DNA from: Christensenellales bacterium
GTDB taxonomy: Bacteria; Bacillota; Clostridia; Christensenellales; CAZKXV01
Assembly (NCBI GenBank): GCA_050952545.1
Contig: JBMNLD010000002.1
Location: 106,889 to 170,888 of the forward strand
Length of the DNA stretch: 64,000 nucleotides
Reading direction: 5' to 3'
Shown here one piece after another: positions 1-64,000 of the stretch. Each line of letters begins with the position of its first letter. Positions within the stretch are counted from its first letter, which is position 1. The position numbers and the translations under genes are program-made. The notes under the pieces were generated by a model. The model was not told where the DNA came from, did not search any database, and was given only the letters and a program-made list of their open reading frames with translations.

Positions 1-1
1 G

Positions 2-1912
2 CCCGGTACATATTCGTTAATGGCGAATTCCGCGGAGGAAGAAGTAACCAGAGATTATTTGTGTTTTATGCGACCTCACGCGACAATCATCGTCGCGGAC
101 GCGACCTGCCTTGAAAGAAACTTAAACCTCGTGCTTCAGACGCTTGAAATAACCGATAAGGCGGTGGTGTGCGTAAATCTCATCGACGAGGCTAAGAGAA
201 AGGATATTGTAATTGATACGGCGAAATTAAGCGAAATTCTGAAAGCGCCCGTCGTCGCAACGGCGGCAAGGCAGAAAAAGGGGCTTAAAGAATTAATGGA
301 CTGCGTGTCCGAAGTGTCTGATAAAAGCGTCGGGGCGGATACGATTAAGATTATTTACGAGGATCGCATAGAGACCGCGGTGTCTATGATCCTTGATGAA
401 GTCCATAGTCTTACGGGCGGTCTTGTCAGCGCAAAATGGCTGGCGTTAAGACTCCTCGACAGAGACGATACCGTAATCAGGGCAATAAAGAGCAATTTCG
501 GGATCGATATGCTGTCGGACGTGGCACTGACCGAAAAGCTCAACCTGGCGCATATTTATCTTAAATCCCAAGGCATAGGCGAAGAGGAGTTCAGGGATTT
601 GATTGTTTCAAGGCTGGTTAAGCTGTCCGAGAGTATAAACGGAGAAGTTGTAACATATAAAAACCGCAATTACAACAGCCGGGACAGAAAAATCGACAGG
701 ATTTTAACATCCAAGAGTTTCGGGATACCTATAATGCTACTGATGCTGGGCTTAATCTTCTGGCTGACAATTTCGGGCGCGAACTATCCCTCCAAACTCT
801 TATCGGATCTATTCTTTTTTATTGAAGAAAAACTGTCCGGAATGCTTATGCGCCTTAATCCGCCCTTGTGGCTTCACGGCGTGCTGATAGAGGGAATGTA
901 CAGAACTCTAGCGTGGGTCGTGTCCGTAATGCTGCCGCCTATGGCGATATTTTTCCCGTTGTTTACCTTGCTTGAAGACCTCGGATATCTGCCGAGAGTC
1001 GCATTTAATCTCGATAATTTCTTCAAGAAAGCGCGCTGTCACGGCAAGCAGGCGCTGACTATGTGCATGGGCTTCGGATGCAACGCGGCGGGTATCGTGG
1101 GTTGCAGGATTATCGATTCGCCTAGAGAGCGGCTGATTGCGATGATTACCAATAGTTTCGTTCCGTGTAACGGCAGATTCCCGACGCTTATCGCGATAAT
1201 TTCAATGTTTTTCGCGGGCTATGTGTTCGGCCCGCTACAGAGCGTAGTCTCCGCGCTGATGCTGACGGGGGTGATACTGCTCGGGATAATTATGACGCTT
1301 GTTATGTCAAGGCTTCTTTCTATGACCGTCTTAAAGGGCGTGCCGTCCTCATTCGCGCTGGAACTGCCGCCGTACAGAAGACCGCAGATAGGTAAAGTTA
1401 TTGTCAGGTCGATATTTAACAGAACGCTTTTCATACTCGGCAGAGCTGTCGTCATAGCGCTCCCTGCCGGAATATTAATCTGGGTATTTGCGAATGTCGC
1501 TCCAGGGGGCGTCAGCATTCTTACGCGCGCCGCAGATTTCTTAGACCCTATCGGTAGATTTCTCGGCATGGACGGCTATATCTTAATGGCTTTTATCTTA
1601 GGCTTTCCAGCCAATGAAATCGTAGTGCCGATAATTATTATGAGCTATATGGCGGAGGGGAGTCTTATGGAGCTTAACAGCCTGACCGAACTTAAAGACC
1701 TGTTTATATTAAACGGCTGGACCTGGGTAACTGCCGTGTCCTTAATGCTCTTTTCGCTGATGCACTGGCCCTGCGGCACAACCTGCATGACGATAAAAAG
1801 AGAATCCAAAAGCTTCAAATGGACCTTTATTGCTTTCCTCCTCCCGACTATTACCGGCTTTATCATCTGCTCGGTGTTCGCCAATTTAATGCGACTGCTA
1901 GGGGTAGGGTGA
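2..1912 (+). CDS. feoB: Ferrous iron transport protein B (5'-partial, runs off window start)
   Basis: Frame is open from base 2 (PGTYSLMANSAEEEV, the FeoB G-domain PGxYSL motif); DAT-CLERNL and VVCVNLIDEA G-protein motifs; gate/TM region with GFGCNA and PCNGRFP. Confidence 0.95.
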   Translation, partial: PGTYSLMANSAEEEVTRDYLCFMRPHATIIVADATCLERNLNLVLQTLEITDKAVVCVNLIDEAKRKDIVIDTAKLSEILKAPVVATAARQKKGLKELMDCVSEVSDKSVGADTIKIIYEDRIETAVSMILDEVHSLTGGLVSAKWLALRLLDRDDTVIRAIKSNFGIDMLSDVALTEKLNLAHIYLKSQGIGEEEFRDLIVSRLVKLSESINGEVVTYKNRNYNSRDRKIDRILTSKSFGIPIMLLMLGLIFWLTISGANYPSKLLSDLFFFIEEKLSGMLMRLNPPLWLHGVLIEGMYRTLAWVVSVMLPPMAIFFPLFTLLEDLGYLPRVAFNLDNFFKKARCHGKQALTMCMGFGCNAAGIVGCRIIDSPRERLIAMITNSFVPCNGRFPTLIAIISMFFAGYVFGPLQSVVSALMLTGVILLGIIMTLVMSRLLSMTVLKGVPSSFALELPPYRRPQIGKVIVRSIFNRTLFILGRAVVIALPAGILIWVFANVAPGGVSILTRAADFLDPIGRFLGMDGYILMAFILGFPANEIVVPIIIMSYMAEGSLMELNSLTELKDLFILNGWTWVTAVSLMLFSLMHWPCGTTCMTIKRESKSFKWTFIAFLLPTITGFIICSVFANLMRLLGVG

Positions 1913-1949
1913 AAACTTTATTTATTAATATCCATATTGACATTTTTAA

Positions 1950-2416
1950 TCGGAGCGTTTATGGGCAATAAGCGTTAGTCCGTCAGTGTTGGAAACATCA
2001 GAGCTTGTTTCCCTTTCGCACTCGCAAATACACCCTTTCGGGGTATTTTTGCCTTTTTATTATACAAGCCTTCATGATTGAAGTCATTATATTGCTTTTA
2101 CCATATGATAATTAAGGCGTCGGAGCGTTTATGGGCAATAAGCGTTAGTCCGTCAGTGTTGGAAATGTCAGAGCTTGTTTCCCTTTCGCACTCGCAAATA
2201 CACCCTTACGGGGTATATTTGCCTTTTTATTATCCAAGCCTTCATGATTGAAGTCATTATATTGCTTTTACCATATGATAATTAAGGCGTCGGAGCGTTT
2301 ATGGGCAATAAGCGTTAGTCCGTCAGTGTTGGAAATGTCAGAGCTTGTTTCCCTTTCGCACTCGCAAATACACCCTTACGGGGTATATTTGCCTTTTTAT
2401 TATCCAAGCCTTCATG
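1950..2416. repeat. 170-bp tandem repeat, ~2.75 copies (1950-2119, 2120-2289, 2290-2416)
   Basis: cggagcgtttatgggcaataag starts at 1951, 2121 and 2291; copy 1 differs from copy 2 at 5 positions; copies 2 and 3 are identical over their shared length; each holds a GCAAATACACCC-N4-GGGTA(T/T)TTTGC-type hairpin. Confidence 0.95.
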
Positions 2417-2480
2417 TCTGCAAGCATACATTCAGTCTTGTCTAATAAAAAGCACACCCTATGGGTGTGCTTGGCTCGTT

Positions 2481-2504
2481 TGGTGGGCAATAAGGGACTC
2501 GAAC
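2481..2504 (-). repeat. att-like duplication of the 3' 24 bp of tRNA-Val(CAC)
   Basis: tggtgggcaataagggactcgaac is identical to 24185-24208 (T-loop through CCA of the tRNA). Confidence 0.9.
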
Positions 2505-2653
2505 TGTTGCAAGGCAACAGCTAGCGGCGAAGCCGCGTAACATAATTCGGTGTCCATGATATAAGCTAGACAGCGACAAGCAAAAGGGAGACATAGCAAA
2601 AATACGGACAAAAAGTCCGTATTTGCTATGCGACTATAAGCGCAGTCGTTGTC
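2505..2653 (-). repeat. tRNA-linked ~149-bp multi-hairpin element, full copy
   Basis: Its reverse complement aligns end to end with 37637-37785; 2559-2655 is identical to 24090-24186. Confidence 0.85.
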
Positions 2654-2654
2654 T

Positions 2655-3201
2655 GTGGGAACGGGTCAAATGGTGGACTTCGCCGAAACCGAGCGCATAG
2701 ACTATCACAAAGCGTTGGAACTCGCCCAAGCGGCAAACGACCAAAAGACCGTCGACAAACTGCTCAAAAACGGCGAGCCGCCGTACTACGGCGCAAACGT
2801 CGCGTTGAGAAGCGCCGTCTATTTGAACTATTTGAGCGCGCATATGCAGTCAGATCCCAACATAACAAACCCCGGCTATAACACGCTGCGCGACGTTTTT
2901 TCGTCGGAATACGGCGTCATCGACAAAATCAATTATTTCTTGGGCATAATTAACACTTTCGGGCATGTCTATCAGCAGCTTTACGGCATCAACCTCGCCG
3001 TCGACTGCAAAAAAAATCGATATTCCCGTCTATTTTTTCGAGGGCAGGTACGATATCAACGCGCCCGTTTCGCTCGTCGAGGATTATTTCGCGGTTTTGG
3101 AAGCGCCGCACAAGGAATTGATTTGGTTTGAGCATTCGGGGCACAGCCCGTGGATAAACGAACGGCAAAAATTCGTCGACGAGCTTCTGAAACTGCTTTA
3201 A
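2655..3201 (+). pseudogene. Alpha/beta hydrolase (proline iminopeptidase-like), C-terminal half; 5'-truncated with a +1 frameshift in an A8 run (3009-3016)
   Basis: Starts mid-domain (VGTGQMVD) right at the repeat junction; removing one A joins ORF 2649 to ORF 2965 (DCKKIDIPVYFFEGRYD...FEHSGHSPW, catalytic His motif). Confidence 0.75.
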
Positions 3202-3267
3202 TTGGATTTGATAACGACAAAGAAGAATAGGCAAGATAACGACCAAGCGAAAAACTAAAACGGAATT

Positions 3268-3660
3268 ATGGAAAACAAAAGAAAAAATTTAAGAAAAATT
3301 TTAACGGTTGCGGCGCTTGTTATTTTTGCGTTGCTTCTTTGCGCGTGTGCCGAAAGCGGAACAGTCAACGAAAACAAAACCGAACAAGCGTACACGGCGG
3401 TTTTTGAGGCGGCGACCGCGACAAAAACTCACGGGCTTAATTTGCGGGCGGGCGACAGCCTCTCCGTTGCCGTTTCCTTGGACGGCGGCGACATAAGGTT
3501 GAGCATAGCCGACCCGAGCGGCGTCGAAATTTACGCGGGAAACGCGCTCGTTACGACGTCTTTTACAATCGACGTCCATTCGGACGGCGTTTACACGGTG
3601 ACTTTAACGCTGAAAAAGGCGAGCGGTCAAGTCGGCGTAATCAAATTCCAAAATCAATAA
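3268..3660 (+). CDS. Hypothetical lipoprotein
   Basis: Basic N-terminus, hydrophobic stretch and lipobox-like LLLCAC; beta-rich Ig-like remainder. Confidence 0.65.
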   Translation: MENKRKNLRKILTVAALVIFALLLCACAESGTVNENKTEQAYTAVFEAATATKTHGLNLRAGDSLSVAVSLDGGDIRLSIADPSGVEIYAGNALVTTSFTIDVHSDGVYTVTLTLKKASGQVGVIKFQNQ

Positions 3661-4538
3661 AATTCGTCGATATACGCTTGAATTGTTTGCCTCGTGCCCC
3701 TGTAAGGACCGGGGTTTTCCATTTTATGGCTGACTGTCGCAGTCGCCCACAAAAGCGAATCTTCCAAAGACCGCGTCAGCCTTTCGCCTATGTAGCTTGC
3801 GAACGTCGTGTCGCCGCGCCCGCTTCTGCCGCTTAGGTTGCGCGCTTTTATGGGGCAGGTCGCAAGCGTTTCGCTGTCGTACGCCAAAACCTCGGTGTTG
3901 TGGGTTATGACAACTTCTTTCGCGCCCCAGCAGTTGAAGACGCGCGCCGCCCTCTCGCGGTCGGTGAACCCCGTCAAAATTTCTGCTTCGGCGGCGTCGG
4001 TTTTGAAATAGGTTATGTAAGGCAGCAGCTCTTTCTTCTGCTCCCAGTCGAAAAATTTCATTTCGGTGTTGTCGCCGCCCGCGTGTCTGAGCATGGCTTG
4101 GACGTCCAACGCTACCGCGCCGCGCTTGGACAGTTCGACGATTAACTCGGCGGAAAAGTCGCCGTAAATCAACCCCGCGAGGTGATAGATTTTGCAGTCG
4201 ACGTCGGGAATGTCGTCGATTGTGAAAGGCTCCGCTTGCGAAATGCAGACGCATCTGCGCTTTTCTTTGTCGGCGGTGAAGTACTTGTTTTGAATGGAAG
4301 TGGATTTAGCCGAAGGAATAAAATAAATATCCTCTTTTGGGATAACAAGTTCTGAAAGGCGCTCTTTGTCGCGCTCGGCGAGTTTTGTCACCGCTCCGAC
4401 GCGGTGCCCGCCCGCGAACGCCGCCGCGCTCGAATATATAACGGCGCCGCCCACTTCGATGATTTGGTGGTCCAAGTAGTCGATATTGTAGTCAAGCGAG
4501 ATATGACCGATTGTCAAAATGTCGTATTGTTTTTTCAT
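3654..4538 (-). CDS. PfkB family carbohydrate kinase
   Basis: GHISLD, VGGAVIY, KTDAAEA and SGRGDTTFA (ribokinase-family anion-hole motif). Confidence 0.9.
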   Translation of the reverse strand: MKKQYDILTIGHISLDYNIDYLDHQIIEVGGAVIYSSAAAFAGGHRVGAVTKLAERDKERLSELVIPKEDIYFIPSAKSTSIQNKYFTADKEKRRCVCISQAEPFTIDDIPDVDCKIYHLAGLIYGDFSAELIVELSKRGAVALDVQAMLRHAGGDNTEMKFFDWEQKKELLPYITYFKTDAAEAEILTGFTDRERAARVFNCWGAKEVVITHNTEVLAYDSETLATCPIKARNLSGRSGRGDTTFASYIGERLTRSLEDSLLWATATVSHKMENPGPYRGTRQTIQAYIDEFY

Positions 4539-4540
4539 AA

Positions 4541-5194
4541 TCAATCCTTATATATTTTTCTGCCTAAAAGCGTCAGCAGTTCGTCGGGGCGGTTGGTCGT
4601 GATATTGGCAAGTTCGGGGTGCTTGGAAAGCCTTTCCATTTCCGCCTTTTGGTCGACGACAAAGACGGAAACGGGCAGTTCCTGCTTCTTACATTCAGCC
4701 AAAAATTCCTCGGTGCAAATGGTGAAACGGAGGTTTAGTCCTTTCAAGCGCTCGCATTTAAAACTGTCTATGCGTGCCTTCATTGCCGATACATCGGCGA
4801 GCGTCGGAGTTCCGCGCAGTTTGAAAAAGGATTTGTTGAGATAGACTTCGCCCGCGTATAGGTCCTTGACGTCGTTTTCGCAGACGCTTCCCGTGAATAT
4901 TATGTTAGGCAGAACGCCTATTTTTTGCGCCAAATCGAGCACGGGCTTGACAAGTCCGCGCTGTTTTACGTCGCAGTTGATTTTGAAGCCCCGCTCTTTT
5001 ATGTATTCAAACGCGTGGGATAAGGGAAGGCGCAGCGAGGGAATGAGCGAGGGCAGGTGCGAAAGATAGAGCAGTCCGCCCGCTTTCCATATATCGACCT
5101 CGACGACATCGACGGCATAGCCCGATATATTCTCGAAAAAGCTCTTGCTGTTGCGGTGCGTGCCGAGCGCGCCGCCGTGCGCGGTTACAAGCAT
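4541..5194 (-). CDS. Glycerophosphodiester phosphodiesterase family protein
   Basis: N-terminal VTAHGGA, VVEVDI and C-terminal ITTNRPD; GAGGTG RBS before the ATG at 5194. Confidence 0.8.
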   Translation of the reverse strand: MLVTAHGGALGTHRNSKSFFENISGYAVDVVEVDIWKAGGLLYLSHLPSLIPSLRLPLSHAFEYIKERGFKINCDVKQRGLVKPVLDLAQKIGVLPNIIFTGSVCENDVKDLYAGEVYLNKSFFKLRGTPTLADVSAMKARIDSFKCERLKGLNLRFTICTEEFLAECKKQELPVSVFVVDQKAEMERLSKHPELANITTNRPDELLTLLGRKIYKD

Positions 5195-5478
5195 TTGTTT
5201 CACCTCGGTGTAAGATAACCAAATTATAGCATAAAAATTCCCCGTTTCAAGCACATTATTTTCCGCGTTCCCAAAGATTGGGCTTTCGTTTTGCGCCTTG
5301 CGGCGCGCGCCCGCGCGCGAGATTGGCTGTGTCGACTTTTTTTGAAAAGATAGTCTTTATCGACTTGGGACGCGCGCCCGCGCGCGAAATTTGCTATTGC
5401 AACGGTTATGTTTATGTGTTACCATAAATTAAATATAAATCGTTAAATTTATGTTTAATTCCAATTTTGAGGTTCTCA

Positions 5479-6924
5479 ATGCAAGAAAACGCAACGCCCC
5501 AAATCTCGCTTGATTCTCCGCAAACAAAGAAGTATATTCCAAAAAAAGAACTATGGATGTATTCCGTCGCCGCGCTCGGTCAAGGTATGGTTTACGCGAT
5601 TATGAGCGGATTTATCTCCGATTTTTACATAAACGTAATGAACCTGCCCCTTCTTTTCGTGCTGCTTTTGATGCTCCTTGCGCGAATTTGGGACGCCGTC
5701 AACGACCCGATGATGGGCATGATTGTCGACCGCGTGACGACCAAATGGGGCAAAATGAAGCCCTACGTCATTTTCACCGCCGTTCCCATTCTGCTTTTGA
5801 CGTTTTTTATGTTTTATTCGCCCGACGGATTGACCGTCACCCAAAAAATGATTTACGCGGGCTTTATATACATCGGCTGGGGAATGATTTACACGGCGAG
5901 CGACGTTCCTTTTTGGACGATGCCCAATGTTATGACGGCAAATCCCGCCGAACGAGCGACGACGATAAGCTTGGTCAGAACGCTCAACGGCATAGATTCC
6001 GCCCTTCCCATGCTGATGTTTTTCGTACTCGGGTTTGTCATGCCTATGGTTACCGACGCGACGGGCGTCGAAATAGACAAAAAAATCTATATGACGATGG
6101 CAATCGTCTGCTCGGTGCTTGGCATGGCGCTGTTTGTCAATTCCTATTTCCACGTCAAGGAACGCGTGCTTATCCCCAACAAGCCGCGCAGCAAGGACAA
6201 GAGCGAGCCGTCCACGCTCAAACGCATTTTCACATGCAAGCCGCTGATGATTGTCATAATCATGGGCATTTTGTCCAGCGGAAGGTACATGATGCAGGCT
6301 GCAGCTGTGCACGTCGCAAGATACGCGTTCTATATAGGACCGTCGCTTGAAGGGCTGACCGATGCGGCGCGCACGGCGGCGATAAAGGGCAGTGTTTCCA
6401 CCGTCTCATTGATTTTCACCGTCTGTTCGGCTATCGGCATGTTCGGCTCGATGATTTTTATGCCGCTATTGTACAAAAAGTTCGACTACAAAAAGATAGT
6501 CATCGTGACTTGCTTTGCGGGCTTTGCCGCAAGCATTTTGACGACCGTTATCGGTGCGCTTTCCATTTACACGACGGCAAGCTATCTTGTCTATGTCTGC
6601 ATTCCGTTTATCGTCATACAATGCATTCCGCTGGGCGCGCTCAACATAACCGCCTATGCCATGACGGGCGACAGTTTGGACTATTTGGAATGGAAAACGG
6701 GCTACCGCGACAACGCGCTCGGCTCCGCATGCCAGTCGTTTGTCAACAAGTTCGGAAACGCGATTGCGACTGCCCTCATCGTTTTGATGTATATTTTGAT
6801 TAATTTGAATCCCGAACAAATGCTCAATTCCCAAGTCGTTCAAGCGGCGACCGACCTTGCGACAAACAAGCGGTTTGCTATGTTCAGCTTGGTTTCCGTC
6901 ATACCGGGTTTAAGCCTCGTTTAA
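5479..6924 (+). CDS. MFS/GPH (MelB-like) sugar:cation symporter, probably 3'-truncated by the AT-rich segment
   Basis: RIWDAVNDPMMGMIVDR and KWGKMKPY GPH motifs; multiple TM helices; ends abruptly at VIPGLSLV where composition switches. Confidence 0.85.
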   Translation: MQENATPQISLDSPQTKKYIPKKELWMYSVAALGQGMVYAIMSGFISDFYINVMNLPLLFVLLLMLLARIWDAVNDPMMGMIVDRVTTKWGKMKPYVIFTAVPILLLTFFMFYSPDGLTVTQKMIYAGFIYIGWGMIYTASDVPFWTMPNVMTANPAERATTISLVRTLNGIDSALPMLMFFVLGFVMPMVTDATGVEIDKKIYMTMAIVCSVLGMALFVNSYFHVKERVLIPNKPRSKDKSEPSTLKRIFTCKPLMIVIIMGILSSGRYMMQAAAVHVARYAFYIGPSLEGLTDAARTAAIKGSVSTVSLIFTVCSAIGMFGSMIFMPLLYKKFDYKKIVIVTCFAGFAASILTTVIGALSIYTTASYLVYVCIPFIVIQCIPLGALNITAYAMTGDSLDYLEWKTGYRDNALGSACQSFVNKFGNAIATALIVLMYILINLNPEQMLNSQVVQAATDLATNKRFAMFSLVSVIPGLSLV

Positions 6925-6941
6925 ATCAATATGCAGAAAAG

Positions 6942-7283
6942 ATGCATCTTAAAAAGTTAGATAATTATTTGCAATTTTTTGATGATATTAAAGATGATTA
7001 TGTTCAGGTCGAAGAAGCTAAGCTAATACGAAAAGATATGTTAGATATCGATACTGTTAAACTTTCTAACATAAAAAACGATTTGTTATTTTATTTAGAT
7101 AGTTTTGGAGATATTGATAGTGAGTCATACAATGGATATGGTTCATTGCCTTTAATAGGGATTACTTGGAATAAATACTTATTAGTTGGATTGTGTAGAA
7201 GTTATTTTACCAATGAAATATTAATAAAATATGATGGAAAACAGTATAAAAAAATTACTTATAAGCTGTCTTTAAACCATTGA
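6942..7283 (+). pseudogene. C-terminal fragment of a larger hypothetical protein
   Basis: No RBS; the frame stays open upstream into the MFS junction; AT-rich codon usage. Confidence 0.45.
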
Positions 7284-7298
7284 TTTAAACCTTAAAAT

Positions 7299-7368
7299 AC
7301 ACAATAGTTGAAAAATATTACGAAAATATTGTAAAACTATTGTGTTTTTTCTTTTTGTTGTTTATAAT
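7299..7368 (+). promoter_or_regulatory. Sigma70-type promoter overlapped by an 11-bp inverted repeat (putative operator)
   Basis: TTGTGT(7340-45)-N17-TATAAT(7363-68); arms ACACAATAGTT (7299-7309) and AACTATTGTGT (7335-7345). Confidence 0.6.
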
Positions 7369-7397
7369 ATAAGTGAAATCAATGAGAGGTGTAGGAT

Positions 7398-7625
7398 ATG
7401 GAAAACAAAAAAGATAATTTTAAGCGTATATCTGAAAATAGAGTATCAAAGATTTTGACTTTACTTTCTCAATTAACTAATTTAAGTAATTCATCTTTTT
7501 ACGAATATACTGATGAGGACATAGAGAAGATATTTAATGCTATTGATGAAGAAGCTAAGAAATCAAAAGAAATATTGCTGAAGTCAAATGATAAAAAAAG
7601 AAAGAATAAAAGGTTTGAGTTATAG
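7398..7625 (+). CDS. Small conserved helical protein (putative regulator/adaptor)
   Basis: GAGAGG RBS; FKRISENRV..L..L.NLSN...YEY..EDI.KIF pattern that I recall from small genes heading RM/defence-associated operons. Confidence 0.7.
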   Translation: MENKKDNFKRISENRVSKILTLLSQLTNLSNSSFYEYTDEDIEKIFNAIDEEAKKSKEILLKSNDKKRKNKRFEL

Positions 7626-7637
7626 GAGGTAACAAAT

Positions 7638-9593
7638 ATGTCAAATAATAAGTGGAGATTCCCTGCAAGTAATCATGGTGAGAAAAAAGGTATTAGTAGT
7701 GGTGATACAGAAACATTTAAAAAAGCACCTTTCCAAGCATTTGCAAGAGAAATCTTGCAAAACTCTATTGATGCAAGATCAAGTGATGAAGAGCCAACAA
7801 GAGTAGAGTTTTCTCTTTTCAAAATAAAAACTGATGATATTCCAGGCAAGCAAGAGCTATATGATGCTATAAGACGTTGTAAAGAGTTCTGGTCATATAA
7901 AAAAGATTATGTTGCTGAATATGATTCAATGTTGACAGCACTTAGTGCCAAAGAGATTGTCTGTCTTAGAGTTAGTGATTTCAATACAACTGGATTGATA
8001 GGTGTAGAAACTACTAGACAAGAAAATAATAAATTTTTAGCATTAGCTAAAGGTACTGGTGTTTCTGAAAAAAGTGGAGTCATGGCTGGAGGTTCAAAAG
8101 GTGTTGGTAAAAACGCTGCATTCCTAATGTCATCTTTGCGTACAGTTATTTATTCTACAAAAAGTAATCAAGATATAGATGGTAATTCAGGTAGTTTTGA
8201 AGGATCTATTGGTGTCGCTGAACTAGTCTCTGGTTATGTTGATGATACCATTATTGAAAATAGAGATTATACTCAAGGAACAGGATATTACAGTATGGAC
8301 GACCTAAATGGTGCAATGAACTCCATAATGAATCTTGATCCAAATTTTACTGAGAGAAATAATGAATTTGGAACTGATATTTACATTCTTGGTTTTAACG
8401 ATGAACTTGATTGGGAAAAAGAAGTAATTAATAGTTTGTTAGATTCGTTTATGGTAACCATAGTTCGAGGTGAACTTGAAGTTAATATTAATGGTAATGA
8501 AATCAGTAAAGATACAATTGAAGATCTTGTTTATGACAATTCCATTATTAATAAAGGTAATAGAAGCAATGTTATTTCTCAATATAGACTTATTACTAAT
8601 AAAGATAATAAAGTAGTTCCGTATGATATTGAAACTGAATATGGTATTTGTCAATTATATATCCTTCCTTATGATAAATCTGAAGAAGAATTAGCAACTC
8701 ATAAATGTGCCATGATAAGACACCCATTAATGAAAATCAAAGATGAGTCTCTTGGCTCTAGTTTTAGAGTATCTGCTATGTGTATCATAAATGAAGGTAC
8801 ATTAGGTATTAAACTTAGAGATATTGAAAATGCGCAACATAAAGATTGGGAAGTCAACAGAATAAAAGATGTATATGAGAGAAAAGAAATACAAGGAATT
8901 ATTAATAGTATTAAACAACAAATAAAAGACAATGTTATTGATTGCCTTAAACTTGGTGATAATGAACCATTAGATCCTAATGGTGCTGGAGACTTCTTGC
9001 CAGATGTTGATAATGGTGGTGATTCAAGTTCTGGTGCTAATGGTCAACAAAAACCAATTGAAAATGTATCAATTTCTAAGCCAAAACCTAATAAAGTTAT
9101 TGAAAGAAATACTAATCAAGAAAATGATAATGGTAACGGTCTAGAACCAGATATTGGAGAAGTTGATGATAGTATTGATGGTGATGTTCAACATCCTACT
9201 GGTACAAACGATAAATCTGGTGAAGGAAGACACCCAGGAAGTGAATCTAGTGGCGAGCAAGAAGGTGAAAATATTGTCTTTAAGCGTGCAAAATTATCGG
9301 GTGTTAAGTATAAAGTGATTTCTACTAATAAAAATGAAGGAAGAATCAGAATAATTTTTACTGCACCAATTGATTTTGAAACATGCTATTTGAATATTGC
9401 TTTATTAGATGATGCCAATAATTCTGTTGCTGTAGATATTGAAGAATTGAATTGTAACGGAATTGATATCTATAGTGAAGATAAAAAAGAATATGGTCCA
9501 TTTAAAATTACTCGAAATGAGAAGATTGTTTTGAATGTAAAGACTAATTCAAGTGGTTATTTTGCTAGTGAGGTGAAAGTAATATGCAAGTAA
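7638..9593 (+). CDS. GHKL (HATPase_c/MORC-like) ATPase domain protein with an acidic low-complexity linker
   Basis: Bergerat motifs REILQNSIDA, DFNTTGL and GGSKGVGK; GGAGG RBS; G/D/E/N-rich region near aa 450-545. Confidence 0.8.
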   Translation: MSNNKWRFPASNHGEKKGISSGDTETFKKAPFQAFAREILQNSIDARSSDEEPTRVEFSLFKIKTDDIPGKQELYDAIRRCKEFWSYKKDYVAEYDSMLTALSAKEIVCLRVSDFNTTGLIGVETTRQENNKFLALAKGTGVSEKSGVMAGGSKGVGKNAAFLMSSLRTVIYSTKSNQDIDGNSGSFEGSIGVAELVSGYVDDTIIENRDYTQGTGYYSMDDLNGAMNSIMNLDPNFTERNNEFGTDIYILGFNDELDWEKEVINSLLDSFMVTIVRGELEVNINGNEISKDTIEDLVYDNSIINKGNRSNVISQYRLITNKDNKVVPYDIETEYGICQLYILPYDKSEEELATHKCAMIRHPLMKIKDESLGSSFRVSAMCIINEGTLGIKLRDIENAQHKDWEVNRIKDVYERKEIQGIINSIKQQIKDNVIDCLKLGDNEPLDPNGAGDFLPDVDNGGDSSSGANGQQKPIENVSISKPKPNKVIERNTNQENDNGNGLEPDIGEVDDSIDGDVQHPTGTNDKSGEGRHPGSESSGEQEGENIVFKRAKLSGVKYKVISTNKNEGRIRIIFTAPIDFETCYLNIALLDDANNSVAVDIEELNCNGIDIYSEDKKEYGPFKITRNEKIVLNVKTNSSGYFASEVKVICK

Positions 9594-10498
9594 AGAATAA
9601 AATATTTCCATACCCAGTTTTAAATAATAATAAGTTATATTCAAATTTTCCGGATGCTTCATTTGAAATAGTTTATGAAGCTGAAGAAGATGAATTTGCA
9701 TATATCCTAAAAAACATAAAATTCTCAACAGATAGTAAATTAATTAATGACTTGTTTGATAATCAAAAGATAGATATTAAACTAGTGGTTGAATGCTCTG
9801 ATACAGTCTTTAGAAAAGCTTTTAATATCAGTAAAGAGCCAAAGAGTATCCGACTTTTGAAAAATGACTTTACTGAAAAAGTTGATGTTTCTATGTTTGC
9901 AGTTGCAAAGGAAAACTTTAGAATTTCATCAAACGAATTTGATGAAGACTATCGCGACATAGAATTCGAAATTGAAAAGTATGATATTTTATGTGCAAAT
10001 GATGGCTTCAATGTTAGATTCAGACATGATGAAGCAGAGAATAATTTAGTTAAATCAATTTTTTCAATAATTCCAAGCGATAATATTAACGATGGTACAT
10101 TTGAAGTTAATTGTGAGTTAGGAAAAAAGATTACTATTTCTATATCTGACGCTGATTTTAAAAATATGAATATAGTTAATACTGTTCCAACATATAAAGA
10201 AGTAGTATTTAATATGCTATTAGTTCCTGCATTGATTGAAGGTTTGACTTTATGTTTGAAAACTGTCCAAGAAGGAACTGATGATTTAGATGATATTGGA
10301 AATAAATACGTTTGGTTTAGAAGTATATTAATGTCATATAAACGTTTATACGGAAAAGATATTACAATTGATGAATTTAAGAGTTCATCACCTGTTCTTT
10401 TAGCACAACAATTGTTAGGAAAGCCACTAGGCGCAGCTTTACATAAGCTTGTTGTTGAAACAAATAAAATAGACGAAGGAGGAAATGATAATGAGTAA
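9584..10498 (+). CDS. Hypothetical protein (N-terminal FPYPVL motif)
   Basis: 304-aa ORF overlapping its upstream and downstream genes. Confidence 0.75.
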   Translation: MQVKNKIFPYPVLNNNKLYSNFPDASFEIVYEAEEDEFAYILKNIKFSTDSKLINDLFDNQKIDIKLVVECSDTVFRKAFNISKEPKSIRLLKNDFTEKVDVSMFAVAKENFRISSNEFDEDYRDIEFEIEKYDILCANDGFNVRFRHDEAENNLVKSIFSIIPSDNINDGTFEVNCELGKKITISISDADFKNMNIVNTVPTYKEVVFNMLLVPALIEGLTLCLKTVQEGTDDLDDIGNKYVWFRSILMSYKRLYGKDITIDEFKSSSPVLLAQQLLGKPLGAALHKLVVETNKIDEGGNDNE

Positions 10499-10850
10499 AA
10501 TCAACATTAAAATGCTTTCAGAAGATGCATTAGTATATTTGAAAGAAAACGCTGAGAGTATTGCAAAGAAAATTGCAGAAAATGAAGATAATTCTTGGAT
10601 TAAAAATACCATTCCTCAATCTATACCTCTATTTGTTGAAAAGAAATTACAAATTGAAGATTTTGATTTGTTAGATAATCCGGAATCAGCCGACAAGAAT
10701 ATAGATTTTCAAAACTCTGTAAAAATTTATGAGTCGTTAAAAGAACTTCCTAGATATATTTTATGCGACCAAAGATTCTGGCTTTGGCTTCACTTGGATA
10801 AGTTCTACAAAACAGTTAGAAATATGATGAAGATTAGAGGGAAATATTAA
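10491..10850 (+). pseudogene. DUF6339-like protein, C-terminally truncated
   Basis: KMLSEDALVYLKEN...NSVKIYESLK.LP.....DQRFWLWLH resembles the DUF6339 N-terminal half; stops at ~120 aa, shorter than I recall for the family. Confidence 0.55.
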
Positions 10851-11352
10851 GATCTATTAATTGTAATGGTTCAGAAAGAAGAACTGGAAGAGAAGCTATA
10901 TTCTGGGGAATGGATAATAATATTCCTTTTCCGCAGGCAAATGATATGACAAAGATTATAAAACTTGTTATGGCTGATGAATCTGTGATTAATGATAAGG
11001 CAAAAGCCATGGAATTAATCCATGTAAGTACGACTAGACAAGTAGCATATTATTTCTCTGCACTTCAATTTTTAAAGTATCTAAAGCATGATAAGACATT
11101 TACTGATAGAGCAAATAATTTGATGAAAAATGAAGGTAAGATTATCCTAGATATTTATAATCAGTTATTAAATAATGAGATGTTTGGTAATGCTTATAAG
11201 CAATTTAAAGATTCAAAAAAAGTAAATGTTGAAGTCATTAAAATGAAATAAGAAAAAACAAGCCTAATTTAGCGGACTCAACTGTAAATAGAAGAGTATC
11301 AACAATTAAGGCATGGGTTGAATGGATGTATGGCATTGATGGTCTAATGTAG
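10838..11352 (+). pseudogene. C-terminal remnant of a restriction-endonuclease-associated winged-helix protein (DUF7226-like), frameshifted near 11240
   Basis: IPFPQAND...TRQVAYYFSALQFL, then in another frame STVNRRVSTIKAWVEW*; one added A at attaaaatg joins the two frames. Confidence 0.55.
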
Positions 11353-11373
11353 ACTTTATACATCTTATTTTAC

Positions 11374-11508
11374 AGTAAATAATTGTAGTGATTTTATTCT
11401 TAAAATTACATTTAGTGGAAACTAATGGTATAGGTATGCTAAAACCTGTTGTTTAGGTGAAAAAAATAACATTTACAAATTTAAGGTCAAATAACTATAG
11501 AGTTATTG
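11374..11508. repeat. ~135-bp diverged direct repeat, copy A
   Basis: About 111/135 identical to 23742-23875 by manual alignment; identical blocks gtatgctaaaacctgt and aaggtcaaataactatagagt. Confidence 0.85.
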
Positions 11509-11608
11509 TAGGTTCAGTAAATTGATAAAATAACTCTTTTGTTATATAATTATTCCGATAATCTGAAGTACCAGAAAGTTGAGGAAGGGCTCAAAGGAGG
11601 TACTTGCT

Positions 11609-11839
11609 ATGGATTATCGAAAAGCCATATTAGATAAAGAAGCAACAAGTATTAGACTTAGGTCCCTTAGAATCAAAGCTAATCTAACACATGATAGACT
11701 AGCTGCATTACTTCAACTAAACACACCTCGTGTGATTTATGATTGGGAATGTGCAAAGAAGATGCCTAATGTTGAAAACTTGTATAATCTGGCTCTAATA
11801 TTTAATATGAAAATGGAGGATTTACTTGTAACCAAGTAG
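11609..11839 (+). CDS. XRE-family helix-turn-helix regulator
   Basis: LRSLRIKANLTHDRLAALL...VIYDWE..K.MP...NL..LA..F; AGGAGG RBS. Confidence 0.85.
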   Translation: MDYRKAILDKEATSIRLRSLRIKANLTHDRLAALLQLNTPRVIYDWECAKKMPNVENLYNLALIFNMKMEDLLVTK

Positions 11840-11929
11840 ATCCTTCTTTTTATTTTTGAACTATAGTACATTTTGAAATTTGACACTTCTGTTATAATAA
11901 TGACGAAAACTGTAAATATGTTCTATATA

Positions 11930-11959
11930 TTGAAATAAATTTCAATAATATGATATAAT
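11930..11959 (+). promoter_or_regulatory. Sigma70-type promoter with extended -10
   Basis: TTGAAA(11930-35)-N18-TATAAT(11954-59), with TG at 11951-52. Confidence 0.55.
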
Positions 11960-12144
11960 TATAGTTGGATACAAATGCATGTTCTGAAACTGTGGAGTAA
12001 GAACTTTACCTATATGGAATGTTGGAGCGAATCTTATGGTTGGGATATACCATATGAGGAGTAAACCAATAGTTAAAAGCTAAATTTCAAGAGTGGTATT
12101 GCGTGTCTAAACAAAATAACATGTGAAGAGGATGAATGTTATTG

Positions 12145-12180
12145 AAGTGGCGATAGGCTAATACCTACCGTCACTTTTTT
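12145..12180 (+). terminator. Intrinsic terminator immediately upstream of the helicase operon
   Basis: AAGTGGCGATAGG-CTAATA-CCTACCGTCACTT stem followed by a T-run. Confidence 0.7.
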
Positions 12181-12203
12181 GGTTTTAAGGAGGTGTCAAT
12201 AAC

Positions 12204-13106
12204 ATGAAGAAAAAGAGCAAGGTTATAGGCAAGGACTACGAAAAATTAGAGAAAGAAAATCGATGCGACAGGATCGATTATTATGGCTTGATTGCCAAAG
12301 ATGGCAGAATAAAAATTGACACAAAACGTTATAAAAAATTCTTTACTATTCCAGATAGTAAAATTGAAAATAGACACTCCGTTTATTACCTTCCGACTAA
12401 ACAACATAGATCTGAATATCAATGTAATTGGTTTAGAGATCTATTAACAGGTTATAAACAATTATGGTTTAAAGAATATAAAAGCTTCATTGATAGTATT
12501 AAAACTCCAAAGCAAGTAGAAGATGATGCAAGAGTCGCACATTTAGCTGATGGAGTGCTTGATTATGAAGAAGCTAATGAAAAAGCATTTATAGCAGGCA
12601 TTAAAAGAGCAAAAGATTATAAAGTAATTATTAAATCTTTATACGCTCAATTTTTCCATCAACTAATGTCTAGCATAGATGCATTATGCTTAAAGATGCT
12701 AACTGCCTGTGGCTATAAAGAAGAAGATTATACAAAGAAGCAATTTGATATTTATATGCAGGGTTTGCAGGGTAACAATGCAATATCGTTCAGACAATAT
12801 GATAATTACAAACTTTATGATAGAGCATTCACTGTTTGGAACTTTCTAAAGCATAACTCTCTTAGATCATATAAGATCTTGAAACAATGGTATCCTAATA
12901 TGGTTTGGGACCCAGAAGATAGATATCAAAATGGTGAATCTGCACTTTCTGTTGTTAAGCTAGATGAGAAATTCATCTTAGATTGTTTGGATAACTTACA
13001 TTTATTCTTTGATGAATTATGTGCGAGAGCTTTTAATGAGAATGCTGAAGACGCACAATGGGATTATGATGATTACTTCTTGAAGACGTCGTACAAGATC
13101 AAATAG
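12204..13106 (+). CDS. Hypothetical protein, possible divergent HEPN domain
   Basis: AAGGAGGT RBS; helical; WNFLKHNS resembles the NxxKH HEPN variant. Confidence 0.6.
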   Translation: MKKKSKVIGKDYEKLEKENRCDRIDYYGLIAKDGRIKIDTKRYKKFFTIPDSKIENRHSVYYLPTKQHRSEYQCNWFRDLLTGYKQLWFKEYKSFIDSIKTPKQVEDDARVAHLADGVLDYEEANEKAFIAGIKRAKDYKVIIKSLYAQFFHQLMSSIDALCLKMLTACGYKEEDYTKKQFDIYMQGLQGNNAISFRQYDNYKLYDRAFTVWNFLKHNSLRSYKILKQWYPNMVWDPEDRYQNGESALSVVKLDEKFILDCLDNLHLFFDELCARAFNENAEDAQWDYDDYFLKTSYKIK

Positions 13107-13147
13107 ATGTTATTGTCAATCCACTAGATATATAGGAGGACAAAAGA

Positions 13148-16100
13148 ATGGCATATATATTTTTATCTTTTAGTGAACATTTAAATAGAGGAGCAAACTC
13201 AAAAAATGATTTTTATAATTTATCATTAAATGAACAATTTGAATTGCTTCAAAGAAGAATCCCATTGGAAAGACAAGTATCTAATTTTAATACTTTTATT
13301 GAAACATGTTTCCCTACTAACTTTAATAAGAAATATTATATTTCTTGCCCTAATTTCTTAAGAGAGAAACATCAAGTAGCAGAAGACAAACCATCTTTTT
13401 TAAATAATGTAGTTATTCGACCAGAATTAACTTTATCAATGAAAAGAGTTCTACCTGACAATCAAAACATCATCTTAATTGGTGATATTTATGAAGGTGG
13501 AAAATTAAAAATGTTACAGATTAAGGGATTACAATTAATTGATGATTCAATGGAATCTCCATATGATGTAAGAGTGGATGATTATTCGGTTTGTAATTCA
13601 TTTGAACGAGGATATTGGAGTATAAATCATGTTGATTACAATGATACATTTTTTACGCCTAACAACATTAAAACGATTATAGATAATTGCTGGACTGTTG
13701 AACATCCTGAGGAAATTAGAAAAACATATGAAGTTTGGAACAAGTATATTGGATTTAGAAAATACTATCTTCAAGAACAATCAAAACGTAATTTCAAATT
13801 AGATAGAGCTATGTTTGTTGAAGCATATGCTGTAAATAGAAAAGATTATAAAAAGAATGCCTCAATTTATGATGAATATCTTCTTGATGGAAGAGATGAA
13901 TTCAAATGGGGAGATATGATTGTTTTATCTGAAAAGATAGAAGATGCTGAAGAATTTCCACTTATTAGATTGGATATTGAAAGAAATAGAAAAGCATTTA
14001 ATGAAGCAAAAATTACTAAACGTGGAAAATTGGTTAATGAAGAAGAACGTAAAATTCGTTCATTATCTAGTGATAATGTATTTATTACTTCTATTGATCC
14101 TGAAAGCAAATCTCAGCATAAGGATAGAAATGGTAATCAACAACAAGTTACATTCGGTGAATTATTAAATGCTGGATATGCATTAGGCGATAGATTTAAA
14201 ATTGTTTCTTATGATATCGAACCCACTGATCATTTAGAAGAGTTAGATTTAGCATATACAAGAGATATAGATAAATCATATAAAAATATAGATGCTAAGT
14301 ATGAGAAGATTATTAAAGAAGAAGTAAAGCAAGCAGTTAATTTATATGAAAAAGAATTAAATAAACAAGCTAAAGAAAGAATTGATTTTTATAAAAATGA
14401 ATTAGATAGTTCTTTAGAACAAGATGTTTTAGAAAATAAAGATAAAAATATTATTAGTTTAATTGATAAAAAGAAAAAAGAAATTGAAACTAATGTTACA
14501 AAGAATATTAAACAAGATAAAAAAGAAAAAGATAATGAATATGCTTTAAGAATAAAAGCATTAATTGAAGATGAAATATCTAAAATTGATGTTAAGTCAT
14601 ATTATGTTGAAAGAAATTCTAAGTTATTACAAGACAATGCTAAAAGTATTGAAATGGAATTAAAGAGATTATTAACACAATATGAAGCAAAAAAGAATTC
14701 TGAAATCACTAACAAATATAAAGATGATGTTAGAAATGAAAAGATTAAATCAAAAGAAGAACTTGATGCTAAGTTAAAGTTTGATAAAGAAAAAGCTATT
14801 GATGAGGAAACAATTATTAGATTCTCATTATATTTTAGATTAGGAGATCCTAATAATGTTATTTCAGACAAACAAAAGAAGGTCGTAGATTCATGCGAAT
14901 ACATTGTTTATGATAATCGTGCTGAAAAAGCTAAGATTTCAAGACAAGAGGCAGCCTTAGATAATTTCTATTCTGGATATGTTAAGAATCCATATCTTTC
15001 AACATATCTTTTTAACCCAGAAGAATTAGATACAGTTAAAGCAGAACCTAGTGATTGGATATGGTATTTAGAATCTCTTAATGAAAAGCAAAAAGAAGCA
15101 GTTAGAAAGGCAGTTTCAAGTAATGGTATATTCTTACTTCAAGGTCCTCCAGGAACTGGTAAAACACAAGTAATTGCTGAAACAGTAGCTCAGTTAATTA
15201 AAAAAGGTAAAAAGGTATTAATTTCATCTGAAACACATAAAGCAATTGATAATGTATTTGAAAGATTACCTAAAATTGCGGAAATCGTACCTATTAGATT
15301 AATTCCTTCTAATAATGATAAAAAGAAAGAAAACGAATATGATCCAAAATTCCTAGTAGATAATTTCTATTTAAATATTTCTTCTAATATGAAGAAAGCT
15401 GTTAATAGATATAAGAATTTTGAAAAGAACAAAATAGAATTTGCTGAAAACTTTGATAAATTAAAGTTGGCAAAAGCCAAAATAGAAAAATCTCAAAAGG
15501 TTTTAGATAAGGCTAACGAAGAAATCAAAAAGTTTGAAGACAATGCTAAAGACATTAATTCTAAGATATCAGTATTAAATGATAAAAAGGACTTGGTCAG
15601 AATTGATATTGATATCTTAAGAAGAACTAAACGTCATATTGAAAATGATAATTTGAGACCTGATGAAGATGTAAAGGTTGACTTGATTGTTGATGTAAGA
15701 AAGAAACTAGAACCTTTATTTGAAAAAGATGTTTATATCGATGATGATTTAGGTCAATTATTAAAGAATATCAATTCAATTAAAAATGATGAAATAGAAC
15801 GTGAATTAGCAGTTATTAATCCTGAATCCAATAAAACTATTCTTGAAGTTAAGAAAAATGATTTAAAGGCTGAATTAAATAAATATGTTGATGAATTAGG
15901 AGACATTATTGATACTAATAATGAGGAAAAAGTTGAAAGAAATTAAAAATGAATTAAGAAAGGTTTTGAAAGAACTTAAGGCTGAATCAGTTGGCGTATC
16001 TTTAAACGATTTAAAACTTAATAAGATTTTTAATTATTCATACTTAGTTGCAAATATTTCTTTAATTCCAGAAGTTATTAGAACTGTAAAAGATAGAATT

Positions 16101-17657
16101 ATTGAGATTAAATCTTCAACGATAGAAGTTCTAAATAAAGAATTACGTACTATTGAAGATAAACAAGCAGAACTAGATAAAGAAATAGATTCATTAAAGC
16201 AACAAATAAAAGTAATTAATGAAAATATTATTGATATTCAAGAAAGAAATGATGTTAAAGATATTCAAGAAGCCAAATATAAGCTTGAGAATGATTTAAT
16301 AAAATTCTTTAAAGATTTTGAAATTGCTGAACCTTATAAGGATGTAGATGAAGGACTAAAGATTATTAAACGTAAATGGTCTGAGCTTGAAGATGATTTC
16401 CAAGCGAAGGAACAAGAAAATAAAGAAAAAATACCTATGTATGAAAAGATCGCAAATTACATCACTAGTGAAGATGTAATTGAAGAAGATAGAAAGGTAT
16501 TTACTAAAGACTTGTTTGAAAATGCTAATGTATTTGGTATTACATGTACATCTAACGATAGATTCAGCGGAAGAAATGTTGATGCATTATCTGAATATAA
16601 TATCGATGAGATTGATATTAAATCCGTTGGTATTGATGTAGTTATTATCGATGAGGTTTCTAAATCAAGTTTTATAGATTTATTGATACCTATTCTTTAT
16701 GGTAAAACAGTTATCCTAGTTGGAGACCATAGACAATTGCCTCCAATGTATGAATTCTCCAAATTAAGAGATGATGATTTTGAAGGATTAGATGAGACAA
16801 TTATTAATAAAGAAATTAATAAAGAGTTTACTAAATTGTATGAAGAGTGTTTCTTCAAAACTCTATTTGAAAGAATACCAGATAGTTATAAAACTATGTT
16901 AGTTCAACAATATAGATGTCATGAACATATTATGAATGTATTTAACCACTTCTATAAAGGCGAATTAAAACTAGGTTTTGCAGGTCAAAACAATAATAAA
17001 CGTCATAATGTTAAATTACTATCAAATGGTAGAAATATTATCGAACCAGATAAACATATTTATTTTGTTGATTGTAAGCAAAATGAAACGCATGAAGCTG
17101 ATTCAACATCTATGTACAATACTGGTGAAGCTAGAGTTGTAGTTGAATTAATCAGAAAAATGAATACATATTTCAAGTCGCATCCAGAACTTGAAAAGCT
17201 AAGCATTGGTGTTATTTGTACATATGGAGACCAAGCTAGAAGAGTAAAAGAATTACTTAAGAGTGAAAAGGTTAAAACAGATGCATTTAAAACAGATGTT
17301 GAAAAAATGATTGTTTCAACTGTCGATGATTTCCAAGGTGATGAAAGAGATATTATCATTTTATCTACAGTTAGAAATCCTGAAAATCCAAAAAGAAGTG
17401 ATCCTGGATTTATCCTAGCTTATCAAAGAATTAATGTTGCTTTATCTAGAGCAAGAAGAATGCTTATTATGGTAGGTAACAGAAAATATCTTGAAGAAAA
17501 AGGTGTGATTGATTTACCAGATGTCTATGGTCGTGTTGGTAAAGAACAAAGAAACTTCAGAGTTTATGAAGAAATCTTAGCTACTATAGAACGCTATGGT
17601 AAAGTAATCGAAGATATTGATGTATTAGATGATAAGGAGGCGAGAATAAATGGATAA
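13148..17657 (+). CDS. Upf1/DNA2-like SF1 helicase (~1500 aa, long coiled coils), split into ORFs 13148-15946 and 15909-17657 by a +1 frameshift at an A5 run (15927-15931)
   Basis: Motifs QGPPGTGKT and SSETHKAIDN in part 1; IIDEVSK, LVGDHRQLPP, QYRCH, TVDDFQGDERD and RINVALSRAR in part 2; removing one A reads EEKLKEIK. Confidence 0.9.
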
Positions 17658-19782
17658 GTTTAAACTAGAAACTTCTATACAATTTCCATTCTTTAAAATG
17701 AATGAACTTGTTACATATTCTGAAGTTAAAAAGCCTAGTGGTGTTGCTTATATTTTACTAGTTCTAATTAGTGAATCTAAGAATAAAAACGATAGATTAT
17801 CCAAAGTATTAGAAAACTTCGGAATACCTAAATCTCTACATTATATTTTCGCTGATAATGTCCAATACTTAATGGAACAAGGAATATTAGAAGAATTTAA
17901 TTTTTATAAAACTGAATTTGATAATTACCTAATTGGTTCATTTCAATTTACTTCAAAAGGTAAAAAGATATTTGCTGAAGAATCTATACCTACAGGTATT
18001 AATAAAGAATTAAAAGTCCCAGTATTTTATAATATTGCAATGAATGAACTATCATTGAAGATGGATAATGATTTAGATCCAAAACCATTAATGGACTGTG
18101 CTATTACTCCTGAATTTATGGATAGATTTAAGAACGAAAAGAATGTTGAAAATTTCTTAAATCTTCAAAAAGGAAAAGGAATAAGTGTTAAAAAAGAAGA
18201 AATCATAACTAATGTAGAACAATTAGATCAAGAAAATTGGATCGGAAAATATGATTGCGATATGAACATTAATGGCGATGATATTGAAATTAAATTTGAT
18301 GAATTGCTATTACAAAAATTCTTTGATGCTAATTACAATCAAAACATGGTTAATTTAGCTATTTCTTATAAAAACAGATTTAAGTTTAAATCATCTTTTA
18401 AAGATAATCTTAAACTAAGTAATTATGGTTTTGATAGAATTGCAGGAATAATTATTCCAAAAGAGATAGATGATGTTTTAAAACAAAAGAATCAATTATT
18501 ACTTACAAAGGGTAATTATAAAACTTCAAATGGTTATATGATTACTAGTTCGGAGTCTATTTCAAAATATGATGATACGATTGAATTTATTCAAGTAGAT
18601 ATGCACGATTCTGTTTATGCATATATTCCAGGCAATTTTAATTTTAACAATAATCTATTTGGAATTATTACAATTCCTCTTGCTTTAAAGATTAAATTGA
18701 CTGAAGAAGAATTGAAAAATGTCATTAAACCTTATGTAGTATCATTATCTACATATAGTGAAGATAATTTTAAAGAATTAGTTAAGGTCACAAATATCAC
18801 TGATGACTTGAAGCTAGCAAAAGAGATTATTGAAGGTTATGTAAATGAAGATGCTGAAAGTAATATTGTTTTATTAAATGAAATGAAGCCATATGCTATA
18901 TCTAATTCAGGTATATCAAATATTTATAGAGAATTGTTAGAAAAGAATTATAGCAATTATATGGATACCATCACTGAAGATAATCTTGATACAGCACTTA
19001 AGATAACTGCTTCAATTCCTAAGTTCTTAAATATTCCAAATAAGGATGTTTTATCAAGAATATTTAAGAATATAAAAGTTAAAAACGAGTTAGAAACTTA
19101 TGAAACATTAGTAAGTAAAGGCTTTGATAAATCACTAGTTGTTTTATATGTTAATCCAGTAATTGAAGCATTAAAGATAAGAAATTCTGAAGAAAAAAGC
19201 ATAATTGATTTAATTAACTATGATGATGCTTTATCAGAAATGAAGAGAATAACTTCTATTAACGATTACAAGAGTTATTTATATGATGAAGAAAAGATTA
19301 ATCATAATGATTTCAAAACAAACTATAATAAAGCATTTAATCTTCAAAAGAATATTGCTGTATTTAGAAGTGGTAATGAAGGATTATTTGCTAATTATGA
19401 TGGGTTCATGAATTTATTCTCAACTATTAATGATGATATTAATTTAGTTGAAGCTGCACTTAAGAATCCTAATAATTTAAAGCCAGAATTAATTGAAAAG
19501 AAAATAGCTAGTGGTGAATATCAATTTGTATTTGTTAATCTTTCTGCAAAATTAGAAACAATTTTAAAAAACAAATATAAATTAGATGGCAAATTATCTG
19601 ATATGTTAAATGACGCAAGATCTAATGGTATAATTGATAAGAAGGTTATTAGTGATTTGCATGATTTTAGAGATAATAGAAATGCATATGTTCATCCTGA
19701 AGATAGAACATCAAATTATAATGCTGATGATTTAAGAAGATGGTCTAAAGAAATCTTTGATTTGGAGGTGGAAGGAAAATGA
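17650..19782 (+). CDS. 710-aa hypothetical protein with a C-terminal HEPN-like motif
   Basis: Overlaps the helicase stop; C-terminal DLHDFRDNRNAYVHP fits the Rx4H HEPN motif. Confidence 0.7.
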   Translation: MDKFKLETSIQFPFFKMNELVTYSEVKKPSGVAYILLVLISESKNKNDRLSKVLENFGIPKSLHYIFADNVQYLMEQGILEEFNFYKTEFDNYLIGSFQFTSKGKKIFAEESIPTGINKELKVPVFYNIAMNELSLKMDNDLDPKPLMDCAITPEFMDRFKNEKNVENFLNLQKGKGISVKKEEIITNVEQLDQENWIGKYDCDMNINGDDIEIKFDELLLQKFFDANYNQNMVNLAISYKNRFKFKSSFKDNLKLSNYGFDRIAGIIIPKEIDDVLKQKNQLLLTKGNYKTSNGYMITSSESISKYDDTIEFIQVDMHDSVYAYIPGNFNFNNNLFGIITIPLALKIKLTEEELKNVIKPYVVSLSTYSEDNFKELVKVTNITDDLKLAKEIIEGYVNEDAESNIVLLNEMKPYAISNSGISNIYRELLEKNYSNYMDTITEDNLDTALKITASIPKFLNIPNKDVLSRIFKNIKVKNELETYETLVSKGFDKSLVVLYVNPVIEALKIRNSEEKSIIDLINYDDALSEMKRITSINDYKSYLYDEEKINHNDFKTNYNKAFNLQKNIAVFRSGNEGLFANYDGFMNLFSTINDDINLVEAALKNPNNLKPELIEKKIASGEYQFVFVNLSAKLETILKNKYKLDGKLSDMLNDARSNGIIDKKVISDLHDFRDNRNAYVHPEDRTSNYNADDLRRWSKEIFDLEVEGK

Positions 19783-20867
19783 GTCAACAAGTAACCGTTG
19801 ATTATCAAGGTGTATCTATTCAAGTACAAGCTAAATGTGACACAGCTGTTCATTCATTGTGTCAAATAGATAAAGTGCTTGATAGAATACATAATACAGC
19901 AGATAAACTTGAAACTGCTAAAGTAAAAGAGTATGAAGCTTATTTGCAAAAATCCAAGGAAACAATCAAAGAAAAGATTGAAGCGTTTAAGAAGACTCTA
20001 GAAAAATACAAAGAAGCTAGGGCTTATTCAGTTAATAATCATCAACCAGATTATCAACAATTCATTAACTTTACTAATAAGGTTCAAGCTGAATCAGAAG
20101 AATTAATTAGAACAGTTAATGAATTAACTGGTTCTAAACTTGCAGTAATAGATCAGATGATTGATGAAGGCTTATTAAATGCTGGTCAGGAAACAACTCA
20201 AGCTATGTTAGATAAATTGCATGGTGTAGTTTCAATCTCAAGTGACATTTTATCCAAGATAAATAACATTGAAGATGTTTCATTAAGAGAACTAGCATAT
20301 AAAGAAATCCTTAAGAACGATAAACTTAGCTTTGATGAAGTAATCACTAAAGCACAAGATGAATATGATATTCTTTTAGGAAAACAAACAAAAAAGGTTA
20401 TTCAAGAATATAAAGAAGAGCTTACTTCTAAAGGTATTACTACAGAAGAATTAGATAAAGCTAAATCTATTGATGAAGCTAATGCTATTGCTAATGAAGC
20501 AATTACTGATGAAACGGTAAGAAAAGAAACTTTAAAAGTTATTATTAAAGCAATCAAAGATAGAGGATTCATTGTTGATACAAAGAAGAATCTTAAGATT
20601 GATAAAGAAAGAAATATTGTTAAATTAGTTGCATTAAAAGCATCTGGACAAATGGCTGAGTTTGAAATTCAACTTAATGGTAAGTTTATGTACCACTTTG
20701 ATGAATATGAAGGCCATGCATGTAAGAAAGATATAGAACCATTCTTAGAAGATTTAAAGAATATCTACGATATCAATATTCTTCATGAAGAAGTAACGTG
20801 GGAAAATCCAGATAAGATTCAAACTCAAAAATATCAATACATAAACAAAAACAAGGGTACTAATTAG
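19779..20867 (+). CDS. Coiled-coil protein with a C-terminal DUF2997-like domain
   Basis: ATGA overlap with the upstream stop; helical N-terminus; C-terminal FDEYEGHACKKDIEPFLEDL. Confidence 0.6.
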   Translation: MSQQVTVDYQGVSIQVQAKCDTAVHSLCQIDKVLDRIHNTADKLETAKVKEYEAYLQKSKETIKEKIEAFKKTLEKYKEARAYSVNNHQPDYQQFINFTNKVQAESEELIRTVNELTGSKLAVIDQMIDEGLLNAGQETTQAMLDKLHGVVSISSDILSKINNIEDVSLRELAYKEILKNDKLSFDEVITKAQDEYDILLGKQTKKVIQEYKEELTSKGITTEELDKAKSIDEANAIANEAITDETVRKETLKVIIKAIKDRGFIVDTKKNLKIDKERNIVKLVALKASGQMAEFEIQLNGKFMYHFDEYEGHACKKDIEPFLEDLKNIYDINILHEEVTWENPDKIQTQKYQYINKNKGTN

Positions 20868-20878
20868 GAGGTAAACAC

Positions 20879-22696
20879 ATGTCTTTACAAAATAGTTTTA
20901 ATAAAATCAGAAGAAATGCTGGAATTAAAAAATGTGTCATGATTGATGGCAATGTTGGTGACGTTTATCTAAATGAAAAGAATAATATCGTTACATTAAG
21001 AGAATATCTTGAAGCAATGTTCAAGGATATGGATTATCAAGACATTGTTTACTGGGATAGAGTTGAAGGTGCAACTGGTGCAATTGATAAGCTAACTTTA
21101 ACTGATGAAGTTGAAGTAGAAGGTGATGCATACGATTTAGGTGATGATGAAGAAGAAACACCAAAAGCACAACAAGGTTTATTTAAATCACCTGCTGAAA
21201 TTTTAAATGTTGTTTATAAGAATGTAATTGATAAAAAGAAGAAAGTTGCTTTTATTATTAACTGGTCAGAATATCTATTTAGTGTTAATGGGTTAAGTGA
21301 TGATGAAAGACAAAATATTACATTATTAGGGAAAGCATTAAAGGATAGAAAAGTTGATTATTTAAATACTGACTGCAATGAAAGTGTTGTTGTCATTATT
21401 TTAAATAAAGCATCTGGATTACCATTATCTTTCTATCAAGGGAATCCTGAAGTTGAAATTGTAACATTACAAAAACCAGATAGAGAAGAAAGAAAACAAA
21501 TGATTCAAAAAATAGAAGATTCATTTGAAGTAAGATTAAAATCTGGTACTAGTTCATTGCTAGATGCTGAAAATATAGATTGTATTGATATGCTTGAAGA
21601 TTTTACTAATCGTGAGATTATTCAATTATCAAGAATGTCTAGAAAAGAAGATAAGATGACTTTTGATAAGTTGTTCTATTTATTTAAATATGGTGAAAAA
21701 GAAAATCCATGGGAAAAATTAGAACAATCTAGAGTTAAAAACATTAAAAAAGAATTATCTGATAGAGTTATAGGTCAAGAAGAAGCGATTGACAAAATAG
21801 AAAAGACTGTTGTTAAAGCATATATGGGTTTAACAGGCCTTCATAAAACTTCATCAAGATCAATGCCAAAAGGTGTATTCTTCTTTGTTGGTCCTACTGG
21901 TGTAGGTAAAACTGAGCTTTCAAAGGCTTTAGCTAAATTCTTATTTGGTGATGAACAAGCTTGTATTAGATTTGATATGTCTGAATATGCTCAAGAGAAT
22001 AGTGATCAAAAATTAATAGGTGCTGCACCTGGATATGTTGGATATGAAGAAGGTGGCCAATTAACAAATGCTATTAAAGAACACCCATTCTCAGTTGTTC
22101 TGTTTGATGAAATTGAAAAGGCTGCAAAACCTAATCCACGTATTCTAGATATATTCTTACAAATTTTGGAAGATGGTCGCTTAACTGATTCTAAAGGTGA
22201 AACTGTATACTTCAGCGACACAATTATAGTATTCACATCTAACTTAGGTGCTAACCAAGTTCAAGCATCATCTGATAAAGAAGGTGTAGCAAAAGAATTT
22301 ATTAAGATTGTAAAAGATTACTTTGATAATGAATTAAAGAGACCAGAATTATTAGGACGTATCGGATACAATAATATCGTTCCATTTAATTTCATTCAAG
22401 ATAGAGATTTCCAAGTTAAGATTTGTAAGAACAAACTAAAACCAGTTATCAGGGGAATAGAAGAAAAATATAAACTTGAATTGGAATTTGAAAAAGAATT
22501 GGAAGCTATCGAATATATCCTAAAAGCTGTAGATTCATCAAAAGGTGGTCGTGATATTTTAAATGCTATCAATGATAGATTATTAGATCCTCTTGCAATG
22601 TTCTTATTTGAAAATAAAGATGAGTTACGTTCTTTAAAAGGAAGTAGAATTATTACAAAGGTAACTAAAGATGGATTCAGCTTTGACTTCGATTAA
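20879..22696 (+). CDS. ClpB/ClpA-like AAA+ ATPase (single intact NBD2-type module, degenerate N-terminal half)
   Basis: GPTGVGKT, RFDMSEY, LIGAAPGYVGYEEGGQLT and VVLFDEIEKA; no second Walker A. Confidence 0.9.
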   Translation: MSLQNSFNKIRRNAGIKKCVMIDGNVGDVYLNEKNNIVTLREYLEAMFKDMDYQDIVYWDRVEGATGAIDKLTLTDEVEVEGDAYDLGDDEEETPKAQQGLFKSPAEILNVVYKNVIDKKKKVAFIINWSEYLFSVNGLSDDERQNITLLGKALKDRKVDYLNTDCNESVVVIILNKASGLPLSFYQGNPEVEIVTLQKPDREERKQMIQKIEDSFEVRLKSGTSSLLDAENIDCIDMLEDFTNREIIQLSRMSRKEDKMTFDKLFYLFKYGEKENPWEKLEQSRVKNIKKELSDRVIGQEEAIDKIEKTVVKAYMGLTGLHKTSSRSMPKGVFFFVGPTGVGKTELSKALAKFLFGDEQACIRFDMSEYAQENSDQKLIGAAPGYVGYEEGGQLTNAIKEHPFSVVLFDEIEKAAKPNPRILDIFLQILEDGRLTDSKGETVYFSDTIIVFTSNLGANQVQASSDKEGVAKEFIKIVKDYFDNELKRPELLGRIGYNNIVPFNFIQDRDFQVKICKNKLKPVIRGIEEKYKLELEFEKELEAIEYILKAVDSSKGGRDILNAINDRLLDPLAMFLFENKDELRSLKGSRIITKVTKDGFSFDFD

Positions 22697-23225
22697 GTTT
22701 AATGTAGCATATATAAAATTATGCACTAAAACTGAAGGTCCGTATAAGAGATGCTGCATTTGGTTTCAAGGATGTAACATCAATTGCAGAGGATGTTGTA
22801 ATAAGAATTTGCAACCATTAGTTCCAAATCATATAGTTACATTAAAAGAACTTATCGATATTGTTAAAGAAGCTAAAGATAAGTTTGATATAGAAGGTAT
22901 AACTCTCAGTGGTGGAGAGCCTTCTTTACAAACTGGTTTAAAATACTTTAATAATGAGATTCGTAAATTAGGATTAGGAATCATAATGTTTTCAGGAAAA
23001 AGCAAAACTTATCTAGATAAAAGTCTAGTTGAATCTGTTGATTTATTAATTGATGGTCCGTTTATTGAAGAACAACTTGATGACAAGAGAGTATTATTAG
23101 GTTCTAAGAATAAGGAACTATCTTTTATTACTGATAGATATAAAAAAGAAGAAGGATACTTCGACAATCCTATATCTATTGAAGAAGTAACAGCAGAAGA
23201 TTATATCTTCATAAATGGGGACTGA
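22671..23225 (+). CDS. NrdG/PFL-activase-like radical SAM (4Fe-4S) protein
   Basis: WFQGCNINCRGC (CxxxCxxC), GITLSGGEP and DLLIDGPF. Confidence 0.9.
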   Translation: MDSALTSIKFNVAYIKLCTKTEGPYKRCCIWFQGCNINCRGCCNKNLQPLVPNHIVTLKELIDIVKEAKDKFDIEGITLSGGEPSLQTGLKYFNNEIRKLGLGIIMFSGKSKTYLDKSLVESVDLLIDGPFIEEQLDDKRVLLGSKNKELSFITDRYKKEEGYFDNPISIEEVTAEDYIFINGD

Positions 23226-23227
23226 TT

Positions 23228-23728
23228 ATGGATAAAAAAAGAATAGAAAGTGAAATGAGAGAATTAGAAATTAAAATTCATTATCATTTTAATGACATAT
23301 CATGGCTTGCTAAAGCTATGGGTTCTATAAAAATACCTGTTCCAGGTCAAGGAAAGAATGGTTCTGAATATTCTAATGAAGGCTTGGCTACTGTTGGTGA
23401 TACTATATTAAAATCAGTTATTGCTGATAAGTTTTATAGAGAAGGAATAAGAACCAAAGGTGAGATTACAATTAAAAAGAGCGGTATAGAAGACAATGCA
23501 ACAATGCATGATGTAATGATCTACGAAGGTTTAATTGATTATTCTTATAACGATTTACATTTCTTCAAAGATCCAAATATTCCTGACCATGAGCAAGTTG
23601 TGCATAAGGCACATGATCCATATATTGAAGCTATGGTTGGAGCTGTGTATTATGATTCAGGAAATTATGACACAACTAAACGCTGGATTCTAAAGTGGTT
23701 ATTACCTCTTTTAGAGAAGTATAAATAG
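23228..23728 (+). CDS. Ribonuclease III-domain protein lacking a dsRBD (Mini-III-like)
   Basis: NEGLATVGDTIL and YIEAMVGAVYYD; only 166 aa. Confidence 0.8.
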   Translation: MDKKRIESEMRELEIKIHYHFNDISWLAKAMGSIKIPVPGQGKNGSEYSNEGLATVGDTILKSVIADKFYREGIRTKGEITIKKSGIEDNATMHDVMIYEGLIDYSYNDLHFFKDPNIPDHEQVVHKAHDPYIEAMVGAVYYDSGNYDTTKRWILKWLLPLLEKYK

Positions 23729-23741
23729 CACCAATTCTAAT

Positions 23742-23875
23742 AGTAAATAATGTTAGTTATTTGTATCTCAAAATGACATTTAATTGAAAGTAATGGAAAA
23801 TGTATGCTAAAACCTGTCGTTTAAGTGAAAATTTTAATTTAACAAATTGAAGGTCAAATAACTATAGAGTGATTG
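23742..23875. repeat. ~135-bp diverged direct repeat, copy B
   Basis: See copy A; begins 14 bp after the RNase III-like stop codon. Confidence 0.85.
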
Positions 23876-23891
23876 ACACTTAAATAGATAG

Positions 23892-23920
23892 AAAGGTAGG
23901 AGTGATTCTTACCTTTTTTC
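23892..23920 (+). terminator. Intrinsic terminator at the end of the AT-rich operon
   Basis: AAAGGTAGGA-GTGAT-TCTTACCTTT followed by T-runs. Confidence 0.65.
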
Positions 23921-24035
23921 TTTTTACAACATAGCTACTATATAGGTCGTTAATTGAAAAGTATTATCTTAAGCAAATTATATTTACTAGATAAATCTAG
24001 TAAAATGGAAGCAATAATAAAGGCGTGGTGGTAAT

Positions 24036-24095
24036 TTGGATAAGAAAGAATACTTAAGTCGATATCATAATTTAATAGAACGAATTGAAATATAA
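24036..24095 (+). pseudogene. 5' stub of a phage-type gene (DUF1492/ArpU-like), cut at the repeat junction
   Basis: TTG start after GGTGGT; reads MDKKEYLSRYHNLIERIE and then enters the repeat at 24090. Confidence 0.3.
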
Positions 24096-24184
24096 GCTAG
24101 ACAGCGACAAGCAAAAGGGAGACATAGCAAAAATACGGACAAAAAGTCCGTATTTGCTATGCGACTATAAGCGCAGTCGTTGTC
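24090..24184 (-). repeat. tRNA-linked multi-hairpin element, tRNA-proximal partial copy
   Basis: 24090-24186 is identical to 2559-2655; abuts the CCA of tRNA-Val. Confidence 0.9.
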
Positions 24185-24260
24185 TGGTGGGCAATAAGGG
24201 ACTCGAACCCCTGACTTCCTCCATGTGACGGAGGCACTCTACCAACTGAGTCAATTGCCC
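24185..24260 (-). tRNA. tRNA-Val(CAC)
   Basis: 76-nt cloverleaf GGGCAATT...CCACCA; anticodon arm CCTCC-GT CAC AT-GGAGG; GTTCGA T-loop. Confidence 0.95.
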
Positions 24261-24264
24261 TCTC

Positions 24265-24340
24265 TGGTGGAGATGAGGGGGATCGAACCCCTTACCTCTT
24301 GAATGCCATTCAAGCGCTCTACCAACTGAGCTACACCCCC
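24265..24340 (-). tRNA. tRNA-Ala(GGC)
   Basis: 76-nt cloverleaf GGGGGTGT...CCACCA; anticodon arm CTTGA-AT GGC AT-TCAAG; G3:U70. Confidence 0.97.
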
Positions 24341-24460
24341 GTATGAGCCTAATAATTATAACATATTTTACAGACATTTCAAGTAAATTATATAAATTAT
24401 TTGTCATAATAGTTTTCTCTTTCTGATAAATATAAGAATAATTAAAAGGGAGGTAAAGTT

Positions 24461-24736
24461 ATGGAGACTATTTATGTGCCGAGTATTACGGCATTGGTTT
24501 ATTTAATGATTATGATGTATAAAGAGCTAGTCGGCAAATCCGAAAAGTTTCGCAAAATAATCCCGATGCTTGCGGGAATAATGGGTATGGGGCTGTCGGT
24601 GCTCGCTTTTTATACCGCGCCTAACCTGTTGCCCGCAAAGGATATTATTAACGCGCTGTTGATAGGCTGCGTAAGCGGTCTTGCCGCAACGGGCGCGAAT
24701 CAGATATTCAAGCAGTTAAATAACGGCAAGAAATAA
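24461..24736 (+). CDS. Phage holin family-like small membrane protein
   Basis: Three TM helices; C-terminal GCVSGLAATGANQIFKQ. Confidence 0.7.
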   Translation: METIYVPSITALVYLMIMMYKELVGKSEKFRKIIPMLAGIMGMGLSVLAFYTAPNLLPAKDIINALLIGCVSGLAATGANQIFKQLNNGKK

Positions 24737-24917
24737 TTAATCCAGCCCAAAAGGGCCGCTTAATTATAAACGATAAAGAAAGAGCTAAAAAGAGCCATAA
24801 AAATATACTGTCAATTAGTATACTATGGCAGCTATAACGGATATTTATTCCGCCGTCTTCGACAGGCGGCGGAATTATTATTTGACATTTTAATTAAGAT
24901 CGTGATTAAATTAATTT

Positions 24918-25427
24918 ATGAGAGTTTTTGTCGCGATAAATTTCAGCGCCGACGTAAAAGACGAGATATACGCCGTACTTAAAAGGCTTAGGGAGCAATG
25001 CGTAAAAGGCAGGTTCACAAGCTATGACAATCTGCATTTAACGCTTGCGTTTATCGGCGAAGCGGACGGCAATGAAATTCAAGATATTATCGCCGGACTC
25101 AATATGATACGCGCAAGGCCTTTTACTTTTACGATAAGCGGCTCGGGTAAATTTCACCGCGCGAGCGGCGACATTTACTGGCTCGGCATAAACAGCGCGG
25201 AACTTATTGCATTAAGACGGCAGGTGTACGCTCTGCTGAAAGATTACAATATCGATTCAAAGTTCACCGCCCACATCACTCTGGGAAGAGATGTAAGGGT
25301 AACAGACGATATCACCGTTTATTACGACGATATAACGGTCGAGGTTACAAGCGTTGAATTAATGAAATCCGAGCGAATAAGCGATAAGCTCGTATATACG
25401 ACGCTTTACACTAAGACCTTGCAATAA
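24918..25427 (+). CDS. thpR: RNA 2',3'-cyclic phosphodiesterase (2H family)
   Basis: MRVFVAI, two HxT motifs (HLTL, HITL) and LMKSE. Confidence 0.9.
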   Translation: MRVFVAINFSADVKDEIYAVLKRLREQCVKGRFTSYDNLHLTLAFIGEADGNEIQDIIAGLNMIRARPFTFTISGSGKFHRASGDIYWLGINSAELIALRRQVYALLKDYNIDSKFTAHITLGRDVRVTDDITVYYDDITVEVTSVELMKSERISDKLVYTTLYTKTLQ

Positions 25428-25462
25428 TCGGCGCGCGGTTGTATAATATTTCAGAGGTTGTT

Positions 25463-26239
25463 ATGTTTAAGTTTATTATGAAGAAAGTAGTGCCCATCCC
25501 CAAGCTGCTCGAGCATGATTCATACGCGTTTATAGGCGCGCACCCGGACGATATCGAGGTCGGTTGCGGCCCCACCGTCGCAAGGCTTGTCGAAATGGGC
25601 AAGAGAATCTGCTTTATTGTCGCCACAGACGGCAGATACGGAATGTATGACCCGGAAATGACCGTCGAAAAGACTGTCGAGCTGAGAAAAAAAGAAGCGG
25701 TTAAAGCGGCGGAAGTACTCGGCGTAAAGGATGTCAGATTCTTGGGTTTTCCCGATGGCGGCGGTTATGATGTAAATGAGTTAAAAGACAAAATCGCGAT
25801 CGAGCTAGCGGACTTTGAGCCCGATTTAATCTTTACAATCGACAACCATGTCAAATCCGAGACGCACCCAGACCACATCAATTGCGGCAGAGCGTCCGAG
25901 ATTGCGATGCTTACCTGTACATTACCGCTGATGATGAGAGAGCTCGGCGTAAATAAGACCGCCAAGCCCAAAGGCATAGTTTATTATTATACCGATAAGC
26001 CCAATTCGTATATCAAGATTAAGAAGCGGCATTTATTAAAGAGAATCGAGGCGCTCGAGGCGCATCACAGTCAATTCATAGCGGGCGGCGAGATGAGCGA
26101 GAATTTTCATCTGCTGAAATTGCTCTTCAAAGTAATGGCGATAAGATACGGCCTAAAGAGTTTCAGAGTTTACGCGGACGCTTATAGGGCATTAAGCGTA
26201 ATGCATTTGCATTGCGCTCCCGACGCGAGTGACTTTTAA
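25463..26239 (+). CDS. PIG-L family deacetylase
   Basis: GAHPDDIE, ATDG, LGFPDG and HPDH motifs. Confidence 0.9.
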   Translation: MFKFIMKKVVPIPKLLEHDSYAFIGAHPDDIEVGCGPTVARLVEMGKRICFIVATDGRYGMYDPEMTVEKTVELRKKEAVKAAEVLGVKDVRFLGFPDGGGYDVNELKDKIAIELADFEPDLIFTIDNHVKSETHPDHINCGRASEIAMLTCTLPLMMRELGVNKTAKPKGIVYYYTDKPNSYIKIKKRHLLKRIEALEAHHSQFIAGGEMSENFHLLKLLFKVMAIRYGLKSFRVYADAYRALSVMHLHCAPDASDF

Positions 26240-26480
26240 TTCCGCCGTTCTTGACCGAACGGCGCAATGTCGCGCCGCTTTATCGGCGCCTTTTCGGTTT
26301 ATTGAAATCATCATAATTTCACTGTCCTTAATAACGGACGAGTGACAATGTTATTCTTTCTTGATATTTGTGTATTTATTAAGTAAATAGGTTAAGCCGA
26401 ATATTATTCCCATTACTACGAATATCGCCGCCATTCCCTTAAATAATAAAAACAATGTTTGTAAAAACATACCGACCTCC

Positions 26481-27617
26481 TTACAGCATGCCCGGTATCA
26501 GCGACAATATGATGCCGCCTGCTACGACCGAGGCAATTTGACCCGATACATTCGCGCCTACCGCATGCATTAGCAGATGATTCTCGGGATCGGCTTCAAG
26601 CCCCATTTTCTGCACTACTCGCGCGGACATAGGAAACGCCGATATGCCCGCTGCTCCAACCATCGGATTGATTTTGTTCTTCGCAAAGGCATTATAGAGC
26701 TTGGCGAACATTACGCCGCCGATTGTGTCGAATATAAACGCGAAAAGACCTAATAGCATAATCGCGATTGTCTGCCATTGCACGAAATATTCCGCGCGCA
26801 TTGAAAAGGATATCGTAATTCCGAGCAGCAGGGTGACGAGATTTGCAAGCACTTTCTGCGCGGTCTCGGATAATGAATTGAGCACGCCGCATTCGCGTAA
26901 AAGATTGCCGAACATAAGAAATCCGACGAGCGCGACGGATGCGGGCGCGATAAAGCCCGCTACGACAGTAACGAAAATCGGGAAGAGTATTCTTGTCGTC
27001 TTGCTGATATTGGCGGGGTTATAATTCATCTTAATAGAGCGTTCTTTCTTAGTCGTGACCGCTTTAATCGCGACCGGCTGAATTATCGGCACCAGTGCCA
27101 TATACGAGTACGCGGCGACGGCGATAGCCCCTAAATACTTGCTTCTTAACACCTGCGATACGAGAATGGAGGTAGGGCCGTCCGCGGCGCCGATAATGCC
27201 GATAGACGCGGCGTCTTTTAATTCAAAGCCTATCAAAGACGCTACTATTATTGTAAGGAAAATACCAAGCTGAGCCGCGGCGCCGAAGAATAACAGCTTG
27301 GGGTTGGAAAGCAGCGGTCCGAAATCAATCATTGCGCCGATACCTATAAACAGCAGCAACGGCAACGCCTCAGACGCCTCGATTCCCGTCTCGAACAGCC
27401 ATTCAATTATGCCGTTCACTTCGCCGATATTCTCGATAGAGTAATTAATTACGCCGCTTAAAGGCAGATTGACTAAAATAGCGCCAAAGCCCATAGGAAG
27501 CAAAAGCGCGGGCTCCATTTCTTTCTTTATCGCAAGAAAAATCAAAAGACCGCCTATTGCGAACATTATAAGCTGCTGCCAGGTGATAGCTTTAACTGCA
27601 TCTAACAAAAAGTCCAT
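26481..27617 (-). CDS. oadB: Na+-translocating decarboxylase beta subunit
   Basis: EPALLLPMGFG, IGIIGAADGPT, GAAGISAFPMSAR and GANVSGQIAS. Confidence 0.93.
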   Translation of the reverse strand: MDFLLDAVKAITWQQLIMFAIGGLLIFLAIKKEMEPALLLPMGFGAILVNLPLSGVINYSIENIGEVNGIIEWLFETGIEASEALPLLLFIGIGAMIDFGPLLSNPKLLFFGAAAQLGIFLTIIVASLIGFELKDAASIGIIGAADGPTSILVSQVLRSKYLGAIAVAAYSYMALVPIIQPVAIKAVTTKKERSIKMNYNPANISKTTRILFPIFVTVVAGFIAPASVALVGFLMFGNLLRECGVLNSLSETAQKVLANLVTLLLGITISFSMRAEYFVQWQTIAIMLLGLFAFIFDTIGGVMFAKLYNAFAKNKINPMVGAAGISAFPMSARVVQKMGLEADPENHLLMHAVGANVSGQIASVVAGGIILSLIPGML

Positions 27618-27632
27618 ATGTACTCCTTCATT

Positions 27633-27749
27633 GGTCTCACTCTATAACACGAATCAGCATAAAGCTGTATAGACGACCCGGTGCGTAAATCGCGATGCCA
27701 GATTTTGATATTTTTATACTAGTATATAGGTTATGACCTTATATGTAAA
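27633..27749 (-). promoter_or_regulatory. oadB promoter plus structured 5' leader
   Basis: TTTACA-N17-TATACT on the minus strand (27749-27721); nested stems GGTC/GACC, TCTATA/TATAGA and CAGC/GCTG just before the AAGGAG RBS. Confidence 0.5.
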
Positions 27750-27757
27750 TAGTTTTG

Positions 27758-28660
27758 CTAACTTTTTTGTTTATTGTCCACGATAGGAGTAAATCCTTCT
27801 CCGAACGCCTCGTGCGCGTTGACCGCGAAGATGAACGCATTCTTGTCAATATTTTTTACGAGTTTCTTTAATGAATTCGTCTGTGTCCTGTTGATAAGGC
27901 ACACTATCATATTCCTCTCTTTACGCGTGTACATCCCCGTGCCCTTAAACGCCGTAACGCCTCTTTTTAAGTCCGCCAGAATCGCCGCGCTGATCTCTTC
28001 GATTTTCTCCGAGAAAATATAGTATACCTTAGTGCGTTTGCCGCCCTCGATTAAATAATCTATTACTTTGGAAGTCAGGAATGTCGTTAAAAACGCGTAT
28101 AAAGGCAATATATACGACTTGAACACCAAGCCGGACATTAAAATCACAATGAAGTCTATGATAAAAATTATATAGCCGATATTGTGCGTGTGAAACTTCC
28201 TGCCGATGACATTGGCGAGCATATCGCTGCCGCCCGTCGAGCCGCCCGCGCGGATGATAAGCCCGAGCCCTATCCCGTGAATGGTCGCTCCGTATACCGC
28301 AGACAGCGCCATATCCGTCATCTGGGCGGAGAAATTCTGAAACGCTTTGATATTGGAAAACACATCCATTGATATCGTGAACACGAGCGTGGATATAATT
28401 GAAAGCACGCCGAACCTCGAGCCTAAGTGGCGGTATGAAAATAAGAACAGCGGAATGTTCATTATAAGCGTCAGCGCGCCTATGGACAACTTAATAATCC
28501 CCGAAGTCGACAGCACCGTCGCGATTCCGGTAAAACCTCCGACGGGAATTTTCATCGGCGCGAGAAAAAGTATAATGCTGAAAGACATTATCGCCGCGCC
28601 CGCGATACAGGTCAGCGCGGAGGCTATGAACTGTTTCTTGGTCTCAAAAATTTTATTCAT
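27758..28660 (-). CDS. YitT family membrane protein
   Basis: GGFTGIA, LIMNIPLF, GGSTGGSD and DKNAFI (DUF2179 C-terminus). Confidence 0.9.
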   Translation of the reverse strand: MNKIFETKKQFIASALTCIAGAAIMSFSIILFLAPMKIPVGGFTGIATVLSTSGIIKLSIGALTLIMNIPLFLFSYRHLGSRFGVLSIISTLVFTISMDVFSNIKAFQNFSAQMTDMALSAVYGATIHGIGLGLIIRAGGSTGGSDMLANVIGRKFHTHNIGYIIFIIDFIVILMSGLVFKSYILPLYAFLTTFLTSKVIDYLIEGGKRTKVYYIFSEKIEEISAAILADLKRGVTAFKGTGMYTRKERNMIVCLINRTQTNSLKKLVKNIDKNAFIFAVNAHEAFGEGFTPIVDNKQKS

Positions 28661-28929
28661 TGTATCCTCACATATACTCTGTTATATTTCTTATAATATT
28701 CGGTCAGATTGATTATATAATATAAATCTTAGAATAACAAACTAATTAAAGAAAAAGCCGAAAAATAGTAGCGTTTATTAGGATACTAACGGATGAATTT
28801 TCGAGCTATATAGACACAATCGGGTTCTCCATAGAAAAGGCAGAGACGGGCAGAAAAAAACCGAAGCGCTTTAAGGAGCGAATGCTTGGCAACGGACACA
28901 GAATAACGGGCAAGCAGAGCGGTAAGGAT

Positions 28930-28955
28930 TTCCGTCGTCCGTCGAGGACGACGAA
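28930..28955. repeat. REP-like palindrome (family A)
   Basis: ttccgtcgtcc-gtcga-ggacgacgaa. Confidence 0.7.
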
Positions 28956-29017
28956 ATTATTTATAAGGCATTGACACGGGCATACGGATAATGAGATAAT
29001 TGACAAGGAGGAAAAAT

Positions 29018-30031
29018 ATGGATAAGACAATTTTGAAAGATATTTCATCAAGAAAATTTCTTGTGACCGGCGCGTCGGGATTTCTCGGCAAAGCGATTGT
29101 GAAGCGTTTGCTTAATGACGGAGCGAAGATTATTGCCGCCGATTACAGAATACATCCCAAGCTGAAAGAGCTTGAGGGCGACAGCGTCGCGATATGGAAT
29201 GTGGATTTAACGGGCGCGTATGAATTTCCGGATGGCGTAACCGATGTCATTCATGCGGCGGGCAAGGTCTCTGACTGGGGCAGCTACGAGTCCTTTTACA
29301 GTATTAATGTGGACGCTACGCTTAACCTGATGAAAAAAGCGAAGTCTTATGGTGCTGCTAAATTCCTTTTCGTAAGCTCTATCGATGTGCACGGCTTTAA
29401 CGGACACAATGAGGAGACCGAAGACGGAACATATTATCCGACACCGCAGTATCATTATCCTACAACCAAGCTGATTGCCGAAAAGCAAGTCAGGGAGTAT
29501 AACTCTCCCGAAATGAAAACGGTGTGCATTAGACCCTGCACGGTTTACGGCCCCGGCGACACCACGGTGCATAAACTTATTATGGAGGCTATCGAGCAGG
29601 GCAAAATGGGCTTTATAGGCAAGGGCGAGTATTTGATTTCGAGAATATACATAGACGACTTAGTGGACGGTCTTGTCAGGGCGCTGGAATTCGGCAAGGG
29701 AGGAGACGCTTACAATATAGTGTCGGGAGAAAAGATTAACTGGCTTGAATGGGTGGACGCGATATCCGAAGAATTAGATGTCAAAACGCCTAAACTCAAG
29801 ACGCCGTATTGCATCGCGTACGCCTTAGCGTCCGCGATGGAAGGCATTTGGAAGCTGTTTAAGGCCAAAAGCGCGCCTGTGCTGACAAGAATGAGAATAG
29901 ACCACGCGGGACACGACTTCTATTTTGTCCCGAAAAAAGCCGTGGAAGAACTCGGGTTTCATTCTAAAACAAACTGGAGGGACGGAGTCAAAAAAATGGT
30001 CGAGGATTATCTTATAAATAAAGGCAATTAA
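29018..30031 (+). CDS. NAD-dependent epimerase/dehydratase (extended SDR, 3-beta-HSD-like)
   Basis: VTGASGFLG, HAAG, YPTTK (YxxxK) and IRPCTVYGPGD. Confidence 0.9.
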   Translation: MDKTILKDISSRKFLVTGASGFLGKAIVKRLLNDGAKIIAADYRIHPKLKELEGDSVAIWNVDLTGAYEFPDGVTDVIHAAGKVSDWGSYESFYSINVDATLNLMKKAKSYGAAKFLFVSSIDVHGFNGHNEETEDGTYYPTPQYHYPTTKLIAEKQVREYNSPEMKTVCIRPCTVYGPGDTTVHKLIMEAIEQGKMGFIGKGEYLISRIYIDDLVDGLVRALEFGKGGDAYNIVSGEKINWLEWVDAISEELDVKTPKLKTPYCIAYALASAMEGIWKLFKAKSAPVLTRMRIDHAGHDFYFVPKKAVEELGFHSKTNWRDGVKKMVEDYLINKGN

Positions 30032-30087
30032 TTTCAGAGAATATTTTTGCATTTATTACAAATAATTACATTAAAAGGAGGACAAAA

Positions 30088-30243
30088 ATGCAAAAACTTA
30101 AATCTGGTCAGAATGCACCTAAATCCGGAACCTATAAGGTTGTTGACAGCGATGGCAAGACCCTTTACACAGTTAATGTAGAAAAAGGCGAAAGAATGCC
30201 CCCCACACAGGGAAAGAACAATCACTTTGAGCTTCAGAGCTAA
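30088..30243 (+). CDS. YjzC family small protein (51 aa, below the ORF-track cutoff)
   Basis: AAGGAGG RBS; MQKLKSGQNAPKSGTYKVV...GERMPPTQ; followed by a terminator hairpin. Confidence 0.8.
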   Translation: MQKLKSGQNAPKSGTYKVVDSDGKTLYTVNVEKGERMPPTQGKNNHFELQS

Positions 30244-30350
30244 ATGTCAGACCGCGAATAGCGGTCTGAATTTTTTTGCCGCCCTTTCGGAGCAATGAGG
30301 GTTCTGAGTGGGGCGCCAGCGTGGAAAAGACGCCGTTAGAGCGGTATAAC

Positions 30351-30381
30351 AATTCCGTTGTCCGTCGAGGACAACGGAATT
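30351..30381. repeat. REP-like palindrome (family A)
   Basis: aattccgttgtcc-gtcga-ggacaacggaatt. Confidence 0.75.
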
Positions 30382-30424
30382 TATTTGCTAATCCTAATCA
30401 TATGAGATAGAATATTAAAGTCAT

Positions 30425-31315
30425 ATGAAAATTACCAGGATATCCGCCAATTTATTGCTGATGATTATTACCGTCTTTTGGGGACTGGGTTTTGTGCTGT
30501 CGAGAATGGCACTTGATAACGGTATGACCGCGTCGTTAATTAATTTTCTCAGGGGGCTCTTGTTTCTTGTTATGACGCTTGCGTTCTTTCATAAGAAAAT
30601 TTTCAATATGACCGCTTACGATTTCAAGGTGGGGCTGCTTGTGGGAATTTTTAATTTCCTCGGCTTTATTACGCAGACTATCGGCGCAAAATTTACGACG
30701 CCTTCAAATAACGCTTTTCTTACGGTGACAAATGTGCTCATGGTGCCTTTTATCGTGTGGGCTGTCTATAAGAAGCGCCCGAAAATAAGAATTTTCGTCT
30801 CGGTTATCATATGCCTTTACGGCATGGCGATACTGACGGGATTTATAAGGGAGAGTTATTCGGTAAACATCGGCGACTTATATACGATTGTGTGCGCTTT
30901 TTTCTTTGCGTTGTCTATTGCGGTAATCGGAAACAGCGCACTAAAATCCGAATTTTCCGTTATAGCTTTTATGATGGCTGCGGTGCAAATGGCGGGAAGC
31001 CTCGTTTTGTTTATTTTTCAGGACATCAAAACTCTGTCTACGGTAAATTGGGCCAGCTCTGTTATTCAAGTAATAATATTAGGCGTGGTATGCTCGTTTT
31101 TCGCGCAGACCGTGCAGGTCATAGCGCAAAAGCATACGAGCGCGTCGGCGGCGGCGCTTATTATGACACTGGAGGGCGTATTCGGCGCCGTATTTTCAAT
31201 ACTGTTTAAGTATGAGGTATTAAGTTATTCTCTTATTATCGGCGGATTGCTCATTATGCTCAGCCTGTTTATTTCGGAATACGATTTTAATTCCCTAAAA
31301 AAGCCAAAAGATTAA
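30425..31315 (+). CDS. DMT/EamA family transporter
   Basis: Ten TM helices in two EamA repeats; TTPSNNAFLT and EGVFG. Confidence 0.9.
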   Translation: MKITRISANLLLMIITVFWGLGFVLSRMALDNGMTASLINFLRGLLFLVMTLAFFHKKIFNMTAYDFKVGLLVGIFNFLGFITQTIGAKFTTPSNNAFLTVTNVLMVPFIVWAVYKKRPKIRIFVSVIICLYGMAILTGFIRESYSVNIGDLYTIVCAFFFALSIAVIGNSALKSEFSVIAFMMAAVQMAGSLVLFIFQDIKTLSTVNWASSVIQVIILGVVCSFFAQTVQVIAQKHTSASAAALIMTLEGVFGAVFSILFKYEVLSYSLIIGGLLIMLSLFISEYDFNSLKKPKD

Positions 31316-31402
31316 AAAATATATATGATATAATTAAAAAAACACTCTGATTGGAACAAAAAGACCTTTTTGTTACACTTATTAAGAGAAAGGAGTATCG
31401 TG

Positions 31403-31927
31403 ATGGCAAGCCGATCAGATATCTTTTTCAACGAGGTATATGAAGAGCATTACAAGAGCGTATTGAAATTCATTATATTGAAGGTGAGAACGCTGGACGA
31501 TGCGGGCGATATCGTTCAGGATGTATTCGCGGAATTTTATTCGATGATATTAAAAAAAGGAGCGGATTATGTAAAAAATCCCAAGGCGTTGCTGCTGAAG
31601 ATATGTAAATTCAGATTATACAGGTACTACGGCTTGCTGTATAAATTAAGAAACAAAATCAGCGTAACAGACGGGCATAATGCGGATATCGAACTAATCG
31701 ATTACGAGATAGACGACAAATATGCGAATATGTTGGATATGGACGCGGTCTATAAGATAGTCAGGAGAAAACCCGGAGATATCCAGAAAGTAATTTATAT
31801 GTATTACTATCTCGATATGACGATAAGGGAAATAGCCTCAGAGACACACTTAAGCGAATCCGATATTAAGCACAAGATTTACAGGACACTTGAAGAAATC
31901 CGAAAATTATTAAAGGAAGGTGACTGA
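31403..31927 (+). CDS. ECF RNA polymerase sigma factor
   Basis: DAGDIVQDVF (region 2) and MTIREIASETHLSESDIKHKIYR (region 4). Confidence 0.85.
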   Translation: MASRSDIFFNEVYEEHYKSVLKFIILKVRTLDDAGDIVQDVFAEFYSMILKKGADYVKNPKALLLKICKFRLYRYYGLLYKLRNKISVTDGHNADIELIDYEIDDKYANMLDMDAVYKIVRRKPGDIQKVIYMYYYLDMTIREIASETHLSESDIKHKIYRTLEEIRKLLKEGD

Positions 31928-31929
31928 AA

Positions 31930-33954
31930 ATGAAAGAGAAAGAATACCTAAAAACAGTACTTAGCGAAAAGGTTACAAATAAAGAAGCAATCAGAGCCGA
32001 GGCAAAGGAACGTGCTAAATCCATAAAGAGCAGAGGTCGTTATATGTATAAAAAAATTATATTCTCCGGAGCGCTGGTACTAATTATCGCGCTTATTGCG
32101 AGTATCGTGGTCTTCACGCCGCAGAGCTTAAGATACTCCGAACCCGAAAAGATCAACGGCTATGAGGAAATATATAAGGTAATAGAGAAATTTAATAAAG
32201 AGAATAGCAACTTTGAACTCTCAGATATATTCAGCATTCAGAAAAAAGAAACCGACATAGCAGTCGCTCCGCCGGGAGCGGCTCAGCCCGAAACGGCAGT
32301 AAACGGAGAGGCTTCGGGCAGGGATTATTCAGAGACGAATATCCAGACCGAAGGAATGGACGAGGGCGATATCGTAAAGGTCGACGGAAATTATATTTAC
32401 AAGATTAATTCCGCGGGCTGCGTCATAATCGCCGCAAACGACGGCAATTTGGAAAAGGTTTCGACGATAAGCGTCGAGAACTATATTCCTAAGGAGTTAT
32501 TTGTTATAGGGGACACGCTTGTTATGATAGGAGGCATATATGAGCCCGTATATTATCATAACTCAATCAATTCCATTACCCCCGAGCCCATGCGCGACTG
32601 TTATTGCTATGTCAGCTATGATAAGACGGACATCAGGATTTATGATATCTCTTCAAGAGCGAATCCGGAATTATTAAGAAAAATTACCGTTGACGGCAAC
32701 TATTTTACATCTAGAATAATAGAAAAGAGCAATGAATTGCTGTATATGGTAAATTATAGTTTCAGTTATTCGGCGGAAGACACATATATTCCGGGTATTT
32801 CGGATTCCATGGTAAACGGCGGCGAGGAAAAGCCGATACCCGCTGAAGACATCTACTATTACGACGATATAGCGGGTATATCGTATTTGATCGTCGGTAA
32901 AATCTCCCTCGACAATCCGGAGATTTCTCAAAAGTCGGCGTTTCTTGGGCTCGGCGGCGAAATCTATGTATCAAGTAAGAATATTTATGTCGCGACTTAT
33001 GACCGGTCTTCGACTTATAAGACCAATGTCTGGGGGTGGAAATGGAGTACGGGTACTGATATGGAGCGACTGACCAGAATCGTAAAATTAAGCATTGACG
33101 ACCTAAAGCAAAAAGCGTCAGTGAGGATTCCCGGGATGATAAAAGACAGATATTCATTTGATGAGTATCAGGGATATTTAAGGGTTGCGACAACGGATAA
33201 CGCCAATAATATATTTGTATTGGATTCGGGATTGAATATAGCGGGCAGTATCAGAAACATCGCGCCAGGCGAGACGATTTATTCGGTAAGATTTAACGGC
33301 GCTATCGGCTCGCTTATTACTTTCGAGCGAATTGACCCGTATTACGACCTAGACTTGTCAGACCCCGAAAACCCTAAAATCTCCAAAGGATTAAAAGAAG
33401 CGGGAGTAAGCCATTATATACATTATCTGAATGATTATTATACGATAGGAGTAGGCAAAAACAGCGGAATTAATGGCGGATGGGTGGAATGGAAAGAATT
33501 AAAAGTATCGTTGTATGAGCACTCAAGCGGCAATCCCGTCAATATCAAAACGGTGCTGCTACCCGAGCAAAGCGATAACATCATCTGTCATTCCGAACTT
33601 TTCTATAACCCTAAAGCGCTGCTTTACAATAAAGAGAGAGGGCTGTTCGCGTTTACCTACGAGGCATGGACTTATAGCTATTACAGTTATTCCTCGTATT
33701 ATCAGGGGCTTGCCGTATTCAGCTTTGACCTTGAAGCGGAAGACGCCCAAGATATGCTCGTATACCGCGGCACGCTGACGAATATGCAAGATGCGGCGGA
33801 TGTTCATCAGGACGATTATTATAACAGTTATATGTCGTTTGTATCAAGGGGCAAGCAAATAGGCGATTATATCTATACGATAAGCGAAAGAGTGATAACC
33901 TCTTACGATATCGAAACACTCGAAAAGGTCGATGAACTGATAATACTGGATTGA
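31930..33954 (+). CDS. Membrane-anchored beta-propeller domain protein (putative anti-sigma/sensor)
   Basis: N-terminal TM; YSETNIQTEGMDEGDIVKVDG and FDEYQGYLRVATT, typical of the Beta_propel family. Confidence 0.85.
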   Translation: MKEKEYLKTVLSEKVTNKEAIRAEAKERAKSIKSRGRYMYKKIIFSGALVLIIALIASIVVFTPQSLRYSEPEKINGYEEIYKVIEKFNKENSNFELSDIFSIQKKETDIAVAPPGAAQPETAVNGEASGRDYSETNIQTEGMDEGDIVKVDGNYIYKINSAGCVIIAANDGNLEKVSTISVENYIPKELFVIGDTLVMIGGIYEPVYYHNSINSITPEPMRDCYCYVSYDKTDIRIYDISSRANPELLRKITVDGNYFTSRIIEKSNELLYMVNYSFSYSAEDTYIPGISDSMVNGGEEKPIPAEDIYYYDDIAGISYLIVGKISLDNPEISQKSAFLGLGGEIYVSSKNIYVATYDRSSTYKTNVWGWKWSTGTDMERLTRIVKLSIDDLKQKASVRIPGMIKDRYSFDEYQGYLRVATTDNANNIFVLDSGLNIAGSIRNIAPGETIYSVRFNGAIGSLITFERIDPYYDLDLSDPENPKISKGLKEAGVSHYIHYLNDYYTIGVGKNSGINGGWVEWKELKVSLYEHSSGNPVNIKTVLLPEQSDNIICHSELFYNPKALLYNKERGLFAFTYEAWTYSYYSYSSYYQGLAVFSFDLEAEDAQDMLVYRGTLTNMQDAADVHQDDYYNSYMSFVSRGKQIGDYIYTISERVITSYDIETLEKVDELIILD

Positions 33955-33982
33955 TTCCGTCGTCCTCGACGGACGACGGAAT
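33954..33982. repeat. REP-like palindrome (family A, reverse orientation)
   Basis: attccgtcgtcc-tcgac-ggacgacggaat. Confidence 0.75.
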
Positions 33983-34036
33983 AATTTACCAAAATATATA
34001 AACGGTCTGCCGTTAAAAATATTAATGAGGTTTACT

Positions 34037-34681
34037 ATGAAAAAGACTTTATTGATATTTTTAACGGTATTTATAATGATGTTCACTGTAATGTCGTTCA
34101 TTAATACCGCAACTATGCCCGAAGCGCACGCGCAATCCACAGTATATACGGTAAAATGGGGCGACAGCATGTGGAAGATAGCCGTAAAATTCGAAGTAGG
34201 GCTGGCGGAACTCATTAAGGCGAATCCGTCCATTAAAAATCCCGCGCTAATATATGTGGGTCAGAAGATATATATCCCGGAAGCTGCGCCGTTAAAGACC
34301 ATTGAGGACGAAGTATTGAGACTGACTAATTTGCAGAGGTCGTATAACGGTCTGCCGCCGCTGACCTATAATTGGCAGGTGGCGAGAGTCGCGAGAATTA
34401 AATCCGAGGATATGATTAAGAATAATTATTTCAATCATATCTCGCCGATTTACGGGTCGCCTTTCAAGATGCTCGAGTCTTACAGAATTTATTTCTCCTC
34501 GGCAGCGGAAAATATCGCTTACGGACAGAGATCCGCCCAGGAAGTAATAAATTCCTGGATGAATTCTCCGGGACACAGGGCGAATATCCTTTCCAGAACG
34601 GTAACGCAAATAGGCATAGGCGTAGCGAAAAAATCTAACGGCACGATGTACTTTACGCAGATATTCATCAAGCCCGTATAA
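34037..34681 (+). CDS. SafA/ExsA-type LysM plus CAP (YkwD-like) domain protein
   Basis: YTVKWGDSMWKIA...NPALIYVGQKI; HISPIYGSPF and WMNSPGHRANIL. Confidence 0.9.
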   Translation: MKKTLLIFLTVFIMMFTVMSFINTATMPEAHAQSTVYTVKWGDSMWKIAVKFEVGLAELIKANPSIKNPALIYVGQKIYIPEAAPLKTIEDEVLRLTNLQRSYNGLPPLTYNWQVARVARIKSEDMIKNNYFNHISPIYGSPFKMLESYRIYFSSAAENIAYGQRSAQEVINSWMNSPGHRANILSRTVTQIGIGVAKKSNGTMYFTQIFIKPV

Positions 34682-34810
34682 ATCCCGGGGCAAGTAAAGG
34701 TCAAGAGATAATACCGCCATATGGCGGTATTATCTTATAGGTTGTCGAAAACAAGCATTCTTAAATTATCTATGGTCTGATAGATAACACAGCCGTTCAG
34801 GCTGTAATAA

Positions 34811-35002
34811 TCAATCGAGATAGAATATTTCTTCCACGCTTAACTTAAATAGTCTTGCGATTTTTATGGCTAATTCTAAAGTCGGATTATACTTACCGTT
34901 CTCTATCGCAATGACAGTCTGTCGCGTTACTCCCAGTTTTTTCGCAATATCTTCTTGTCTTAATCCCGCTTGTTTACGGAGATTTCTGATATTATTTCTC
35001 AC
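34811..35002 (-). CDS. XRE-family HTH regulator
   Basis: VTRQTVIAIENGKYNPTLELA. Confidence 0.9.
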   Translation of the reverse strand: MRNNIRNLRKQAGLRQEDIAKKLGVTRQTVIAIENGKYNPTLELAIKIARLFKLSVEEIFYLD

Positions 35003-35210
35003 CTTTAATCATCGTCCGTTTTAAGTATTGTTCAATGCTTATCCTGATAATATTCTGAGAGATAAGCAAAATAAACGCAATTAGATTAAAACTTTCGTCC
35101 TTTATATAGTCTGTTATTATCCAGATAAACAAGAAGAGGATTGTATAAAACCAGGAAATTTTAATGGCTTTTAATGATAGAGCGGTTTCCATTTCATCCA
35201 TTTTTTTCAT
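34992..35210 (-). CDS. Small membrane protein coupled to the XRE gene
   Basis: MDEME start, two TM helices, overlaps the XRE start. Confidence 0.7.
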   Translation of the reverse strand: MKKMDEMETALSLKAIKISWFYTILFLFIWIITDYIKDESFNLIAFILLISQNIIRISIEQYLKRTMIKGEK

Positions 35211-35390
35211 TACACACCTCCAATGTAAAGTGCTCTTTACATTTTATAATAACATATATTATCAAAATGTCAAGAACTTTTTACATTTTTTATGACAGAC
35301 GGATATAAACATAATTTGACAAAGAATATAAATCCATAGATAATGTAAGAGGAATATGTTAAAGAATAAATATATTGTCGGAATGAATGC

Positions 35391-36398
35391 ATGAAAAGTA
35401 TTACGAAATATCAAATAACGGACGCGCAAATTCGGGCGGCTTTTATCGCGGCGGGAATAGGCGGAGTAAGCGAAACAGAGGAAATTTCTGACGGTTGGTA
35501 CAACAGCGTTTATTATGCGGTTGACAATAATAGCAATAAGTATGTGATGAAAATCGCGCCCGAAAAGAGCGTAAAGGTATTGACGCACGAACGGGGTATT
35601 ATGGCGGCGGAGGTTGAATTCTACCGCTTGCTGCGTGAAAAGACGGGGATAAAGACGCCTAAAATCATATATTCGGATTCTAGCGGAGGTATTATTCCGA
35701 CCTCATACTTTATTATGGAGTTTTTAGACGGCGAACGGCTTGACAAGGCAAAGCTGACACGGGAGGAAAGGCGTAAAGTTAAAGAGAAATTGGCTTGGAT
35801 TCTCGCGGAATTTCATAGATTGAAAGGCTCGGGATACGGGTACGCGCAAACGGGGCTTCATAATAACTGGAAAGACGCCTTAACGCATATGACAGGAATG
35901 CTTATAAGCGACGCCGCCTCGTTTAACAAAAAATGCAGGGTCGGCGAAAGGTTAATGTCATACATAGACAAATTCGCGGACGCGCTGAATAACGCCCCGT
36001 GCACGCTTGTGAATTTCGATCTCCACGCAATGAATATTTTCTGTAAAAATGTTAACGGCGAAATACAATTAAGTATTTTAGACCTCGAACGCGGTTTCTG
36101 GGGCGACCCGATAGGAGATTTTGTTTCCGTCGAAATGTTTAAGCCGTTTAATAAAAAAGAAATCATTGCCCTCTACAACCGTTACGCCGATGTGAAAATC
36201 GGCAAGAGCAGAGAGGAGCAGATCCGCTATTACCTGTTAAGCGCCTATCTTGCCGCGGTAATGTATACCGAACGCTTTTCAAGATTTAAGGGTATAAGTA
36301 AATTTATTAGCCCCGTCTATCTCGCCGGCACCGTCGCATGCAAACTCCTCGCCCTGCAAGCCTTCTCGGCACTGAAGAGACTAGAAAAAGAGGGGTAA
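35391..36398 (+). CDS. Aminoglycoside/choline phosphotransferase (APH-like kinase) family
   Basis: VMKIAP, YFIMEFLDG, VNFDLHAMNI and ILDLER. Confidence 0.85.
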   Translation: MKSITKYQITDAQIRAAFIAAGIGGVSETEEISDGWYNSVYYAVDNNSNKYVMKIAPEKSVKVLTHERGIMAAEVEFYRLLREKTGIKTPKIIYSDSSGGIIPTSYFIMEFLDGERLDKAKLTREERRKVKEKLAWILAEFHRLKGSGYGYAQTGLHNNWKDALTHMTGMLISDAASFNKKCRVGERLMSYIDKFADALNNAPCTLVNFDLHAMNIFCKNVNGEIQLSILDLERGFWGDPIGDFVSVEMFKPFNKKEIIALYNRYADVKIGKSREEQIRYYLLSAYLAAVMYTERFSRFKGISKFISPVYLAGTVACKLLALQAFSALKRLEKEG

Positions 36399-36514
36399 GG
36401 TGCTTTTCCAAATATGCCGATATCGGCAAGATATCTAATTTATGTTACGAATAATACTTTGATTGTTTGCCGATAATATGTTATAATAATCAAGAAGGCC
36501 ATAGGAGGATCGCG

Positions 36515-37405
36515 ATGAATTATTTATCGGTAGCGGATACTGCTAAAAAGTGGAATATGTCCGAGCGTACCGTCCGGAATTACTGTGCTCAAAAAAAGAT
36601 ACCCGGTGCGTTCCTTACGGGAAAGACATGGAATATACCCGAGAACGCCGCAAAGCCGAACAGGATAAATGCGAGAACAACTGCGCCGAAAACTTTGCTT
36701 GAAATTCTGAAAGCGGAGCAAGCAGCGAAAATCTCCGGTGGCATATATAATAAGGTTCAGATCGAACTGACCTACAATTCCAACCATATCGAGGGTAGCC
36801 GTCTCACCCATGACCAAACGCGCTATATCTTTGAGACGAACACCATCGACGCTGTCGGAGAAACAATGAATGTAGACGACATCGTGGAAACGGTGAATCA
36901 CTTCAAATGCATCGATATGATTATAGCGCAAGCGAAGTATATGCTATCGGAGAAGTTTATTAAGGAGTTGCATCTTACGCTCAAGAGCGGCACCAGCGAT
37001 GCGCGGTCCGGCTGGCTTGCCGTGGGCGATTATAAGCGTATGCCTAACGAGGTGGGCGGCAGAGAAACCACGCCGCCGGAGAAAGTCTCCGCTACAATGG
37101 GCACATTGCTTGCTGAGTATAACGCGACTAAAGAAAAAACGCTTGATGAGATTATAGATTTTCATGTTCGCTTTGAGTCCATTCATCCTTTTCAGGACGG
37201 CAACGGTCGCGTCGGGCGGCTTATCATGTTTAAAGAGTGTCTCCATAACAACATCGTACCGTTCATTATCGACGACGATATGAAGATGTTCTACTATCGG
37301 GGGTTGCATGAGTGGAACAGCGAGAAAGGTTATCTGACCGACACTTGTCTCGCGGCGCAGGATAAGTTCAAGAAGTATCTTGAGTATTTTAAAATAAGGT
37401 ATTAA
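36515..37405 (+). CDS. Fic family protein with an N-terminal HTH
   Basis: HPFQDGNGRVGR Fic motif; N-terminal YLSVADTAKKWNMSERTVR. Confidence 0.92.
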   Translation: MNYLSVADTAKKWNMSERTVRNYCAQKKIPGAFLTGKTWNIPENAAKPNRINARTTAPKTLLEILKAEQAAKISGGIYNKVQIELTYNSNHIEGSRLTHDQTRYIFETNTIDAVGETMNVDDIVETVNHFKCIDMIIAQAKYMLSEKFIKELHLTLKSGTSDARSGWLAVGDYKRMPNEVGGRETTPPEKVSATMGTLLAEYNATKEKTLDEIIDFHVRFESIHPFQDGNGRVGRLIMFKECLHNNIVPFIIDDDMKMFYYRGLHEWNSEKGYLTDTCLAAQDKFKKYLEYFKIRY

Positions 37406-37560
37406 TCTGAGGATCTGAGTTAGATGAAAGGGCGTTATGTCGTTAAGCGTTCTAGGAAATCTTACCTTAATGAATATTGAAACTTGAGAGGGGACAGCGT
37501 AATTAATTAACCCCAATCAATTGACAATTTCTGAAAAAAGCAATAATATAATTCTGCAAC

Positions 37561-37636
37561 GGGGATATGGCTCAGTTGGTAGAGCGATGCGTTCGCAATG
37601 CATAGGCCAGGGGTTCGAGTCCCCTTATCTCCACCA
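37561..37636 (+). tRNA. tRNA-Ala(CGC)
   Basis: 76-nt cloverleaf GGGGATAT...CCACCA; anticodon loop TT CGC AA; TTGACA promoter upstream. Confidence 0.95.
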
Positions 37637-37808
37637 GACAGCGACTGCGCTAATAGTCGCATAGCAAATACGGGCTTTTTGCCCGTATTTTGCTATGCCT
37701 CATTTTGCTTGTACGCTATCCGGTTGCAATTCGGTGCACCGAATTGCGTTACGCGGCTTTGCCGCTAGCTGTTGTTTTGCAACAGCGCAATTCCCCTCAT
37801 CCCCACCA
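37637..37808 (+). repeat. tRNA-linked ~149-bp multi-hairpin element plus degenerate tRNA-Ala 3' duplication (cccctcatccccacca)
   Basis: Aligns with the reverse complement of 2505-2653; contains a perfect 22-bp palindrome gcaattcggtgcaccgaattgc. Confidence 0.85.
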
Positions 37809-38093
37809 AGAGGAACGGCGTTTGAACACCGGCAATACGAAGTACATCTTCGAACGGAATTTCAGCGTGGTTTTTTCTTTTGTAAGACCAAAACAATAAC
37901 CGCGGTCTTTATTATCAGCTCTACCATTCGTAATACGATTAAAGAGATTTAATGATAGGAAGTGGAGAGCTACAAAAATACATATACCGCAAGCGCTTAT
38001 TGATTATAAATACAACAAATTACGATAATTTTAGATAACTCCGATTTGATTAATAAAAGCGCCTATTTTTGTCACCGATATTATATAGTCGGA

Positions 38094-38453
38094 TTAGGCG
38101 ATTTGGACGAAAACTTCGGTTATGTATTGGTTTTTATCATTTTTCGTCAAATAGGATTGGATGTATTTTTCGCAAAAATTGCCCATTATGGTGTAGTTGT
38201 GTTCTTTGCAATAGTTTTTTATTTTCTCATAGGTTTCCCCTAAAGTTTCATAGAAGCCAAAATGGTATGCGTGGATGCGTCTGCCCATTTTTACTTTTTG
38301 CGCTTCCGCGCAGTTTCCCGACAAAAGACGAATGTATATCTTAAATCGGACATGTTCGAATTTCGGTGTCTCGTCGCTAAATTCAATCCAACACATAGTG
38401 GGCTGCCATAATACATCAGGATATGTCGCAAAAACATAACGGAAAAATGGCAA
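38094..38453 (-). pseudogene. GyrI-like effector-binding domain fragment
   Basis: C-terminal YHFGFYETLGETYEKIKNYC...YITEVFVQI; no convincing start or RBS. Confidence 0.5.
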
Positions 38454-41124
38454 TCTTGAAGGTACAAAAGTCAGCCTGATATTCAGGGGCGGTGTGACCG
38501 CTTATGTGCTTTGGTTCAAATACAACCATACCTGGTACGATGTTAAATTCGAGTACGATCATACCTATACTCCTACGGTAATAGAACAACTCGACGAAAC
38601 TCTGAACGAGATAACGCAGAGTATGGGGGACGGCTATACCGTGCCTATCAGCGACAGCGGAGTCATACAGGGCGATACCGCTTCGATTCCTGCGCTTGAG
38701 GAAGCCACTCTCGTTGAAAACACCATAATAAGCGCCTCGCCTGTTATAATAAGTTTCGGAAATTCCCAAATGTTGATATACAAGCAGGGCGTGTCCCATA
38801 GGGGCTTAAGCTACGAGGGACTGTTTTACAAAATTAGGAGCGGTAACGGAAGCTGGAGCGGGGCAAGACAGGTCACCACGATGGTGAGGAATATAAGTGA
38901 ATTCAGCGTGGCGGTTTATAAGGGTAATCCTATGATTGCGTTCACGCATACGACCGCGGACGGCAATCTTGCCTCGCAAATGCAGTATGTGGATGTTTCG
39001 GTAGCAGTCTATGATCGGGCGAGAGATCGGTTTGATGTTAGCGAAATAACGAGCGACAACCTGCCCGACAGCAATCCCCTTTTGGTTGCGGACAATAATT
39101 ATGCCATACTCATTTTCGATAAAGCCTACCGCAACGATTATAATATGAATATGACGCTTGCTTCGGCTCTTTTCAACGAAAGGGATCTCAATTATAAAAT
39201 GTACTGCACCTATGGTGCAAATGGCTTTTCAAATCCCAAAATATTTGAGCGGGGCGCTTACAATTCGACCGGCGAAAGCGGCGTTATTGTAAACGGCATC
39301 CTAAGTTACGCGATCATTGCGGATATGGACGGGAATATCGCTACCGATTCAGACACGGAAGTGCTGGCTTGGACGTATAATTTCGCAACAGATACTTGGA
39401 GCAGCTACAGTAACATTACCAACAATGCCGTTGCCGAAACCAAACTGATAGTAGTCCTGCAAAACGGAGCACCGGTATATCTCTGGCTCAACAAGTACGG
39501 CATTAATTATTGCGTTGCGGGCGGAGCGTCACGCGTTATCAACACCTATGAGCAAGGTGATATAACATACTTTAAGGCAAGCGTTTTCGACAACAAGCTG
39601 TTCATCGCCTGGACAGAAAACACTGTTAACATCGAGGAAGAAAGCAGCAATTATGTGTATTTCCTTGTTATTGACGGGGATGGCAACATCGGGCGTCGCA
39701 AGGCGCTTATCGGTACGGACGGGATAATAATAGACTATTCGCTGTCTGCAAACGCGCAGGAAATTTACGCGGTATACTGTATGTCCTCATACGATATAGA
39801 GCTTGAGCGCCCCAATGTTTATTCGATTGAGAGCGTAAGAGTGCCCTTTGTAATCAATGCCTCCGCGGAGAATATATACACCGCGACGGGAAGATGGCGC
39901 GCCGGAGAAACCGAAACCGTTTACTTCGATGTCACCAATTATGGAGATTATCTGCTTAACAATATAGTTGTTACGGTACGCGCCAACAACCAAAGCGGAG
40001 CGGTGCTCTATACCGCTACAATAAACAATCTCAAAATCGGAGAAACAAAGACGCTCAGCTTTTCAACAACGATATCCGAGGGCTTGTACGGTCTGTTTAT
40101 TACGCTGGAACACGGAAGCTCGATATCGCCCAGCCTAATGAGCCTGGGCTCGGTGACATTGCTTGCTAACGAAAGCAGCGGTATTTCGAATATCAATTTC
40201 TCCATGCAAACCCAAGAGATTTCCTTCGAGTCATTCAAAGCCATTTGCCAGAATAACACCGTTAAGGTCATCGCGGGCATCGACAATCTAGGGGATACCG
40301 CCACATCCGGAGTCATAAAACTCTATGTTATAAAGGACTTCGTTTCCACGCTTATACTAACCAAGAACTTTACGCTGGCATACGGTGAGAACGCGGACAT
40401 CTTGTTGGAGATAGCCACAAGCGCCTTAAAAGCCTACCGGTCGGACAGCGGAATGTTAAGTTTTGCCGCATACATAGACTCCGAAACGGCGGATATAGCC
40501 ACCTTTGCGCAAAACTGCTCCGTAATGTTTAAGGAGATTTTCATAATCACGGTTAAGAGCGGCAAGAGCGTTGACATTATTTACAACGATACCGGCGTTA
40601 TCGACGCGCCGCCTATGCCGACAAAACCCGGCTTTAATTTCGGCGGCTGGTATCTCGACGAAGAATTGACCATAAAAGCGGAATTCCCGCTGCAATTGAC
40701 GGGCGATATTACTTTATATGCCAAATGGACGGTAAAACCCATGTTCGTGGCGGGCTTGTCGGCAGGCGGATTGCTGTTTATTGCGGGAGCGGTTGTATTG
40801 TTCTTATTCTTGAGAAAGAATAAAAGATATAAAGCCGTAATCCTTTGGCTGAAAGAATTCTTCGGCGGAATAAAGGAAAAGCTTGCTGGCATTTTTAAGA
40901 AAAAAGACAGAGAGACGGTTGCAACGGAAAACGACGCTCCGTCTGAAACATTGTATGACAATGCCGTGGAGTCCGAAACATCAGAAAACCAAGCCGCCGA
41001 GCTTGAAACGACGGAAAATACTACCGCCGAGCCTGACAGGACGGACGACAATGCCGTCGAGCGAGAAACAACGGACAAACAAGCGGAATCCGAGGAAAAA
41101 GAGGAGGGAAACAACAATGACTGA
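38440..41124 (+). CDS. Large cell-surface protein (Ig/CARDB-like domains, InlB B-repeat, C-terminal TM, acidic tail), probably 5'-truncated
   Basis: Frame is open from 38440 with no signal peptide or RBS; PTKPGFNFGGWY..TLYAKW B-repeat; TM AGLSAGGLLFIAGAVVLFLFL then RKNKR. Confidence 0.7.
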   Translation, partial: RKNGNLEGTKVSLIFRGGVTAYVLWFKYNHTWYDVKFEYDHTYTPTVIEQLDETLNEITQSMGDGYTVPISDSGVIQGDTASIPALEEATLVENTIISASPVIISFGNSQMLIYKQGVSHRGLSYEGLFYKIRSGNGSWSGARQVTTMVRNISEFSVAVYKGNPMIAFTHTTADGNLASQMQYVDVSVAVYDRARDRFDVSEITSDNLPDSNPLLVADNNYAILIFDKAYRNDYNMNMTLASALFNERDLNYKMYCTYGANGFSNPKIFERGAYNSTGESGVIVNGILSYAIIADMDGNIATDSDTEVLAWTYNFATDTWSSYSNITNNAVAETKLIVVLQNGAPVYLWLNKYGINYCVAGGASRVINTYEQGDITYFKASVFDNKLFIAWTENTVNIEEESSNYVYFLVIDGDGNIGRRKALIGTDGIIIDYSLSANAQEIYAVYCMSSYDIELERPNVYSIESVRVPFVINASAENIYTATGRWRAGETETVYFDVTNYGDYLLNNIVVTVRANNQSGAVLYTATINNLKIGETKTLSFSTTISEGLYGLFITLEHGSSISPSLMSLGSVTLLANESSGISNINFSMQTQEISFESFKAICQNNTVKVIAGIDNLGDTATSGVIKLYVIKDFVSTLILTKNFTLAYGENADILLEIATSALKAYRSDSGMLSFAAYIDSETADIATFAQNCSVMFKEIFIITVKSGKSVDIIYNDTGVIDAPPMPTKPGFNFGGWYLDEELTIKAEFPLQLTGDITLYAKWTVKPMFVAGLSAGGLLFIAGAVVLFLFLRKNKRYKAVILWLKEFFGGIKEKLAGIFKKKDRETVATENDAPSETLYDNAVESETSENQAAELETTENTTAEPDRTDDNAVERETTDKQAESEEKEEGNNND

Positions 41125-42058
41125 TAATAGAAAAAAAGTATCGATATTGTTTTCGGTACTGTTATGTATGTGTTTGTTATCGGGATTAACCGTCGCTCAT
41201 TTAGTATTGTTTGCTTCCGCAGACGCTCCCGATACGACGAGCGTGTTTGAAATATCCTCCGACGGTAAAACATTGTTGTCCTATACCGGAAATGCAACGA
41301 CGCTGAATATTCCTGTCGGCATAGAAAAAATTGCGGCGGGCGCGTTCAAGAACAAGACCAATCTGGTATATGTACTGATAAATTCGCAGACCAAAATCAT
41401 AGAACAAAAAGCTTTTTACGGTTGTACCAATCTGAAAAACTGCGTAATACCCGAGGACAGCAATCTTACGAGCATTGGATTTATGACATTCGCTAGATGC
41501 GGAACATTGCGTGAAATCAATCTTCCGTCAAAGCTTACCGAAATAGGAGATTTCGCGTTTTTGGCGTGTAGCCAAATAACCTCTTTTGATCTACCCGAAT
41601 CGCTGCAAAAAATCGGCGAATACGCTTTTATGTCCTGCATCAACATCACAAAATTCCAAATATCCAAAAACATAACGAGTATAGGAAAGGGCGCATTCAA
41701 TTATTGTATCAAGCTGGAAAACTTCAGCGTGGTTGAAGGCTGCAAAAATTATTCGACTGCTAACGGCGTGCTTTTCGACAAAAACAAAACGACTCTTATA
41801 AGATATCCTATCGCAAAAACGGCTATGGCGTACACCATGCCCGATACCGTCAAGACCGTAAAAACCTGCGCGTTTTGGGATAACAGATCCTTAAAATCAA
41901 TAACCTTGGGGCGCAATGTGACCCATATGGAGAAACACAGTATCAATTATTTGTCCGAAAATACCGTTCTTACCGACCTATATTACCCCGCGAGCAAAGA
42001 ACCTCTTTTATGGCGTGCTATTGCTTATTGCCCCAATCTTTCTCTCCACCCGCAATAA
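41117..42058 (+). CDS. BspA-type leucine-rich repeat surface protein
   Basis: GAGGAGG RBS; signal/TM segment; repeats of L..I..P..L..IG..AF..C. Confidence 0.9.
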   Translation: MTDNRKKVSILFSVLLCMCLLSGLTVAHLVLFASADAPDTTSVFEISSDGKTLLSYTGNATTLNIPVGIEKIAAGAFKNKTNLVYVLINSQTKIIEQKAFYGCTNLKNCVIPEDSNLTSIGFMTFARCGTLREINLPSKLTEIGDFAFLACSQITSFDLPESLQKIGEYAFMSCINITKFQISKNITSIGKGAFNYCIKLENFSVVEGCKNYSTANGVLFDKNKTTLIRYPIAKTAMAYTMPDTVKTVKTCAFWDNRSLKSITLGRNVTHMEKHSINYLSENTVLTDLYYPASKEPLLWRAIAYCPNLSLHPQ

Positions 42059-42340
42059 GAATGTATCCCAATAATTAGTAATTCAAGTATTAATAAAGCT
42101 ATTTGTTTAATTCATTATTGGAAATATGAAATAAAAAAAGGTGCAGAGGTTTGATTTACTATTATCTTAGATAATGTGTATCAAACATGCACCATACCTA
42201 TTTACACTGATAGTTAATATATTTATTATGTTATTATCAATTGTTTATGTTAAAAACAATATGTTTATTGATATTTGTTTAAGATTGTTTTTGTAGTTCT
42301 CTGTATAAGCCGTTTCGCTTGCCGTTATAGGCAAGCGAAA

Positions 42341-42802
42341 CTAAAAGGGCGTTATGACGCCGCAGGCGATTTTTTCGCCGCTGTTGCCCGCTGGCTCGGT
42401 GCGGTAGTCGTCTGGAGATTCGTGTATTAATACAGTCAGCCCCATGATATCCGATACCAGAAATTTATCCGATGTGAATTTCATCATCGCCGTGCCGTCC
42501 GACATAGGCATTAAGACGGGGAAGTCGCCCGCATGGTCTCCGTGAGGACGGTCGCCGGGATTGTAATGCGTGCCGCTTAACGGGAATTGGTCGTCTATTG
42601 TGCCTATTTCGCAGCTTTTGCCGTTATGTATATGAAAGCCGAAAGGCCCTACCGCCTTGCCGTCCGCTCTTGAAAACGCGGGCAGGTTATGTATCTTGAC
42701 ATTTATCTCCACGCCGTCTCGAAATTGCGTAAACAGCACCGTTCCGTTGATGTCCGGATATAACAGTCCGCCTTTTACTACGGCTTTGGCTTTATTTATC
42801 AT
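42341..42802 (-). CDS. Cu/Zn superoxide dismutase family protein
   Basis: GFHIH, HYNP, HAGDFP and LIHESPDD...GNSGEKIACG. Confidence 0.92.
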   Translation of the reverse strand: MINKAKAVVKGGLLYPDINGTVLFTQFRDGVEINVKIHNLPAFSRADGKAVGPFGFHIHNGKSCEIGTIDDQFPLSGTHYNPGDRPHGDHAGDFPVLMPMSDGTAMMKFTSDKFLVSDIMGLTVLIHESPDDYRTEPAGNSGEKIACGVITPF

Positions 42803-42891
42803 AATTCACCTCCAAATTCATCTTATGATTTGAGCAATAATTTATTACCTTGCAATGATTATTGTGTTATAATTAGCGGCGAGGAAGTTAT

Positions 42892-44943
42892 ATGAAAAAG
42901 ATTCATGTTATATGCAAGACGCATCTTGACTTAGGTTACACGGATTACGCGGAAAATATCGAGAAACTTTACAGAGAGAAATTCATTCCCGAAGCGATTG
43001 AACTCGCCAAAGAATTAAATACGGATAAGAAGCGGTTTATCTGGACGCTCGGCTCCTGGGTGATTGAAAACGCGCTGAAATATTCGGATGAAAGCGTAAG
43101 AGCGGAGCTTGACGGCGCTATAAGACGAGGGGATATAGTGCCGCACGGAATACCTTTCACGACGCATACGGAATTGTTGGACGAAGACACCGTAAGATAC
43201 GGTCTTGAGATAGCCGTAAAACTTAAATCCGAGTATAAGCTGAATATCATATCCGCTAAGATGACGGATGTGCCCGGGCATACGGGCGCGATTGTGCCGC
43301 TGCTTGAGGAATACGGCATTAAGCTGCTGCATATCGGCGTCAACGAGGGCTCGGCGATTCCCGATGTGCCCAAGGCTTTTTTATGGAAATACGGCAGCGG
43401 CGAAATCGTAGTCGTATACGAGGGAAGTTACGGCAGCCTGTATAAAAACGAATACATAGACGATATTTTATGCTTTGCTCATTCCTCGGACAATAAAGGC
43501 CCGAACAGCAAGAAAAATATTCTTAAACTTTATGAAAAGCTTGAAAGGGAATACCCCGATTACGAAGTCTCGGCGTCAACGCTTGATAATTATGCCGCTG
43601 AGCTTATTAAGGTCAAGGATAAGCTGCCCGTTGTTACTTCCGAAATAGGCGACAGCTGGATTCACGGCGCAGCCAGCGACCCGTATAAGTCCGCCGCTTT
43701 AAGGGAGCTTATACATCTCAAGAATAAATGGCTCTCGGATAGATCCTTAAAGCGCGGCGACGCGGAATATGACAATCTTGCAAATTACATTCTCACGCTC
43801 GCGGAGCACACCTGCGGAATGGATGTAAAAAAGCACCTTTCCGATGTCGGCGTGTATCTCAAAAAGGATTTCAATAAGGCAAGGGCGGCGGACGACGCGA
43901 GACTTAAATTCGGCATTAATGGCTTATTTTACAAAAGCCATGTCTCGTTAATGAGATTAAAAGGCGAGTACAATAAGGGAAGCTATCGCGTAATCGAGAA
44001 GAGCTGGCAGGAGCAGAGGGATTATATAGACAGCGCGGTTCGAAAGTTAAGCGCGCCGCACAGGGAGGAAGCCGTAACAAGACTTCAATCGCTCATACCG
44101 CAAAAAGGCTTTGATAGAAGCAATATGAAAGAAATATCTTATGGGCAAACGGTATCCGCTGGCGGATATACGGTAGCGTTTAACGCAAGAGGCGCTATCA
44201 AGGATTTAACATATAATGACAGCGCCTTAATTTCTGACAACGAAAATACGCTTATTGACTATCAATCCTTTAATTCGCGCGATTATGAATTCTGGCGCCA
44301 TAACTACACAAGGGCCGAAAACAGAAATACGCCGTGGGTGCTCGGCGATTTCCTGAGACCTGCTCTGAAATACTATGACAATAAATTCCCGTCCGGCGTC
44401 TACGGCTATTCTTTGAAAAGGTTATTGATGACCGAAGACGAATCCGCGCTATATATAATTTCGGAGCTTACTATTGACGTAGGGCTTACAATTGAACTCG
44501 GCGCGCCCCGGACAATCGAGGTTAAATATACATTCTTCAAGCAAGAATTTAAGATAGCAATCGAGCTAATATGGCTTGACAAGGACGCTTCAAGGCTTAC
44601 TGAAGCGCTGTTTATGCATATGAATTTCGATTTCTCCAAGGATTTATGCTATTATAAGCTCGGCAGAAAGATTAATCCTTACGATATTGTAATAAACGGC
44701 AACAGACATCTTGCCGCTGTTTGGAAAGTTGAATTTGATATCGATAAATCAAAGTATAAGATATTAAATTGCCACGCGCCGCTGGTGTCGTTAGGCAAAG
44801 GCAAGATTTTAAGATTCGATAATAAGTACGAGGATATCGGGGACGGTATAACTTATATTCTTTACAATAATGTATGGGGCACGAATTTCCCGCTATGGTA
44901 TTCGGATAACGCGTATTTTAAGTTCGAGATAACCAAAGGCTAG
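42892..44943 (+). CDS. DUF5054 / GH38-like glycoside hydrolase
   Basis: KTHLDLGYTD, TDVPGHT, EIGDSWIHG and LYNNVWGTNFPLW. Confidence 0.8.
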   Translation: MKKIHVICKTHLDLGYTDYAENIEKLYREKFIPEAIELAKELNTDKKRFIWTLGSWVIENALKYSDESVRAELDGAIRRGDIVPHGIPFTTHTELLDEDTVRYGLEIAVKLKSEYKLNIISAKMTDVPGHTGAIVPLLEEYGIKLLHIGVNEGSAIPDVPKAFLWKYGSGEIVVVYEGSYGSLYKNEYIDDILCFAHSSDNKGPNSKKNILKLYEKLEREYPDYEVSASTLDNYAAELIKVKDKLPVVTSEIGDSWIHGAASDPYKSAALRELIHLKNKWLSDRSLKRGDAEYDNLANYILTLAEHTCGMDVKKHLSDVGVYLKKDFNKARAADDARLKFGINGLFYKSHVSLMRLKGEYNKGSYRVIEKSWQEQRDYIDSAVRKLSAPHREEAVTRLQSLIPQKGFDRSNMKEISYGQTVSAGGYTVAFNARGAIKDLTYNDSALISDNENTLIDYQSFNSRDYEFWRHNYTRAENRNTPWVLGDFLRPALKYYDNKFPSGVYGYSLKRLLMTEDESALYIISELTIDVGLTIELGAPRTIEVKYTFFKQEFKIAIELIWLDKDASRLTEALFMHMNFDFSKDLCYYKLGRKINPYDIVINGNRHLAAVWKVEFDIDKSKYKILNCHAPLVSLGKGKILRFDNKYEDIGDGITYILYNNVWGTNFPLWYSDNAYFKFEITKG

Positions 44944-45128
44944 TCTAAGAGCTCTTCATAAGTTACGCCGAAATATTCCTTGAGCTTTTTCAGCGTGCTG
45001 AAATCAGCTTCGGTCTTGTTGTTCTCCCAAGCGGAAACAGTAGAGCGGCTGATATCAAGAATTCTCGCAAGCTCTTCCTGCGTAAGATTATTCTCTATTC
45101 TTAAATTCTTTATATTATCGCAAAACAT
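44940..45128 (-). CDS. XRE-family HTH regulator
   Basis: LTQEELARILDISRSTVSAWE. Confidence 0.9.
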   Translation of the reverse strand: MFCDNIKNLRIENNLTQEELARILDISRSTVSAWENNKTEADFSTLKKLKEYFGVTYEELLD

Positions 45129-45279
45129 ACTCTCTACCCGTTCTATTATGCCAGATTTGTAAACTTAATATATCCTTTGACAGAAAAATATTCATTATAT
45201 CAAATTGTATAACTCCTCACTAATATTAATATCTCAATATAGGATTGTAATACATAATCCCGGTGTTTTTCTTAACAAT

Positions 45280-46008
45280 ATGAGTATGAGCAAATTTTGG
45301 TTAGAGTTATCCGATGTGAGTTTAAGAAGCATAATCTCCGTGGTAGTGCTCTTTATTCTCGCAAAATTAATGGGTAAAAGGCAGATATCACACCTGACAT
45401 TCTTCGATTATGCCATCGGCATATCCATAGGCTCTATTGCCGCCGCGCTCGCCGTGGACAGGAGCGTTGACTACGAGCACGGATTGGCGGGAATGATTAT
45501 ATATGCGCTGTTCGGAATATTACTTTCTTATATCACATTAAAAAGCGTCAAAATGCGCGAGATTATAAGCGGTACGCCTACGATAATAATTCAAAACGGC
45601 AAGATTATCGAGCAAAACCTCAGAAAAACCAAATTGCATGTAAACGATATTCTGGAGGAGTGCAGAATTATGGGCGCGTACAACATAGCCGATGTCGAAT
45701 ACGCGATACTTGAGACCAACGGAAAGGTAAGCGTATTATTGAAATCCCAGAAAGCGCCCGTAACCTGCGAAGACCTGAAAATTCCGACCGAATATAAAGG
45801 TCTCAGCGCAGACCTTATCATAGACGGCAAGATAATGCCCAAGCACCTTGCAAAGGTCAATCTGACCGAAGAATGGTTAAAGGACGAATTAAAGAAAAGG
45901 AATATTATGTCCCATAAGGATGTGCTGCTCGCATCGCTCGATACCTCGGGTAATCTGCTGATTGACCTGAAGAATAAGAGCATTAAGCCTATGGATATCA
46001 TCGAATAA
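45280..46008 (+). CDS. DUF421 (YetF) domain membrane protein
   Basis: GKRQISHLTFFDY, GTPTIIIQNGKI and AILETNGKVS. Confidence 0.9.
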   Translation: MSMSKFWLELSDVSLRSIISVVVLFILAKLMGKRQISHLTFFDYAIGISIGSIAAALAVDRSVDYEHGLAGMIIYALFGILLSYITLKSVKMREIISGTPTIIIQNGKIIEQNLRKTKLHVNDILEECRIMGAYNIADVEYAILETNGKVSVLLKSQKAPVTCEDLKIPTEYKGLSADLIIDGKIMPKHLAKVNLTEEWLKDELKKRNIMSHKDVLLASLDTSGNLLIDLKNKSIKPMDIIE

Positions 46009-46209
46009 CGAATACTCGCATCCTATAAAAATATTGATAAATCGAATAACCAATTTCGGGCGTATTAATAAACCGGTTGAAAATGAACAAGTTGGACAGA
46101 AAATGCGCCCTTTAGACGCTCTAAAAATAATAAAATATTAATAAAATTTCACAAAAATATATTGACAAGGAATACTATGCAATGTATAATATATCGCATA
46201 GGAGAGTAT

Positions 46210-46530
46210 ATGGAGGTACAATTAAAGAAGGGCATACTTGACATAGTAGTATTATCCACCCTTATTAATAAGGATTCATACGGCTATAAGATTATTCAGG
46301 ACATCTCGGGTATAGTCGAAATATCCGAATCCACGCTGTATCCGATACTGAGAAGACTTGAGACTAGCAACTGCCTGACGACTTACAATGTGGAGCATAA
46401 CGGAAGACTTAGAAAGTATTATAAAATCACCCGGGAGGGTATAGGTAAAATCAAAACATTTATCGACGAGTGGCAGGAAATAAAAAATATATATGAATTT
46501 ATCGTCAATAAATCAAGGAGCAATTTATGA
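46210..46530 (+). CDS. PadR family regulator
   Basis: QLKKGILD, ESTLYPILRRLE and RKYYKIT. Confidence 0.93.
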   Translation: MEVQLKKGILDIVVLSTLINKDSYGYKIIQDISGIVEISESTLYPILRRLETSNCLTTYNVEHNGRLRKYYKITREGIGKIKTFIDEWQEIKNIYEFIVNKSRSNL

Positions 46531-47123
46531 AAAAGAATGATTTTGTAAAAGAGCTGAAAAAGTCCTTAAACCAGTTTTCCGAAGAGGAGATTAAGGACAT
46601 TGTAAGCTATTACGAGGAGATGATAACCGAAAGAACGGATGAGGGCGTAAGCGAAGATGAAGCGGTAAAATCTCTCGGAGACATCAAGGTTATTGCGGCA
46701 AGAATTAAATCCGAGCTGATAGGCGAGCGGCTTAATCAGCCTAAGAACATCGTCAAGACCTCGAATAACTTCTTTATTTTGCTGATGCTGTTCGCCTCGC
46801 CCGCGCTGATACCGCTCGGGATAGTCTTCTTCACGCTCTTTATAACCGTATTCATCCTATTTGCCTCTCTGACGGTGTCTTTTGCCGCGGGCGCGGTATC
46901 TATGATAATCTCATTAATTCCCGTGGCGATTATGGCAGCCTCTTATTCGGGCGCGGGGCTTGCGTTAGTGTCGGGCGGAGTGCTGCTGATGCTTATAGGA
47001 GTGTTCTCGCTGCTTGCGATACTCACATTTAACGCGGGCATGATGCTAATGAATAAAGTCATAAAATTTATGAATAAGACGATTAAGAAATTTAATAAGG
47101 CAGGTGATAAAAAATGTTATTAA
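46527..47123 (+). CDS. DUF1700 (HAAS-domain) membrane protein
   Basis: F..EL...L......E..DI..YYEEMI....DEG.SE.EAV..LG. Confidence 0.88.
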   Translation: MKKNDFVKELKKSLNQFSEEEIKDIVSYYEEMITERTDEGVSEDEAVKSLGDIKVIAARIKSELIGERLNQPKNIVKTSNNFFILLMLFASPALIPLGIVFFTLFITVFILFASLTVSFAAGAVSMIISLIPVAIMAASYSGAGLALVSGGVLLMLIGVFSLLAILTFNAGMMLMNKVIKFMNKTIKKFNKAGDKKCY

Positions 47124-48016
47124 TTAAAGGAATGATAAAGGTAGCGGTATCAGTAATAATCATAGGCGCTATTGTATGCGGAATCGGCTTTTTTGTGGGC
47201 GACTTCTCATTCGCGGACATAAGAAAGAGTTTCTTTAGAGACGATGATTTCACTCTCGTCGAAAAAGACTTTGAATCCGACGCTGATAAAATCAATATAA
47301 ACGCCGATAATAACATAATCGAGTTCAGGGTCTCGGATGACGCTGGATTCCATACATCTTATTATGTGGCGAATTACTATAAGGTCACTCTGGATTATTC
47401 CGGCGATACGGTGTCGATAAACGCCAAAAACACACAGAAGTGGAATTTCTTGAGATACGGCTATGTGTCCGCTAAAGTAAGAACAATGATTATCGAAGTG
47501 CCCGCGGCATTTGAGGGCGAAATTACGGTCGATACGGCTAACGGTAATGTGAGTTCGAATGAAATCGGCAGGCTTACTAAATTAAATATCAATACCACCA
47601 ACGGCGATATCGGCGTTTCGGGATTGATTTCAGACGGAGGCATCCTCCTTGACACGACAAACGGCGAAATCGAATTAAGAAATATTAGCGCCGCGTCTGT
47701 TTCCGCCGAAACGACAAACGGCGAAATCGTTATGAATAATGTCTTAGCGCCTGAAATCTCGGCTGATACGAATAACGGCAGAATAGAGTTAATCGGCATA
47801 ACATCGGACAGTGTCGAAGCGGAGACGACTAACGGTCTGATTAAGATAAGCATTTACGGGGATAAAGACGATTATAAAATCGATGTCGGTACGACTAACG
47901 GCGATATAACGGTGGACGGGCTTAAAATCCTGAATCAGGTAATAAATCCCGGCAAGGCCGAAAAAATCAGCGCCGAAACCACTAACGGAAAGATAGAAAT
48001 CAATTTCCTTGATTAA
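47114..48016 (+). CDS. DUF4097 beta-strand-repeat protein
   Basis: Repeated xTTNGxI units. Confidence 0.88.
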   Translation: MLLIKGMIKVAVSVIIIGAIVCGIGFFVGDFSFADIRKSFFRDDDFTLVEKDFESDADKININADNNIIEFRVSDDAGFHTSYYVANYYKVTLDYSGDTVSINAKNTQKWNFLRYGYVSAKVRTMIIEVPAAFEGEITVDTANGNVSSNEIGRLTKLNINTTNGDIGVSGLISDGGILLDTTNGEIELRNISAASVSAETTNGEIVMNNVLAPEISADTNNGRIELIGITSDSVEAETTNGLIKISIYGDKDDYKIDVGTTNGDITVDGLKILNQVINPGKAEKISAETTNGKIEINFLD

Positions 48017-48064
48017 AAAACAATAAAGGGTTATCTTAATAGTAGGAGTACCGCGGAGGGTCTT

Positions 48065-48283
48065 ATGAAGAAAAACAAATATATGTACACGGGAATAGGC
48101 ATAGCGCTCGGCACGGCGATAGCGGCGTCATTGTGTCTGACGCTATACGCTCTGACCTTAAATCCGCTGTTCATACCCTTTATCGGCATAGGGACTGTGG
48201 TAGGACTGATTTTCGGCTCCAATCTCGACCGCTCCGCGCAAAAGAAAGAAAAAGAGTCTGATAAGGGCGATAAACGGCTTTAA
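48065..48283 (+). CDS. Small two-TM hypothetical protein
   Basis: GGAGG RBS; glycine-rich hydrophobic helices. Confidence 0.6.
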   Translation: MKKNKYMYTGIGIALGTAIAASLCLTLYALTLNPLFIPFIGIGTVVGLIFGSNLDRSAQKKEKESDKGDKRL

Positions 48284-48401
48284 CCGTAAGTTATAAGGCG
48301 GCGCTTGCCTAATAACTTTTTCGTAAATAAATTTATTATTATTGACCCCGAATTAATTAAGTGGTATAAATATATTATTAAATATAAACGGAGAAAATTT
48401 T

Positions 48402-48815
48402 ATGGCAAGCAAATACGGTAAAGATACGATTATTATCTGGAAAGACAGAAAAAGATTTATGGGTATGCCGCTCTCTTTTACGAGATACATACTTGCCGAG
48501 AAGGAAAACAACTGGGTAAAGCTGTTTCAGTCAATAGGCTTCTTCTCGACCAAAGAGGAGGAAGTCAACGCGTACAGGGTAATAGATATTTCCTTAAAGA
48601 GAAATCTTGCGGATAAAATATTCAGGGTAGGCAGCCTGCAACTCACATGCAAGGACGCTACCACGCCGTCATTGATTCTCAGAAAAATCAAGAAACCCTA
48701 TGAGGTCAGAGACATTATCACCGAAATAGTCGAAAGAGAACGCAATAAGAAGCGTATCAGAGTCAATGAATTTCACACGACCGACGGCGATATGATGGAC
48801 GACGATTTCACCTAA
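48402..48815 (+). CDS. Bacterial PH domain-containing protein
   Basis: IIWKDRKR..GMPLSFTRY and YRVIDISLKR. Confidence 0.85.
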   Translation: MASKYGKDTIIIWKDRKRFMGMPLSFTRYILAEKENNWVKLFQSIGFFSTKEEEVNAYRVIDISLKRNLADKIFRVGSLQLTCKDATTPSLILRKIKKPYEVRDIITEIVERERNKKRIRVNEFHTTDGDMMDDDFT

Positions 48816-49618
48816 AAATTAAATTTATTAATATCGGGCGGATACACCTTATTCATATAAATTTTATGTTCGGGCAAAGATCCGCCCATTTTATTTATTT
48901 GATTTACCAAATACGCGGCAATGTCATTTCTTTGCGACTTTATATCTATTTCGGGATTGTATATAACGCCCTCGCCGACCATTATAGTCTTTAGATCCCT
49001 GGAGCAGTACACGGGATAGAAAGTCACGCATTTTCCCGTGCTCTCGTAATAGTGCTTTGCAAGGTGAACGAAACCTTTCTCTAATTCGTTGACATATTTA
49101 TACGGCGGAGGGATATTCTTTTCGGGATAAATTACCACGCTCATTCCCGATTCGAGAGTCTCCGTTGTCTTTTTGAACGCGTGGCGTATTCTCATATCGT
49201 GAAATACGGGTATTGAATTAAGCCCTCTGAAATAGAGGTTTATTAACGGCGCAAAAATTATCAGCAATATTTTTCTCAAGAATCCGGGTCTTAAATCGTA
49301 AGCGATTTTATGGTAAAAGAGCTTGATTGTATTTCTGTATGTCAGCATATAACCGTTGACCCACGGGCGTACCTTGATATTGAAATTGAATTCCATACTA
49401 AGCGGCGCCCACAGTCTCGTATGGTTGCAGATAAACACCGCTGGCTCCTTGGAGATTTGTGTCAGCCATATGACTTTGGACTTGCCTATAATAATTTTTA
49501 GAAATAAGTTCGCAAATTTATAGAAAATCCTCGGTCGCTTTATTCTATGGTAGCTCTTTAAGGGGCTGTAATATTTGCGCATAGTTATATTATGACTTTT
49601 TGGTTTTTTTATAAACAA
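48812..49618 (-). CDS. PlsC-like acyltransferase family protein
   Basis: FICNH, IPVFHD, VVIYPE and FYPVY; block I lacks the canonical Asp. Confidence 0.7.
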   Translation of the reverse strand: MFIKKPKSHNITMRKYYSPLKSYHRIKRPRIFYKFANLFLKIIIGKSKVIWLTQISKEPAVFICNHTRLWAPLSMEFNFNIKVRPWVNGYMLTYRNTIKLFYHKIAYDLRPGFLRKILLIIFAPLINLYFRGLNSIPVFHDMRIRHAFKKTTETLESGMSVVIYPEKNIPPPYKYVNELEKGFVHLAKHYYESTGKCVTFYPVYCSRDLKTIMVGEGVIYNPEIDIKSQRNDIAAYLVNQINKMGGSLPEHKIYMNKVYPPDINKFNF

Positions 49619-49684
49619 ATTGCGCGCATATTGACGAATATATATTTTTATGTTAAATTTTATTCATAACATTTAGGAGAGCGT

Positions 49685-50035
49685 GTGGCAAAAATTACGG
49701 ACAAAAAGGGAGAGTTAAAGCTCACCGTCAGAAAAATCATCGTAATGACATTTCTGGTGATGTTTTTTACCGTCGTTGCGAAGAGATGGGAATTTAAGAG
49801 AAGACGCGAATTTAAAAAATCCGTCAAATATAAGAGTTACGATACCGATTATCTGAAAAAAGTACTTGAAGACTTCAAAATTCTTTCCTCATGCAAAGAC
49901 CCTTATATCGAGAACTTTTATAAAAAACACCCGGATTTCAGCACGCTTCATAAGCTCTGGGTACTAAATTCCTTTACATATTGGACCGAAAAATTCAATA
50001 AGGAATTGAGGAGGAGAAATGAGAAAGCTGCTTGA
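49685..50035 (+). CDS. Hypothetical protein (N-terminal TM)
   Basis: AGGAG RBS with GTG start; overlaps the next gene. Confidence 0.55.
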   Translation: MAKITDKKGELKLTVRKIIVMTFLVMFFTVVAKRWEFKRRREFKKSVKYKSYDTDYLKKVLEDFKILSSCKDPYIENFYKKHPDFSTLHKLWVLNSFTYWTEKFNKELRRRNEKAA

Positions 50036-50879
50036 TAAAATCGACGATAAACTTGTCAATTATTTCGGAAATTATTGCGAAGTCAGGTCTTTGGACTTTT
50101 TTATCAAATGGGCGGAAGCGACAAAGCACAAGAGATACGGTAAAATCGCGAAAAGACTTTTTAACTGGTTTACCAAATATTACGCGGGCTTTGTAATTCC
50201 TACGGACGGCTCGCTCGGAAGAGGCGTAACTATTATGCCTTACGAGAATATACTGGAGCTCGTCAAGCGCGCCAAAGTAGGTCAGATCTGGCCGTGCTCC
50301 TGCAAGTCTTTCAGACCGACCAAGGACGACACGATACCGCGCGCGACCTGCATGCTGATTGCCGAAGTCGCGTCCCTTGACGACTCGATTACCAAATACT
50401 CAGACAGCGGACACCTACCGGCGGAGGAGGTTATAAACCGCATTAAAGAATGCGAAGAAATAGGGCTGATACATCAGATAATGTGTGTATCCAGCCCCAA
50501 CGGCCGCAAAATGTACGTGCTATGCAACTGCGACAACAGAGCGTGCGTGCCTATGTATATCAAGTGCAATTACGATATACCTATGGTCAGAAGCTCGGGC
50601 TATATCGTCGCTGTAGAGAATATTGACAAATGCACGGGCTGCGGCACCTGCAAAGAGAGATGTCTTTTCGATGCGATTAATATGGTCAATTCCCGCCCCG
50701 TTCTTGATAAGAGCAAATGCATGGGCTGCGGCTTGTGCGTTACGACCTGCAAGAGCAAAATCAGGAAAATGCAGCGCCATCCCGTCGAAGAGATACATAA
50801 ATACACTATTGAACAGCTCAACAGAAATCCCGAAAGGACAATAACAACAGACGCGGGCGCCGCCCCGGACAAGGAGTGA
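50019..50879 (+). CDS. 4Fe-4S dicluster-binding protein
   Basis: CTGCGTCKERC and CMGCGLCVTTC, plus additional conserved Cys. Confidence 0.88.
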   Translation: MRKLLDKIDDKLVNYFGNYCEVRSLDFFIKWAEATKHKRYGKIAKRLFNWFTKYYAGFVIPTDGSLGRGVTIMPYENILELVKRAKVGQIWPCSCKSFRPTKDDTIPRATCMLIAEVASLDDSITKYSDSGHLPAEEVINRIKECEEIGLIHQIMCVSSPNGRKMYVLCNCDNRACVPMYIKCNYDIPMVRSSGYIVAVENIDKCTGCGTCKERCLFDAINMVNSRPVLDKSKCMGCGLCVTTCKSKIRKMQRHPVEEIHKYTIEQLNRNPERTITTDAGAAPDKE

Positions 50880-53542
50880 ATATGGCATTCGGCTCTGGCT
50901 ATTTCGGCAAATGGATAAAAGGAGAGGGGGGGCTTCCCGCTTATAACTACACCTGCGACCAGTCGACCGACGATAAGGCGGTTACGCAGACGAACACCGC
51001 ATGGAAAGACAAGCGCGACCATACATTTATGTTCGGCAACGACCGCGTGGTCGCGACTTGCTCTAATTACGGATATGTGCAAATCAGGCAGGACGAGGGC
51101 ACGCCGAAATATCTTACGGATTATTATGCAAAAAACCGCCAGTACGGCGGCGGTTTCGGCTATCTGGTCTCGGACGATAAGGTCGTTAGCACATATTATA
51201 CGCAAGGTATGCACAGAGAATACGGCGCGTGCTATTTCAAGAAGGGAATAAAGAGCGATATCGCCGAAATAGAGCAGACGCTGTTCAGCCCGTACGGCGA
51301 CGACCCCGTAGTGCTTGACAGGATAAAAGTCACGAATACATCCGATAGCGAAAAAAAATATAAGTGGTACGAATACTGGGCGGGAGATACATATCAGTTC
51401 ACATTTACACAGTTTATAGCCGCGCAAATTACTTTTAACACCAAGAATGTCGGCAGAATGAGGCGAAGCTTCAATAAATCTTTTCTTAAAGAGTTCACCC
51501 TTTATCCGAACGGCGTAAAAAAATCCCTTAAGTATAAGAAAAAAGGCTTGTTTCTAAGAGCGGTAAACGCTATCGTACAGGGCTTTTTCAGAAAAACGGG
51601 CAGAAGATTTTACGATATGAAAAGGGCGTACGCTATGGATTTTGATCCCCCCGATACACTGCTGATTTCATTAAAGGGCAAGGCGAAAAGCCTCATTGAC
51701 GCAGATAAGTTTTTCGGCAAGGGCGGATTAACAAGTCCCGATTACCTGACGGGAGCAGAGGGACTTAAAGGCGATAATCCGATGATGGCGCTCGAAGAGG
51801 AATTTGCATTAAAGCCCGGCCAAAGCGTAACGCTTTATTACGCGTATATGTATATCCCCGACGGTTTTAACGCGGAAGCGCTGACCGATAAATATATCAA
51901 TACCGATATTGATAAGCTGTTTAAGGATACGCTTAATAAATGGCTTGCAGAGGGCGTTAGAGTCGATATTGCCGGCGAAGACTGGATTAATAGAGAGCTT
52001 ACCTGGCATAACGCGTATTTAAGGCAGGAGATGACATATTCGAGTTTTTATAAGGCGCATATACTGTCCCAGGGCGGTCATTACCAGTATTTAATGGGCT
52101 TGCAGGGCGCTCCTAGAGACCAGTTGCAGCATTCGCTGTCATATATATATTCCGACCCCGTAATCGCTAAAGAGCATATATTATTCACATTAAGGGAGAT
52201 GTCCCCAAAAGGCGAATTGCCGTACGCGACCACGGGAGAGGGATTGCTCTTTTCATTCGTAATGGTGCCGTCTGATTTGCAGTTTATGCTGCTTATGTAT
52301 ATCGGAGAATATGTGCTCGTTACGGGCGATAAGGATTTTCTGAACGAGAAATATACCGTATATCTTGAGGACGGCCCCGTCGAGCGCACCGTAAAGCAAG
52401 GCGTAATGCTCGCGTTTAAGTACGCTACTGAATTCGTCGGCAAAGGTCCACACGGCTTAATCAGGATGAAGACGGGCGACTGGAACGATCAGGCGGTTTA
52501 CGGCAGAGTGCCGCTTAACCAAATAAAGACCGTCCACAAAGTGGGCGAATCAATGCTCAATTCAGCAATTGCCGCGTATGCTTTTGATGTGTTCGCTAAA
52601 ATGTTAGAATACGCGGAAGACAAAGATGCGGCGGAAGTATCGTATATGTGGGCGAGCGATATCAGAAAAGCCGTAGAAAAGCAGTGGAACGGCAAGTGGT
52701 TCAAGAGAGCGTGGATGGGCAAAAAAGTCGGTTGGCTCGGAGACGAACTGTTATGGCTTGAAGTCCAGCCGTGGGCGGTGATATCAGGCGCAACAGACCA
52801 AGAAAAAAACAGAATACTCGCGGACAATATAGATAAATTATTAAGAACAAATCCCAACGGCGCGCAGCTAATAAGCCATAACCCCGATAAAGAGGAAAGG
52901 AGCGCGGGTCTTGACCGCGGCGTGCTTGAAAACGGCGGTATCTGGCCCGCAGTTAACGGCTATCTCGTATGGGCGCTTTCTAAAATCGACGAGGAAATGG
53001 CGTGGGACGAATGGCTGAAGAATTCAAGGGCGTATCAGGCGGAGGCTTATCCCGATATCTGGTACGGCATATGGAGCGGTCCGGATTCGGTAAATTCCGT
53101 ATACGCCAAATACCCCGGCAGAACGCAGAACAGTAAAAATCCCGTTACCGGCAAGAGAGAGAAGGTTTTCAAGCTCACCGTAGGCGTGGACTGGGAAGAT
53201 TTCCCGGTGTTAAATCTTCACGCCCACACCTGGCAGCAGTACACGATATTTAAGCTGTTAGGGCTTGAGTTCAGTAATTTAAGGATGATAATCAATCCGC
53301 ATATTCCTAAGGATAAATACTCGGTAAAATCTAGAATTTTCTCGATCGAAAAAGACAAGGGTAAATACTCGGTAAAATATTGCCCTTTACAAGCGCGTAA
53401 GATGGTGGTAGAATTTGTATTAAAGAATAAGGTCAGCCGCGTAACGGTAAATAACAAAGAAGTAGAATATACGACGAATGACAAGGGAAATATTGAATTT
53501 ACAATAGAAGGCAAAATTATTGATTTCACAGTAGAACAGTAA
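50876..53542 (+). CDS. GH94-like glycoside phosphorylase/hydrolase
   Basis: N-terminal beta-sandwich (GYVQIRQDE); GGHYQY..G.QGAPRD; TGDWND catalytic-like motif; ENGGIW. Confidence 0.75.
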   Translation: MNMAFGSGYFGKWIKGEGGLPAYNYTCDQSTDDKAVTQTNTAWKDKRDHTFMFGNDRVVATCSNYGYVQIRQDEGTPKYLTDYYAKNRQYGGGFGYLVSDDKVVSTYYTQGMHREYGACYFKKGIKSDIAEIEQTLFSPYGDDPVVLDRIKVTNTSDSEKKYKWYEYWAGDTYQFTFTQFIAAQITFNTKNVGRMRRSFNKSFLKEFTLYPNGVKKSLKYKKKGLFLRAVNAIVQGFFRKTGRRFYDMKRAYAMDFDPPDTLLISLKGKAKSLIDADKFFGKGGLTSPDYLTGAEGLKGDNPMMALEEEFALKPGQSVTLYYAYMYIPDGFNAEALTDKYINTDIDKLFKDTLNKWLAEGVRVDIAGEDWINRELTWHNAYLRQEMTYSSFYKAHILSQGGHYQYLMGLQGAPRDQLQHSLSYIYSDPVIAKEHILFTLREMSPKGELPYATTGEGLLFSFVMVPSDLQFMLLMYIGEYVLVTGDKDFLNEKYTVYLEDGPVERTVKQGVMLAFKYATEFVGKGPHGLIRMKTGDWNDQAVYGRVPLNQIKTVHKVGESMLNSAIAAYAFDVFAKMLEYAEDKDAAEVSYMWASDIRKAVEKQWNGKWFKRAWMGKKVGWLGDELLWLEVQPWAVISGATDQEKNRILADNIDKLLRTNPNGAQLISHNPDKEERSAGLDRGVLENGGIWPAVNGYLVWALSKIDEEMAWDEWLKNSRAYQAEAYPDIWYGIWSGPDSVNSVYAKYPGRTQNSKNPVTGKREKVFKLTVGVDWEDFPVLNLHAHTWQQYTIFKLLGLEFSNLRMIINPHIPKDKYSVKSRIFSIEKDKGKYSVKYCPLQARKMVVEFVLKNKVSRVTVNNKEVEYTTNDKGNIEFTIEGKIIDFTVEQ

Positions 53543-53553
53543 CGGAGAAAATC

Positions 53554-54309
53554 ATGTCTGAAATTGAAAAAAGGCTGGCGGAATCCCTGACAGCCGACGA
53601 TTTGGAAATAATCCCCCATTTACCTTATCTGTTACAGGATTTATGGGAGCTCGGCGCGTCTTATAAAGATATAATCGAATTAATCAGAAAGAATATCATC
53701 AAATACAAGAATTTCAGCGTACTCGATCTTGCGTGCGGCAAAGGCGCCGTTGCGGTCATGCTCGCGAAAAACCTCGGCGTAACCGTCAAGGGCATAGACC
53801 TCATCCCCGAATTTATAGATTACGCTAAGAGTAAGGCTGAAGAATATGGCGTAGACGGATTCTGCTCTTTCGAGGTTAAGGATATAAATATATCCGTGCT
53901 TAACGAAAGGGATTACGATATCGTCATTTTCGCCGCGGCTTTCGGCGTATTAGGCGATTATTCCAAGACCTTAAAGCTGCTCGCCCGGACGGTCAAAGAA
54001 AAAGGATTTGTTATAATAGACGATGTTATAAGCTATGACGGCACTCTTGCGCCGACCAAGAAACAATGGCTTAAATTCTTTGACGAGAACGGCTTAAAAC
54101 TCATTGCCGAAAAAAGCGTAAACGAGAATGAATTGATTTCTATAAACAGAAGCAATCAGGATTATATCATCCAAAGGGCAGAGGAATTAAGTATCAAATA
54201 TCCCGAAAAGCGCGAGCTCTTTAATGATTATGTGGAAAGGCAACAGGAAGAATGCCAGATGCTCGAAAGCGATATTGTCGGAGTAACTTTTTTATTACAG
54301 AGGAAATGA
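53554..54309 (+). CDS. Class I SAM-dependent methyltransferase
   Basis: VLDLACGKGA and GIDLIPEFI. Confidence 0.9.
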   Translation: MSEIEKRLAESLTADDLEIIPHLPYLLQDLWELGASYKDIIELIRKNIIKYKNFSVLDLACGKGAVAVMLAKNLGVTVKGIDLIPEFIDYAKSKAEEYGVDGFCSFEVKDINISVLNERDYDIVIFAAAFGVLGDYSKTLKLLARTVKEKGFVIIDDVISYDGTLAPTKKQWLKFFDENGLKLIAEKSVNENELISINRSNQDYIIQRAEELSIKYPEKRELFNDYVERQQEECQMLESDIVGVTFLLQRK

Positions 54310-54311
54310 TT

Positions 54312-54779
54312 ATGAAAATTGCGGTAATTGTCTATTCGTATACCGGGAATACTTTTTCGGTCGCTGAAAAACTCGTGGAGAAATTAAAGGCTAGGCGTAA
54401 AGACGCAAAACTATTCAGGTTGATAATGTCCGGAGACCCGCATATGGACTCCAAGAACTTTTCAATCAAGAATATTCCCGACTTAAACGAATACGACGCG
54501 TATGTCTTCGCTTCGCCCGTTCAGGCGTTTACGCTGTCCGCTTATATGAAGATGTATATGAAAAACATTCAACCGTTAAACGGCAAGAATGTCGCGGTAT
54601 TCGTGACGCAGAACCTAAAGCCCGTTTTCGGAGGAAACCGCGCAATAAAGAAGCTCAGCGAATTTGTCCACATGAAAGACGGAGCGGTCAGGGGCTCTAA
54701 GATTATCAAATGGACCGACTCCGAAAGAGATAAGCTAATCGACGAAAGCACGGCGTATTTGGCGGGCCTTTTTGATTAA
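54312..54779 (+). CDS. Flavodoxin family protein
   Basis: VYSYTGNT and ASPVQAF. Confidence 0.88.
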   Translation: MKIAVIVYSYTGNTFSVAEKLVEKLKARRKDAKLFRLIMSGDPHMDSKNFSIKNIPDLNEYDAYVFASPVQAFTLSAYMKMYMKNIQPLNGKNVAVFVTQNLKPVFGGNRAIKKLSEFVHMKDGAVRGSKIIKWTDSERDKLIDESTAYLAGLFD

Positions 54780-55879
54780 ACGAATATATTCTCCGGATAT
54801 TCGCCCGATAGATATATCTTGTGATTATTAATTAATCTCTCCGAACTGGGATTAACCCGAAGCGCCATATTCGAATATTTTATCGCGCTTTTTTTCATTC
54901 CGAGCCGGTAAGAGCTTATCGCCATAAGGTCGTACGGCGTATCATCGTACGAGAACGCCTCGCTCGCGTAACCAATGGGTCTGTCCTTTATTCTCAACGC
55001 GTATTCCGTAAAATAATACACGCTGAGCCAATCCTGCATTGAATGCATCAGCAGAGCCATTTCGATGTAAGCGTCGCGTATGTCGGGCTTTTCGGCAATC
55101 GCTCTCATTAACCAGCTTTTAGCGCTTTGATAGTCGTTTTTACCTATATAAGCCCTTGAAATAAAGCGCATAGACGCCGCTCGCTCCTCTTTCCATTTCG
55201 CCGAGGGCATATCGAGATATTTTAACAAAGTGTAAATGCAGTTATCCCATTGCCGCGCCATAAGATACTCCCTGCCCAGATAGTGCATATTCCGCTCCGA
55301 ATCGGGAAATTCTTTTACGGCAAGCTCAAGCAAATGCAAATTGAAGCTCCTGCTTTTTGCGGTATCAGGATAATGGTTGTATACCATTCCGTCTATGAAA
55401 ACGCTTTTTTCGCAGCCTTTGCCTGTAAAGGCCACAATTTCGTGAGTGGGGTAGTACCATTTATATCCGTGTCGCGCATGTATTCTCTGATACAGGTGTA
55501 CGACTCCGGGGCTTCCGTCCGGATTATGGCTCCACACATATTTGCACGAGGCTCTTGTTGTGTCATTCGTCCATGCGTCTTCAAGCGCTTTTCGCCAGCC
55601 TTTGGAGATTACCTCGTCCATATCCGACGATACGCAGATATCTACATCTTCGGGTATTAAATCAAGCAGCATATTTCTCGAGGTATCAAATCTGAAAGGG
55701 TTAACATTTAATTCGTGCACGGTCGCGCCTTTTTCCCTGAGTTTAGCTACGGTATTATCCGTCGAGCCGGTATCGCCGACTATAACAAGGTCGGCTTCTT
55801 TAACGCTGTCAAACCATCTGTCGACGAATTTTTCTTCATTCTTACATATCGCGTAAGCGCAAATTTTATATTTACCCAT
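54776..55879 (-). CDS. GT2 glycosyltransferase with TPR repeats
   Basis: YAICKNEE, VGDTGSTD, FRFDTSRN, SSDMDE; TPR-like C-terminus. Confidence 0.9.
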   Translation of the reverse strand: MGKYKICAYAICKNEEKFVDRWFDSVKEADLVIVGDTGSTDNTVAKLREKGATVHELNVNPFRFDTSRNMLLDLIPEDVDICVSSDMDEVISKGWRKALEDAWTNDTTRASCKYVWSHNPDGSPGVVHLYQRIHARHGYKWYYPTHEIVAFTGKGCEKSVFIDGMVYNHYPDTAKSRSFNLHLLELAVKEFPDSERNMHYLGREYLMARQWDNCIYTLLKYLDMPSAKWKEERAASMRFISRAYIGKNDYQSAKSWLMRAIAEKPDIRDAYIEMALLMHSMQDWLSVYYFTEYALRIKDRPIGYASEAFSYDDTPYDLMAISSYRLGMKKSAIKYSNMALRVNPSSERLINNHKIYLSGEYPENIFV

Positions 55880-55995
55880 AAGTCACCTATATTAAAATAT
55901 GCTCATTAATACTTTGTTGCATATCGTTTCTATCATAATGGCGAAATACGCATATAATGAATAGATATTTATTTATCTCAAAGGAGGAAAGTTTT

Positions 55996-56668
<673 letters not shown>

Positions 56669-56742
56669 TACCAAATATTATATTTAGGGCATATAATGAT
56701 TAGCCGATATTATCGGCTAATCATTTATGGAGGAAAGTAAAA

Positions 56743-57360
56743 ATGCACGATAGTAACGGAGATTTTAGAGACCGCGACCTTGAAAACCTGGATGTAGAAG
56801 GCAGAGAATGTAGAAGTTTTGTAAGAGATCCTCATAAAGGATGTTGCTTTTCTTGTTGCAATCCGTGTTGCAATACCATAAATTCCTGCTGCAGTCCGTG
56901 CTTCCCGTTCCTTTTTGACAGAGACCGCGACAGAGACCGCGACAGAGACCGAGACGACGAAGACGAGAGAGGAATTCAGGTAAATTTAGTAAATGCTGAG
57001 GGCGAAGACATCCCTAACGGCGGAAATGTATTGTTCAACGATATAATTTTAGACAGAAGCAGGGCGATACGGTATAACAGAAATTCGGGCGAGTTCACTA
57101 TCAAAAAAAGCGGCAGATTTCTTATCAATTGGTGGGTAGCCGTAGATGAGGAAACCGAAGGACCTGTGTCATTTGCGATAAGACACAGCTCGGGCGAAGA
57201 TATTATCTCTTCAACGCCATTAAATAAAGACCAGTTGAGCGGTGACGCGCTGATAAGAGTGAGGGATATAGCGATTGTCAGACTTGTAAATGTCAGCGAC
57301 AGAGCGATAAGACTTGCAGATACGCCCGTTCAGGCGAGCATTGTAATAACCGAATTATAA
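56743..57360 (+). CDS. Cys-rich spore-surface protein with an (RD)n tract and a BclA-C-like domain
   Basis: CCFSCCNPCC, RDRDRDRDRDRD, GRFLINWWVA and ASIVITEL. Confidence 0.7.
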   Translation: MHDSNGDFRDRDLENLDVEGRECRSFVRDPHKGCCFSCCNPCCNTINSCCSPCFPFLFDRDRDRDRDRDRDDEDERGIQVNLVNAEGEDIPNGGNVLFNDIILDRSRAIRYNRNSGEFTIKKSGRFLINWWVAVDEETEGPVSFAIRHSSGEDIISSTPLNKDQLSGDALIRVRDIAIVRLVNVSDRAIRLADTPVQASIVITEL

Positions 57361-57365
57361 CATAT

Positions 57366-57401
57366 ATTATTCCGCCGTTCGGTCATGAACGGCGGAATAA
57401 T
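57366..57401. repeat. REP-like palindrome (family B) / terminator
   Basis: attattccgccgttc-ggtcat-gaacggcggaataat; related copies at 24847-24875, 26239-26268 and 63055-63080. Confidence 0.7.
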
Positions 57402-57502
57402 AAAGTGATAATAATCAAGGACGCTGTTTATAATTATATAATTAGACATTATTATTAACAAAACAATGTTGACAATTGATGATTGTTATGTGATAATCTG
57501 AA

Positions 57503-58198
57503 TTGATTATGAATATAGGTAAAACGGCTAAAGAAGTATTGCTTGCGGTTATCCCTATGGCCGTCATGATTACAATACTAAACTTCATATTAGTGAAACT
57601 TCCGGCGGAGGTTTTTCTCGACTTCATAGGCGGCACGGTGTTACTTATTACAGGCTTTACGCTTTTTCTTCTGGGCATAAACACGGGTTTTTTACAGCTC
57701 GGGGAAATGATAGGCTCCAGCCTTATCTCCAAGGGCAAGTTGCCGCTGATGATAATTATGGGCTTTATATTAGGCTTTGTCGTGACTTTCGCCGAGCCTG
57801 ATGTTCAGGTGCTCGCGATGCAGATTGACAGGGTGTCGGGCGGCGCGATTAATAAATATTTTGTCATAAGCGCCATATCGCTGGGCGTAGGCGTATTCTT
57901 AATGCTCGCTATTATAAAAATCCTTTTCAAGCTTAAATTTGTCCATATATTGCTTATTAGTTATATGATTATTGCGGTATTGGCTTTCTTTACTCCCCAA
58001 GCGTATCTTTCGGTGGCGCTGGACGCGGGCGGGGTTACGACCGGTCCAATGACCGTGCCGTTTATACTCGCGCTGGGTATAGGTATATCCTCGGTGATTA
58101 AGGAAAATAAAGACCATGACAGTTCGTTCGGACTGGTGGCGTTATCGTCCGTCGGACCTATTATCGCTGTGATGCTGATGGGGGTAATTATCGGATGA
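57503..58198 (+). CDS. DUF1538 membrane protein
   Basis: TFAEPDVQVL and DAGGVTTGPMTVPF. Confidence 0.9.
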   Translation: MIMNIGKTAKEVLLAVIPMAVMITILNFILVKLPAEVFLDFIGGTVLLITGFTLFLLGINTGFLQLGEMIGSSLISKGKLPLMIIMGFILGFVVTFAEPDVQVLAMQIDRVSGGAINKYFVISAISLGVGVFLMLAIIKILFKLKFVHILLISYMIIAVLAFFTPQAYLSVALDAGGVTTGPMTVPFILALGIGISSVIKENKDHDSSFGLVALSSVGPIIAVMLMGVIIG

Positions 58199-58917
58199 GG
58201 CTGTTTCATAATTTTCACGAAGTGTTAATCGAAGTCGCTTTCGCGCTGCTCCCGCTTTTTGTCGCGCTGATATTTTTTCAGATTTTTTTGCTCCGGCTGC
58301 CCGCTAAAAGGCTGTTCAAAATAATAAAAGGTCTAGTGTTGACTTATATCGGACTAGCGCTCTTTCTGCAAGGCGTAAAAGCGGGTTTTCTCCCCGTCGG
58401 TCAGTTATTCGGCGAGAAACTCGCTTTAATCCGCAATAACTGGATACTTATTCCTCTCGGCTTTCTGCTCGGCTTTTTAACAATACTTGCCGAGCCCGCG
58501 GTCAGAGTGCATATAATCGAAGTCGAAAAGGTTACGGGCGGCCATATCAATAAGACTCTGCTATTGTATTTTATGTGCATAGGAGTGGCGGTAGCGGTAG
58601 CTCTGGCTATGGTAAGGGTGCTCTACGGAATTCATATTCTGTATTTTATAGCGCCATTGTATTTGGTCGCATTCATACTTGTCGCTATTGTCCCTAAAGA
58701 CTTTGCAGCTGTCGCTTTTGACGCGGGCGGTGTCGCGACGGGGCCTATGACGGTAACATTTATTATGTCTATGACTATGGGCGCGGCGGAGAGCTTAAAT
58801 GCCGGCAGAGCGCTGTTCGAGGGCTTCGGAATGGTCGCGCTCGTCGCGGTAATGCCGATAATATCTATATTAATTCTCGGATTCCTCTATAAGGTAAAAG
58901 GAGGCAGAAATGGATAA
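58195..58917 (+). CDS. DUF1538 membrane protein (paralog)
   Basis: ILAEPAV and DAGGVATGPMTVTF. Confidence 0.9.
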   Translation: MRLFHNFHEVLIEVAFALLPLFVALIFFQIFLLRLPAKRLFKIIKGLVLTYIGLALFLQGVKAGFLPVGQLFGEKLALIRNNWILIPLGFLLGFLTILAEPAVRVHIIEVEKVTGGHINKTLLLYFMCIGVAVAVALAMVRVLYGIHILYFIAPLYLVAFILVAIVPKDFAAVAFDAGGVATGPMTVTFIMSMTMGAAESLNAGRALFEGFGMVALVAVMPIISILILGFLYKVKGGRNG

Positions 58918-59236
58918 TAAGCTGATTGTCGCCATAGTAAAAGAAGGCTTGGCCAGAAAAGTAATCGATGCCGCAAAAGAATCCGGCGCAGAGGGCTCGA
59001 CGGTGATATACGGCGCGGGAATGGCGGATGAGAGCGTATACAGAAGCATATTAGGTCTTGATTATAATCCCGAAAAGGAAATAATTTTAATAGGCGTTTG
59101 CGCGGAAAATGCCGATAAGGTGTTCGAAGCGGCCGAAAAAGTTATAAATGCTAAAAAATCCGATACGGGAATTGTATTTATGTTAAAATTAAATATGTGG
59201 GCGGGTATCTGTCACAAAGGAGGTATTAATGCCTGA
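58910..59236 (+). CDS. P-II family nitrogen-regulator-like protein
   Basis: GAEGSTVIYGAG, PEKEII and TGIVF. Confidence 0.85.
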   Translation: MDNKLIVAIVKEGLARKVIDAAKESGAEGSTVIYGAGMADESVYRSILGLDYNPEKEIILIGVCAENADKVFEAAEKVINAKKSDTGIVFMLKLNMWAGICHKGGINA

Positions 59237-59546
59237 ATATAATCTCATTGTTACGATTGTGAACAAAGGCAAAGCGGACGAGGTAATGGAAGCCTGCAGG
59301 CGCGAGGGCGTAAAAGGCGGCACTCTGTTAAAAGGCAGAGGGCAGGGCATACACGAACAGATTAAACTTTTCGGTATCCATATCGAGCCTGAGAAAGATA
59401 TTCTCTTAAACATTGTCGAAAGGGATAAGACCGAAAGTGTCTTAAAGGCTATTAACGCCGCGGTAGACCTCGATAAACCCTCAAACGGGATAGCCTTTGT
59501 TCTTGAAGTCCAAAGAGCCGCGGGGTTGAGCCGAGATGAAAATTAA
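59229..59546 (+). CDS. P-II family nitrogen-regulator-like protein
   Basis: GVKGGTLLKGRG, PEKDIL and NGIAFV. Confidence 0.88.
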   Translation: MPEYNLIVTIVNKGKADEVMEACRREGVKGGTLLKGRGQGIHEQIKLFGIHIEPEKDILLNIVERDKTESVLKAINAAVDLDKPSNGIAFVLEVQRAAGLSRDEN

Positions 59547-60696
59547 GCTTAAACGCGGCAGATTAATTGCTCTTATAATAGTTGCCGCGCTTATTACCGC
59601 GCTGTTTATCCTTAGAAATAGCGTGTGGGTATGCGAATATGTCTTCGCAAGAGGAGTTTTTCGCGGATACCAGTTCGTAGTGGGGCGTATTACATCGATA
59701 TTGCCCTTTTCTTTTTATGAATTATTTGTCTTAATTGCAATAATAGCGGGACTTATTCTGTTTACGCTTCTGATTATTAAGATTGTAAAAAAAGACTGGA
59801 ATAAAGTCTTAAACGGTCTTATTGCCGCAATATTAACGGTCGCCTCAGTGATACTCCTTTACACTATGACGGCGGTAATGAACTACAACCGTTTGCCCGT
59901 GCCGCTTGAAACCTATGAGGGCGAGGCGAAAAGAGAGGATATCGTAGCTATAGCGGAATACTTTGCAAACGATTACAGCGCTATTGCCGAAAGCCTCGAC
60001 AGAGACGAAAACGGCGATGTCATCTGTCCGTATTCGGACAGGGCGCTTGCGAAAAAAATGCAGCAAGAGTTTCAGCGGCTCAAGTCGCCGTATTTTAATA
60101 CCTTTACGCCTGTTGCAAAAACTATGGTTACAAGCGAATTTATGTCCCACAACAGGCTGCTCGGCGTGTATTTCTCGCCGACGGGCGAAGCGAATATCAA
60201 TAAGAATATGCCTAATGCCGATAAACCGTATACAATGGCGCACGAACTCGCGCATTCGATAGGAATAATGCGCGAAGGCGACGCTAATCTAATAGCAGCT
60301 TATATTACGCTGACATCTAAGGATGATTATATCAGGTATTCGGGGTATTTTAATACTTTTTACAGTATCAGGACAATGGTTCTTTTCATGTACGGGGAAA
60401 CAAGCGAAGAGTATCTGGGCATTAATGATATGATGAGCGCTAAGATTTGGGAAGACCATGATTATAACAGCGATTACTGGAGCAAATACCAATCCGTTAT
60501 CGACCGCGTGTCCGAATTTTTTAACGATACCTATCTGAAAATTATGGGACAATCCGAAGGAACGGGCTCGTATGACGACTCATACGATTACGGCATTATC
60601 GAGACGGGCGAAATTAACGAACAGGGCGAGCGGATTTATGAAATCGATTTGTCCGATGTAATGAGAATTTATCTTGATATTTATTATAATGGGTAA
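59536..60696 (+). CDS. DUF3810 family membrane metalloprotease-like protein
   Basis: GVYFSPTGEANIN and AHELAHSIGIMREGDAN (HExxH), RYSG. Confidence 0.85.
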   Translation: MKIKLKRGRLIALIIVAALITALFILRNSVWVCEYVFARGVFRGYQFVVGRITSILPFSFYELFVLIAIIAGLILFTLLIIKIVKKDWNKVLNGLIAAILTVASVILLYTMTAVMNYNRLPVPLETYEGEAKREDIVAIAEYFANDYSAIAESLDRDENGDVICPYSDRALAKKMQQEFQRLKSPYFNTFTPVAKTMVTSEFMSHNRLLGVYFSPTGEANINKNMPNADKPYTMAHELAHSIGIMREGDANLIAAYITLTSKDDYIRYSGYFNTFYSIRTMVLFMYGETSEEYLGINDMMSAKIWEDHDYNSDYWSKYQSVIDRVSEFFNDTYLKIMGQSEGTGSYDDSYDYGIIETGEINEQGERIYEIDLSDVMRIYLDIYYNG

Positions 60697-60775
60697 GATT
60701 TTTATATCTGAATTCTTGTTATTTAAGATGTATTTGTGCTATTATTAGACAAATAATTTTTATACGGAGCATAAA

Positions 60776-61966
60776 ATGGAAATTTCATCAAGACTTAAAT
60801 CAATGCAGGAATCGCCTATCAGGAAATTAGTGCCCATTGCAGAGGCGGCGAAGAAACAGGGAAAGAAAGTATATCACTTAAATATCGGTCAGCCTGACAT
60901 TGAAACGCCTAAGGAGTTTTTCAGCGCAATAAGAAGCTACAGTTCCAAGGTGCTTTCTTATTGCTTTTCACAGGGTATGCCCGAGCTTATCGACGCGATG
61001 ATAGGCTATTATAAAAAGTACGGTATAAACTTCGAGCCTAATCAGATACTCATCACCAACGGCGGCAGTGAAGCGCTCCTGTTCGCGCTTATCGCGACAT
61101 GCGACTACGGCGACGAAGTGCTGGTGCCGGAGCCGTTTTATACGAACTACAACGGCTTTTCTCTGCCCGTAGGGGTGAAAATCGTGCCGATAACGACTTA
61201 TGCCGAAGACGGTTTCAGGTTGCCCTCGCTTGAAGAAATGGAGAAACTCGTTACTCCGAGAACCAAGGCGATATTGCTCTCCAATCCCGGAAATCCCACC
61301 GGCGCAGTATACGATAAGGAGCAGGTCAGATCGGTATGCGCGCTCGCGCTGATTCATAACCTATTTATCATCGCCGACGAGGTGTACAGGGAATTTACAT
61401 ACGACGGACTTGAATATACTAGTTTCGGCAGCGTTAAAGAAGTCGAGGACAGGGTATTGATTATAGATTCTATATCCAAGAGGTATTCCGCCTGCGGAGC
61501 GAGAATAGGATCAATTGCGTCCAAGAACGACTACCTTATGAGCAACATATTGAAGCTATGCCAGAGCAGATTATGCGTTCCCACTCTCGAAATGCAGGGC
61601 GCAATCGAGCTCTATAAGACGGATATAGCGTATTTTGACTCCGTTAACAAAGAGTATACTTTAAGGAGAAATATCGTCTATAACGCCTTAAAGGAAATGG
61701 ACGGCGTAATATGCAAAGAGCCTAAAGGCGCTTTTTATGTCATAGCGAAGTTGCCGGTAGACAACGCGGAGGACTTTGTAATATGGCTGCTTAAAGAGTT
61801 CGATGTGGACGGCGAGACGGTGATGTTCGCTCCCGCCGAGGGCTTTTACGCGACGCCGAGACTGGGTAAAGACGAAGTGAGAATGGCGTATGTATTAAAC
61901 GAGAACGACCTGAAAAAAGCTATGAATATCTTGAAGCTGGGTCTTATCGCTTATAATAACAGGTAA
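60776..61966 (+). CDS. Class I/II PLP-dependent aminotransferase (AspAT-like)
   Basis: LNIGQPD, NPGNPTG, ADEVYREF and DSISKRYSACGARIG. Confidence 0.95.
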   Translation: MEISSRLKSMQESPIRKLVPIAEAAKKQGKKVYHLNIGQPDIETPKEFFSAIRSYSSKVLSYCFSQGMPELIDAMIGYYKKYGINFEPNQILITNGGSEALLFALIATCDYGDEVLVPEPFYTNYNGFSLPVGVKIVPITTYAEDGFRLPSLEEMEKLVTPRTKAILLSNPGNPTGAVYDKEQVRSVCALALIHNLFIIADEVYREFTYDGLEYTSFGSVKEVEDRVLIIDSISKRYSACGARIGSIASKNDYLMSNILKLCQSRLCVPTLEMQGAIELYKTDIAYFDSVNKEYTLRRNIVYNALKEMDGVICKEPKGAFYVIAKLPVDNAEDFVIWLLKEFDVDGETVMFAPAEGFYATPRLGKDEVRMAYVLNENDLKKAMNILKLGLIAYNNR

Positions 61967-61967
61967 T

Positions 61968-61996
61968 TTGACAATTTAGGGCTATTTACATATAAT
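61968..61996 (+). promoter_or_regulatory. Consensus sigma70 promoter
   Basis: TTGACA(61968-73)-N17-TATAAT(61991-96). Confidence 0.85.
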
Positions 61997-62001
61997 AATT
62001 A

Positions 62002-62078
62002 AGAACAGACTATACTTAATTGTATGAAGTCGGGCGAAAGCAACAGTAAATCTGCGGGACACATTGTTCCGCTTTTTT
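62002..62078 (+). ncRNA. NiCo (czcD-motif)-like riboswitch with overlapping terminator
   Basis: GAACAGAC..GTCGGGC-GAAA-GCAACAG-TAAAT-CTGCGGGACA parallels the recalled NiCo pattern; terminator GCGGGAC/GTTCCGC-T6; upstream of a CDF exporter. Confidence 0.7.
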
Positions 62079-62091
62079 ATAAGGGTAAATA

Positions 62092-62997
62092 ATGGAAAAT
62101 AAAAAGATTAAGAATATGACTATAATAGGCTTTATAACAAACGCGGTTTTATCCGTATTTAAGATTATAGCCGGAATAATAGGCAGAAGCGGCGCTATGA
62201 TAGCGGACGGCATACATTCGATATCGGATTTTCTCACGGATATAATCGTATTGTTCGGATTAAAATACACCGAGATGCCCGCGGATAAAGACCATAATTA
62301 CGGCCATAACAAATTCGCGACGGTCTCAATCGCTTTTATCAGTTTCTTTCTGATAGTCGCCGGCTATGAAATCATAAAGAACGCTATACAGAATATAATA
62401 TTATTCTCCAAAGGCAATTTAAGCGCCGCCCCCAAGCCGATTGCCCTTTACGCGGCGGGCATTTCTATTATCGTAAAAGAATTTCTTTATCGCTATACGA
62501 TGTATTACGCCAAGAAATACGATAATCCAATGGTTAAAGCCAATGCCTGGCATCATCGTTCCGACGCGCTTTCATCCGTCGCCGCACTTCTCGGTATCGG
62601 CGCAGCTGTAATATTCGGAGGCAAATGGACAATACTCGACCCCGTCGCCTCTATCGTTGTCAGCATTTTTATCTTTATTGTCGCAATACAGATATTAAAG
62701 CCCGCTATCGACGAGCTTACGGAGCGCTCCGTGCCCGACGAAATTAAGCAAAAAATCATTAATTTAATAGATGCCGACGAAAATGTCTTAGGTCATCATA
62801 ATTTAAGAACAAGGAATCTCGGCAAGAGAATAGTTGTCGAAGCGCATATTTTCGTCGATAAAGACCTGTCCGTCACGGAGTCTCACGACATCACCAAACG
62901 AATTGAAGACACCCTGAAAGCGGAAATCAACGAGAATATGGTGATAACAATTCATATAGAGCCGTTCTGTGAAAATAAAGCGAACCGGTTCAATTAA
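62092..62997 (+). CDS. Cation diffusion facilitator (FieF/CzcD-like)
   Basis: ADGIHSISD, HNYGH, AWHHRSDA and ITIHIEP. Confidence 0.95.
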   Translation: MENKKIKNMTIIGFITNAVLSVFKIIAGIIGRSGAMIADGIHSISDFLTDIIVLFGLKYTEMPADKDHNYGHNKFATVSIAFISFFLIVAGYEIIKNAIQNIILFSKGNLSAAPKPIALYAAGISIIVKEFLYRYTMYYAKKYDNPMVKANAWHHRSDALSSVAALLGIGAAVIFGGKWTILDPVASIVVSIFIFIVAIQILKPAIDELTERSVPDEIKQKIINLIDADENVLGHHNLRTRNLGKRIVVEAHIFVDKDLSVTESHDITKRIEDTLKAEINENMVITIHIEPFCENKANRFN

Positions 62998-63019
62998 TAA
63001 ACAATGATTAATCATCTAT

Positions 63020-63050
63020 CTTTCCGTTGTCCGTCGAGGACAACGGAAAG
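63020..63050. repeat. REP-like palindrome (family A)
   Basis: ctttccgttgtcc-gtcga-ggacaacggaaag. Confidence 0.75.
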
Positions 63051-63083
63051 AAAAGACGCCGTCTCTTGAAGACGGCGGAAAAA

Positions 63084-63332
63084 TTATTGACTATAGGTGG
63101 TTTTAGTCTGGTTAATTTCGTTGGCGTCTGCCATTTTTATTTTGTAGTAGCCTTTATTTTTCATCGCTTCAAAGACCTGAAACTGCTGATTGGCGATGAC
63201 ATCCATATTGTTGCTTAAGACCGTCCTGATTTCCGCGGACGAGCCTTCGGGAAGAAAAGTCCCGTATACCTTGATTATTTCCTTTTCCTGCATCAGGATA
63301 TCCGACATTGTGTCTTTCTCGTTCAATCCCAT
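63084..63332 (-). CDS. Spore coat protein (Coat F domain)
   Basis: LNEKD.M.D.L..EK...; QFQVFEAMKNKGYY. Confidence 0.8.
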   Translation of the reverse strand: MGLNEKDTMSDILMQEKEIIKVYGTFLPEGSSAEIRTVLSNNMDVIANQQFQVFEAMKNKGYYKIKMADANEINQTKTTYSQ

Positions 63333-63343
63333 AATAATTCTCC

Positions 63344-63535
63344 TTATAATAATTTCAGAAGCGCCTGAAAGTTCTTGTTATGGTTATCTTCCAGGGTCTT
63401 GCATAGCTTTTTCAGCGCGGGATCCGTCAGGGTCTCGCCATACATTTTGCTTTTTTTTGCCGCCATTTGTTCGTATGAGAGCAAATCGTTGAGTATACCT
63501 AATTCTTTCTGTGTCAATGCTGTTTTAGGCATCAT
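63344..63535 (-). CDS. Small spore-coat-associated protein
   Basis: LTQKEL..L.D.L..EQ...KK...Y.....DP.LK pattern; adjacent to the Coat F gene. Confidence 0.7.
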   Translation of the reverse strand: MMPKTALTQKELGILNDLLSYEQMAAKKSKMYGETLTDPALKKLCKTLEDNHNKNFQALLKLL

Positions 63536-63709
63536 TATCCTCCTTAATGTTTGATAATTTTAGTTTTGCCATTCAGCCGTTAATAATACATCTTTCAAGG
63601 ATAAATAAAGCGCCTGTCCGCCTTAATGACTTGACAATGACCGTATAAAAGGATAATATATTAAAAATTATATAATGGGATAATATATAGTTTTATGTAA
63701 GGAGTAATA

Positions 63710-64000
63710 ATGGTCATAGTATTAAAACCCGGCGCATCCGTTACGGAAAAGAACGAAATAATATCGCTGCTCACCGTAAGCGGTCTCAAAGTACACATTT
63801 CCGAAGGCGCGGAACGCACTATTATCGGAATCATAGGAGACAAGAGCAGATTAACGGGAGTCGCCCTCGAATTATTGCCCGGCGTCGAAAAGCTCGTGCC
63901 TATTATGGAGTCATATAAATTAGCGAGTAGGACATTCAACCCCGAAGGCACGGTAATAGATGTAAAAGGCAGGAAAATAGGCGGCGCTGAGCTTGCGCTA
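63710..64000 (+). CDS. aroF: DAHP synthase type I-beta (3'-partial)
   Basis: AAGGAG RBS; MVIVLKPGA...G.ERTIIGIIGD...YKLASRTFNPEGTVIDV. Confidence 0.9.
   Translation, partial: MVIVLKPGASVTEKNEIISLLTVSGLKVHISEGAERTIIGIIGDKSRLTGVALELLPGVEKLVPIMESYKLASRTFNPEGTVIDVKGRKIGGAELAL

Follow-up and report, generated by a model that had tools for sequence, protein, structure and literature searches.

The 3′ ends of tRNA genes are classic landing sites of islands and prophages, and to our knowledge the elements known to use them carry an integrase of their own. In the IS110 bridge RNA and in the omega RNA of IS200/IS605 TnpB, a structured scaffold lies beside a short variable stretch that is complementary to the target; we know of no 20-nt direct repeats left by such elements. 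CIMEs, by definition, have lost their integration genes and retained attL and attR (PMC5704250).

We analysed a window of 64,000 nt from a Christensenellales bacterium (GCA_050952545.1, JBMNLD010000002.1:106889-170888), together with the rest of its genome and with genomes of a second family of the same order (f42). The element described here resembles CIMEs and other tRNA-targeting integrative elements (PMC5704250) in its site at the tRNA 3′ end, its direct repeats extending from T-loop to end of the gene, the intact tRNA, the tandem accretion and the lack of integration genes of its own. As for CIMEs, repeats from C56 to CCA(+0–5), 19–26 nt long, were present, and integration and transfer genes were absent. 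Unlike CIMEs, it has no known integrase-bearing parent, and no integrase-bearing element with the same ends was found in the window genome or among the fetched f42 loci, a survey that was not exhaustive. It also differs in measuring only ~150–190 nt, in being a compensated fold over its whole length, in placing one scaffold at many tRNA species and in carrying an internal antisense copy of the target.

Like MITEs (PMC10969869), the element is small, non-coding, multi-copy, patchy in occurrence and foldable, and would depend on an enzyme acting in trans. It differs from them in having no terminal inverted repeats (GACAGCGAC... at one end, ...GCAACAG at the other) and no matching IS; its ends do not resemble those of the IS1182-type IS that this genome contains. 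Whereas MITEs make a short duplication of fixed length, the repeat here is 19–26 nt long with its left edge at a set tRNA position, and the element is strictly specific for tRNA ends. With the CTX-phi attP(+) site used by XerCD (PMC3442271) and the integron attC site (PMC4792948) it shares inverted copies in one strand that pair as a duplex site, the keeping of structure over sequence, and an unpaired centre, here around T-loop positions 57–60. Unlike these, it mimics a tRNA gene tail and not dif or attI, and its pairing partner varies with the target; the resemblance is one of possible working, not of membership. The combination of a structured non-coding scaffold with a short target-complementary stretch recalls the guide-bearing IS110 and TnpB elements. 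Unlike the situation in those, no such gene recurs beside the copies, and the complementary stretch (cassette) pairs with a sense copy inside the same element.

Copies in the window and in related genomes

Three copies of the element lie inside the window, two at tRNA-Val and one at tRNA-Ala (Table 1). The first-pass annotation had placed the element right after the CCA of both tRNA genes. The start base at tRNA-Ala was confirmed; at tRNA-Val the claim held for the shortened copy, the full copy being 21.4 kb away and adjoining the tRNA only in cargo-free strains. The Ala and far Val copies were 83% identical over 149 nt, in line with an earlier estimate by eye of roughly 80%, and identity between the two Val copies was 99% over 102 nt. 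A 29-mer holding a covarying hairpin occurred 3 times, against 0.00 expected. Type-1 copies are 78–89% identical among themselves, and the window copies belong to an older subfamily.

Table 1. Positions of the element copies, their parts and neighbouring features, counted from the first base of the window.
Feature	Position	Strand	Basis or remark
170-bp tandem array, 2.7 units, 98% identical	1950-2416	-	
Native intrinsic terminator of tRNA-Val, GCACACCC-ATA-GGGTGTGC-T5	2447-2470	-	directly after displaced fragment; read off sequence
Exact 24-nt tRNA-Val 3′ fragment, G53/T54 to CCA	2481-2504	-	sequence match
Full type-1 copy (Val)	2505-2653	-	directly behind tRNA-Val in cargo-free strains
Strain-variable 21.4 kb cargo, no integrase	2654-24089	.	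Pfam, PADLOC
Defence island within cargo, ~28% GC	roughly 7000-24089		GC profile, Pfam, PADLOC
Shortened copy (domain 1 + 11 nt)	24090-24184	-	first base directly after tRNA-Val CCA; upstream member of direct repeat around cargo, 99% identity to 2559-2655
tRNA-Val(CAC), intact	24185-24260	-	ARAGORN and Rfam
tRNA-Ala(GGC)	24265-24340	-	tRNA call
Promoter-like TTGACA-17-TAATAT at tRNA-Ala(CGC)	37521-37549		
tRNA-Ala(CGC), intact	37561-37636	+	ARAGORN; Rfam tRNA 70.3 bits
Full type-1 copy (Ala), 149 nt	37637-37785	+	first base directly after CCA of tRNA-Ala(CGC)
Domain 1 (Ala copy)	37637-37720	+	covariation, 36 sequences
Long-range helix P1, 5′ strand	37637-37645	+	in domain 1
Alternative hairpin H1	37641-46 with 37655-60	+	in domain 1
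Long terminator-like hairpin H2	37661-96	+	in domain 1
Conserved block CTC..TTTTGCTTG	within 37637-37720	+	in domain 1
P1, 3′ strand	37712-37720	+	in domain 1; imperfect in Ala copy
Cassette position (X′) in Ala copy	37721-37745	+	generic ..CACCGAATT only, complement of T-loop TTCG
Hairpins H3 (GCGGC-TTT-GCCGC) and H4 (CTGTTGT-TTT-GCAACAG)	37753-37785	+	
Ala trailing tRNA-like 3′ fragment	37788-37808	+	begins at C56; 20/21 match tmRNA 3′ end

In reads of four metagenomes the Ala copy and its flanks were equally deep, and neither mismatches nor an empty allele appeared; this copy, the one examined, is fixed in the population. The Val site is strain-variable. Run X2 contained the cargo-free allele, with the full element directly behind tRNA-Val, and cargo depth was low in X1, X3 and X4. 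The 97-bp repeat that brackets the cargo is domain 1 of the element, and assemblies collapse the shortened copy into a 97-nt repeat node. The 24-nt tRNA-Val fragment beyond the far copy appears to be the displaced original end of the tRNA-Val gene.

Each unit of the neighbouring 170-bp array contains CTTATTGCCCA-TAAACG, like the tRNA-Val end with its flank; the array is a separate relic of traffic at tRNA-Val. At tRNA ends elsewhere in this genome, Ser(GCT) has a prophage remnant and Ser(GGA) an islet, and another contig carries a copy of the tRNA-Leu tail.

The 1.83 Mb genome holds 8 type-1 copies and 2 type-2 copies, the latter forming a second subfamily behind tRNA-Asn. All ten lie downstream of a tRNA in the same orientation, either adjoining it or with only an IS, a prophage remnant or an island in between. 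A covariance-model search detected diverged copies in f42, where ~28 of the 34 lie against the 3′ end of a tRNA or against a displaced tail, in keeping with the restriction to tRNA 3′ ends proposed at first. In f42 the element begins 0–6 nt after intact tRNAs, which between them represent at least 8 amino acids and at least 12 anticodons. Its occurrence there is patchy (13 of 41 genomes, 8 of 18 genera), with up to 7 copies per genome, frequently at contig ends. Tandem arrays of element plus fragment were found, and scaffolds at different tRNAs were 86–98% identical. Altogether, more than 40 copies across two bacterial families share the complete ~150–190-nt architecture.

The element encodes no protein, as had been proposed: only short mechanical ORFs were seen, the frame after a common ATG shifts among copies, and the ATG is missing in relatives, so that no ORF is conserved. 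A search of Rfam at the gathering threshold returned tRNA matches and none on the element, in agreement with the first reading; at E ≤ 1 the best match to the element was Termite-leu, whose 20 bits fall short of the threshold of 51. No description of the element was found in the searchable literature. The family is one of gene-less, ~150–190-nt insertions that are specific to tRNA and tmRNA gene 3′ ends; it is apparently undescribed, and its hosts belong to one order of anaerobic bacteria.

Fold, direct repeats and antisense cassette

In an alignment of 36 sequences, compensatory changes were observed in 30 of 35 base pairs, the H2–H4 columns having been fitted to a model that already contained these hairpins. 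Paired cells amounted to 89%, against 39–58% in slid controls, and the covariation score was 0.53, against 0.16 in shuffles, none of 500 shuffles reaching the observed value; the covariation claimed from the window copies thus extends to a larger alignment. Helix P1, which the search model lacked, joins nt 1–9 to nt ~78–86 or, in the window element, to nt ~76–84, and also has compensatory changes. H3 was 90% paired and H4 83% paired across the family, again with compensatory changes. Among the window copies, the GGAC/GTCC versus GGGC/GCCC exchange and the loop-only changes in the two small hairpins were found just as first described. The central part of the element, however, is no conserved hairpin, and the long-range P1 had been missed at that stage. 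The Ala copy gave a fold z of -7.3, and G.U pairs lie on the tRNA-sense strand. Judged by the alignment, the fold is shown to be maintained by compensatory changes on that strand.

The core of H2 (ACGGGC-T5-GCCCGT) is followed by ATTTTTG. A simple terminator scan misses H2 because its stem is longer and A/U-paired, and one RNA contig reads through it.

The tRNA's own tail and the trailing copy are shown to form a 19–26-nt direct repeat around the element. Sixteen f42 copies end in an exact 19–26 nt repeat of the tRNA tail with the left edge at C56 in nearly all, and in the window genome the Val, Pro and Asn copies have exact repeats of 19–26 nt that begin at C56, or at G53 for Val. The repeat boundary thus falls at U55|C56 in the T-loop in nearly all copies, which bears out the footprint of T-loop integration suggested earlier. 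The length of the repeat is not constant, since this left edge is fixed and the right edge lies anywhere from CCA+0 to CCA+5. At Val, Asn and Ser(GGA) of G148, the trailing fragment is succeeded by the native terminator or flank. The upstream tRNA is intact at every copy, and CCA is genome-encoded in all element-linked tRNAs examined. At the Pro copy, an upstream hybrid fragment consists of tRNA-Pro to the T-loop followed by the Ser(GCT) acceptor strand. The first-pass annotation had taken the fragments at both window sites for duplicated tRNA 3′ ends. This was correct for Val, with its exact 24 nt; the Ala fragment fits tmRNA (20/21) better than tRNA-Ala(CGC). Neither the tmRNA origin of that fragment nor the antisense tail copy of the relatives had been foreseen.

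In well-preserved copies, ~15 nt at a constant place, nt ~91–114 of the element, form a cassette antisense to positions 54–69 of the cognate tRNA. When these cassettes were aligned to tRNAs, cognate pairs scored 6.75 on average and non-cognate ones 5.21 (permutation p < 0.0002); the cognate tRNA ranked first for 10 of 24 copies. Sister copies at different tRNAs are shown to carry different, matching cassettes. Folding predictions place the cassette in a duplex with the trailing fragment (z of -9.8, -5.4 and -4.2). The cassette of type-1 copies is not cognate-specific; in the window subfamily it is decayed to a generic T-loop complement. Paired inverted site copies in one strand are likewise present in f42 and in the tRNA-Asn subfamily and absent from type-1.

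Origin and movement of the element

The first reading had offered two alternatives, a non-autonomous integrative mini-element or a structured RNA transcribed together with tRNAs, and the analysis supports that interpretation. We favour a non-autonomous mobile element recombining at the T-loop, to which we assign a probability of roughly 60%. A complete element starts 0–5 nt past the tRNA CCA with domain 1, in which a helix of 6–10 bp encloses a long, A/U-rich hairpin of terminator-like form. The ~15-nt cassette antisense to tRNA 54–69 and two small hairpins come after it. The 3′ end is a sense copy of tRNA 56–76 that pairs with the cassette and closes domain 2. Such an element is or was probably mobile, though not self-moving. 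Insertion would take place by recombination at the T-loop between the chromosomal tRNA gene and the tail copy on the element, probably while the element is single-stranded and folded, with cassette and tail imitating the duplex target. The recombining enzyme would be supplied in trans. After insertion the tRNA would retain a functional 3′ end and acquire the element's terminator-like hairpin. This folded-target model rests on the relatives, because the window subfamily has no cognate cassette.

Beyond this, we tentatively consider a protein-less, retargetable class of elements, a possibility well short of even odds. Here the folded strand would be the whole element, and cassette and sense tail would rebuild the T-loop-to-acceptor duplex of the occupied tRNA. 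With each move to a new tRNA, the target would serve as template for rewriting both, for example through repair of a cassette–target heteroduplex; the target would be chosen by base pairing and the chemistry left to a host recombinase. Against the favoured reading it may be said that simple conservative recombination would yield hybrid, dead tRNAs whenever the element changed tRNA species.

Searches for the mover and for intermediates gave the following. The element itself was seen neither in circular form nor as a clean pair of empty and filled alleles of one orthologous site. No copy in the window genome had a recombinase neighbour, and no protein family recurred beside f42 copies in the 3-kb neighbourhoods of 27 loci. 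A trans-acting tyrosine recombinase co-occurring with the element, which the first reading had suggested looking for, was not found; G100 has three copies and no detectable tyrosine recombinase. One Xer-like enzyme of ~360 aa was present in 20 of 21 genomes tested, and nothing ties it to the element. A ~300-aa recombinase of three element-rich genomes is a syntenic chromosomal gene.

Alternatively, the element may be mainly a functional RNA, a structured 3′ trailer co-transcribed with the tRNA whose spread is secondary. Its role could then lie in ending or stabilising the transcript, in directing 3′ processing, or in control of the tRNA by the stretch antisense to 54–69; the cassette could pair with the tRNA's own T-arm. 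The fold on the tRNA-sense strand with its G.U pairs, the start right behind the CCA, and the terminator-like hairpin followed by a U-run in domain 1 all fit such a role. So do the fixation of the Ala copy in four populations and a metatranscriptome contig that runs without mismatches from inside tRNA-Ala across the whole element (37584-37796). That contig is a single one at 2.6x depth, however, for which DNA carry-over is possible, and nothing was seen at the Tyr copy; H2, too, is not called by the simple scan. Most tRNAs of the genome do without the element and have their own terminators. Moreover, tail repeats, tandem arrays, patchiness and enrichment at contig ends are marks of insertion, unlike a vertically inherited RNA gene. 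We therefore consider this reading unlikely as the main account, although an RNA role is compatible with mobility and may be a co-opted one.

The busy integration at tRNA 3′ ends of this genome (Ser(GCT), Ser(GGA), Val, the Leu tail) and the att-type repeats from T-loop to gene end, a classical integrase footprint, would also suit scars of integrase-bearing islands or prophages that lost their interior. The copies would then be CIME-like joined attL–attR sites whose common sequence represents island ends. Random deletion scars would not be expected to give more than 40 copies in two families with one architecture and compensatory changes. No copy has its halves split by an integrase gene, and the Val cargo, itself integrase-free, is bracketed by the domain 1 repeat and not by the two ends of the element. 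This origin is improbable.

Equally improbable in our view is a transposase-like or Cas1-like enzyme making staggered cuts at U55|C56 and just past the CCA, so that the tail repeat is a true 21–26 bp target-site duplication and the element itself is tail-less. Such a duplication would account, with no rewriting of the element, for repeats that match the cognate tRNA exactly at a dozen or more species of tRNA, even among sister copies of one genome; the always intact upstream tRNA fits it too. But the right edge of the repeat wanders from CCA+0 to CCA+5, so its length is not fixed, and neither the tmRNA tail at Ala nor the Pro/Ser hybrid can be obtained by plain duplication. The element also has no terminal inverted repeats, and its internal antisense copy is left unexplained.

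A retro-element, in which a reverse transcriptase primed by the tRNA 3′ end or by a T-loop-cleaved fragment adds the cognate tail, would account for such tails at every tRNA species and for their size, which we take to be that of T-loop-cleaved tRNA 3′ fragments, but it can be set aside as very improbable, there being no RNA signature, since CCA is genome-encoded in all these tRNAs, and PF00078 being absent from the window genome and from G242, G073, G148, G100, G315, G208 and G328, and from 10 of 11 element-positive genomes in all (only G312 has one), while the element-negative G171 has two.

Significance for the host bacteria

On the favoured reading, that of a mobile element recombining at the T-loop, an element of ~150 nt without genes and with a complex compensated fold has come to a dozen or more tRNA species, its well-preserved forms carrying a target-matched cassette. 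Such a case raises the question how something mobile that codes for nothing can recognise its target and learn it anew. Should the target be set by base pairing, the scaffold could be developed into a small, programmable tool for insertion. For the host, the effects include a terminator-like hairpin for tRNA transcripts, and breaks in assemblies. At tRNA-Val the element gives the repeat around the defence island, and it therefore shapes where variable DNA gathers in these digester and gut anaerobes.

The hairpin element and its copies in the genome

The first-pass annotation described one repeat behind both tRNA-Val and tRNA-Ala, and the three copies located (149 nt at Ala, 95 nt and full length at Val) show that this repeat is real. 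Identity between the Ala copy and the far Val copy is 83%, and a 29-mer containing the covarying hairpin occurs three times where no occurrence is expected. A full copy had been placed directly after the CCA of tRNA-Val; a full copy does exist, but in this assembly it lies 21.4 kb away and a truncated copy abuts the CCA. As had been thought, no Rfam family covers the element, and an Rfam search of the window returned tRNAs only.

Features of the window, and copies of an insertion sequence (IS) on contig C3 of the same genome (G000)
Feature	Position	Strand	Remarks
tRNA-Val(CAC)	window 24185-24260	-	
tRNA-Ala(GGC)	window 24265-24340	-	
tRNA-Ala(CGC)	window 37561-37636	+	
Full element copy, 149 nt	window 37637-37785		first base is the next after the CCA of tRNA-Ala(CGC)
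Truncated element copy, 95 nt	window 24090-24184	-	begins after the CCA of tRNA-Val
Full element copy	window 2505-2653	-	far Val copy
tRNA-Val 3' fragment, exact, 24 nt	window 2481-2504		adjoins full copy 2505-2653 on its 3' side
Low-GC (~28%), operon-like block	window 7638-23728	+	candidate defence matches
PDC-M33A/B match	window 7638-10498		in cargo block
Mokosh-type MkoA helicase match, split	window 13148-17657		in cargo block
PDC-M37B/DolB-like AAA+ protein	window 20879-22696		in cargo block
IS1182/IS5-type IS, full copies	G000:C3:82180-84026, 414178-416024, 525240-527086, 784893-786739	-	outside window
IS1182/IS5-type IS, partial copies	G000:C3:124035-124341, 784587-784897		outside window

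The genome (1.83 Mb, 44% GC, 46 tRNAs and a tmRNA) belongs to an organism frequent in anaerobic digesters. Its copies of the window's subfamily (type 1) all lie downstream of a tRNA and in the same orientation (8/8). Three of them (Ala, Val, and Tyr) abut the CCA. At tRNA-Ser(CGA) a 1.87 kb IS alone intervenes between tRNA and element, and the far Val copy is preceded by 21.4 kb of cargo. The remaining three have other mobile DNA in front of them: a relic of ~190 nt at Pro; remains of a prophage tail module, accompanied by Fic/AbrB genes and an IS3 transposase, at Ser(GCT); and, at Ser(GGA), an islet of low GC in which an IS21-like transposase and Doc are encoded.

Two copies of another subfamily (type 2, 168 nt) stand in tandem downstream of a tRNA-Asn copy that is damaged. 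After each of them comes a tRNA-Asn tail with C56 as its first base, and the array ends in a 78-nt native flank identical to that behind the intact tRNA-Asn nearby. The damaged tRNA-Asn copy (G000:C1:313577-313785, minus strand) is a pseudogene with its anticodon region deleted, ~190 nt downstream of the intact gene. As both share one 78-nt downstream flank, the element array lies within a duplication that comprised gene and flank.

Relatives, fold, and antisense cassette

When the element was searched by BLAST in 60 relatives, only terminator-like pieces were obtained, and 20-mer and gapped 23-mer scans of genome, viral, and metagenome collections gave one match, by chance; the family is too diverged for such methods. 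Relatives were detected only by a covariance model made from the eight type-1 copies. Full-length matches came from another family (f42) within the order of the window's genome. They were present in 13 of 41 f42 genomes, representing 8 of 18 genera, at most 7 to a genome and many at contig ends. A weak class-level search, in which 7 candidates per genome were scored, found nothing outside the order.

A tRNA 3' end precedes ~28 of the 34 f42 matches, which, with the 8/8 linkage of type 1, bears out the confinement of copies to tRNA 3' ends. This 3' end belongs to an intact gene 0-6 nt off (Ala, Ser, Val, Leu, Lys, Ile, or Pro) or is a displaced ...CCA fragment from a tandem neighbour. Downstream of 16 of the 34 matches, the tail of the preceding tRNA is repeated exactly over 19-26 nt. 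The left edge of this repeat is C56 in nearly all cases (a slash marking the junction, tRNA ...GGTT/C, element ...CCTTA/C or ...GGGA/C), and its right edge lies anywhere between CCA and CCA+5. A tRNA-specific T-stem mimic left of the junction was rejected, since the ...GGGA and ...CCTTA endings recur regardless of the tRNA.

The eight type-1 copies alone yielded only 2 covarying pairs. When 36 sequences from both lineages were aligned, 89% of cells were paired (39-58% in slid controls), 30 of 35 pairs had compensatory changes, and 0 of 500 shuffles reached the observed covariation score; hence, the covariation proposed from a few copies persists on a larger alignment. The most telling helix joins nt 1-9 with nt ~78-86. 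It is missing from the search model, so the alignment cannot be biased toward it, and its outer bases differ among copies yet stay complementary (CACGGCAAC/GTTGCCGTG, AACACCGAC/GTCGGTGTT, AAAGTCGTC/GACGACTTT). The G.U pairs lie on the tRNA-sense strand; bare-sequence folding was good for both strands.

In f42 and type-2 copies, element positions ~91-114 (the cassette) are antisense to positions 54-69 of the cognate tRNA, as in GATAGCGTGA/TCACGCTATC and GTGGTACGATACAGGA/TCCTGTATCGACCAC, with an interruption around T-loop positions 57-60 in every case. The alignment score was 6.75 for cognate vs 5.21 for non-cognate tRNAs (permutation p < 0.0002), and the cognate tRNA ranked first for 10 of 24 copies. 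The CGAA or TGAA block is the complement of T-loop TTCG or TTCA, and was therefore rejected as a conserved sequence in its own right. Sister copies with scaffolds 86-88% identical, located at different tRNAs, each have their own matching cassette between conserved flanks; one such pair with different cassettes resides in a single genome. Predicted folds of whole copies have two domains, the second of which is closed by the cassette paired with the trailing tRNA fragment. Type-1 copies have only a generic GGAC-AC-CGAA at this position. A founder tRNA for it was sought and rejected, no tRNA of the genome matching beyond the generic T-loop complement.

Junctions, cargo, and other elements at tRNA ends

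A tRNA 3' fragment had been reported after each full copy. This holds for Val, where 24 nt are exact; the fragment behind the Ala copy instead agrees with the tmRNA tail in 20 of 21 positions, implying a crossover within the shared ATCTCCACCA. The Pro copy is preceded by a hybrid that runs from the tRNA-Pro anticodon stem to the T-loop and continues as the Ser(GCT) acceptor strand, with an implied crossover within the shared GTTCAAATCTC. Both junctions show the tail to be capable of moving together with the element. With the fixed left and variable right edge, recombination within the tail would fit better than plain target duplication.

An insert of ~190 nt with its own terminator (G000:C3:406888-407076) separates the intact tRNA-Pro(CGG) from the hybrid fragment and is bounded by a 27-nt repeat of the anticodon stem to T-loop; it is, by its structure, presumably the footprint of another element that used the anticodon-side sublocation. 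At tRNA-Ser(CGA), 80 nt upstream of the gene (G000:C3:84162-84240 vs 82010-82090) are repeated inverted, 88% identical, just past a truncated element copy, which hints at an inversion or template-switch event.

A clean intrinsic terminator directly follows the 24-nt Val fragment on the minus strand, so that the fragment looks like the original tRNA-Val gene end, displaced downstream. In metagenome run X2, a contig with 0 mismatches runs from the tRNA-Val end through a full element and the fragment to the terminator, and depth across the cargo is zero; in runs X1, X3, and X4, cargo depth is a fraction of that of the organism. Therefore, the basic state at Val is the same as at Ala and Tyr. In three metagenomes only a minority of the strains have the low-GC defence block, and in the fourth it is absent. 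The cargo as a whole is an insertion that varies among strains, and a repeat of 97-102 bp from the element's first domain brackets it. The cargo is mostly ~28% GC and matches candidate defence systems; a radical-SAM and an RNase III-like protein are encoded in it as well. No integrase was found in the 21.4 kb between the Val-linked copies. In runs X1 and X3, the cargo's final 40 nt (window 24051-24090) are also joined to unrelated sequence (AGAAGAAACAGTATATTGC...), so the island truly ends at 24090, and other contexts too contain it or a relative. A 170-bp tandem array at window 1950-2416 (2.7 units, 98% identical), each unit of which holds CTTATTGCCCA-TAAACG, similar to the tRNA-Val end plus native flank, looks like the relic of a different small element at tRNA-Val.

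The 1.87 kb IS (copies 99.5-99.8% identical) encodes a 545-aa DUF772 + DDE_Tnp_1 transposase of IS1182/IS5 type. It is inserted exactly past the CCA of four tRNA-Ser genes and the tmRNA gene and has duplicated 4 bp there, the discriminator base and CCA (GCCA, ACCA); the right-hand duplication of the Ser(GCT) copy reads TCCA. This IS is a second, unrelated element with the hairpin element's insertion point. At G000:C2:620882-620901 (minus strand), 20 nt repeat the tail of tRNA-Leu(CAA) exactly, the gene itself being on another contig (C1:20898). Both contig ends have several genes for large serine recombinases nearby, which suggests a large integrated element across the assembly gap. A separate hairpin family of ~50 nt, ATTCCGCCGTCC...GGACGGCGGAAT, occurs at G000:C3:407238-407299 and about 12 further loci, and also directly 3' of tRNA-Thr(CGT), Glu(CTC), Lys(CTT), and Arg(CCG); from its sequence, it is probably a REP-like or common terminator module.

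Mode of working and place among known elements

No recombinase was found beside any element copy in the window's genome, and no protein family recurs within the 3-kb surroundings of 27 loci. A co-occurring tyrosine recombinase, which had been considered, did not emerge, as tyrosine recombinases do not track the presence of the element. A reverse-transcription model was rejected because reverse transcriptase is absent from 10 of 11 genomes with the element. The ~300-aa recombinase class of three element-bearing f42 genomes (G073, G242, and G148) sits in a syntenic chromosomal block, and was rejected as an element-borne integrase. Derivation as a MITE of the co-resident IS1182-type IS, whose insertion point after the CCA is the same, was also rejected, since that IS has ends unlike those of the element and a 4-bp duplication.

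One metatranscriptome contig with 0 mismatches covers tRNA-Ala through the element, at a depth of only 2.6x, and no RNA coverage was seen at the Tyr copy. Four metagenomes show the Ala copy fixed, with no variant at the locus, and a search for an empty site with congeneric flanks matched paralogous copies only. At the tRNA-Ser locus of G148, depth over the element was reduced in one rabbit-gut run; a clean empty site was not found among rabbit-gut metagenome contigs, which had other contexts only.

The closest known kinds are CIMEs (PMC5704250), MITEs (PMC10969869), and folded single-strand att sites of the CTX-phi (PMC3442271) or attC (PMC4792948) type. The element family lacks some defining features of the first two and resembles the third only in its possible mode of working. 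The original interpretation, a non-autonomous integrative mini-element or a structured RNA co-transcribed with tRNAs, is supported; the fold may act as DNA or as RNA. The window's copies are old and probably inactive, and the family to which they belong, structured insertion elements that lack genes and are specific for tRNA ends, is apparently undescribed.

Follow-up and report, generated by a model that had tools for sequence, protein, structure and literature searches.

How a block of foreign DNA that carries no integrase came to lie between two copies of a perfect direct repeat beside a tRNA gene is the question raised by a tRNA-Val locus of a Christensenellales bacterium, analysed here within a window of 64,000 nucleotides (GenBank contig JBMNLD010000002.1, positions 106,889 to 170,888). 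A preliminary description of this DNA had reported a perfect 97-bp repeat around a payload of two compositionally different sources, with genes cut mid-frame at both repeat junctions, and had proposed capture by recombination within a mini-element, acting as a landing pad for cargo, rather than ordinary integrase-driven att integration. The features of the locus, in window coordinates, are as follows.

1950-2459, no strand assigned: three tandem 170-bp units, with a degenerate tRNA-Val 3'-end core in each
2481-2504, minus strand: att copy, identical to the final 24 nt of tRNA-Val (24/24)
2505-2558, minus strand: distal arm of the mini-element, 54 bp, helices P3 and P4
2559-2655, minus strand: 97-bp repeat copy a (97a), comprising mini-element domain P1+P2 and a further 10 nt
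2656-6921, plus strand: segment A, 4.27 kb, from another bacterium's core chromosome
6922-24089, plus strand: segment B, a temperate phage accessory region
6922-11374, plus strand: segment B1, a phage accessory cassette with the end of a 474-aa gene, PDC-M33 (A, B and a truncated C) and the remnant of a methyltransferase gene (PADLOC)
11375-24089, plus strand: segment B2, a phage accessory module with 96.8% identity over 12.7 kb to the IMG/VR phage L049/G401
24090-24186, minus strand: 97-bp repeat copy b (97b), immediately 3' of tRNA-Val, overlapping the terminal CA of the tRNA by 2 nt
24185-24260, minus strand: tRNA-Val(CAC), intact

The two repeat copies were identical at 97 of 97 positions, in direct orientation and 21,531 bp apart from start to start, as had been described. 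The 97 bp represent the first folded domain of the mini-element, which measures ~150 bp and is present in seven copies in the genome. No Rfam family was identified at positions 1800-2800, and scans with mini-element 20-mers returned one chance match in a genome contig collection and none in a metagenome contig collection, both collections evidently being devoid of samples of this lineage. In its complete form (97 + 54 bp), which is intact in contig L022, the mini-element lies between the 3' end of the tRNA gene and its 24/24 copy as an att-flanked unit without integration genes. In silico removal of 2656-24186 yielded tRNA-Val followed by the 97 bp, the 54 bp and the att copy, a layout that matches the arrangement at tRNA-Ala(CGC) (37637-37808) and occurs naturally in L022, bearing out the earlier claim that deletion regenerates an empty site of this kind.

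The last 24 nt of tRNA-Val gave two matches, with none expected by chance, and these att cores (2481-2504 and 24185-24208) bracket the entire region. The foreign DNA itself (2656-24089) is not delimited by directly repeated tRNA 3'-end sequence, the arrangement tested as indicative of att integration, but is separated from the cores by mini-element spacers of 151 bp and 95 bp. Among exact direct repeats of at least 40 bp across the genome, the 97-bp pair alone brackets low-GC DNA while lying outside a low-GC island; two other pairs that bracket low-GC DNA (79 and 664 bp, C3:476-485 kb) are located inside such an island, and no further capture bounded by direct repeats of this length was detected. 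The tRNA-Val locus is a hot spot, which forms the context for the block: in contig L044, from another sample, divergence begins right after the core of unit 2 in the 170-bp array. Such tandem arrays of att-bounded units also offer a precedent for an earlier tandem unit at this locus.

The payload was shown to be foreign and chimeric, with a GC content of 48-50% up to about position 6921 and of 25-32% from there to 24089. Its two sources are a fragment of another bacterium's chromosome and a phage accessory region. Segment A exhibits 99.7-99.9% identity to contigs L031, L032 and L035, in which rho, prs and rnhB are located upstream of the corresponding region, and originates from a different bacterium of 49% GC. 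With Pfam assignments, its content is the 3' fragment of a hydrolase gene, genes of 130 and 217 aa, a PfkB-like kinase gene and an MFS_2 transporter gene from which the final ~35 aa are missing. Among the relative genomes searched (31 relatives, then 401 of the order), neither a close strain nor a donor was found, the best match to segment A being 74%. Look-ups of exact proteins gave either no match or none that was new.

Segment B1 displays 81-94% identity to contigs L069, L070 and L071, the first of which extends into sequence with late regulator, HNH and terminase genes that can be aligned to the phage. A 1.2-kb internal deletion interrupts PDC-M33 at 10845|10846 and is absent from contig L033. 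The proteins encoded by B1 were found in metagenome contigs alone and not in IMG/VR, and phage and plasmid records gave no megablast match to segment B. Segment B2 encodes an XRE regulator, a 300-aa protein, a 1502-aa SF1 helicase, a DUF4145 protein, a 362-aa protein, a ClpB-like ATPase, a radical SAM enzyme and an RNase III-like protein, and ends in the first ~18 codons of a phage late regulator (24036-24095). Its near-identical counterpart lies inside a complete phage (G401/L049; 53.7 kb, CheckV completeness 100%) that is located at tRNA-Leu, carries serine recombinases and has PHROG matches to small and large terminase subunits, portal, HNH and late regulator. This phage lacks the mini-element, by which the 97 bp were ruled out as its attachment arm.

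Neither an integrase nor a transposase was found in the block by Pfam analysis of all major ORFs, and when the genome was searched in six frames with PF00589 and PF07508, neither an integrase nor a serine recombinase was detected in C2:109-131 kb; the whole genome contains a single intact tyrosine recombinase, the type of which is unclassified. An integrase-bearing longer parent with these arms, which the preliminary description had named as a finding that would overturn its view, was not found, the phage relative using serine recombinases at tRNA-Leu. The absence of a recombinase, together with block ends that lie away from the att cores, supports the earlier suggestion of a route other than ordinary integrase-driven att integration.

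The joints were compared with both of their parent sequences. Every boundary of the cargo truncates a gene, four genes being cut across three joints, and the mid-frame cuts described at the two repeat junctions were confirmed against intact relatives. The hydrolase, of 394 aa in L031, retains only its C-terminal ~180 aa in the window; the MFS transporter, of 516 aa in L031, is cut at about residue 481; the 474-aa phage gene is interrupted near codon 355, and the phage late regulator (137 aa) after about 18 codons. Microhomology amounts to TG at 2654-2655 for the 97|A joint, about TT at 6920-6921 for the A|B joint (6921/6922; judged against a relative of 94% identity) and A at 24090 for the B|97 joint. 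All three joints thus share 1-2 nt without site specificity, within the 0-4 nt taken as indicative of end joining. Segment A adjoins 97a, with 2 nt in common with the core, and segment B adjoins the variable centre of the mini-element, neither having entered via an att core. The A|97 joint was also considered as an integrase pseudo-site (CCCACA resembles CCCACCA) and set aside, as an integrase product would be expected to retain the core copy of the element, which is absent. If breakage was random, the position of the 97|A joint, 2 nt within the tRNA/core boundary, and the match of the repeat to one folded domain are both coincidences.

The proposal of capture by recombination within the mini-element was therefore sustained only in part: the insert is indeed bounded by 97 bp of homology, but since all three joints are illegitimate, homologous recombination in the mini-element alone could not have created 97|A and B|97 and would be a later step at most.

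The block is real and polymorphic in nature. Both repeat junctions and the A|B joint are covered by short-read metagenome contigs that were assembled from three other samples and run from 97a, with the 54-bp arm or more, into A, and from B through 97b into tRNA-Val; in window coordinates, they span 1973-7616 (L034), 2554-7147 (L036), 2626-10845 (L033) and 21515-24216 (L029). Comparison across strains, as proposed in the preliminary description, identified an empty allele in a single contig (L022), and empty and filled alleles co-occur in one sample. The source samples are JGI 3300062814, 3300064082 and 3300064362 and SRR31061295. The left flank of L022 differs over 70 bp, indicative of another strain, and either allele may be ancestral. 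The identical joints in independent contigs, one of which carries less decayed cargo, indicate a single event followed by descent.

On balance, the block probably arose by accidental, illegitimate (end-joining-type) capture of a patchwork of foreign DNA inside the mini-element 3' of tRNA-Val, without a site-specific recombinase. The patchwork would have comprised 4.27 kb of another bacterium's chromosome and a stretch of phage accessory DNA that now measures 17.2 kb and was about 18.4 kb at first. The A|B hybrid may have originated as phage-host illegitimate recombinant DNA, as in a transducing particle, or, alternatively, two fragments may have been ligated in tandem during capture. Specialised-transducing phage genomes (lambda gal/bio hybrids) contain phage DNA fused to host chromosome by an illegitimate joint, and the A|B joint likewise fuses phage and chromosomal DNA; unlike those hybrids, the block lacks packaging and structural genes as well as an att junction at its opposite side, its phage part being an internal accessory region only.

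The host encodes Ku (165 bits) and an 841-aa ORF with an ATP-ligase domain, by which it is LigD-like. In S. meliloti, capture of heterologous fragments in genomic breaks by NHEJ (Ku/LigD) was demonstrated experimentally, including two cassette copies in tandem (Dupuy et al. 2019, PMC6379672). The present locus is similar in that no homology or site-specific enzyme is implicated, microhomology is minimal, more than one fragment may have been inserted in tandem and the host possesses Ku and a LigD-like protein. It differs in that its fragments are natural and of 4 and 17 kb, the role of Ku is putative, and a 97-bp target duplication is present where the experiments gave small deletions at the break (PMC6379672). 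Because simple NHEJ capture at one break would yield such deletions and no long target duplication, an extra assumption is needed, either offset breaks or an earlier tandem unit. The 97-bp offset of the chromosome-side joints could have resulted if the ends were ligated to breaks at different positions, either staggered or on sister chromosomes; an ancestor with two tandem mini-element units could equally have lost the intervening 76 bp (the 54-bp arm and 22 nt of core) upon capture. No two-unit mini-element array was observed in any contig. After capture, the native 3' flank of tRNA-Val would have been kept, the identical repeats would permit RecA-dependent loss and, in principle, re-insertion via short homology, and the cargo appears to have decayed, as suggested by the PDC-M33 deletion that another strain lacks.

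Homology-facilitated illegitimate recombination replaces or deletes recipient DNA, is not known to duplicate it, and would require a donor already bearing one of the joints. What it has in common with the locus is foreign DNA fixed by one short-microhomology joint beside a homologous anchor (PMC3240628).

The main rival to end-joining capture, a possible but rather unlikely one, is a Campbell-type integration, in which a non-replicating circle of 21,531 bp (one 97-bp copy, A and B) would have undergone a RecA-dependent single crossover with the resident mini-element; this corresponds to the recombination within the mini-element of the preliminary description. Such a circle could itself derive from loop-out of an identical arrangement in a different strain. 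Perfect direct repeats that equal the homology block are the classic signature of a single crossover, 97 bp are sufficient for RecA-dependent recombination in well-studied bacteria, loop-out restores the empty site, and both alleles occur together in one sample. Here, however, the homology block is flanked by illegitimate joints on both sides, the first formation of which this route leaves unexplained, and it would consequently need all of the end-joining steps as well as capture of a 97-bp chromosomal fragment into the circle. Moreover, no circular form was observed, no contig with a B-97-A junction was found among the loci fetched, and the remaining six mini-element copies in the genome carry no cargo, though some are 80-85% similar. 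These cargo-free copies, and the lack of a second repeat-bracketed island of such kind in the genome, also speak against the mini-element as a general landing pad; neither that role nor that of a dedicated cargo platform is supported.

It is unlikely that the mini-element acts as a cis-acting shell in which breakage or recombination preferentially affects the first folded domain and captured DNA between the 24-bp att cores becomes an integrase-mobilisable island. If true, this would offer a way for random pieces of phage and chromosomal DNA to become mobilisable islands, movable by any passing cognate integrase.

A history driven by integrases is very unlikely. Two related att-flanked elements would have accreted in tandem at tRNA-Val, with later deletions removing the integrase, one arm and one core, in line with the concepts of cis-mobilizable elements (CIMEs) and accretion (PMC5704250). 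The mini-element is indeed an att-flanked shell without an integrase at a tRNA 3' end, the whole region lies between the 24-bp cores, and the locus contains att-bounded remnant arrays and strain variation at att-like cores. Conversely, no core separates the cargo from the resident mini-element, every cargo boundary cuts a gene, and segment A is core chromosome of another species, while B is an internal fragment of a phage with recombinases and an attachment site of its own that differ. In addition, unlike CIMEs (PMC5704250), the cargo did not enter via an att core, the genome encodes no helper integrase, and the mini-element measures only ~150 bp and has conserved helices. Finally, an assembly artefact, in which a repeat led to a foreign contig or circle being placed within the chromosome, would fit the sharp composition difference of the payload and the homopolymer indels, typical of long-read data, in the genome assembly, but is effectively refuted by the short-read contigs from three other samples that cross 97a-A, A|B and B-97b-tRNA-Val.

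The locus represents a clean natural case in which DNA of another bacterial lineage and of a phage became fixed in a chromosome without an integrase, with parents at 97-99.9% identity. As the host possesses Ku and a LigD-like ligase, it provides field evidence for the proposed role of end joining in transfer between distant organisms. It shows one origin for an integrase-less 'island at a tRNA', which island predictors based on a tRNA, a direct repeat and an integrase would misread, and the 97-bp duplication makes the filled allele reversible. Furthermore, defence-type modules carried by phages (PDC-M33 and the helicase/ClpB-like/radical-SAM/RNase III set) can enter the chromosomal gene complement by this means and subsequently decay.

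The foreign block beside tRNA-Val is bracketed, as the preliminary description had stated, by an exact 97-bp direct repeat with a spacing of 21,531 bp, in the plus-strand order att copy, 54 bp, left repeat copy (97a), 21,434 bp, right repeat copy (97b) and tRNA-Val. The GC content is 48-50% for ~2656-6921 and 25-32% from there to 24089 (genome mean 43.7%).

Features of the tRNA-Val locus (window coordinates)
1950-2459: 170-bp tandem units, att-bounded, each with a degenerate tRNA-Val core
2481-2504: att copy, an exact duplicate of the 24-nt tRNA-Val 3' end (chance expectation, none)
2559-2655: 97a
2656-6921: segment A
6922-11374: segment B1
11375-24089: segment B2
24090-24186: 97b
24185-24260, minus strand: tRNA-Val(CAC), followed by tRNA-Ala(GGC)

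The arrangement was checked in independent assemblies, located by exact-protein look-ups. Four contigs, i.e. L034 (JGI 3300062814; window 1973-7616), L036 (JGI 3300064082; 2554-7147), L033 (SRR31061295; 2626-10845) and L029 (JGI 3300062814; 21515-24216), agreed with the window at 99.8-100% identity, differing by SNPs and two homopolymer indels (3009 and 15936), at which the window carries an extra A relative to the short-read contigs, indicative of long-read-type errors in the window assembly. The SF1 helicase that appears split in the window (13148-15946 and 15909-17657) forms one unbroken 1502-aa gene both in the phage described below and in metagenome contig L042. Furthermore, L033 retains 1.2 kb lost from the window at 10845/10846, showing that these contigs are independent observations. 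As the junctions recur in them, misassembly is effectively excluded as the source of the arrangement. The empty site was also observed: L022, which shares its sample with L034 and L029, consists of 70 bp unlike the left flank of the window, then att copy, 54 bp, 97 bp, tRNA-Val and an 11-kb right flank matching at 99.98% identity. Given its different left 70 bp, this contig derives from another strain. Compared with C3:172225-172741 of the host genome, contig L021 (1-365) carries tRNA-Val(CAC) followed by the downstream flank of a second tRNA-Val locus (GAC; 97% identity); either the two tRNA-Val genes have been rearranged with each other or the contig is chimeric.

The payload was shown to derive from two different sources, as had been proposed from its composition. 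Segment A matches contigs L031, L032, L035 and L037-L040 (49% GC) at 99.7-99.9% identity. In these it lies in core chromosome (rplS, rnhB, prs, rho, a 394-aa alpha/beta hydrolase, a 130-aa gene, a PfkB-like kinase, a 217-aa gene and a 516-aa MFS transporter), and homology starts within the hydrolase gene and stops within the MFS gene. The donor is another species, since its rho region is only ~71% identical to that of the host; donor and recipient are both present in sample 3300064362.

Segment B2 is 96.8% identical across 12.7 kb to IMG/VR contig L049, a 53.7-kb temperate phage (30.6% GC) rated complete, where this module immediately precedes the genes for the late transcriptional regulator, an HNH endonuclease, both terminase subunits (small and large) and the portal. 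Segment B1 opens near codon 355 of a 474-aa gene and matches three metagenome contigs at 81-94% identity. As one of them (L069) continues into the late-regulator/terminase region of a related phage, and given the B2 match, B is a single contiguous stretch from the accessory region of a phage. It encodes a now decayed PDC-M33 and a helicase/DUF4145/ClpB-like/radical-SAM/RNase III module. Compared with three relatives, the 1.2-kb deletion took away what remained of PDC-M33C together with the N-terminal part of a 437-aa DNA methyltransferase, and as L033, from the same host species, is undeleted, the cargo decayed after capture. A ~135-bp repeat, present three times in the phage (7069-7201, 17432-17571 and 29804-29937) and bracketing its accessory cassettes, also occurs in the window (11374-11525 and 23742-23892); it is a phage feature, not one of the host locus. 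At the start of the phage lie tRNA-Leu(CAA) and the genes for two large serine recombinases; the phage has no mini-element copy. The low GC of B is no pointer to a foreign phage host, as the host genome has its own islands of ~30% GC, one of which (C1:1-21000, 30% GC) ends at tRNA-Leu(CAA) and encodes large serine recombinases with 55-60% protein identity to those of the phage.

The three joints interrupt four genes in all, and none lies at an att core.

Sequences at the three joints
97a/A: left parent mini-element, ...GTCTG; right parent donor, ...CTTTG then TGGGAAC; common bases TG
A/B: left parent donor, ...CCTCGTT; right parent phage relative, ...GAAATT then TAAA; common bases about TT
B/97b: left parent phage, ...ATTGAAA; right parent mini-element, ATATAAGC; common base A

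Of the genes said to be cut at both repeat junctions, the hydrolase and the phage-like stub were confirmed, the latter being the first ~18 codons of the phage late regulator; this is the only gene cut at B/97b, the mini-element side being non-coding. No recombinase was identified within the interval by Pfam and PADLOC, in agreement with the reported lack of an integrase, and the ORFs leave no space for one. The only intact tyrosine recombinase in the genome (359 aa) is distant from tRNAs and may be a Xer-type enzyme; in addition, there are fragments, and several large serine recombinases close to contig ends, which generally carry such enzymes. The host also encodes Ku and an 841-aa LigD-like ORF with an ATP-dependent ligase domain, at non-adjacent loci (C3:206398-207165 and C2 near 32.3 kb).

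The three illegitimate joints could not be created by homologous or att-specific recombination. The earlier proposal of recombination inside the mini-element was supported in setting aside ordinary att integration, but such joints are beyond the reach of homologous recombination. The simplest account is that foreign DNA was captured by an end-joining-type process at a break within the mini-element; in Sinorhizobium meliloti, NHEJ has been shown to place heterologous fragments, among them a tandem pair of the same cassette, at genomic breaks (PMC6379672). The A/B fusion resembles an illegitimate recombinant between phage and host, such as is packaged as transducing DNA; alternatively, it may reflect tandem ligation at the time of capture. 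The 97-bp duplication needs one assumption beyond end-joining capture: either a 97-bp offset separated the chromosome ends (staggered or sister-chromosome breaks), or two ancestral tandem mini-element units lost the intervening 76 bp during capture. As to the latter, att-bounded 170-bp arrays lie just upstream, and L044 (12100-12453; another sample) diverges directly past the core of unit 2, so that strains vary at these att-like cores. The main rival, a Campbell-type crossover in which a 21.5-kb circle entered via the 97 bp, accounts directly for the repeat, but leaves the origin of the circle's joints unaccounted for; it remains plausible as a secondary way for the block to be lost and regained. 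Accretion driven by an integrase, as described for cis-mobilizable elements (PMC5704250), is disfavoured, as no core lies between the cargo and the resident element and neither segment is itself such an element.

The 97 + 54 bp unit recurs as a seven-member repeat family in the 1.83-Mb genome, including full copies 3' of tRNA-Ala(CGC) and tRNA-Tyr and, elsewhere on C3, two full and two truncated copies; each full copy is flanked by a tRNA 3' end (or remnant) and a decayed tRNA 3'-end fragment. It folds strongly (z = -5.8), with a consensus of four helices and some compensatory changes. The 97-bp repeat comprises its first domain, made up of closing helix P1 and long hairpin P2, and a further 10 nt; the inner edge of the repeat falls in the variable centre of the element. 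No Rfam family matched, and a conserved 20-mer was not found in reference genomes or the scanned metagenome collection. The truncated copies at C3:84024 and C3:127312 are each preceded, by 2-3 kb, by a copy of an exact 314-bp direct repeat (C3:82173-82486 and 124028-124341; 41.9 kb apart), which may reflect either a large duplication or an element enclosed by the repeat.

None of the six other mini-element copies carries cargo, and no long exact direct repeat in the genome other than the 97-bp pair encloses low-GC DNA without being part of a low-GC island; two pairs of shorter spacing (79 and 664 bp; C3:476-485 kb) lie inside one. The suggestion that the mini-element is a general landing pad is therefore not supported here. 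There is a small chance that its structure or the att core directs breakage, given that the 97a/A joint sits 2 nt within the tRNA/core boundary and the duplicated unit coincides with one folded domain. The patchwork island at this locus is real, polymorphic and devoid of an integrase, and both of its donors are identified. It most likely arose by illegitimate capture, and it serves as a good example from nature of an already known class of event rather than of a new system.

Follow-up and report, generated by a model that had tools for sequence, protein, structure and literature searches.

A repeated non-coding element at the borders of defense cargo in temperate phages of Mollicutes-like gut Bacillota

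The stretch of DNA analyzed here (64,000 nucleotides from a contig of a Christensenellales bacterium; hereafter, the window) carries a defense island with a GC content of ~28%, against 47% for the host genome. Within the island lie two diverged copies of a non-coding element, here called copy A and copy B, together with two cargo modules and the start of a phage regulator gene (Table 1). The first-pass annotation had described ~135-bp diverged direct repeats with invariant blocks of 16 and 21 bp, each beginning 14 to 22 bp past the last stop codon of a module and together bracketing a module that runs from an XRE gene to an RNase III gene, and this description holds. The two copies share 83% mean column identity in a MAFFT alignment; by ungapped extension, identity is 82% for the first 90 nt and 75% for the 65 nt that follow. 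A BLAST search inside the genome gave 82% identity (E=4.5e-32). The 21-mer AAGGTCAAATAACTATAGAGT occurs exactly twice, at 11483 and 23850, against an expectation of 0 from 100 shuffles, and the 16-mer GTATGCTAAAACCTGT is exact in both copies (11434 and 23802). A search for a third copy across the 1.83-Mb genome found none.

Copy A starts 22 bp past the stop codon (11350-11352) of a frameshifted DUF7226 gene, and copy B starts 14 bp past the stop codon (23726-23728) of the RNase III-like gene; in B-type copies from other contigs, conservation extends back up to the stop codon. Between the two copies, module 2 encodes, in order, an XRE protein, a 300-amino-acid protein, an SF1 helicase, a DUF4145 protein, a 362-amino-acid protein, a ClpB-like AAA+ protein, a radical-SAM activase-like protein, and an RNase III-domain protein. 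Module 1 is unrelated to the sequence found 5′ of copy A in other genomes. The terminator that follows B-type copies is conserved in most contigs, and in L024-type contigs its left arm reads as a ribosome-binding site (RBS) followed by ATG. The late-regulator gene is truncated where phage homology ends (24090), and the 96-bp direct repeat that begins there marks the right border of the island.

Table 1. Features of the island in window coordinates
Feature	Position	Strand	Evidence or remark
Cargo module 1, 5′ of copy A	7638..11352	+	PDC-M33A/B-like candidate defense genes; decayed DUF6339 and DUF7226 genes
Copy A, A-type junction element	11374..11508	+	Alignment, exact k-mers
Copy A 5′ palindrome AAATAATTGTAGTGATTT	11377-11394	+	
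Copy A invariant core CTAAAACCTGTTGTTTAGGTG	11439-11459	+	
Copy A 3′ palindrome AAATAACTATAGAGTTATTG	11489-11508	+	
Sigma-70-type promoter of XRE gene, TTGATA-17-TATAAT	11522..11550	+	Outside the repeat, just 3′ of copy A
Cargo module 2, between the repeats	11579..23728	+	Gene order in text
Copy B, B-type junction element	23742..23875	+	Conserved leader back to stop codon at 23726
Copy B 5′ palindrome AAATAATGTTAGTTATTT	23745-23762	+	
Copy B core	23807-23827	+	
Copy B 3′ palindrome	23856-23875	+	
Intrinsic terminator	23890..23918	+	15 nt past copy B
Late-regulator gene start, ArpU/DUF1492-like, sigma region 4	24036..24090	+	First 55 nt only
96-bp exact direct repeat of window 2560-2655	24091..24186	.	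Abuts end of phage-derived DNA and tRNA genes

Positions 11375 to 24090 of the window match the phage contig G002 at 96 to 98% identity, with homology starting at 11375. G002 is a complete temperate phage of 53.7 kb (CheckV, 100%), of which cargo makes up ~22 kb, and its genes include serine integrases, cI/cro, a replication initiator, an ArpU-like regulator, HNH, terminase, and structural genes. Of such a phage or prophage, the window holds only a decayed, cargo-only remnant, and its defense island turns out to be phage-derived DNA that was kept after every virion gene had been lost. The first reading overlooked that the locus is a phage fragment. The homologues of copies A and B lie at 17.4 kb and 29.8 kb of the 53.7 kb of G002, with no recombinase between them. 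Since both copies are thus internal to a complete phage genome, we rejected the possibility that they are the attL and attR of an island.

Prophages in gut MAGs of Mollicutes-like bacteria and of Anaeroplasmataceae, and in contigs from the human gut, carry the element two to three times each (three in G002; two to three in each of G003, G004, and G005). Fifteen metagenome loci, many from the human gut, carry it as well, and its distribution extends well beyond the present locus. BLAST searches of GenBank phage and PLSDB plasmid collections returned no match, and the element is absent from the more distant ArpU-type phages L039-L044. Matches of the 16-mer alone (L010-L012) and of the core pattern (L046 and L050) were dismissed as chance. 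Every copy lies in direct orientation on one strand and contains one or two similar palindromes of the form AAATAA-N6-TTATTT plus the invariant core CTAAAACCTGTYGTTT. Three stable subtypes differ in the central bases of the palindrome, which are TG in type A, GT in type B, and CC in a third type that we call copy 0; A-type and B-type copies remain distinct across contigs. Outside the elements, the palindrome motif is not enriched in these phages and is absent from the cI-cro region, and we rejected it as a general operator. Partial copies also occur: L029 retains only the 3′ half, G265 has an internal deletion, and G005 carries a solo palindrome. Their ends fall at differing, irregular positions, as would be expected if they arose by general or illegitimate recombination and not by crossover at one fixed site.

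What lies beside the element varies from genome to genome. At least eight distinct upstream flanks and at least five downstream flanks were recovered, and the neighboring cargo, in operons of 4 to 12 kb, includes PDC-M33, Tsp45I and DpnII restriction-modification systems, GmrSD, TIR-SieB, AbiH, DUF4238, and GHKL proteins. The suggestion that the element sits at module boundaries with interchangeable cargo operons is thereby upheld. At the left edge of copy A, homology to G002 begins at G002 position 17439 in the window, 17433 in G004, and 17441 in G005; three independent genomes therefore break within 8 bp, each with unrelated defense cargo upstream. These comparisons indicate that different gene blocks are swapped exactly at the edge of the element. 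These breakpoints alone are no proof of homologous exchange, since any recombination mechanism would be expected to leave a break where the only shared sequence has its edge, and a scan of SNP density across copy A revealed no crossover zone. Elements do not form every border: on its left, the first variable slot is delimited by the end of the replication gene, and copy 0 of G002, G003, and G005 sits inside conserved backbone, away from any cargo border.

Our preferred reading, which we hold at about even confidence, is that a temperate phage family in low-GC Mollicutes-like gut Bacillota uses the element as a conserved non-coding leader or linker, that it binds protein, and that it acts as portable homology for cargo exchange in the manner of the promoter-early stem-loops (PeSLs) of T4-type phages. 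In the phage backbone, the element stands before successive transcription units of the early/accessory region: copy 0 immediately precedes the replication-initiator gene, an A-type copy precedes the next cargo unit, and a B-type copy precedes the terminator and the ArpU-like late-regulator gene. The palindromes and core would be putative binding sites, most likely for a dimeric DNA-binding protein of phage or host. Since the element is the sole sequence common to otherwise unrelated defense cargo, it would serve as portable homology, a role that the comparative breakpoints bear out; recombination at the element between related phages or prophages would then insert, replace, or delete entire cargo modules.

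Nothing relevant was found in the literature except PeSLs and dif modules. One criterion of a PeSL cassette is that element-plus-gene mini-circles form. As with PeSLs, indel and replacement breakpoints between related phages fall here at the elements, which are the exchange points between otherwise unrelated sequences (three genomes within 8 bp). PeSLs are repeated short non-coding elements between non-essential genes in the variable regions of lytic myoviruses, and each consists of a strong sigma-70 early promoter and a terminator stem-loop (PMC2839356; PMC4122927). The present element, in contrast, has no canonical promoter and no internal terminator, measures ~135 bp with two palindromes, belongs to temperate phages of Mollicutes-like Bacillota, and borders multigene defense operons, whereas PeSLs border single ORFans.

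A rival reading, which we consider rather unlikely, takes the element to be nothing but a regulatory leader (for example, a promoter under activator or repressor control, an operator, or an antitermination loading site) that was duplicated before three transcription units; cargo borders would then coincide with it only because each unit begins there, and it would have no special role in exchange. Copy 0 speaks for this reading as well as for our preferred one. In G002, G003, and G005, the Lin1244_N replication-initiator gene has copy 0 as its direct upstream leader, and the overlap takes in the RBS and ATG of the gene, which makes the element family, at the least, a derivative of a gene leader. 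The first-pass annotation had named two findings that would count against its idea, namely, confinement of the element to this locus, which is not the case, and identity with the promoter or untranslated region of a gene family, which applies in part through this leader with its RBS and ATG. An RBS and ATG also follow the element directly in L026 and L024, and the succession of copy B, terminator, and late regulator resembles the pR′-tR′ arrangement of lambda. On inspection of the sequences, nearly every copy retains A2 and T6 of a −10-like hexamer, YATRCT, and the center of the 5′ palindrome lies ~62 bp upstream of the inferred start; however, both the hexamer and a TAAAAC block are altered in the diverged G003 copy. 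No sigma-70 promoter is shared among the copies, and counts from consensus scans were no higher than in shuffles, and we rejected a canonical promoter within the element; a regulatory role is accordingly one that we infer. Likewise, no terminator lies within the 135 bp, and only B-type copies are followed by one. The XRE gene 3′ of copy A has a strong promoter of its own outside the element. Finally, a purely regulatory role does not account for the junctions with unrelated cargo that, in three genomes, all lie within 8 bp at the left edge.

Site-specific recombination is a second alternative to the leader or linker that offers portable homology, and we give it a low probability. Under it, the palindromes would be core sites for an Xer-like tyrosine recombinase or for one of two large serine recombinases, cargo between two sites would move as a cassette, and the type-specific central bases would prevent recombination within a genome. 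A gene for an Xer-like tyrosine recombinase does lie three genes upstream of copy 0, and the backbone order in G002, G003, and G005 (tyrosine recombinase, Bro-N/ANT, a 76-amino-acid HTH_17 protein of the excisionase family, copy 0) is suggestive, as is the stop codon of the HTH_17 gene, which falls within the 5′ palindrome. The 6-6-6 palindromes, with their ATAA-N6-TTAT core, have what we take to be a likeness to dif-type sites; their central bases vary by subtype, the left border is sharp in more than 10 contexts, and in A-type as in B-type copies, the 5′ end can form a long hairpin with the 3′ end. Yet the recombinase has no match at E≤1e-20 in six of the nine element-bearing genomes (G000, G004, G196, G265, G195, and G024), and palindrome arms of only 6 bp are short for the core site of a tyrosine recombinase. 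Three direct copies per genome would invite deletion, the partial copies end irregularly, and copy 0 sits in the conserved backbone instead of at a cargo border. In or near the island of the window, no recombinase was found, and the phage tyrosine recombinase has no match in the genome to which the window belongs.

The analysis did not bear out the integron-like logic initially suggested. Integron cassettes are mostly promoterless single open reading frames, and the attC core is RYYYAAC/GTTRRRY, in a conserved single-stranded hairpin that has R and L boxes. Like attC sites, the elements are non-coding, resemble recombination sites, and lie 3′ of each cargo unit, with the units in one orientation; a tyrosine recombinase gene precedes the first site, and an imperfect hairpin can form between the element ends. 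This recombinase is nevertheless Xer-like, not IntI, and missing from most element genomes. Against the integron-integrase model (TIGR02249, cutoff of 265), it scored 61.8 bits, and its best match was an Xer-type model, also under the cutoff. By inspection, the element lacks RYYYAAC/GTTRRRY, every copy having AAATAAT ... GTTATTG or GTGATTG at its ends; its cargo consists of 4- to 12-kb operons with their own promoters (for module 2, 11522-11550); and sequence is conserved, not structure alone. Predicted end-to-end pairing appears in the A-type set (−18.5 kcal/mol) and in the B-type set (−13.2) but is absent from the joint alignment (−3.3); such pairing also follows trivially from the presence of two similar palindromes. 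A further comparison is with the pdif/dif modules of Acinetobacter plasmids, in which accessory modules likewise lie between short palindromic sites, there of Xer type, and occur in varied combinations in related replicons. Those sites, however, are 28-bp 11-6-11 XerC/XerD sites of alternating orientation that form the entire boundary (PMC6449649, PMC13141974), whereas the 6-6-6 palindromes here are in direct orientation inside a 135-bp conserved element. A bolder version, which we regard as improbable, would make the elements heterospecific sites of a phage-borne cassette platform, in which an Xer-like tyrosine or large serine recombinase would use double site-specific recombination at sites of like type, A with A and B with B, to swap the whole defense operons of co-resident phages, while the central bases would block self-deletion. 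If true, this would amount to a virus-carried, integron-like system for multigene defense cargo.

A conserved structured RNA (a 3′ untranslated region, small RNA, or put-like antiterminator), the first of which had also been proposed from the window, is very improbable and already largely refuted: taken on its own, copy A folds a little better than shuffled sequence (z=−1.95) and copy B with its terminator might yield an RNA of ~105 nt, but copy B on the plus strand gave z=−0.16, the RNAalifold consensus of 13 sequences reached −3.3 kcal/mol with five pairs and 0 covarying (the minus strand being equally poor), a candidate central hairpin is missing in the diverged G003 copy, and a search with Rfam 15 covariance models found no match to the element at the gathering threshold or at E≤1.

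Prophages are major carriers of antiphage defense, and shuffling of their cargo has mostly been described via conserved flanking genes. In the hotspots of P2/P4-type prophages and satellites that Rousset et al. reportedly described in 2022, variable antiphage cargo is bordered by conserved core genes. The phages considered here likewise hold variable antiphage cargo in fixed slots of a conserved temperate-phage backbone, but the inner borders of the slots are copies of one short non-coding element repeated within the phage. The element provides a simple sequence handle for defense cargo in poorly studied gut Mollicutes-like bacteria, including PDC-M33 and the uncharacterized XRE-to-RNase III operon, and it offers a tractable test of homologous versus site-specific cassette exchange in phages. 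Within that operon, the SF1 helicase is a single open reading frame of 1502 to 1509 amino acids in G002 and G004, while the version in the window is broken into parts of 932 and 582 amino acids.

Copies A and B of the ~135-bp direct repeat share 83% mean column identity when aligned and ~82% identity both by ungapped extension and by BLAST, with a 21-mer, AAGGTCAAATAACTATAGAGT, and a 16-mer, GTATGCTAAAACCTGT, that are exact in both; the 21-mer had no match in 100 dinucleotide-preserving shuffles. Alignment, BLAST, and exact k-mers thus confirmed, as written, the description in the first-pass annotation of two diverged direct repeats with shared 16- and 21-bp blocks, 14 to 22 bp 3′ of stop codons. 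No third copy was found in the 1.83 Mb (3 contigs) of the window's genome, G000. We conclude that the repeat is real and has biological meaning: it represents a new family of non-coding junction elements, repeated within the defense-cargo region in one lineage of temperate phages from gut Mollicutes-like bacteria.

Features of the island and its borders in the window
Feature	Position	Remark
Piece of tRNA 3′ end	2481-2506	26 bp, 2 mismatches to the tRNA at 24188-24260; 53 bp left of left 96-bp repeat
Left 96-bp direct repeat	2560-2655	exact
Region between 96-bp repeats	2656-24090	50% GC metabolic/transport gene block and 28% GC phage-derived block
Low-GC region	6925-24090	~28% GC; two minus-strand tRNA genes follow
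Module 1	7638-11352	5′ of copy A
PADLOC candidate system PDC-M33	7638-10498	651-aa and 304-aa proteins (A, E=2.6e-132; B, E=1.4e-52)
Decayed end of module 1	10485-11352	DUF6339 ORF matches N-terminal 44/175 profile positions only
A-run in DUF7226 gene	11252-11259	frameshift
Stop codon	11350-11352	22 bp before copy A
Copy A	11374-11508	
XRE gene promoter	11522-11550	outside repeat
XRE-to-RNase III module	11579-23728	between copies A and B
SF1 helicase ORFs	13148-17657	932 aa and 582 aa, overlapping
Stop codon	23726-23728	14 bp before copy B
Copy B	23742-23875	
Terminator after copy B	23890-23918	outside repeat
20-mer TATTATCTTAAGCAAATTAT	23962-23981	upstream of ArpU-like gene
Right 96-bp direct repeat	24091-24186	adjoins tRNA 3′ end
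tRNA	24188-24260	

Positions 11375 to 24090 of the window are 96 to 98% identical to G002 (IMG/VR IMGVR_UViG_3300009767_000642, alias Ga0116161_1000332), a 53,752-bp temperate phage that CheckV estimates to be 100% complete. G002 encodes, in order, two large serine recombinases, cI-like and cro-like genes, an Xer-like tyrosine recombinase, a Bro-N/ANT antirepressor, a 76-aa HTH_17 protein of the excisionase family, a Lin1244_N-type replication initiator, defense cargo, and an ArpU/DUF1492-like late regulator with HNH, small and large terminase, and virion genes. The cargo takes up ~22 kb of 53.7 kb, or roughly 40%, and lies after the replication gene and before the late regulator (8.2 to 29.8 kb). 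Since copies A and B are both internal to this complete phage, we ruled out that they are the attL/attR pair of the island.

Virion genes are absent from the window, and the G002 large terminase as a query had no match in G000, with G002 itself recovered as a positive control. The SF1 helicase, a single ORF of 1,502 to 1,509 aa in G002 and in the uncultured genome G004, is split in the window, the DUF7226 gene is frameshifted, and phage homology ends at 24090, 55 nt inside the ArpU-like gene and right where the 96-bp repeat starts. Given the missing virion genes, the broken genes, and this end of homology, we conclude that the island is a decayed prophage remnant that retains cargo only. Its split helicase also means that the XRE-to-RNase III system of the window is probably inactive, or that a sequencing error is present; the helicase of G005 is broken too, and metagenome contig L024 carries an intact DUF7226 homologue of 119 aa. 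The low GC content of the island against ~43 to 50% for the G000 genome, together with 28 to 29% in the prophage regions fetched from relatives in Anaeroplasmataceae and Mollicutes-like MAGs, suggests that the phage-derived DNA was acquired across a compositional, possibly taxonomic, gap. At the tRNA, the 96-bp repeats look like the true limits of a composite island.

Elsewhere, the element turned up in pattern scans and with an nhmmer profile. G002 holds three copies (copy 0 at 7.1 kb, A-type at 17.4 kb, and B-type at 29.8 kb), a second viral contig, L009, also carries the element, and further copies were found in 15 metagenome loci, many of them from human gut, and in three species-representative MAGs with two to three copies each: G003 (Anaeroplasmataceae), G004 (1.1 Mb), and G005 ("Mollicutes bacterium Phil14"). 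No matches were found in the GenBank phage and PLSDB plasmid collections. A sequence-only covariance model placed the element in 5 of 307 genomes of the order to which G003 belongs, with more diverged copies among those detected; the element is therefore limited to one narrow lineage of phages and is no general trait of these bacteria. The diagnostic differences between A-type and B-type copies are kept from contig to contig, which argues that the A/B duplication is older than the divergence of these phages.

All subtypes share a 5′ site, AAATAAY-NN-TAG-TKATTT, that forms a 6-6-6 palindrome (AAATAA/TTATTT) with central bases TG in A-type, GT in B-type, and CC or TG in copy 0. They also share the block GAAA[CG]TAA[TA]GGAA and an invariant core, CTAAAACCTGTYGTTTWRGTG; this core and the 5′ 35 nt are the best-conserved parts in diverged copies. 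A second palindrome, AAATAAC-TATAGA-GT[TG]ATT, is present in A and B types and missing from copy 0, where the equivalent bases, AGGAGGTGAAACATGG, serve the replication-initiator gene as ribosome-binding site (RBS) and start codon. The upstream HTH_17 gene has its stop codon inside the 5′ palindrome of copy 0. Copy 0 lies within conserved backbone; homology of G003 and G005 to G002 continues across it and does not break off until close to the end of the replication gene. Partial copies end at different positions: L029 has the 3′ half only, G265 lacks the middle, and G005 has a lone 5′ palindrome in another intergenic spacer. Outside elements, the palindrome motif showed no statistical enrichment. 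In L025 (~6700-6760, oriented with the element as +), an A-type copy has a 27-bp tandem duplication, CTATAGAGTTATTGTACGTTCAGTAAA, that spans the right half of its 3′ palindrome.

At least 8 unrelated flanks occur upstream of the element and at least 5 downstream. Neighboring cargo includes PDC-M33A/B in the window; Tsp45I and DpnII restriction-modification systems (the latter with two methylases), GmrSD, a TIR-SieB protein, and the 12-kb XRE-to-RNase III operon in G002; AbiH, DUF4238, and GHKL ATPases on metagenome contigs; and other large proteins in G003, G004, and G005. The XRE-to-RNase III module lies between A-type and B-type copies in the window, G002, and G004, and begins 3′ of an A-type copy in G005. 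Homology to G002 starts at G002 positions 17439 (window), 17433 (G004), and 17441 (G005). The three starts fall in an 8-bp interval at the left edge of the A copy, and each is preceded by unrelated DNA. The expectation that different cargo operons are interchanged beside the copies was therefore borne out; a SNP-density scan over copy A did not localize crossovers.

The conserved 3′ structured RNA proposed in the first-pass annotation was largely refuted: the element matched no known RNA family, the 13-copy consensus fold was weak (-3.3 kcal/mol, 5 pairs, 0 covarying), the minus strand folded no better than the plus strand, and the sole candidate hairpin is missing from the diverged G003 copy. 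No sigma-70-type promoter common to the copies was found. Because of its paired palindromes, its invariant core, and the position of copy 0 as a gene leader, the element probably has a regulatory function. That it is purely regulatory, with no special part in exchange, we consider unlikely beside the shared breakpoints. With moderate confidence, we instead propose a protein-binding leader or linker before successive phage units that is also a site of module exchange between related phages. The phage would keep the element ahead of replication, the next cargo unit, and the late regulator; as the sole homology between unrelated cargo blocks, the element would be where related phages recombine to exchange, gain, or lose whole modules.

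It is similarly doubtful that exchange proceeds by site-specific recombination at the palindromes, through the phage Xer-like tyrosine recombinase or a serine recombinase. The gene order recombinase, HTH_17, copy 0 and the subtype-specific central bases favor it, as does the ATAA-N6-TTAT palindrome core, which may be dif-like. However, the palindrome arms are short, partial copies end irregularly, and the tyrosine recombinase had no matches at E ≤ 1e-20 in six further element-bearing genomes. The Xer-like recombinase is also not IntI; the integron-like reading is unproven, with a low but real probability. In its logic, the proposed linker and exchange site comes closest to the PeSL elements of T4-type phages, where exchange occurs at short shared elements (PMC2839356, PMC4122927). 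Since the phage element lacks the promoter and stem-loop that define PeSLs, we regard it as an analogue and not a member.

Other observations concern DNA near the element. In L024-type contigs (L024 4100-4810, oriented with the element as +), the left arm of the terminator after B-type copies reads as an RBS and ATG, which opens a frameshifted remnant resembling a large serine recombinase in its zinc-ribbon and coiled-coil part. In L022 (12035-13294), the gene just 3′ of the terminator encodes HTH and Mu-transposase C-terminal domains; we read its protein as IS21-like. The 20-mer upstream of the ArpU-like gene occurs again in the cI-cro intergenic region of G002 (~4745-4765 of record L019) and may be a shared operator/promoter element tying the immunity region to late-gene control.

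Follow-up and report, generated by a model that had tools for sequence, protein, structure and literature searches.

Do the co-oriented genes that follow an XRE-type regulator in this AT-rich stretch form one functional system, and if so, what might that system do? We analysed the locus within a window of 64,000 nucleotides, i.e., the whole stretch of DNA under study. By guilt by association, we consider it likely that one copy of an unnamed conflict system of five genes, horizontally mobile and most likely directed against phages or plasmids, resides here.

The cassette and its setting

All cassette genes in the window (Table 1) lie on the plus strand, with overlaps of 4 to 26 nt between cassette genes and junctions at 17650/17657, 19779/19782, 22671/22696, and 23225/23228, which bears out the open reading frames, overlaps, and co-orientation given in a first-pass annotation of the same DNA. 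The adjacent XRE regulator and the AT-rich, tRNA-anchored island that it had described were likewise found: the island has a GC content of 25-32% (~28%) between flanks of ~45%, and it adjoins the tRNA-Val of a tRNA-Val/tRNA-Ala pair (24185-24340), with a 25-nt duplicate of the tRNA-Val 3′ end at 2481-2505, within the window. A pair of direct repeats flanks the module from the XRE gene to the RNase III gene (D1/D3, left versus 23742-23892: 82% and 75% identity), and these repeats also enclose the cassette of a second locus (L006). The upstream genes, initially taken for "RM-like remnants", are in fact the candidate defence system PDC-M33, of which proteins A (651 aa; PADLOC E-value, 2.6e-132) and B (304 aa; 1.4e-52) are full length, whereas C is truncated to 121 aa (3.2e-18, with a match that spans positions 2-110 of the 247-position profile).

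Table 1. Positions of the cassette, its front module, and flanking features in the window.
Feature	Position	Strand	Basis or remark
PDC-M33, neighbouring candidate defence system	7638..10850	+	PADLOC; outside cassette
Left direct-repeat copy, ~135-150 bp, diverged	11374..11525		Repeat search
XRE-type HTH regulator	11579..11839	+	Pfam HTH_3 3.2e-6
XRE's own terminator	11815-11846	+	Terminator prediction
Sigma-70-like promoter, TTGAAA-18-TATAAT with TG	11930..11959	+	11/12 positions match
Structured leader RNA, ~220 nt	11961..12182	+	RNAalifold and covariation
300-aa accessory protein	12204..13106	+	Always together with leader RNA
Gene A, Upf1-like SF1B helicase, MkoA type, ~1,500 aa	13148..17657	+	AAA_11/AAA_12 (Pfam)
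Gene B, 710-aa HEPN protein	17650..19782	+	DUF4145 4.1e-5 (Pfam)
Gene C, 362-aa coiled-coil protein	19779..20867	+	Family alignments
Gene D, 605-aa single-ring ClpB/ClpC-D2-like AAA+ unfoldase	20879..22696	+	AAA_2 2.6e-51
Gene E, 184-aa NrdG/PflA-like radical SAM enzyme	22671..23225	+	Fer4_12 8.4e-23, Radical_SAM
Divergent RNase III-domain protein, 166 aa, dsRBD-less, optional	23228..23728	+	PF00636
Right direct-repeat copy	23742..23892		Repeat search
Operon terminator	23890-23918		After right direct repeat
tRNA-Val(CAC)	24185..24260	-	3′ end adjoins island

Comparison between loci shows that the conserved unit is not the seven-gene unit first proposed, and that it consists of five genes, A to E, encoding an MkoA-like SF1 helicase, a HEPN protein, a coiled-coil protein, a ClpB-D2-like AAA+ protein, and an NrdG-like radical SAM enzyme. 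The expected co-conservation elsewhere was observed for these five: all complete loci among L002-L038 contained them in identical order, and this order was constant in >35 loci, including those whose HEPN protein was only ~20% identical. Gene B diverged fastest across loci and gene D was nearly frozen, the most conserved of the set, as exemplified by L037, where identity to the window was 67% for D, 51% for E, 43% for the C-terminal part of A, 32% for C, 31% for the N-terminal part of A, and 20% for B. The RNase III gene is an optional 3′ add-on; a genome scan found it in 8 of ~20 complete loci, plus the near-identical L029-L032, while most loci at greater distance had nothing in its slot and L003 had a 151-aa mini-HEPN (RNHWAH) there. 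The XRE gene and the 300-aa gene, with a structured leader RNA, constitute a separate, portable front module outside the core; this module also precedes a different cassette (L049).

Two or three small systems could in principle have been stacked here by chance, namely a Mokosh-like helicase with its nuclease, a Dodola-like coiled-coil protein with a ClpB-like ATPase, and a radical SAM enzyme with an RNase III. The piecemeal PADLOC matches (MkoA for the helicase, DolB/PDC-M37B for the ATPase), the variable presence of the RNase III and 300-aa genes, and the habit of defence islands to pile up unrelated systems, such as the adjoining PDC-M33, are all consistent with such stacking. However, the five core genes were never found apart in the >35 loci, which span Firmicutes, Mollicutes, and proteobacterial plasmids, and their start and stop codons overlap; moreover, PADLOC detected neither MkoB, DolA, nor PDC-M37A in the cassette, and the DolB match was confined to the AAA core (residues 272-458). 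We therefore regard chance stacking as very unlikely.

Proteins of the core and the RNase III-like add-on

The helicase of gene A, which comprises a 630-aa N-region without an assigned function and a long coiled-coil insert, matched the PADLOC MkoA models at 2e-65 and 2.4e-33 and had IGHMBP2, Sen1, DNA2, and Upf1 as its top PDB matches. In relatives, gene A is a single open reading frame of 1,483-1,554 aa, whereas an additional A at 15936 divides it in two in the present assembly (13148-15946 and 15909-17657). Contigs of four independent runs (X1, X2, X5, X10) did not have this extra A, and one of them was otherwise identical to the window over 6.7 kb. In the 300-aa gene, a 2-nt indel at ~13082 alters the C-terminus and shortens the protein from 309 to 300 aa (309-312 aa in relatives). 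Near-identical metagenome contigs lack both the frameshift and the indel, which are assembly errors or private mutations; the helicase is broken in this assembly, probably through error.

Gene B encodes a beta-rich, wHTH-like N-part for which no match was found, then a helical repeat, and at its C-terminus a HEPN domain (RNAYVH) whose R677, N678, and H682 did not vary among 17 sequences with identities as low as 19%. Its AF2 model (pLDDT 89.5) gave no fold match at E<1e-3, and its family comprises 146 clusters at 50% identity. On proteobacterial plasmids, a C-terminal PIN domain replaces HEPN in this position-2 protein, which ranges from 710 to 820 aa with either domain. Gene C combines a variable, helical or coiled-coil N-part with a conserved alpha/beta C-domain of ~100 aa that bears invariant YxGxxC and NPD motifs; its sequence had no match in Pfam, PADLOC, or the PDB, and Foldseek with its AF2 model (pLDDT 77) returned only weak matches (E 0.009), namely the N-domain of spermine synthase and TBP-like folds.

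Gene D matched ClpE, ClpC, and ClpB D2 at 1e-58 to 1e-53, with invariant Walker A (GPTGVGKT) and Walker B motifs and a GYVG pore loop, and inspection of the sequence from sensor-1 to RPELLGR revealed no [ILV]G[FL] ClpP-docking tripeptide. Its conserved N-domain of 280 aa had no hhalign or PDB match. Gene E, which overlaps gene D by 26 nt, matched NrdG at 2.3e-17 (63 bits; cut-off 126) and PFL-AE at 6e-5, and retained invariant EGPxxR, CX3CX2C (C35/C39/C42), and GGEP motifs. The host genome carries a better NrdG elsewhere, and gene E had no recognisable glycyl-radical partner. Strict aerobes (Acinetobacter, Polaromonas) are among the bearers of the cassette, and this argues against an oxygen-labile glycyl radical.

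The catalytic motifs of the helicase, HEPN, AAA+, and radical SAM proteins were thus intact, as the first-pass annotation had claimed for the whole set, but in the RNase III-like protein only D58 and E134 remain of the four canonical acidic residues, with A54 and H129 at the two other catalytic positions. Its match to PF00636 was marginal, at 27.6 bits (cut-off 27).

The front module and its leader RNA

The XRE gene likely starts at ATG 11610, which would give a protein of 76 aa, as in relatives (76-78 aa), and its region was covered by metatranscriptome contigs. Downstream lies a strong predicted promoter, with a -10 box conserved across a 10-locus alignment, that would drive both the leader RNA and the operon. 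The leader RNA, which the first-pass annotation had recorded separately and had not counted with this system, is newly described here and switch-like: a multi-helix junction, closed by a helix between the 5′ and 3′ ends, is followed by a hairpin and an intrinsic terminator that precedes the ribosome binding site of the 300-aa gene by ~12 nt and the start codon by ~21 nt. RNAalifold predicted 49 pairs; among 13 sequences, 99.2% of cells pair, versus 36-49% in slid controls, with compensatory changes at 21 pairs. No Rfam family matched, tandem repeats were absent, and a 29-codon open reading frame inside the RNA was not conserved. We found the leader at every locus with the XRE and 300-aa genes, including the one that is followed by a different cassette. 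Metatranscriptomes show it to be transcribed: the leader contig was ~4 times as deep as the contig downstream of it, and a further contig crossed the terminator (read-through); these are contig word depths from related strains, a weak measure to which DNA carry-over may contribute. The 300-aa protein belongs to a family of 155 proteins with invariant NFxKHN, R135, and W286, and it had no match in Pfam, NCBIfam, or the PDB.

Distribution, proposed function, and known systems

The cassette is horizontally mobile. Of 151 genomes from the same order, 2 carried it, as did 10 of 72,556 plasmids, all 10 proteobacterial and with PIN instead of HEPN, while no homologues of genes D and E were detected in 5,426 E. 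coli genomes (blastn, DNA level). Hosts range from gut bacteria to the bearers of these plasmids, which involves transfer across phyla. A copy in Malacoplasma stays open only under a code with TGA as Trp (10 in-frame TGA codons). Some assignments of metagenome-assembled genomes (Cytophagales, Muribaculaceae, Spirochaetales) may be binning errors. The loci were situated on mobile elements or within defence islands, next to Thoeris ThsA/ThsB and PDC-S45 (L029), a SMEK_N NTPase (L030), Z1/HATPase_c_3/DUF4420 genes (L003), AbiL-like and AbiO/Nhi-like genes (L037), or an Eco57I-type methylase with HNH (L052).

Such a distribution bears on whether the genes instead serve housekeeping or stress-related RNA surveillance and protein quality control, or mature a RiPP-like peptide by radical SAM chemistry, with no role in conflict. 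Upf1-like helicases, RNase III, and Clp ATPases do have housekeeping relatives, and radical SAM enzymes beside small proteins commonly mature peptides. We nevertheless hold this to be most improbable, given the presence in only 2 of 151 related genomes, the GC content of 28% versus 45% in the host, and the transfer across phyla; in addition, no SPASM domain, precursor peptide, or exporter was found at the cassette, and the host already has its own ClpB-type and NrdG-type genes.

A mobile element might alternatively own the cassette as a weapon or maintenance device, for phage or plasmid exclusion or post-segregational killing, that serves the element rather than the host. The vehicles point in this direction, being large serine recombinases (L002, L004, L029-32) or conjugative plasmids, with a MOBH copy next to ArdA, as do the tRNA-anchored island, the diverged ~135-bp repeats that flank the cassette, and the promoter-RNA-terminator-protein layout of the front module, which is reminiscent of type III toxin-antitoxin loci. 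On the other hand, the cassette had no match among 50,697 phage records and the leader lacks the tandem repeats of type III antitoxins. Although service to the element and defence of the host are inseparable on present data, we consider the former rather unlikely.

For a defence system of the host, a logic of sensor, remodeller, and RNase effector is plausible; gene content, order, motif integrity, co-conservation, mobility, defence context, RNA covariation, and metatranscriptome transcription are what we observed, and we infer every functional step. The Mokosh-type, Upf1-like helicase would act as a sensor by engaging RNA or single-stranded nucleic acid of foreign origin, upon which the C-terminal nuclease of gene B (HEPN here, PIN in Proteobacteria) would cut RNA and so stop infection or growth. 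HEPN, PIN, mini-HEPN, and RNase III are all RNase-type domains, which fits this effector logic. Our guess is that a fixed control or engine module is made up of C, D, and E, in which the presumably hexameric unfoldase D, with its canonical threading pore loop and no protease-docking loop, might act on a protein by remodelling or threading it, with C or the A-B complex as the simplest candidates. Equally speculatively, the activase-type radical SAM enzyme E, translationally coupled to D, might perform radical chemistry on D's target protein or on a small molecule. This clade adds an accessory RNase III-like enzyme at the 3′ end and a 5′ control module (XRE repressor, leader, 300-aa protein); through transcription attenuation, the latter probably prevents expression of the operon as long as no signal is received.

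As foreseen, the cassette corresponds to no full named system: PADLOC 2.0 gave no system-level name, with matches limited to MkoA and partial PDC-M37B/DolB (a weak pVip match aside), no cassette protein reached a model cut-off in NCBIfam 2026, PGAP assigned generic names, and no system-level name was found in the literature searched. Attenuating leaders, riboswitches, and type III toxin-antitoxin loci (ToxIN) share with the front module the order of promoter, structured RNA, intrinsic terminator, and, a few nucleotides on, the first gene, and the RNA is conserved beyond its neighbouring proteins. Among the differences, it has no Rfam family, known ligand, or tandem repeats, and the 300-aa protein no RNase evidence.

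Gene E resembles the NrdG/PflA activases (TIGR02491, TIGR02493; PDB 3C8F, 3CB8, 8FO0) in its small size, Fer4_12 domain, CX3CX2C and GGEP motifs, and an N-terminal EGPxxR loop that is the counterpart of their DGPGxR; yet it falls below every curated cut-off, and the cassette lacks a glycyl-radical enzyme and is found in strict aerobes too. Prokaryotic viperins (pVip) are likewise radical SAM enzymes in a defence setting and gave a weak match over the cluster-binding region (1.6e-6), but gene E is much shorter, has no nucleotide kinase partner, and matches only over the shared radical SAM core; activases, not viperins, are its nearest families.

Dodola, i.e., DolA (DUF6414) with the ClpB-like ATPase DolB, and the PADLOC candidate PDC-M37, compared here together, similarly place a ClpB-D2-like single-ring ATPase after a protein without assigned function. 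Gene D matched DolB at 4.4e-21 and PDC-M37B at 1.1e-33, in the AAA core only; it differs in its unique conserved N-domain and its constant coupling to a radical SAM gene, while gene C had no DolA, DUF6414, or PDC-M37A match. Mokosh type I combines the MkoA helicase with the PLD nuclease MkoB (PADLOC PDLC03920/03921). Gene A matched the MkoA models over the helicase core, inserted region included, and extends beyond them by 380 N-terminal residues. In place of the absent PLD nuclease, the HEPN or PIN effector domain sits on a large protein with an unrelated N-part. The cassette thus shares with Mokosh a big RNA-type SF1 helicase, a putative nuclease effector, and a defence-island setting, and it adds C, D, and E, three obligatory genes that have no equivalent in Mokosh.

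Conservation and spread of the five-gene core

In every locus with enough sequence, five genes follow one another in the order A-B-C-D-E: an SF1 helicase resembling MkoA (A), a HEPN protein (B), a coiled-coil protein (C), an AAA+ protein resembling the D2 module of ClpB (D), and a radical SAM enzyme resembling NrdG (E). The loci were gathered by exact-protein look-ups and by a genome scan with a single representative of each species, and were compared by tblastn. The first-pass annotation, made from the sequence of the window alone, had proposed a seven-gene defence system of overlapping or abutting genes. On an ORF recheck its gene junctions proved exact, and the expectation that the helicase, HEPN, coiled-coil, AAA+ and radical SAM genes keep company elsewhere was borne out in all sufficiently long loci. 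The extent of the unit had to be narrowed: the five-gene core is inherited together, and the XRE gene with its 300-aa neighbor on the 5′ side and the RNase III-like gene on the 3′ side are two add-ons that are variably present.

The core proteins differ in how fast they change. Between the window and locus L037 from another genome, identity was 67% for D, 51% for E, 43% for the C-terminal part of A, 32% for C, 31% for the N-terminal part of A, and 20% for B; B diversifies while D barely changes, as one would expect if B were the specificity or effector subunit in a conflict. The five-gene order is also carried by ten proteobacterial plasmids (Polaromonas, Moellerella, Acinetobacter, Photobacterium, and Leisingera; three inspected), where the first gene is annotated as a helicase, the second as a “PIN domain-containing protein,” the C homologue as a hypothetical protein, the fourth gene as an “AAA family ATPase,” and the fifth as a “4Fe-4S single cluster domain-containing protein”; the PGAP names for cassette genes are generic only. 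Directly 3′ of the cassette on the Acinetobacter sp. WCHA55 plasmid (L055, 10718-12700) lie genes annotated as an “AAA family ATPase” (173 aa), a “radical SAM protein” (328 aa), and a hypothetical protein (162 aa), which may form a second radical-SAM unit. In a Malacoplasma MAG (L017, 5482-15657), the reading frames of all five core genes stay open only when TGA is decoded as Trp; they contain 10 in-frame TGA codons (5, 2, 1, 1, and 1 across the genes), and the cassette is therefore resident and recoded there. The radical SAM gene of this MAG has no TGG and one TGA, and its protein family has an invariant Trp.

The cassette is mobile, and its carriers are large serine recombinase elements or conjugative plasmids. 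A D orthologue was present in 2 of the 151 genomes of the same order; there was no match to the cassette among 50,697 phage records, and no homologue of the D-E genes by blastn at the DNA level in 5,426 E. coli genomes.

In the window, the cassette occupies an island that the first-pass annotation had called AT-rich and tRNA-anchored, and both terms hold. The GC content is 25-32% at 7,000-24,100, compared to ~45% for the genome, and this stretch ends at a tRNA-Val(CAC) gene whose 3′ end (24185-24209) recurs as a 25-nt direct repeat with one mismatch at 2481-2505; the island is thus anchored at the tRNA. These att-like borders enclose 21.7 kb, composed of a part with host-like GC (2.5-7 kb) and the AT-rich defence cargo. 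All large ORFs of the AT-rich part are on the plus strand. Beyond the tRNAs, in the host-side sequence at 24461-25427, we noted an ORF of 91 aa that resembles Hol44-type phage holins and another for a LigT 2′-5′ RNA ligase/phosphoesterase (169 aa). Within the island, a diverged direct repeat (~135 bp, ~82% identity; 11374-11525 and 23742-23892) brackets the module from the XRE gene to the RNase III-like gene, and a ~135-bp repeat also surrounds the module in locus L006 (3703-3889 and 16093-16223), which suggests cassette exchange by recombination.

The cassette sits among other defence genes. In the window, three coupled genes at 7638-10850 match the candidate system PDC-M33 in PADLOC (A, 2.6e-132; B, 1.4e-52; C, 3.2e-18), and this neighboring system is probably inactive because its C gene is truncated, with 121 aa for a profile of ~250 positions. 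In other genomes, the neighbors are Thoeris ThsA/ThsB and PDC-S45 (L029), a SMEK_N NTPase (L030), Z1/HATPase_c_3/DUF4420 genes (L003), AbiL-like and AbiO/Nhi-like genes (L037), an Eco57I-type methylase with GHKL and HNH genes (L052), and ThsA_Macro (L054).

Features of the cassette and its surroundings in the window
Feature	Position	Strand	Basis or description
XRE HTH gene	11579/11610-11839	+	HTH domain
Promoter	11930-11959	+	Strong; after XRE terminator
Leader RNA, ~220 nt	11961-12182	+	Conserved more than flanking proteins, 10 loci
Gene A, SF1B helicase	13148-15946 + 15909-17657	+	AAA_11, AAA_12; both ORFs are one protein
Helicase/gene B junction	A stop 17657, B start 17650	+	ORF calls
Gene B, 710 aa	17650-19782	+	C-terminal DUF4145/HEPN
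Gene B/gene C junction	B stop 19782, C start 19779	+	ORF calls
Gene C	19779-20867	+	Helical, small conserved alpha/beta C-domain
Gene D	20879-22696	+	Single ClpB/ClpC D2-type AAA+ module after 280-aa N-domain
Gene D/gene E junction	D stop 22696, E start 22671	+	ORF calls
Gene E	22671-23225	+	Fer4_12 radical SAM, small, closest to NrdG and PflA
Gene E/RNase III-like junction	E stop 23225, RNase III-like start 23228	+	ORF calls
RNase III-like gene, 166 aa	23228-23728	+	Divergent, RNase III domain only, without dsRBD
tRNA-Val(CAC)	24185-24260	-	3′ end is island end

Domains and motifs of the encoded proteins

The two halves of helicase A match MkoA (PADLOC PDLC03920) at 2e-65 (C-terminal) and 2.4e-33 (N-terminal). 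Its closest NCBIfam family is IGHMBP2, and its closest PDB structures are IGHMBP2, Sen1, DNA2, and Upf1. In all relatives the helicase is a single ORF of ~1,480-1,550 aa; at the break, the window reads GTTGAAAGAAATT and two relatives read GTTGAAGAAATT. The extra A at 15936 is missing from the Logan contigs of four metagenome runs (assembled contigs, on which the frameshift check is based), one of which otherwise equals the window over 6.7 kb. The run with this contig also lacks 2 nt near 13082, the insertion that makes the first gene 300 aa long in the window versus 309-312 aa in relatives. Since the relatives are intact and the metagenome contigs lack the insertions, the breaks at 13082 and 15936 are assembly errors or private mutations and not a feature of the system. 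Insertions of 1 nt and 2 nt relative to near-identical short-read contigs suggest further indel errors in this three-contig genome.

B is a predicted RNase of the HEPN superfamily (DUF4145 clade). R677, N678, and H682 of its RNAYVH motif are invariant across 17 sequences with identity down to 19%, PF13643 (DUF4145) matches at 24.0 bits (cut-off 23.1), and the C-terminus forms helices at 577-706 in an AF2 model, with the R-x4-6-H and four-helix bundle of the superfamily. B had 222 hits when clustering was set at 90%, and its homologues fell into 146 clusters at 50% identity. On proteobacterial plasmids, the protein at the second position ends in PIN_4 in place of HEPN, and the effector domain is thus swappable. 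A common N-terminal scaffold of the HEPN and PIN versions was only suggestive (hhalign E 0.0028, probability 11%) and was not retained. Foldseek with the model of B (pLDDT 89.5) returned nothing at E<1e-3 from PDB and BFVD, only helical-repeat noise.

C carries a YxGxxC loop that is invariant from Firmicutes to Proteobacteria and is not a known GRE motif. The 362-aa protein had no match in PADLOC or Pfam, and its AF2 model (pLDDT 77) gave no Foldseek hit at E<1e-3 in PDB and BFVD; a spermine-synthase-N/TBP-like match of the C-domain was weak (E >1e-3). The register of the loop resembles the GxxGxxC of DUF2997, which neighbors a radical SAM gene in locus L049. Homology of the C-domain to DUF2997 was nevertheless rejected: the GxxGxxC register was picked each time, but neither the hhalign values (E 0.3 and 0.016) nor the Pfam value (0.23, in one of seven sequences) was significant.

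The AAA+ part of D matches AAA_2 (PF07724) at 174 bits and the D2 modules of ClpE, ClpC, and ClpB at 1e-58 to 1e-53, and the Walker A, Walker B, and GYVG pore-loop motifs are invariant in the family, all of which is consistent with a ClpB D2 module of the Hsp100/Clp class. A full ClpB, with two AAA rings, an M-domain, and ClpN, can be discarded, as D2 alone matches and equivalog scores fall far under their cut-offs (255 versus 1232 bits). We also looked for a dead first AAA ring in the conserved N-terminal 280 aa, and neither hhalign against the AAA half nor a PDB profile search gave a match. A ClpP-docking tripeptide was not found in the expected loop.

E has the hallmarks of an activase: it aligns with PFL-AE and contains the cluster motif (C35, C39, and C42; CX3CX2C), the SAM motif (G81-P84; GGEP), and the glycine-rich pre-cluster loop (E22-G23-P24..R27; EGPxxR), all invariant. 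Its scores stay under curated cut-offs (63.4 versus 126.1 bits for TIGR02491, 52.4 versus 231.8 bits for TIGR02493), and the host genome encodes a better NrdG elsewhere. No GRE domain was present in or beside the cassette in any locus checked, and a true glycyl radical in the cassette is less likely because the cassette is present in strict aerobes.

The add-on proteins are less constant. The 166-aa protein matches PF00636 at 27.6 bits (cut-off 27) and no other domain; D58 and E134 are invariant, and A54 and H129 stand at the positions aligned to E41 and D114 in a by-eye mapping of the catalytic residues (E41, D45, D114, and E117, E. coli numbering). Its gene follows E in 8 of the ~20 complete loci of the genome scan and in the near-identical loci L029-L032. 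In L003, the slot holds a 151-aa RNHWAH protein, a mini-HEPN, and it is empty in most of the more distant loci. Directly 5′ of the XRE gene, L003 (1450-3864) also encodes an 804-aa protein with a MatE transporter domain and an RNase III-like domain, the latter with 40% identity to the accessory RNase III of the cassette. Upstream gene sets likewise differ: one clade has the XRE and 300-aa genes, another a 175-aa HTH-coiled-coil protein, and others unrelated genes. The 300-aa protein has no match in Pfam, NCBIfam, or PDB, even with a profile, and a HEPN reading of its NFxKHN motif failed for want of a conserved Arg at the required spacing.

A structured leader RNA upstream of the operon

The leader is predicted to fold (RNAalifold, 49 pairs) into a junction closed by a 5′/3′ helix, with four internal helices, a hairpin, and an intrinsic terminator, whose end lies ~12 nt from the RBS and ~21 nt from the start codon of the 300-aa gene. 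In 13 sequences, 99.2% of cells can pair versus 36-49% with slid partners, and 21 of the 49 pairs show compensatory changes versus 2-8 in slid controls, although these sequences represent three or four lineages only, so that cell counts overstate independent events. The terminator stem covaries. With a conserved, aptamer-like structured domain and then an intrinsic terminator 5′ of the gene, this RNA has the layout of a riboswitch or transcription attenuator.

Rfam 15 returned no match at E<=0.1. A covariance model found the leader in every locus with the XRE and 300-aa genes and in no other locus. A widespread riboswitch was rejected, as 400 genomes of the phylum gave terminator-like partial hits only. 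A leader peptide fared no better: the 29-codon ORF is not conserved and its ATG is lost in four loci. TRF found none of the tandem repeats that make up a type III antitoxin RNA in 11300-12300.

The leader is transcribed in metatranscriptomes of related strains, whose contigs cover the XRE gene, the leader, and the 300-aa gene; the remainder of the operon is represented by pieces of low depth. One run gave a leader contig ~4x as deep as the downstream contig, and in another, a contig reads through the leader terminator; depth and read-through fit attenuation, weakly.

The module of XRE gene, RNA, and 300-aa gene also precedes a different cassette (L049, 7423-15718, and L050) and is therefore portable. 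In L049, this cassette comprises genes for a classical AAA ATPase of 533 aa, a DUF2997 protein of 67 aa, and a Fer4_12 radical SAM enzyme of 190 aa (29% identity to E), along with genes for proteins of 117, 151, 615, 258, and 277 aa, so that the pairing of an AAA+ protein with a small radical SAM enzyme recurs. As the leader module stands before this unrelated set of an AAA+ protein, a DUF2997 GxxGxxC mini-protein, and a Fer4_12 protein, the combination of AAA+, GxxC protein, and small radical SAM enzyme hints at a recurring functional triad. The 220-nt leader, an unclassified RNA whose structure is well supported, appears to gate two or more different conflict operons and provides a tractable way to learn how toxic systems of this kind are silenced and switched on.

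Proposed mechanism and relation to named systems

We favor, with reasonable though far from full confidence, the view that the five genes form one system against invaders in which an RNase is the effector; the individual roles suggested for C, D, and E are put forward with much less confidence. Helicase A and B would form a Mokosh-type sensor-effector pair in which an RNase replaces the PLD nuclease. C, D, and E would make up a fixed module, in which a ClpB-like threading motor acts on protein and the activase-like E performs radical chemistry. More speculatively, and on balance doubtfully, the invariant back half of the cassette, comprising the C-terminal YxGxxC domain of C, motor D, and enzyme E, may constitute a new immune engine, with the operon gated by a leader RNA of a new class. 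In such an engine, ATP-driven D would unfold a polypeptide, which could be C or a protein of the invader, and present it to E, which would modify, cross-link, or cleave it by radical chemistry.

If confirmed as defence, the cassette would be a system spread over several phyla in which a protein unfoldase and a glycyl-radical-activase-like enzyme are the best-conserved components. Neither is known to have a role in prokaryotic immunity, and the cassette could then bring to light an immune mechanism based on radical chemistry directed at proteins. The cassette is compact (~10 kb), is found on plasmids of cultivable Proteobacteria, and offers clear positions for point mutants.

We see a substantial chance that the back half of the cassette and the leader RNA are new in kind. 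NCBIfam (June 2026) and PADLOC 2.0 contain no model for B or C, nor one that spans D as a whole, and in a full-text literature search the cassette was not described, the text matching all terms concerning different systems. The cassette is neither a viperin system nor an NrdDG pair. As the first-pass annotation had anticipated, it completes no named system in PADLOC. It is not PDC-M37, since PDC-M37A is absent from all cassette proteins (PADLOC) and the match of PDC-M37B to D (1.1e-33) is partial only. Nor is it Dodola, since the DolA (DUF6414) partner is absent, C having no PADLOC or Pfam match. DolB does match D at 4.4e-21, over residues 272-458 of 605 only, and the D2 modules of ClpB, ClpC, and ClpE score far higher. 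We rate the cassette as belonging with the helicase-nuclease kind of defence system. With Mokosh type I it shares the MkoA-type SF1 helicase but not the PLD nuclease MkoB, which none of the nine proteins matches (PADLOC, Pfam) and in whose stead the helicase has a HEPN protein as its neighbor. A confirmed defence role would also extend the theme of Mokosh-type helicases, for which a parallel with the eukaryotic piRNA pathway has been drawn, to swappable RNase effectors of the HEPN and PIN types.
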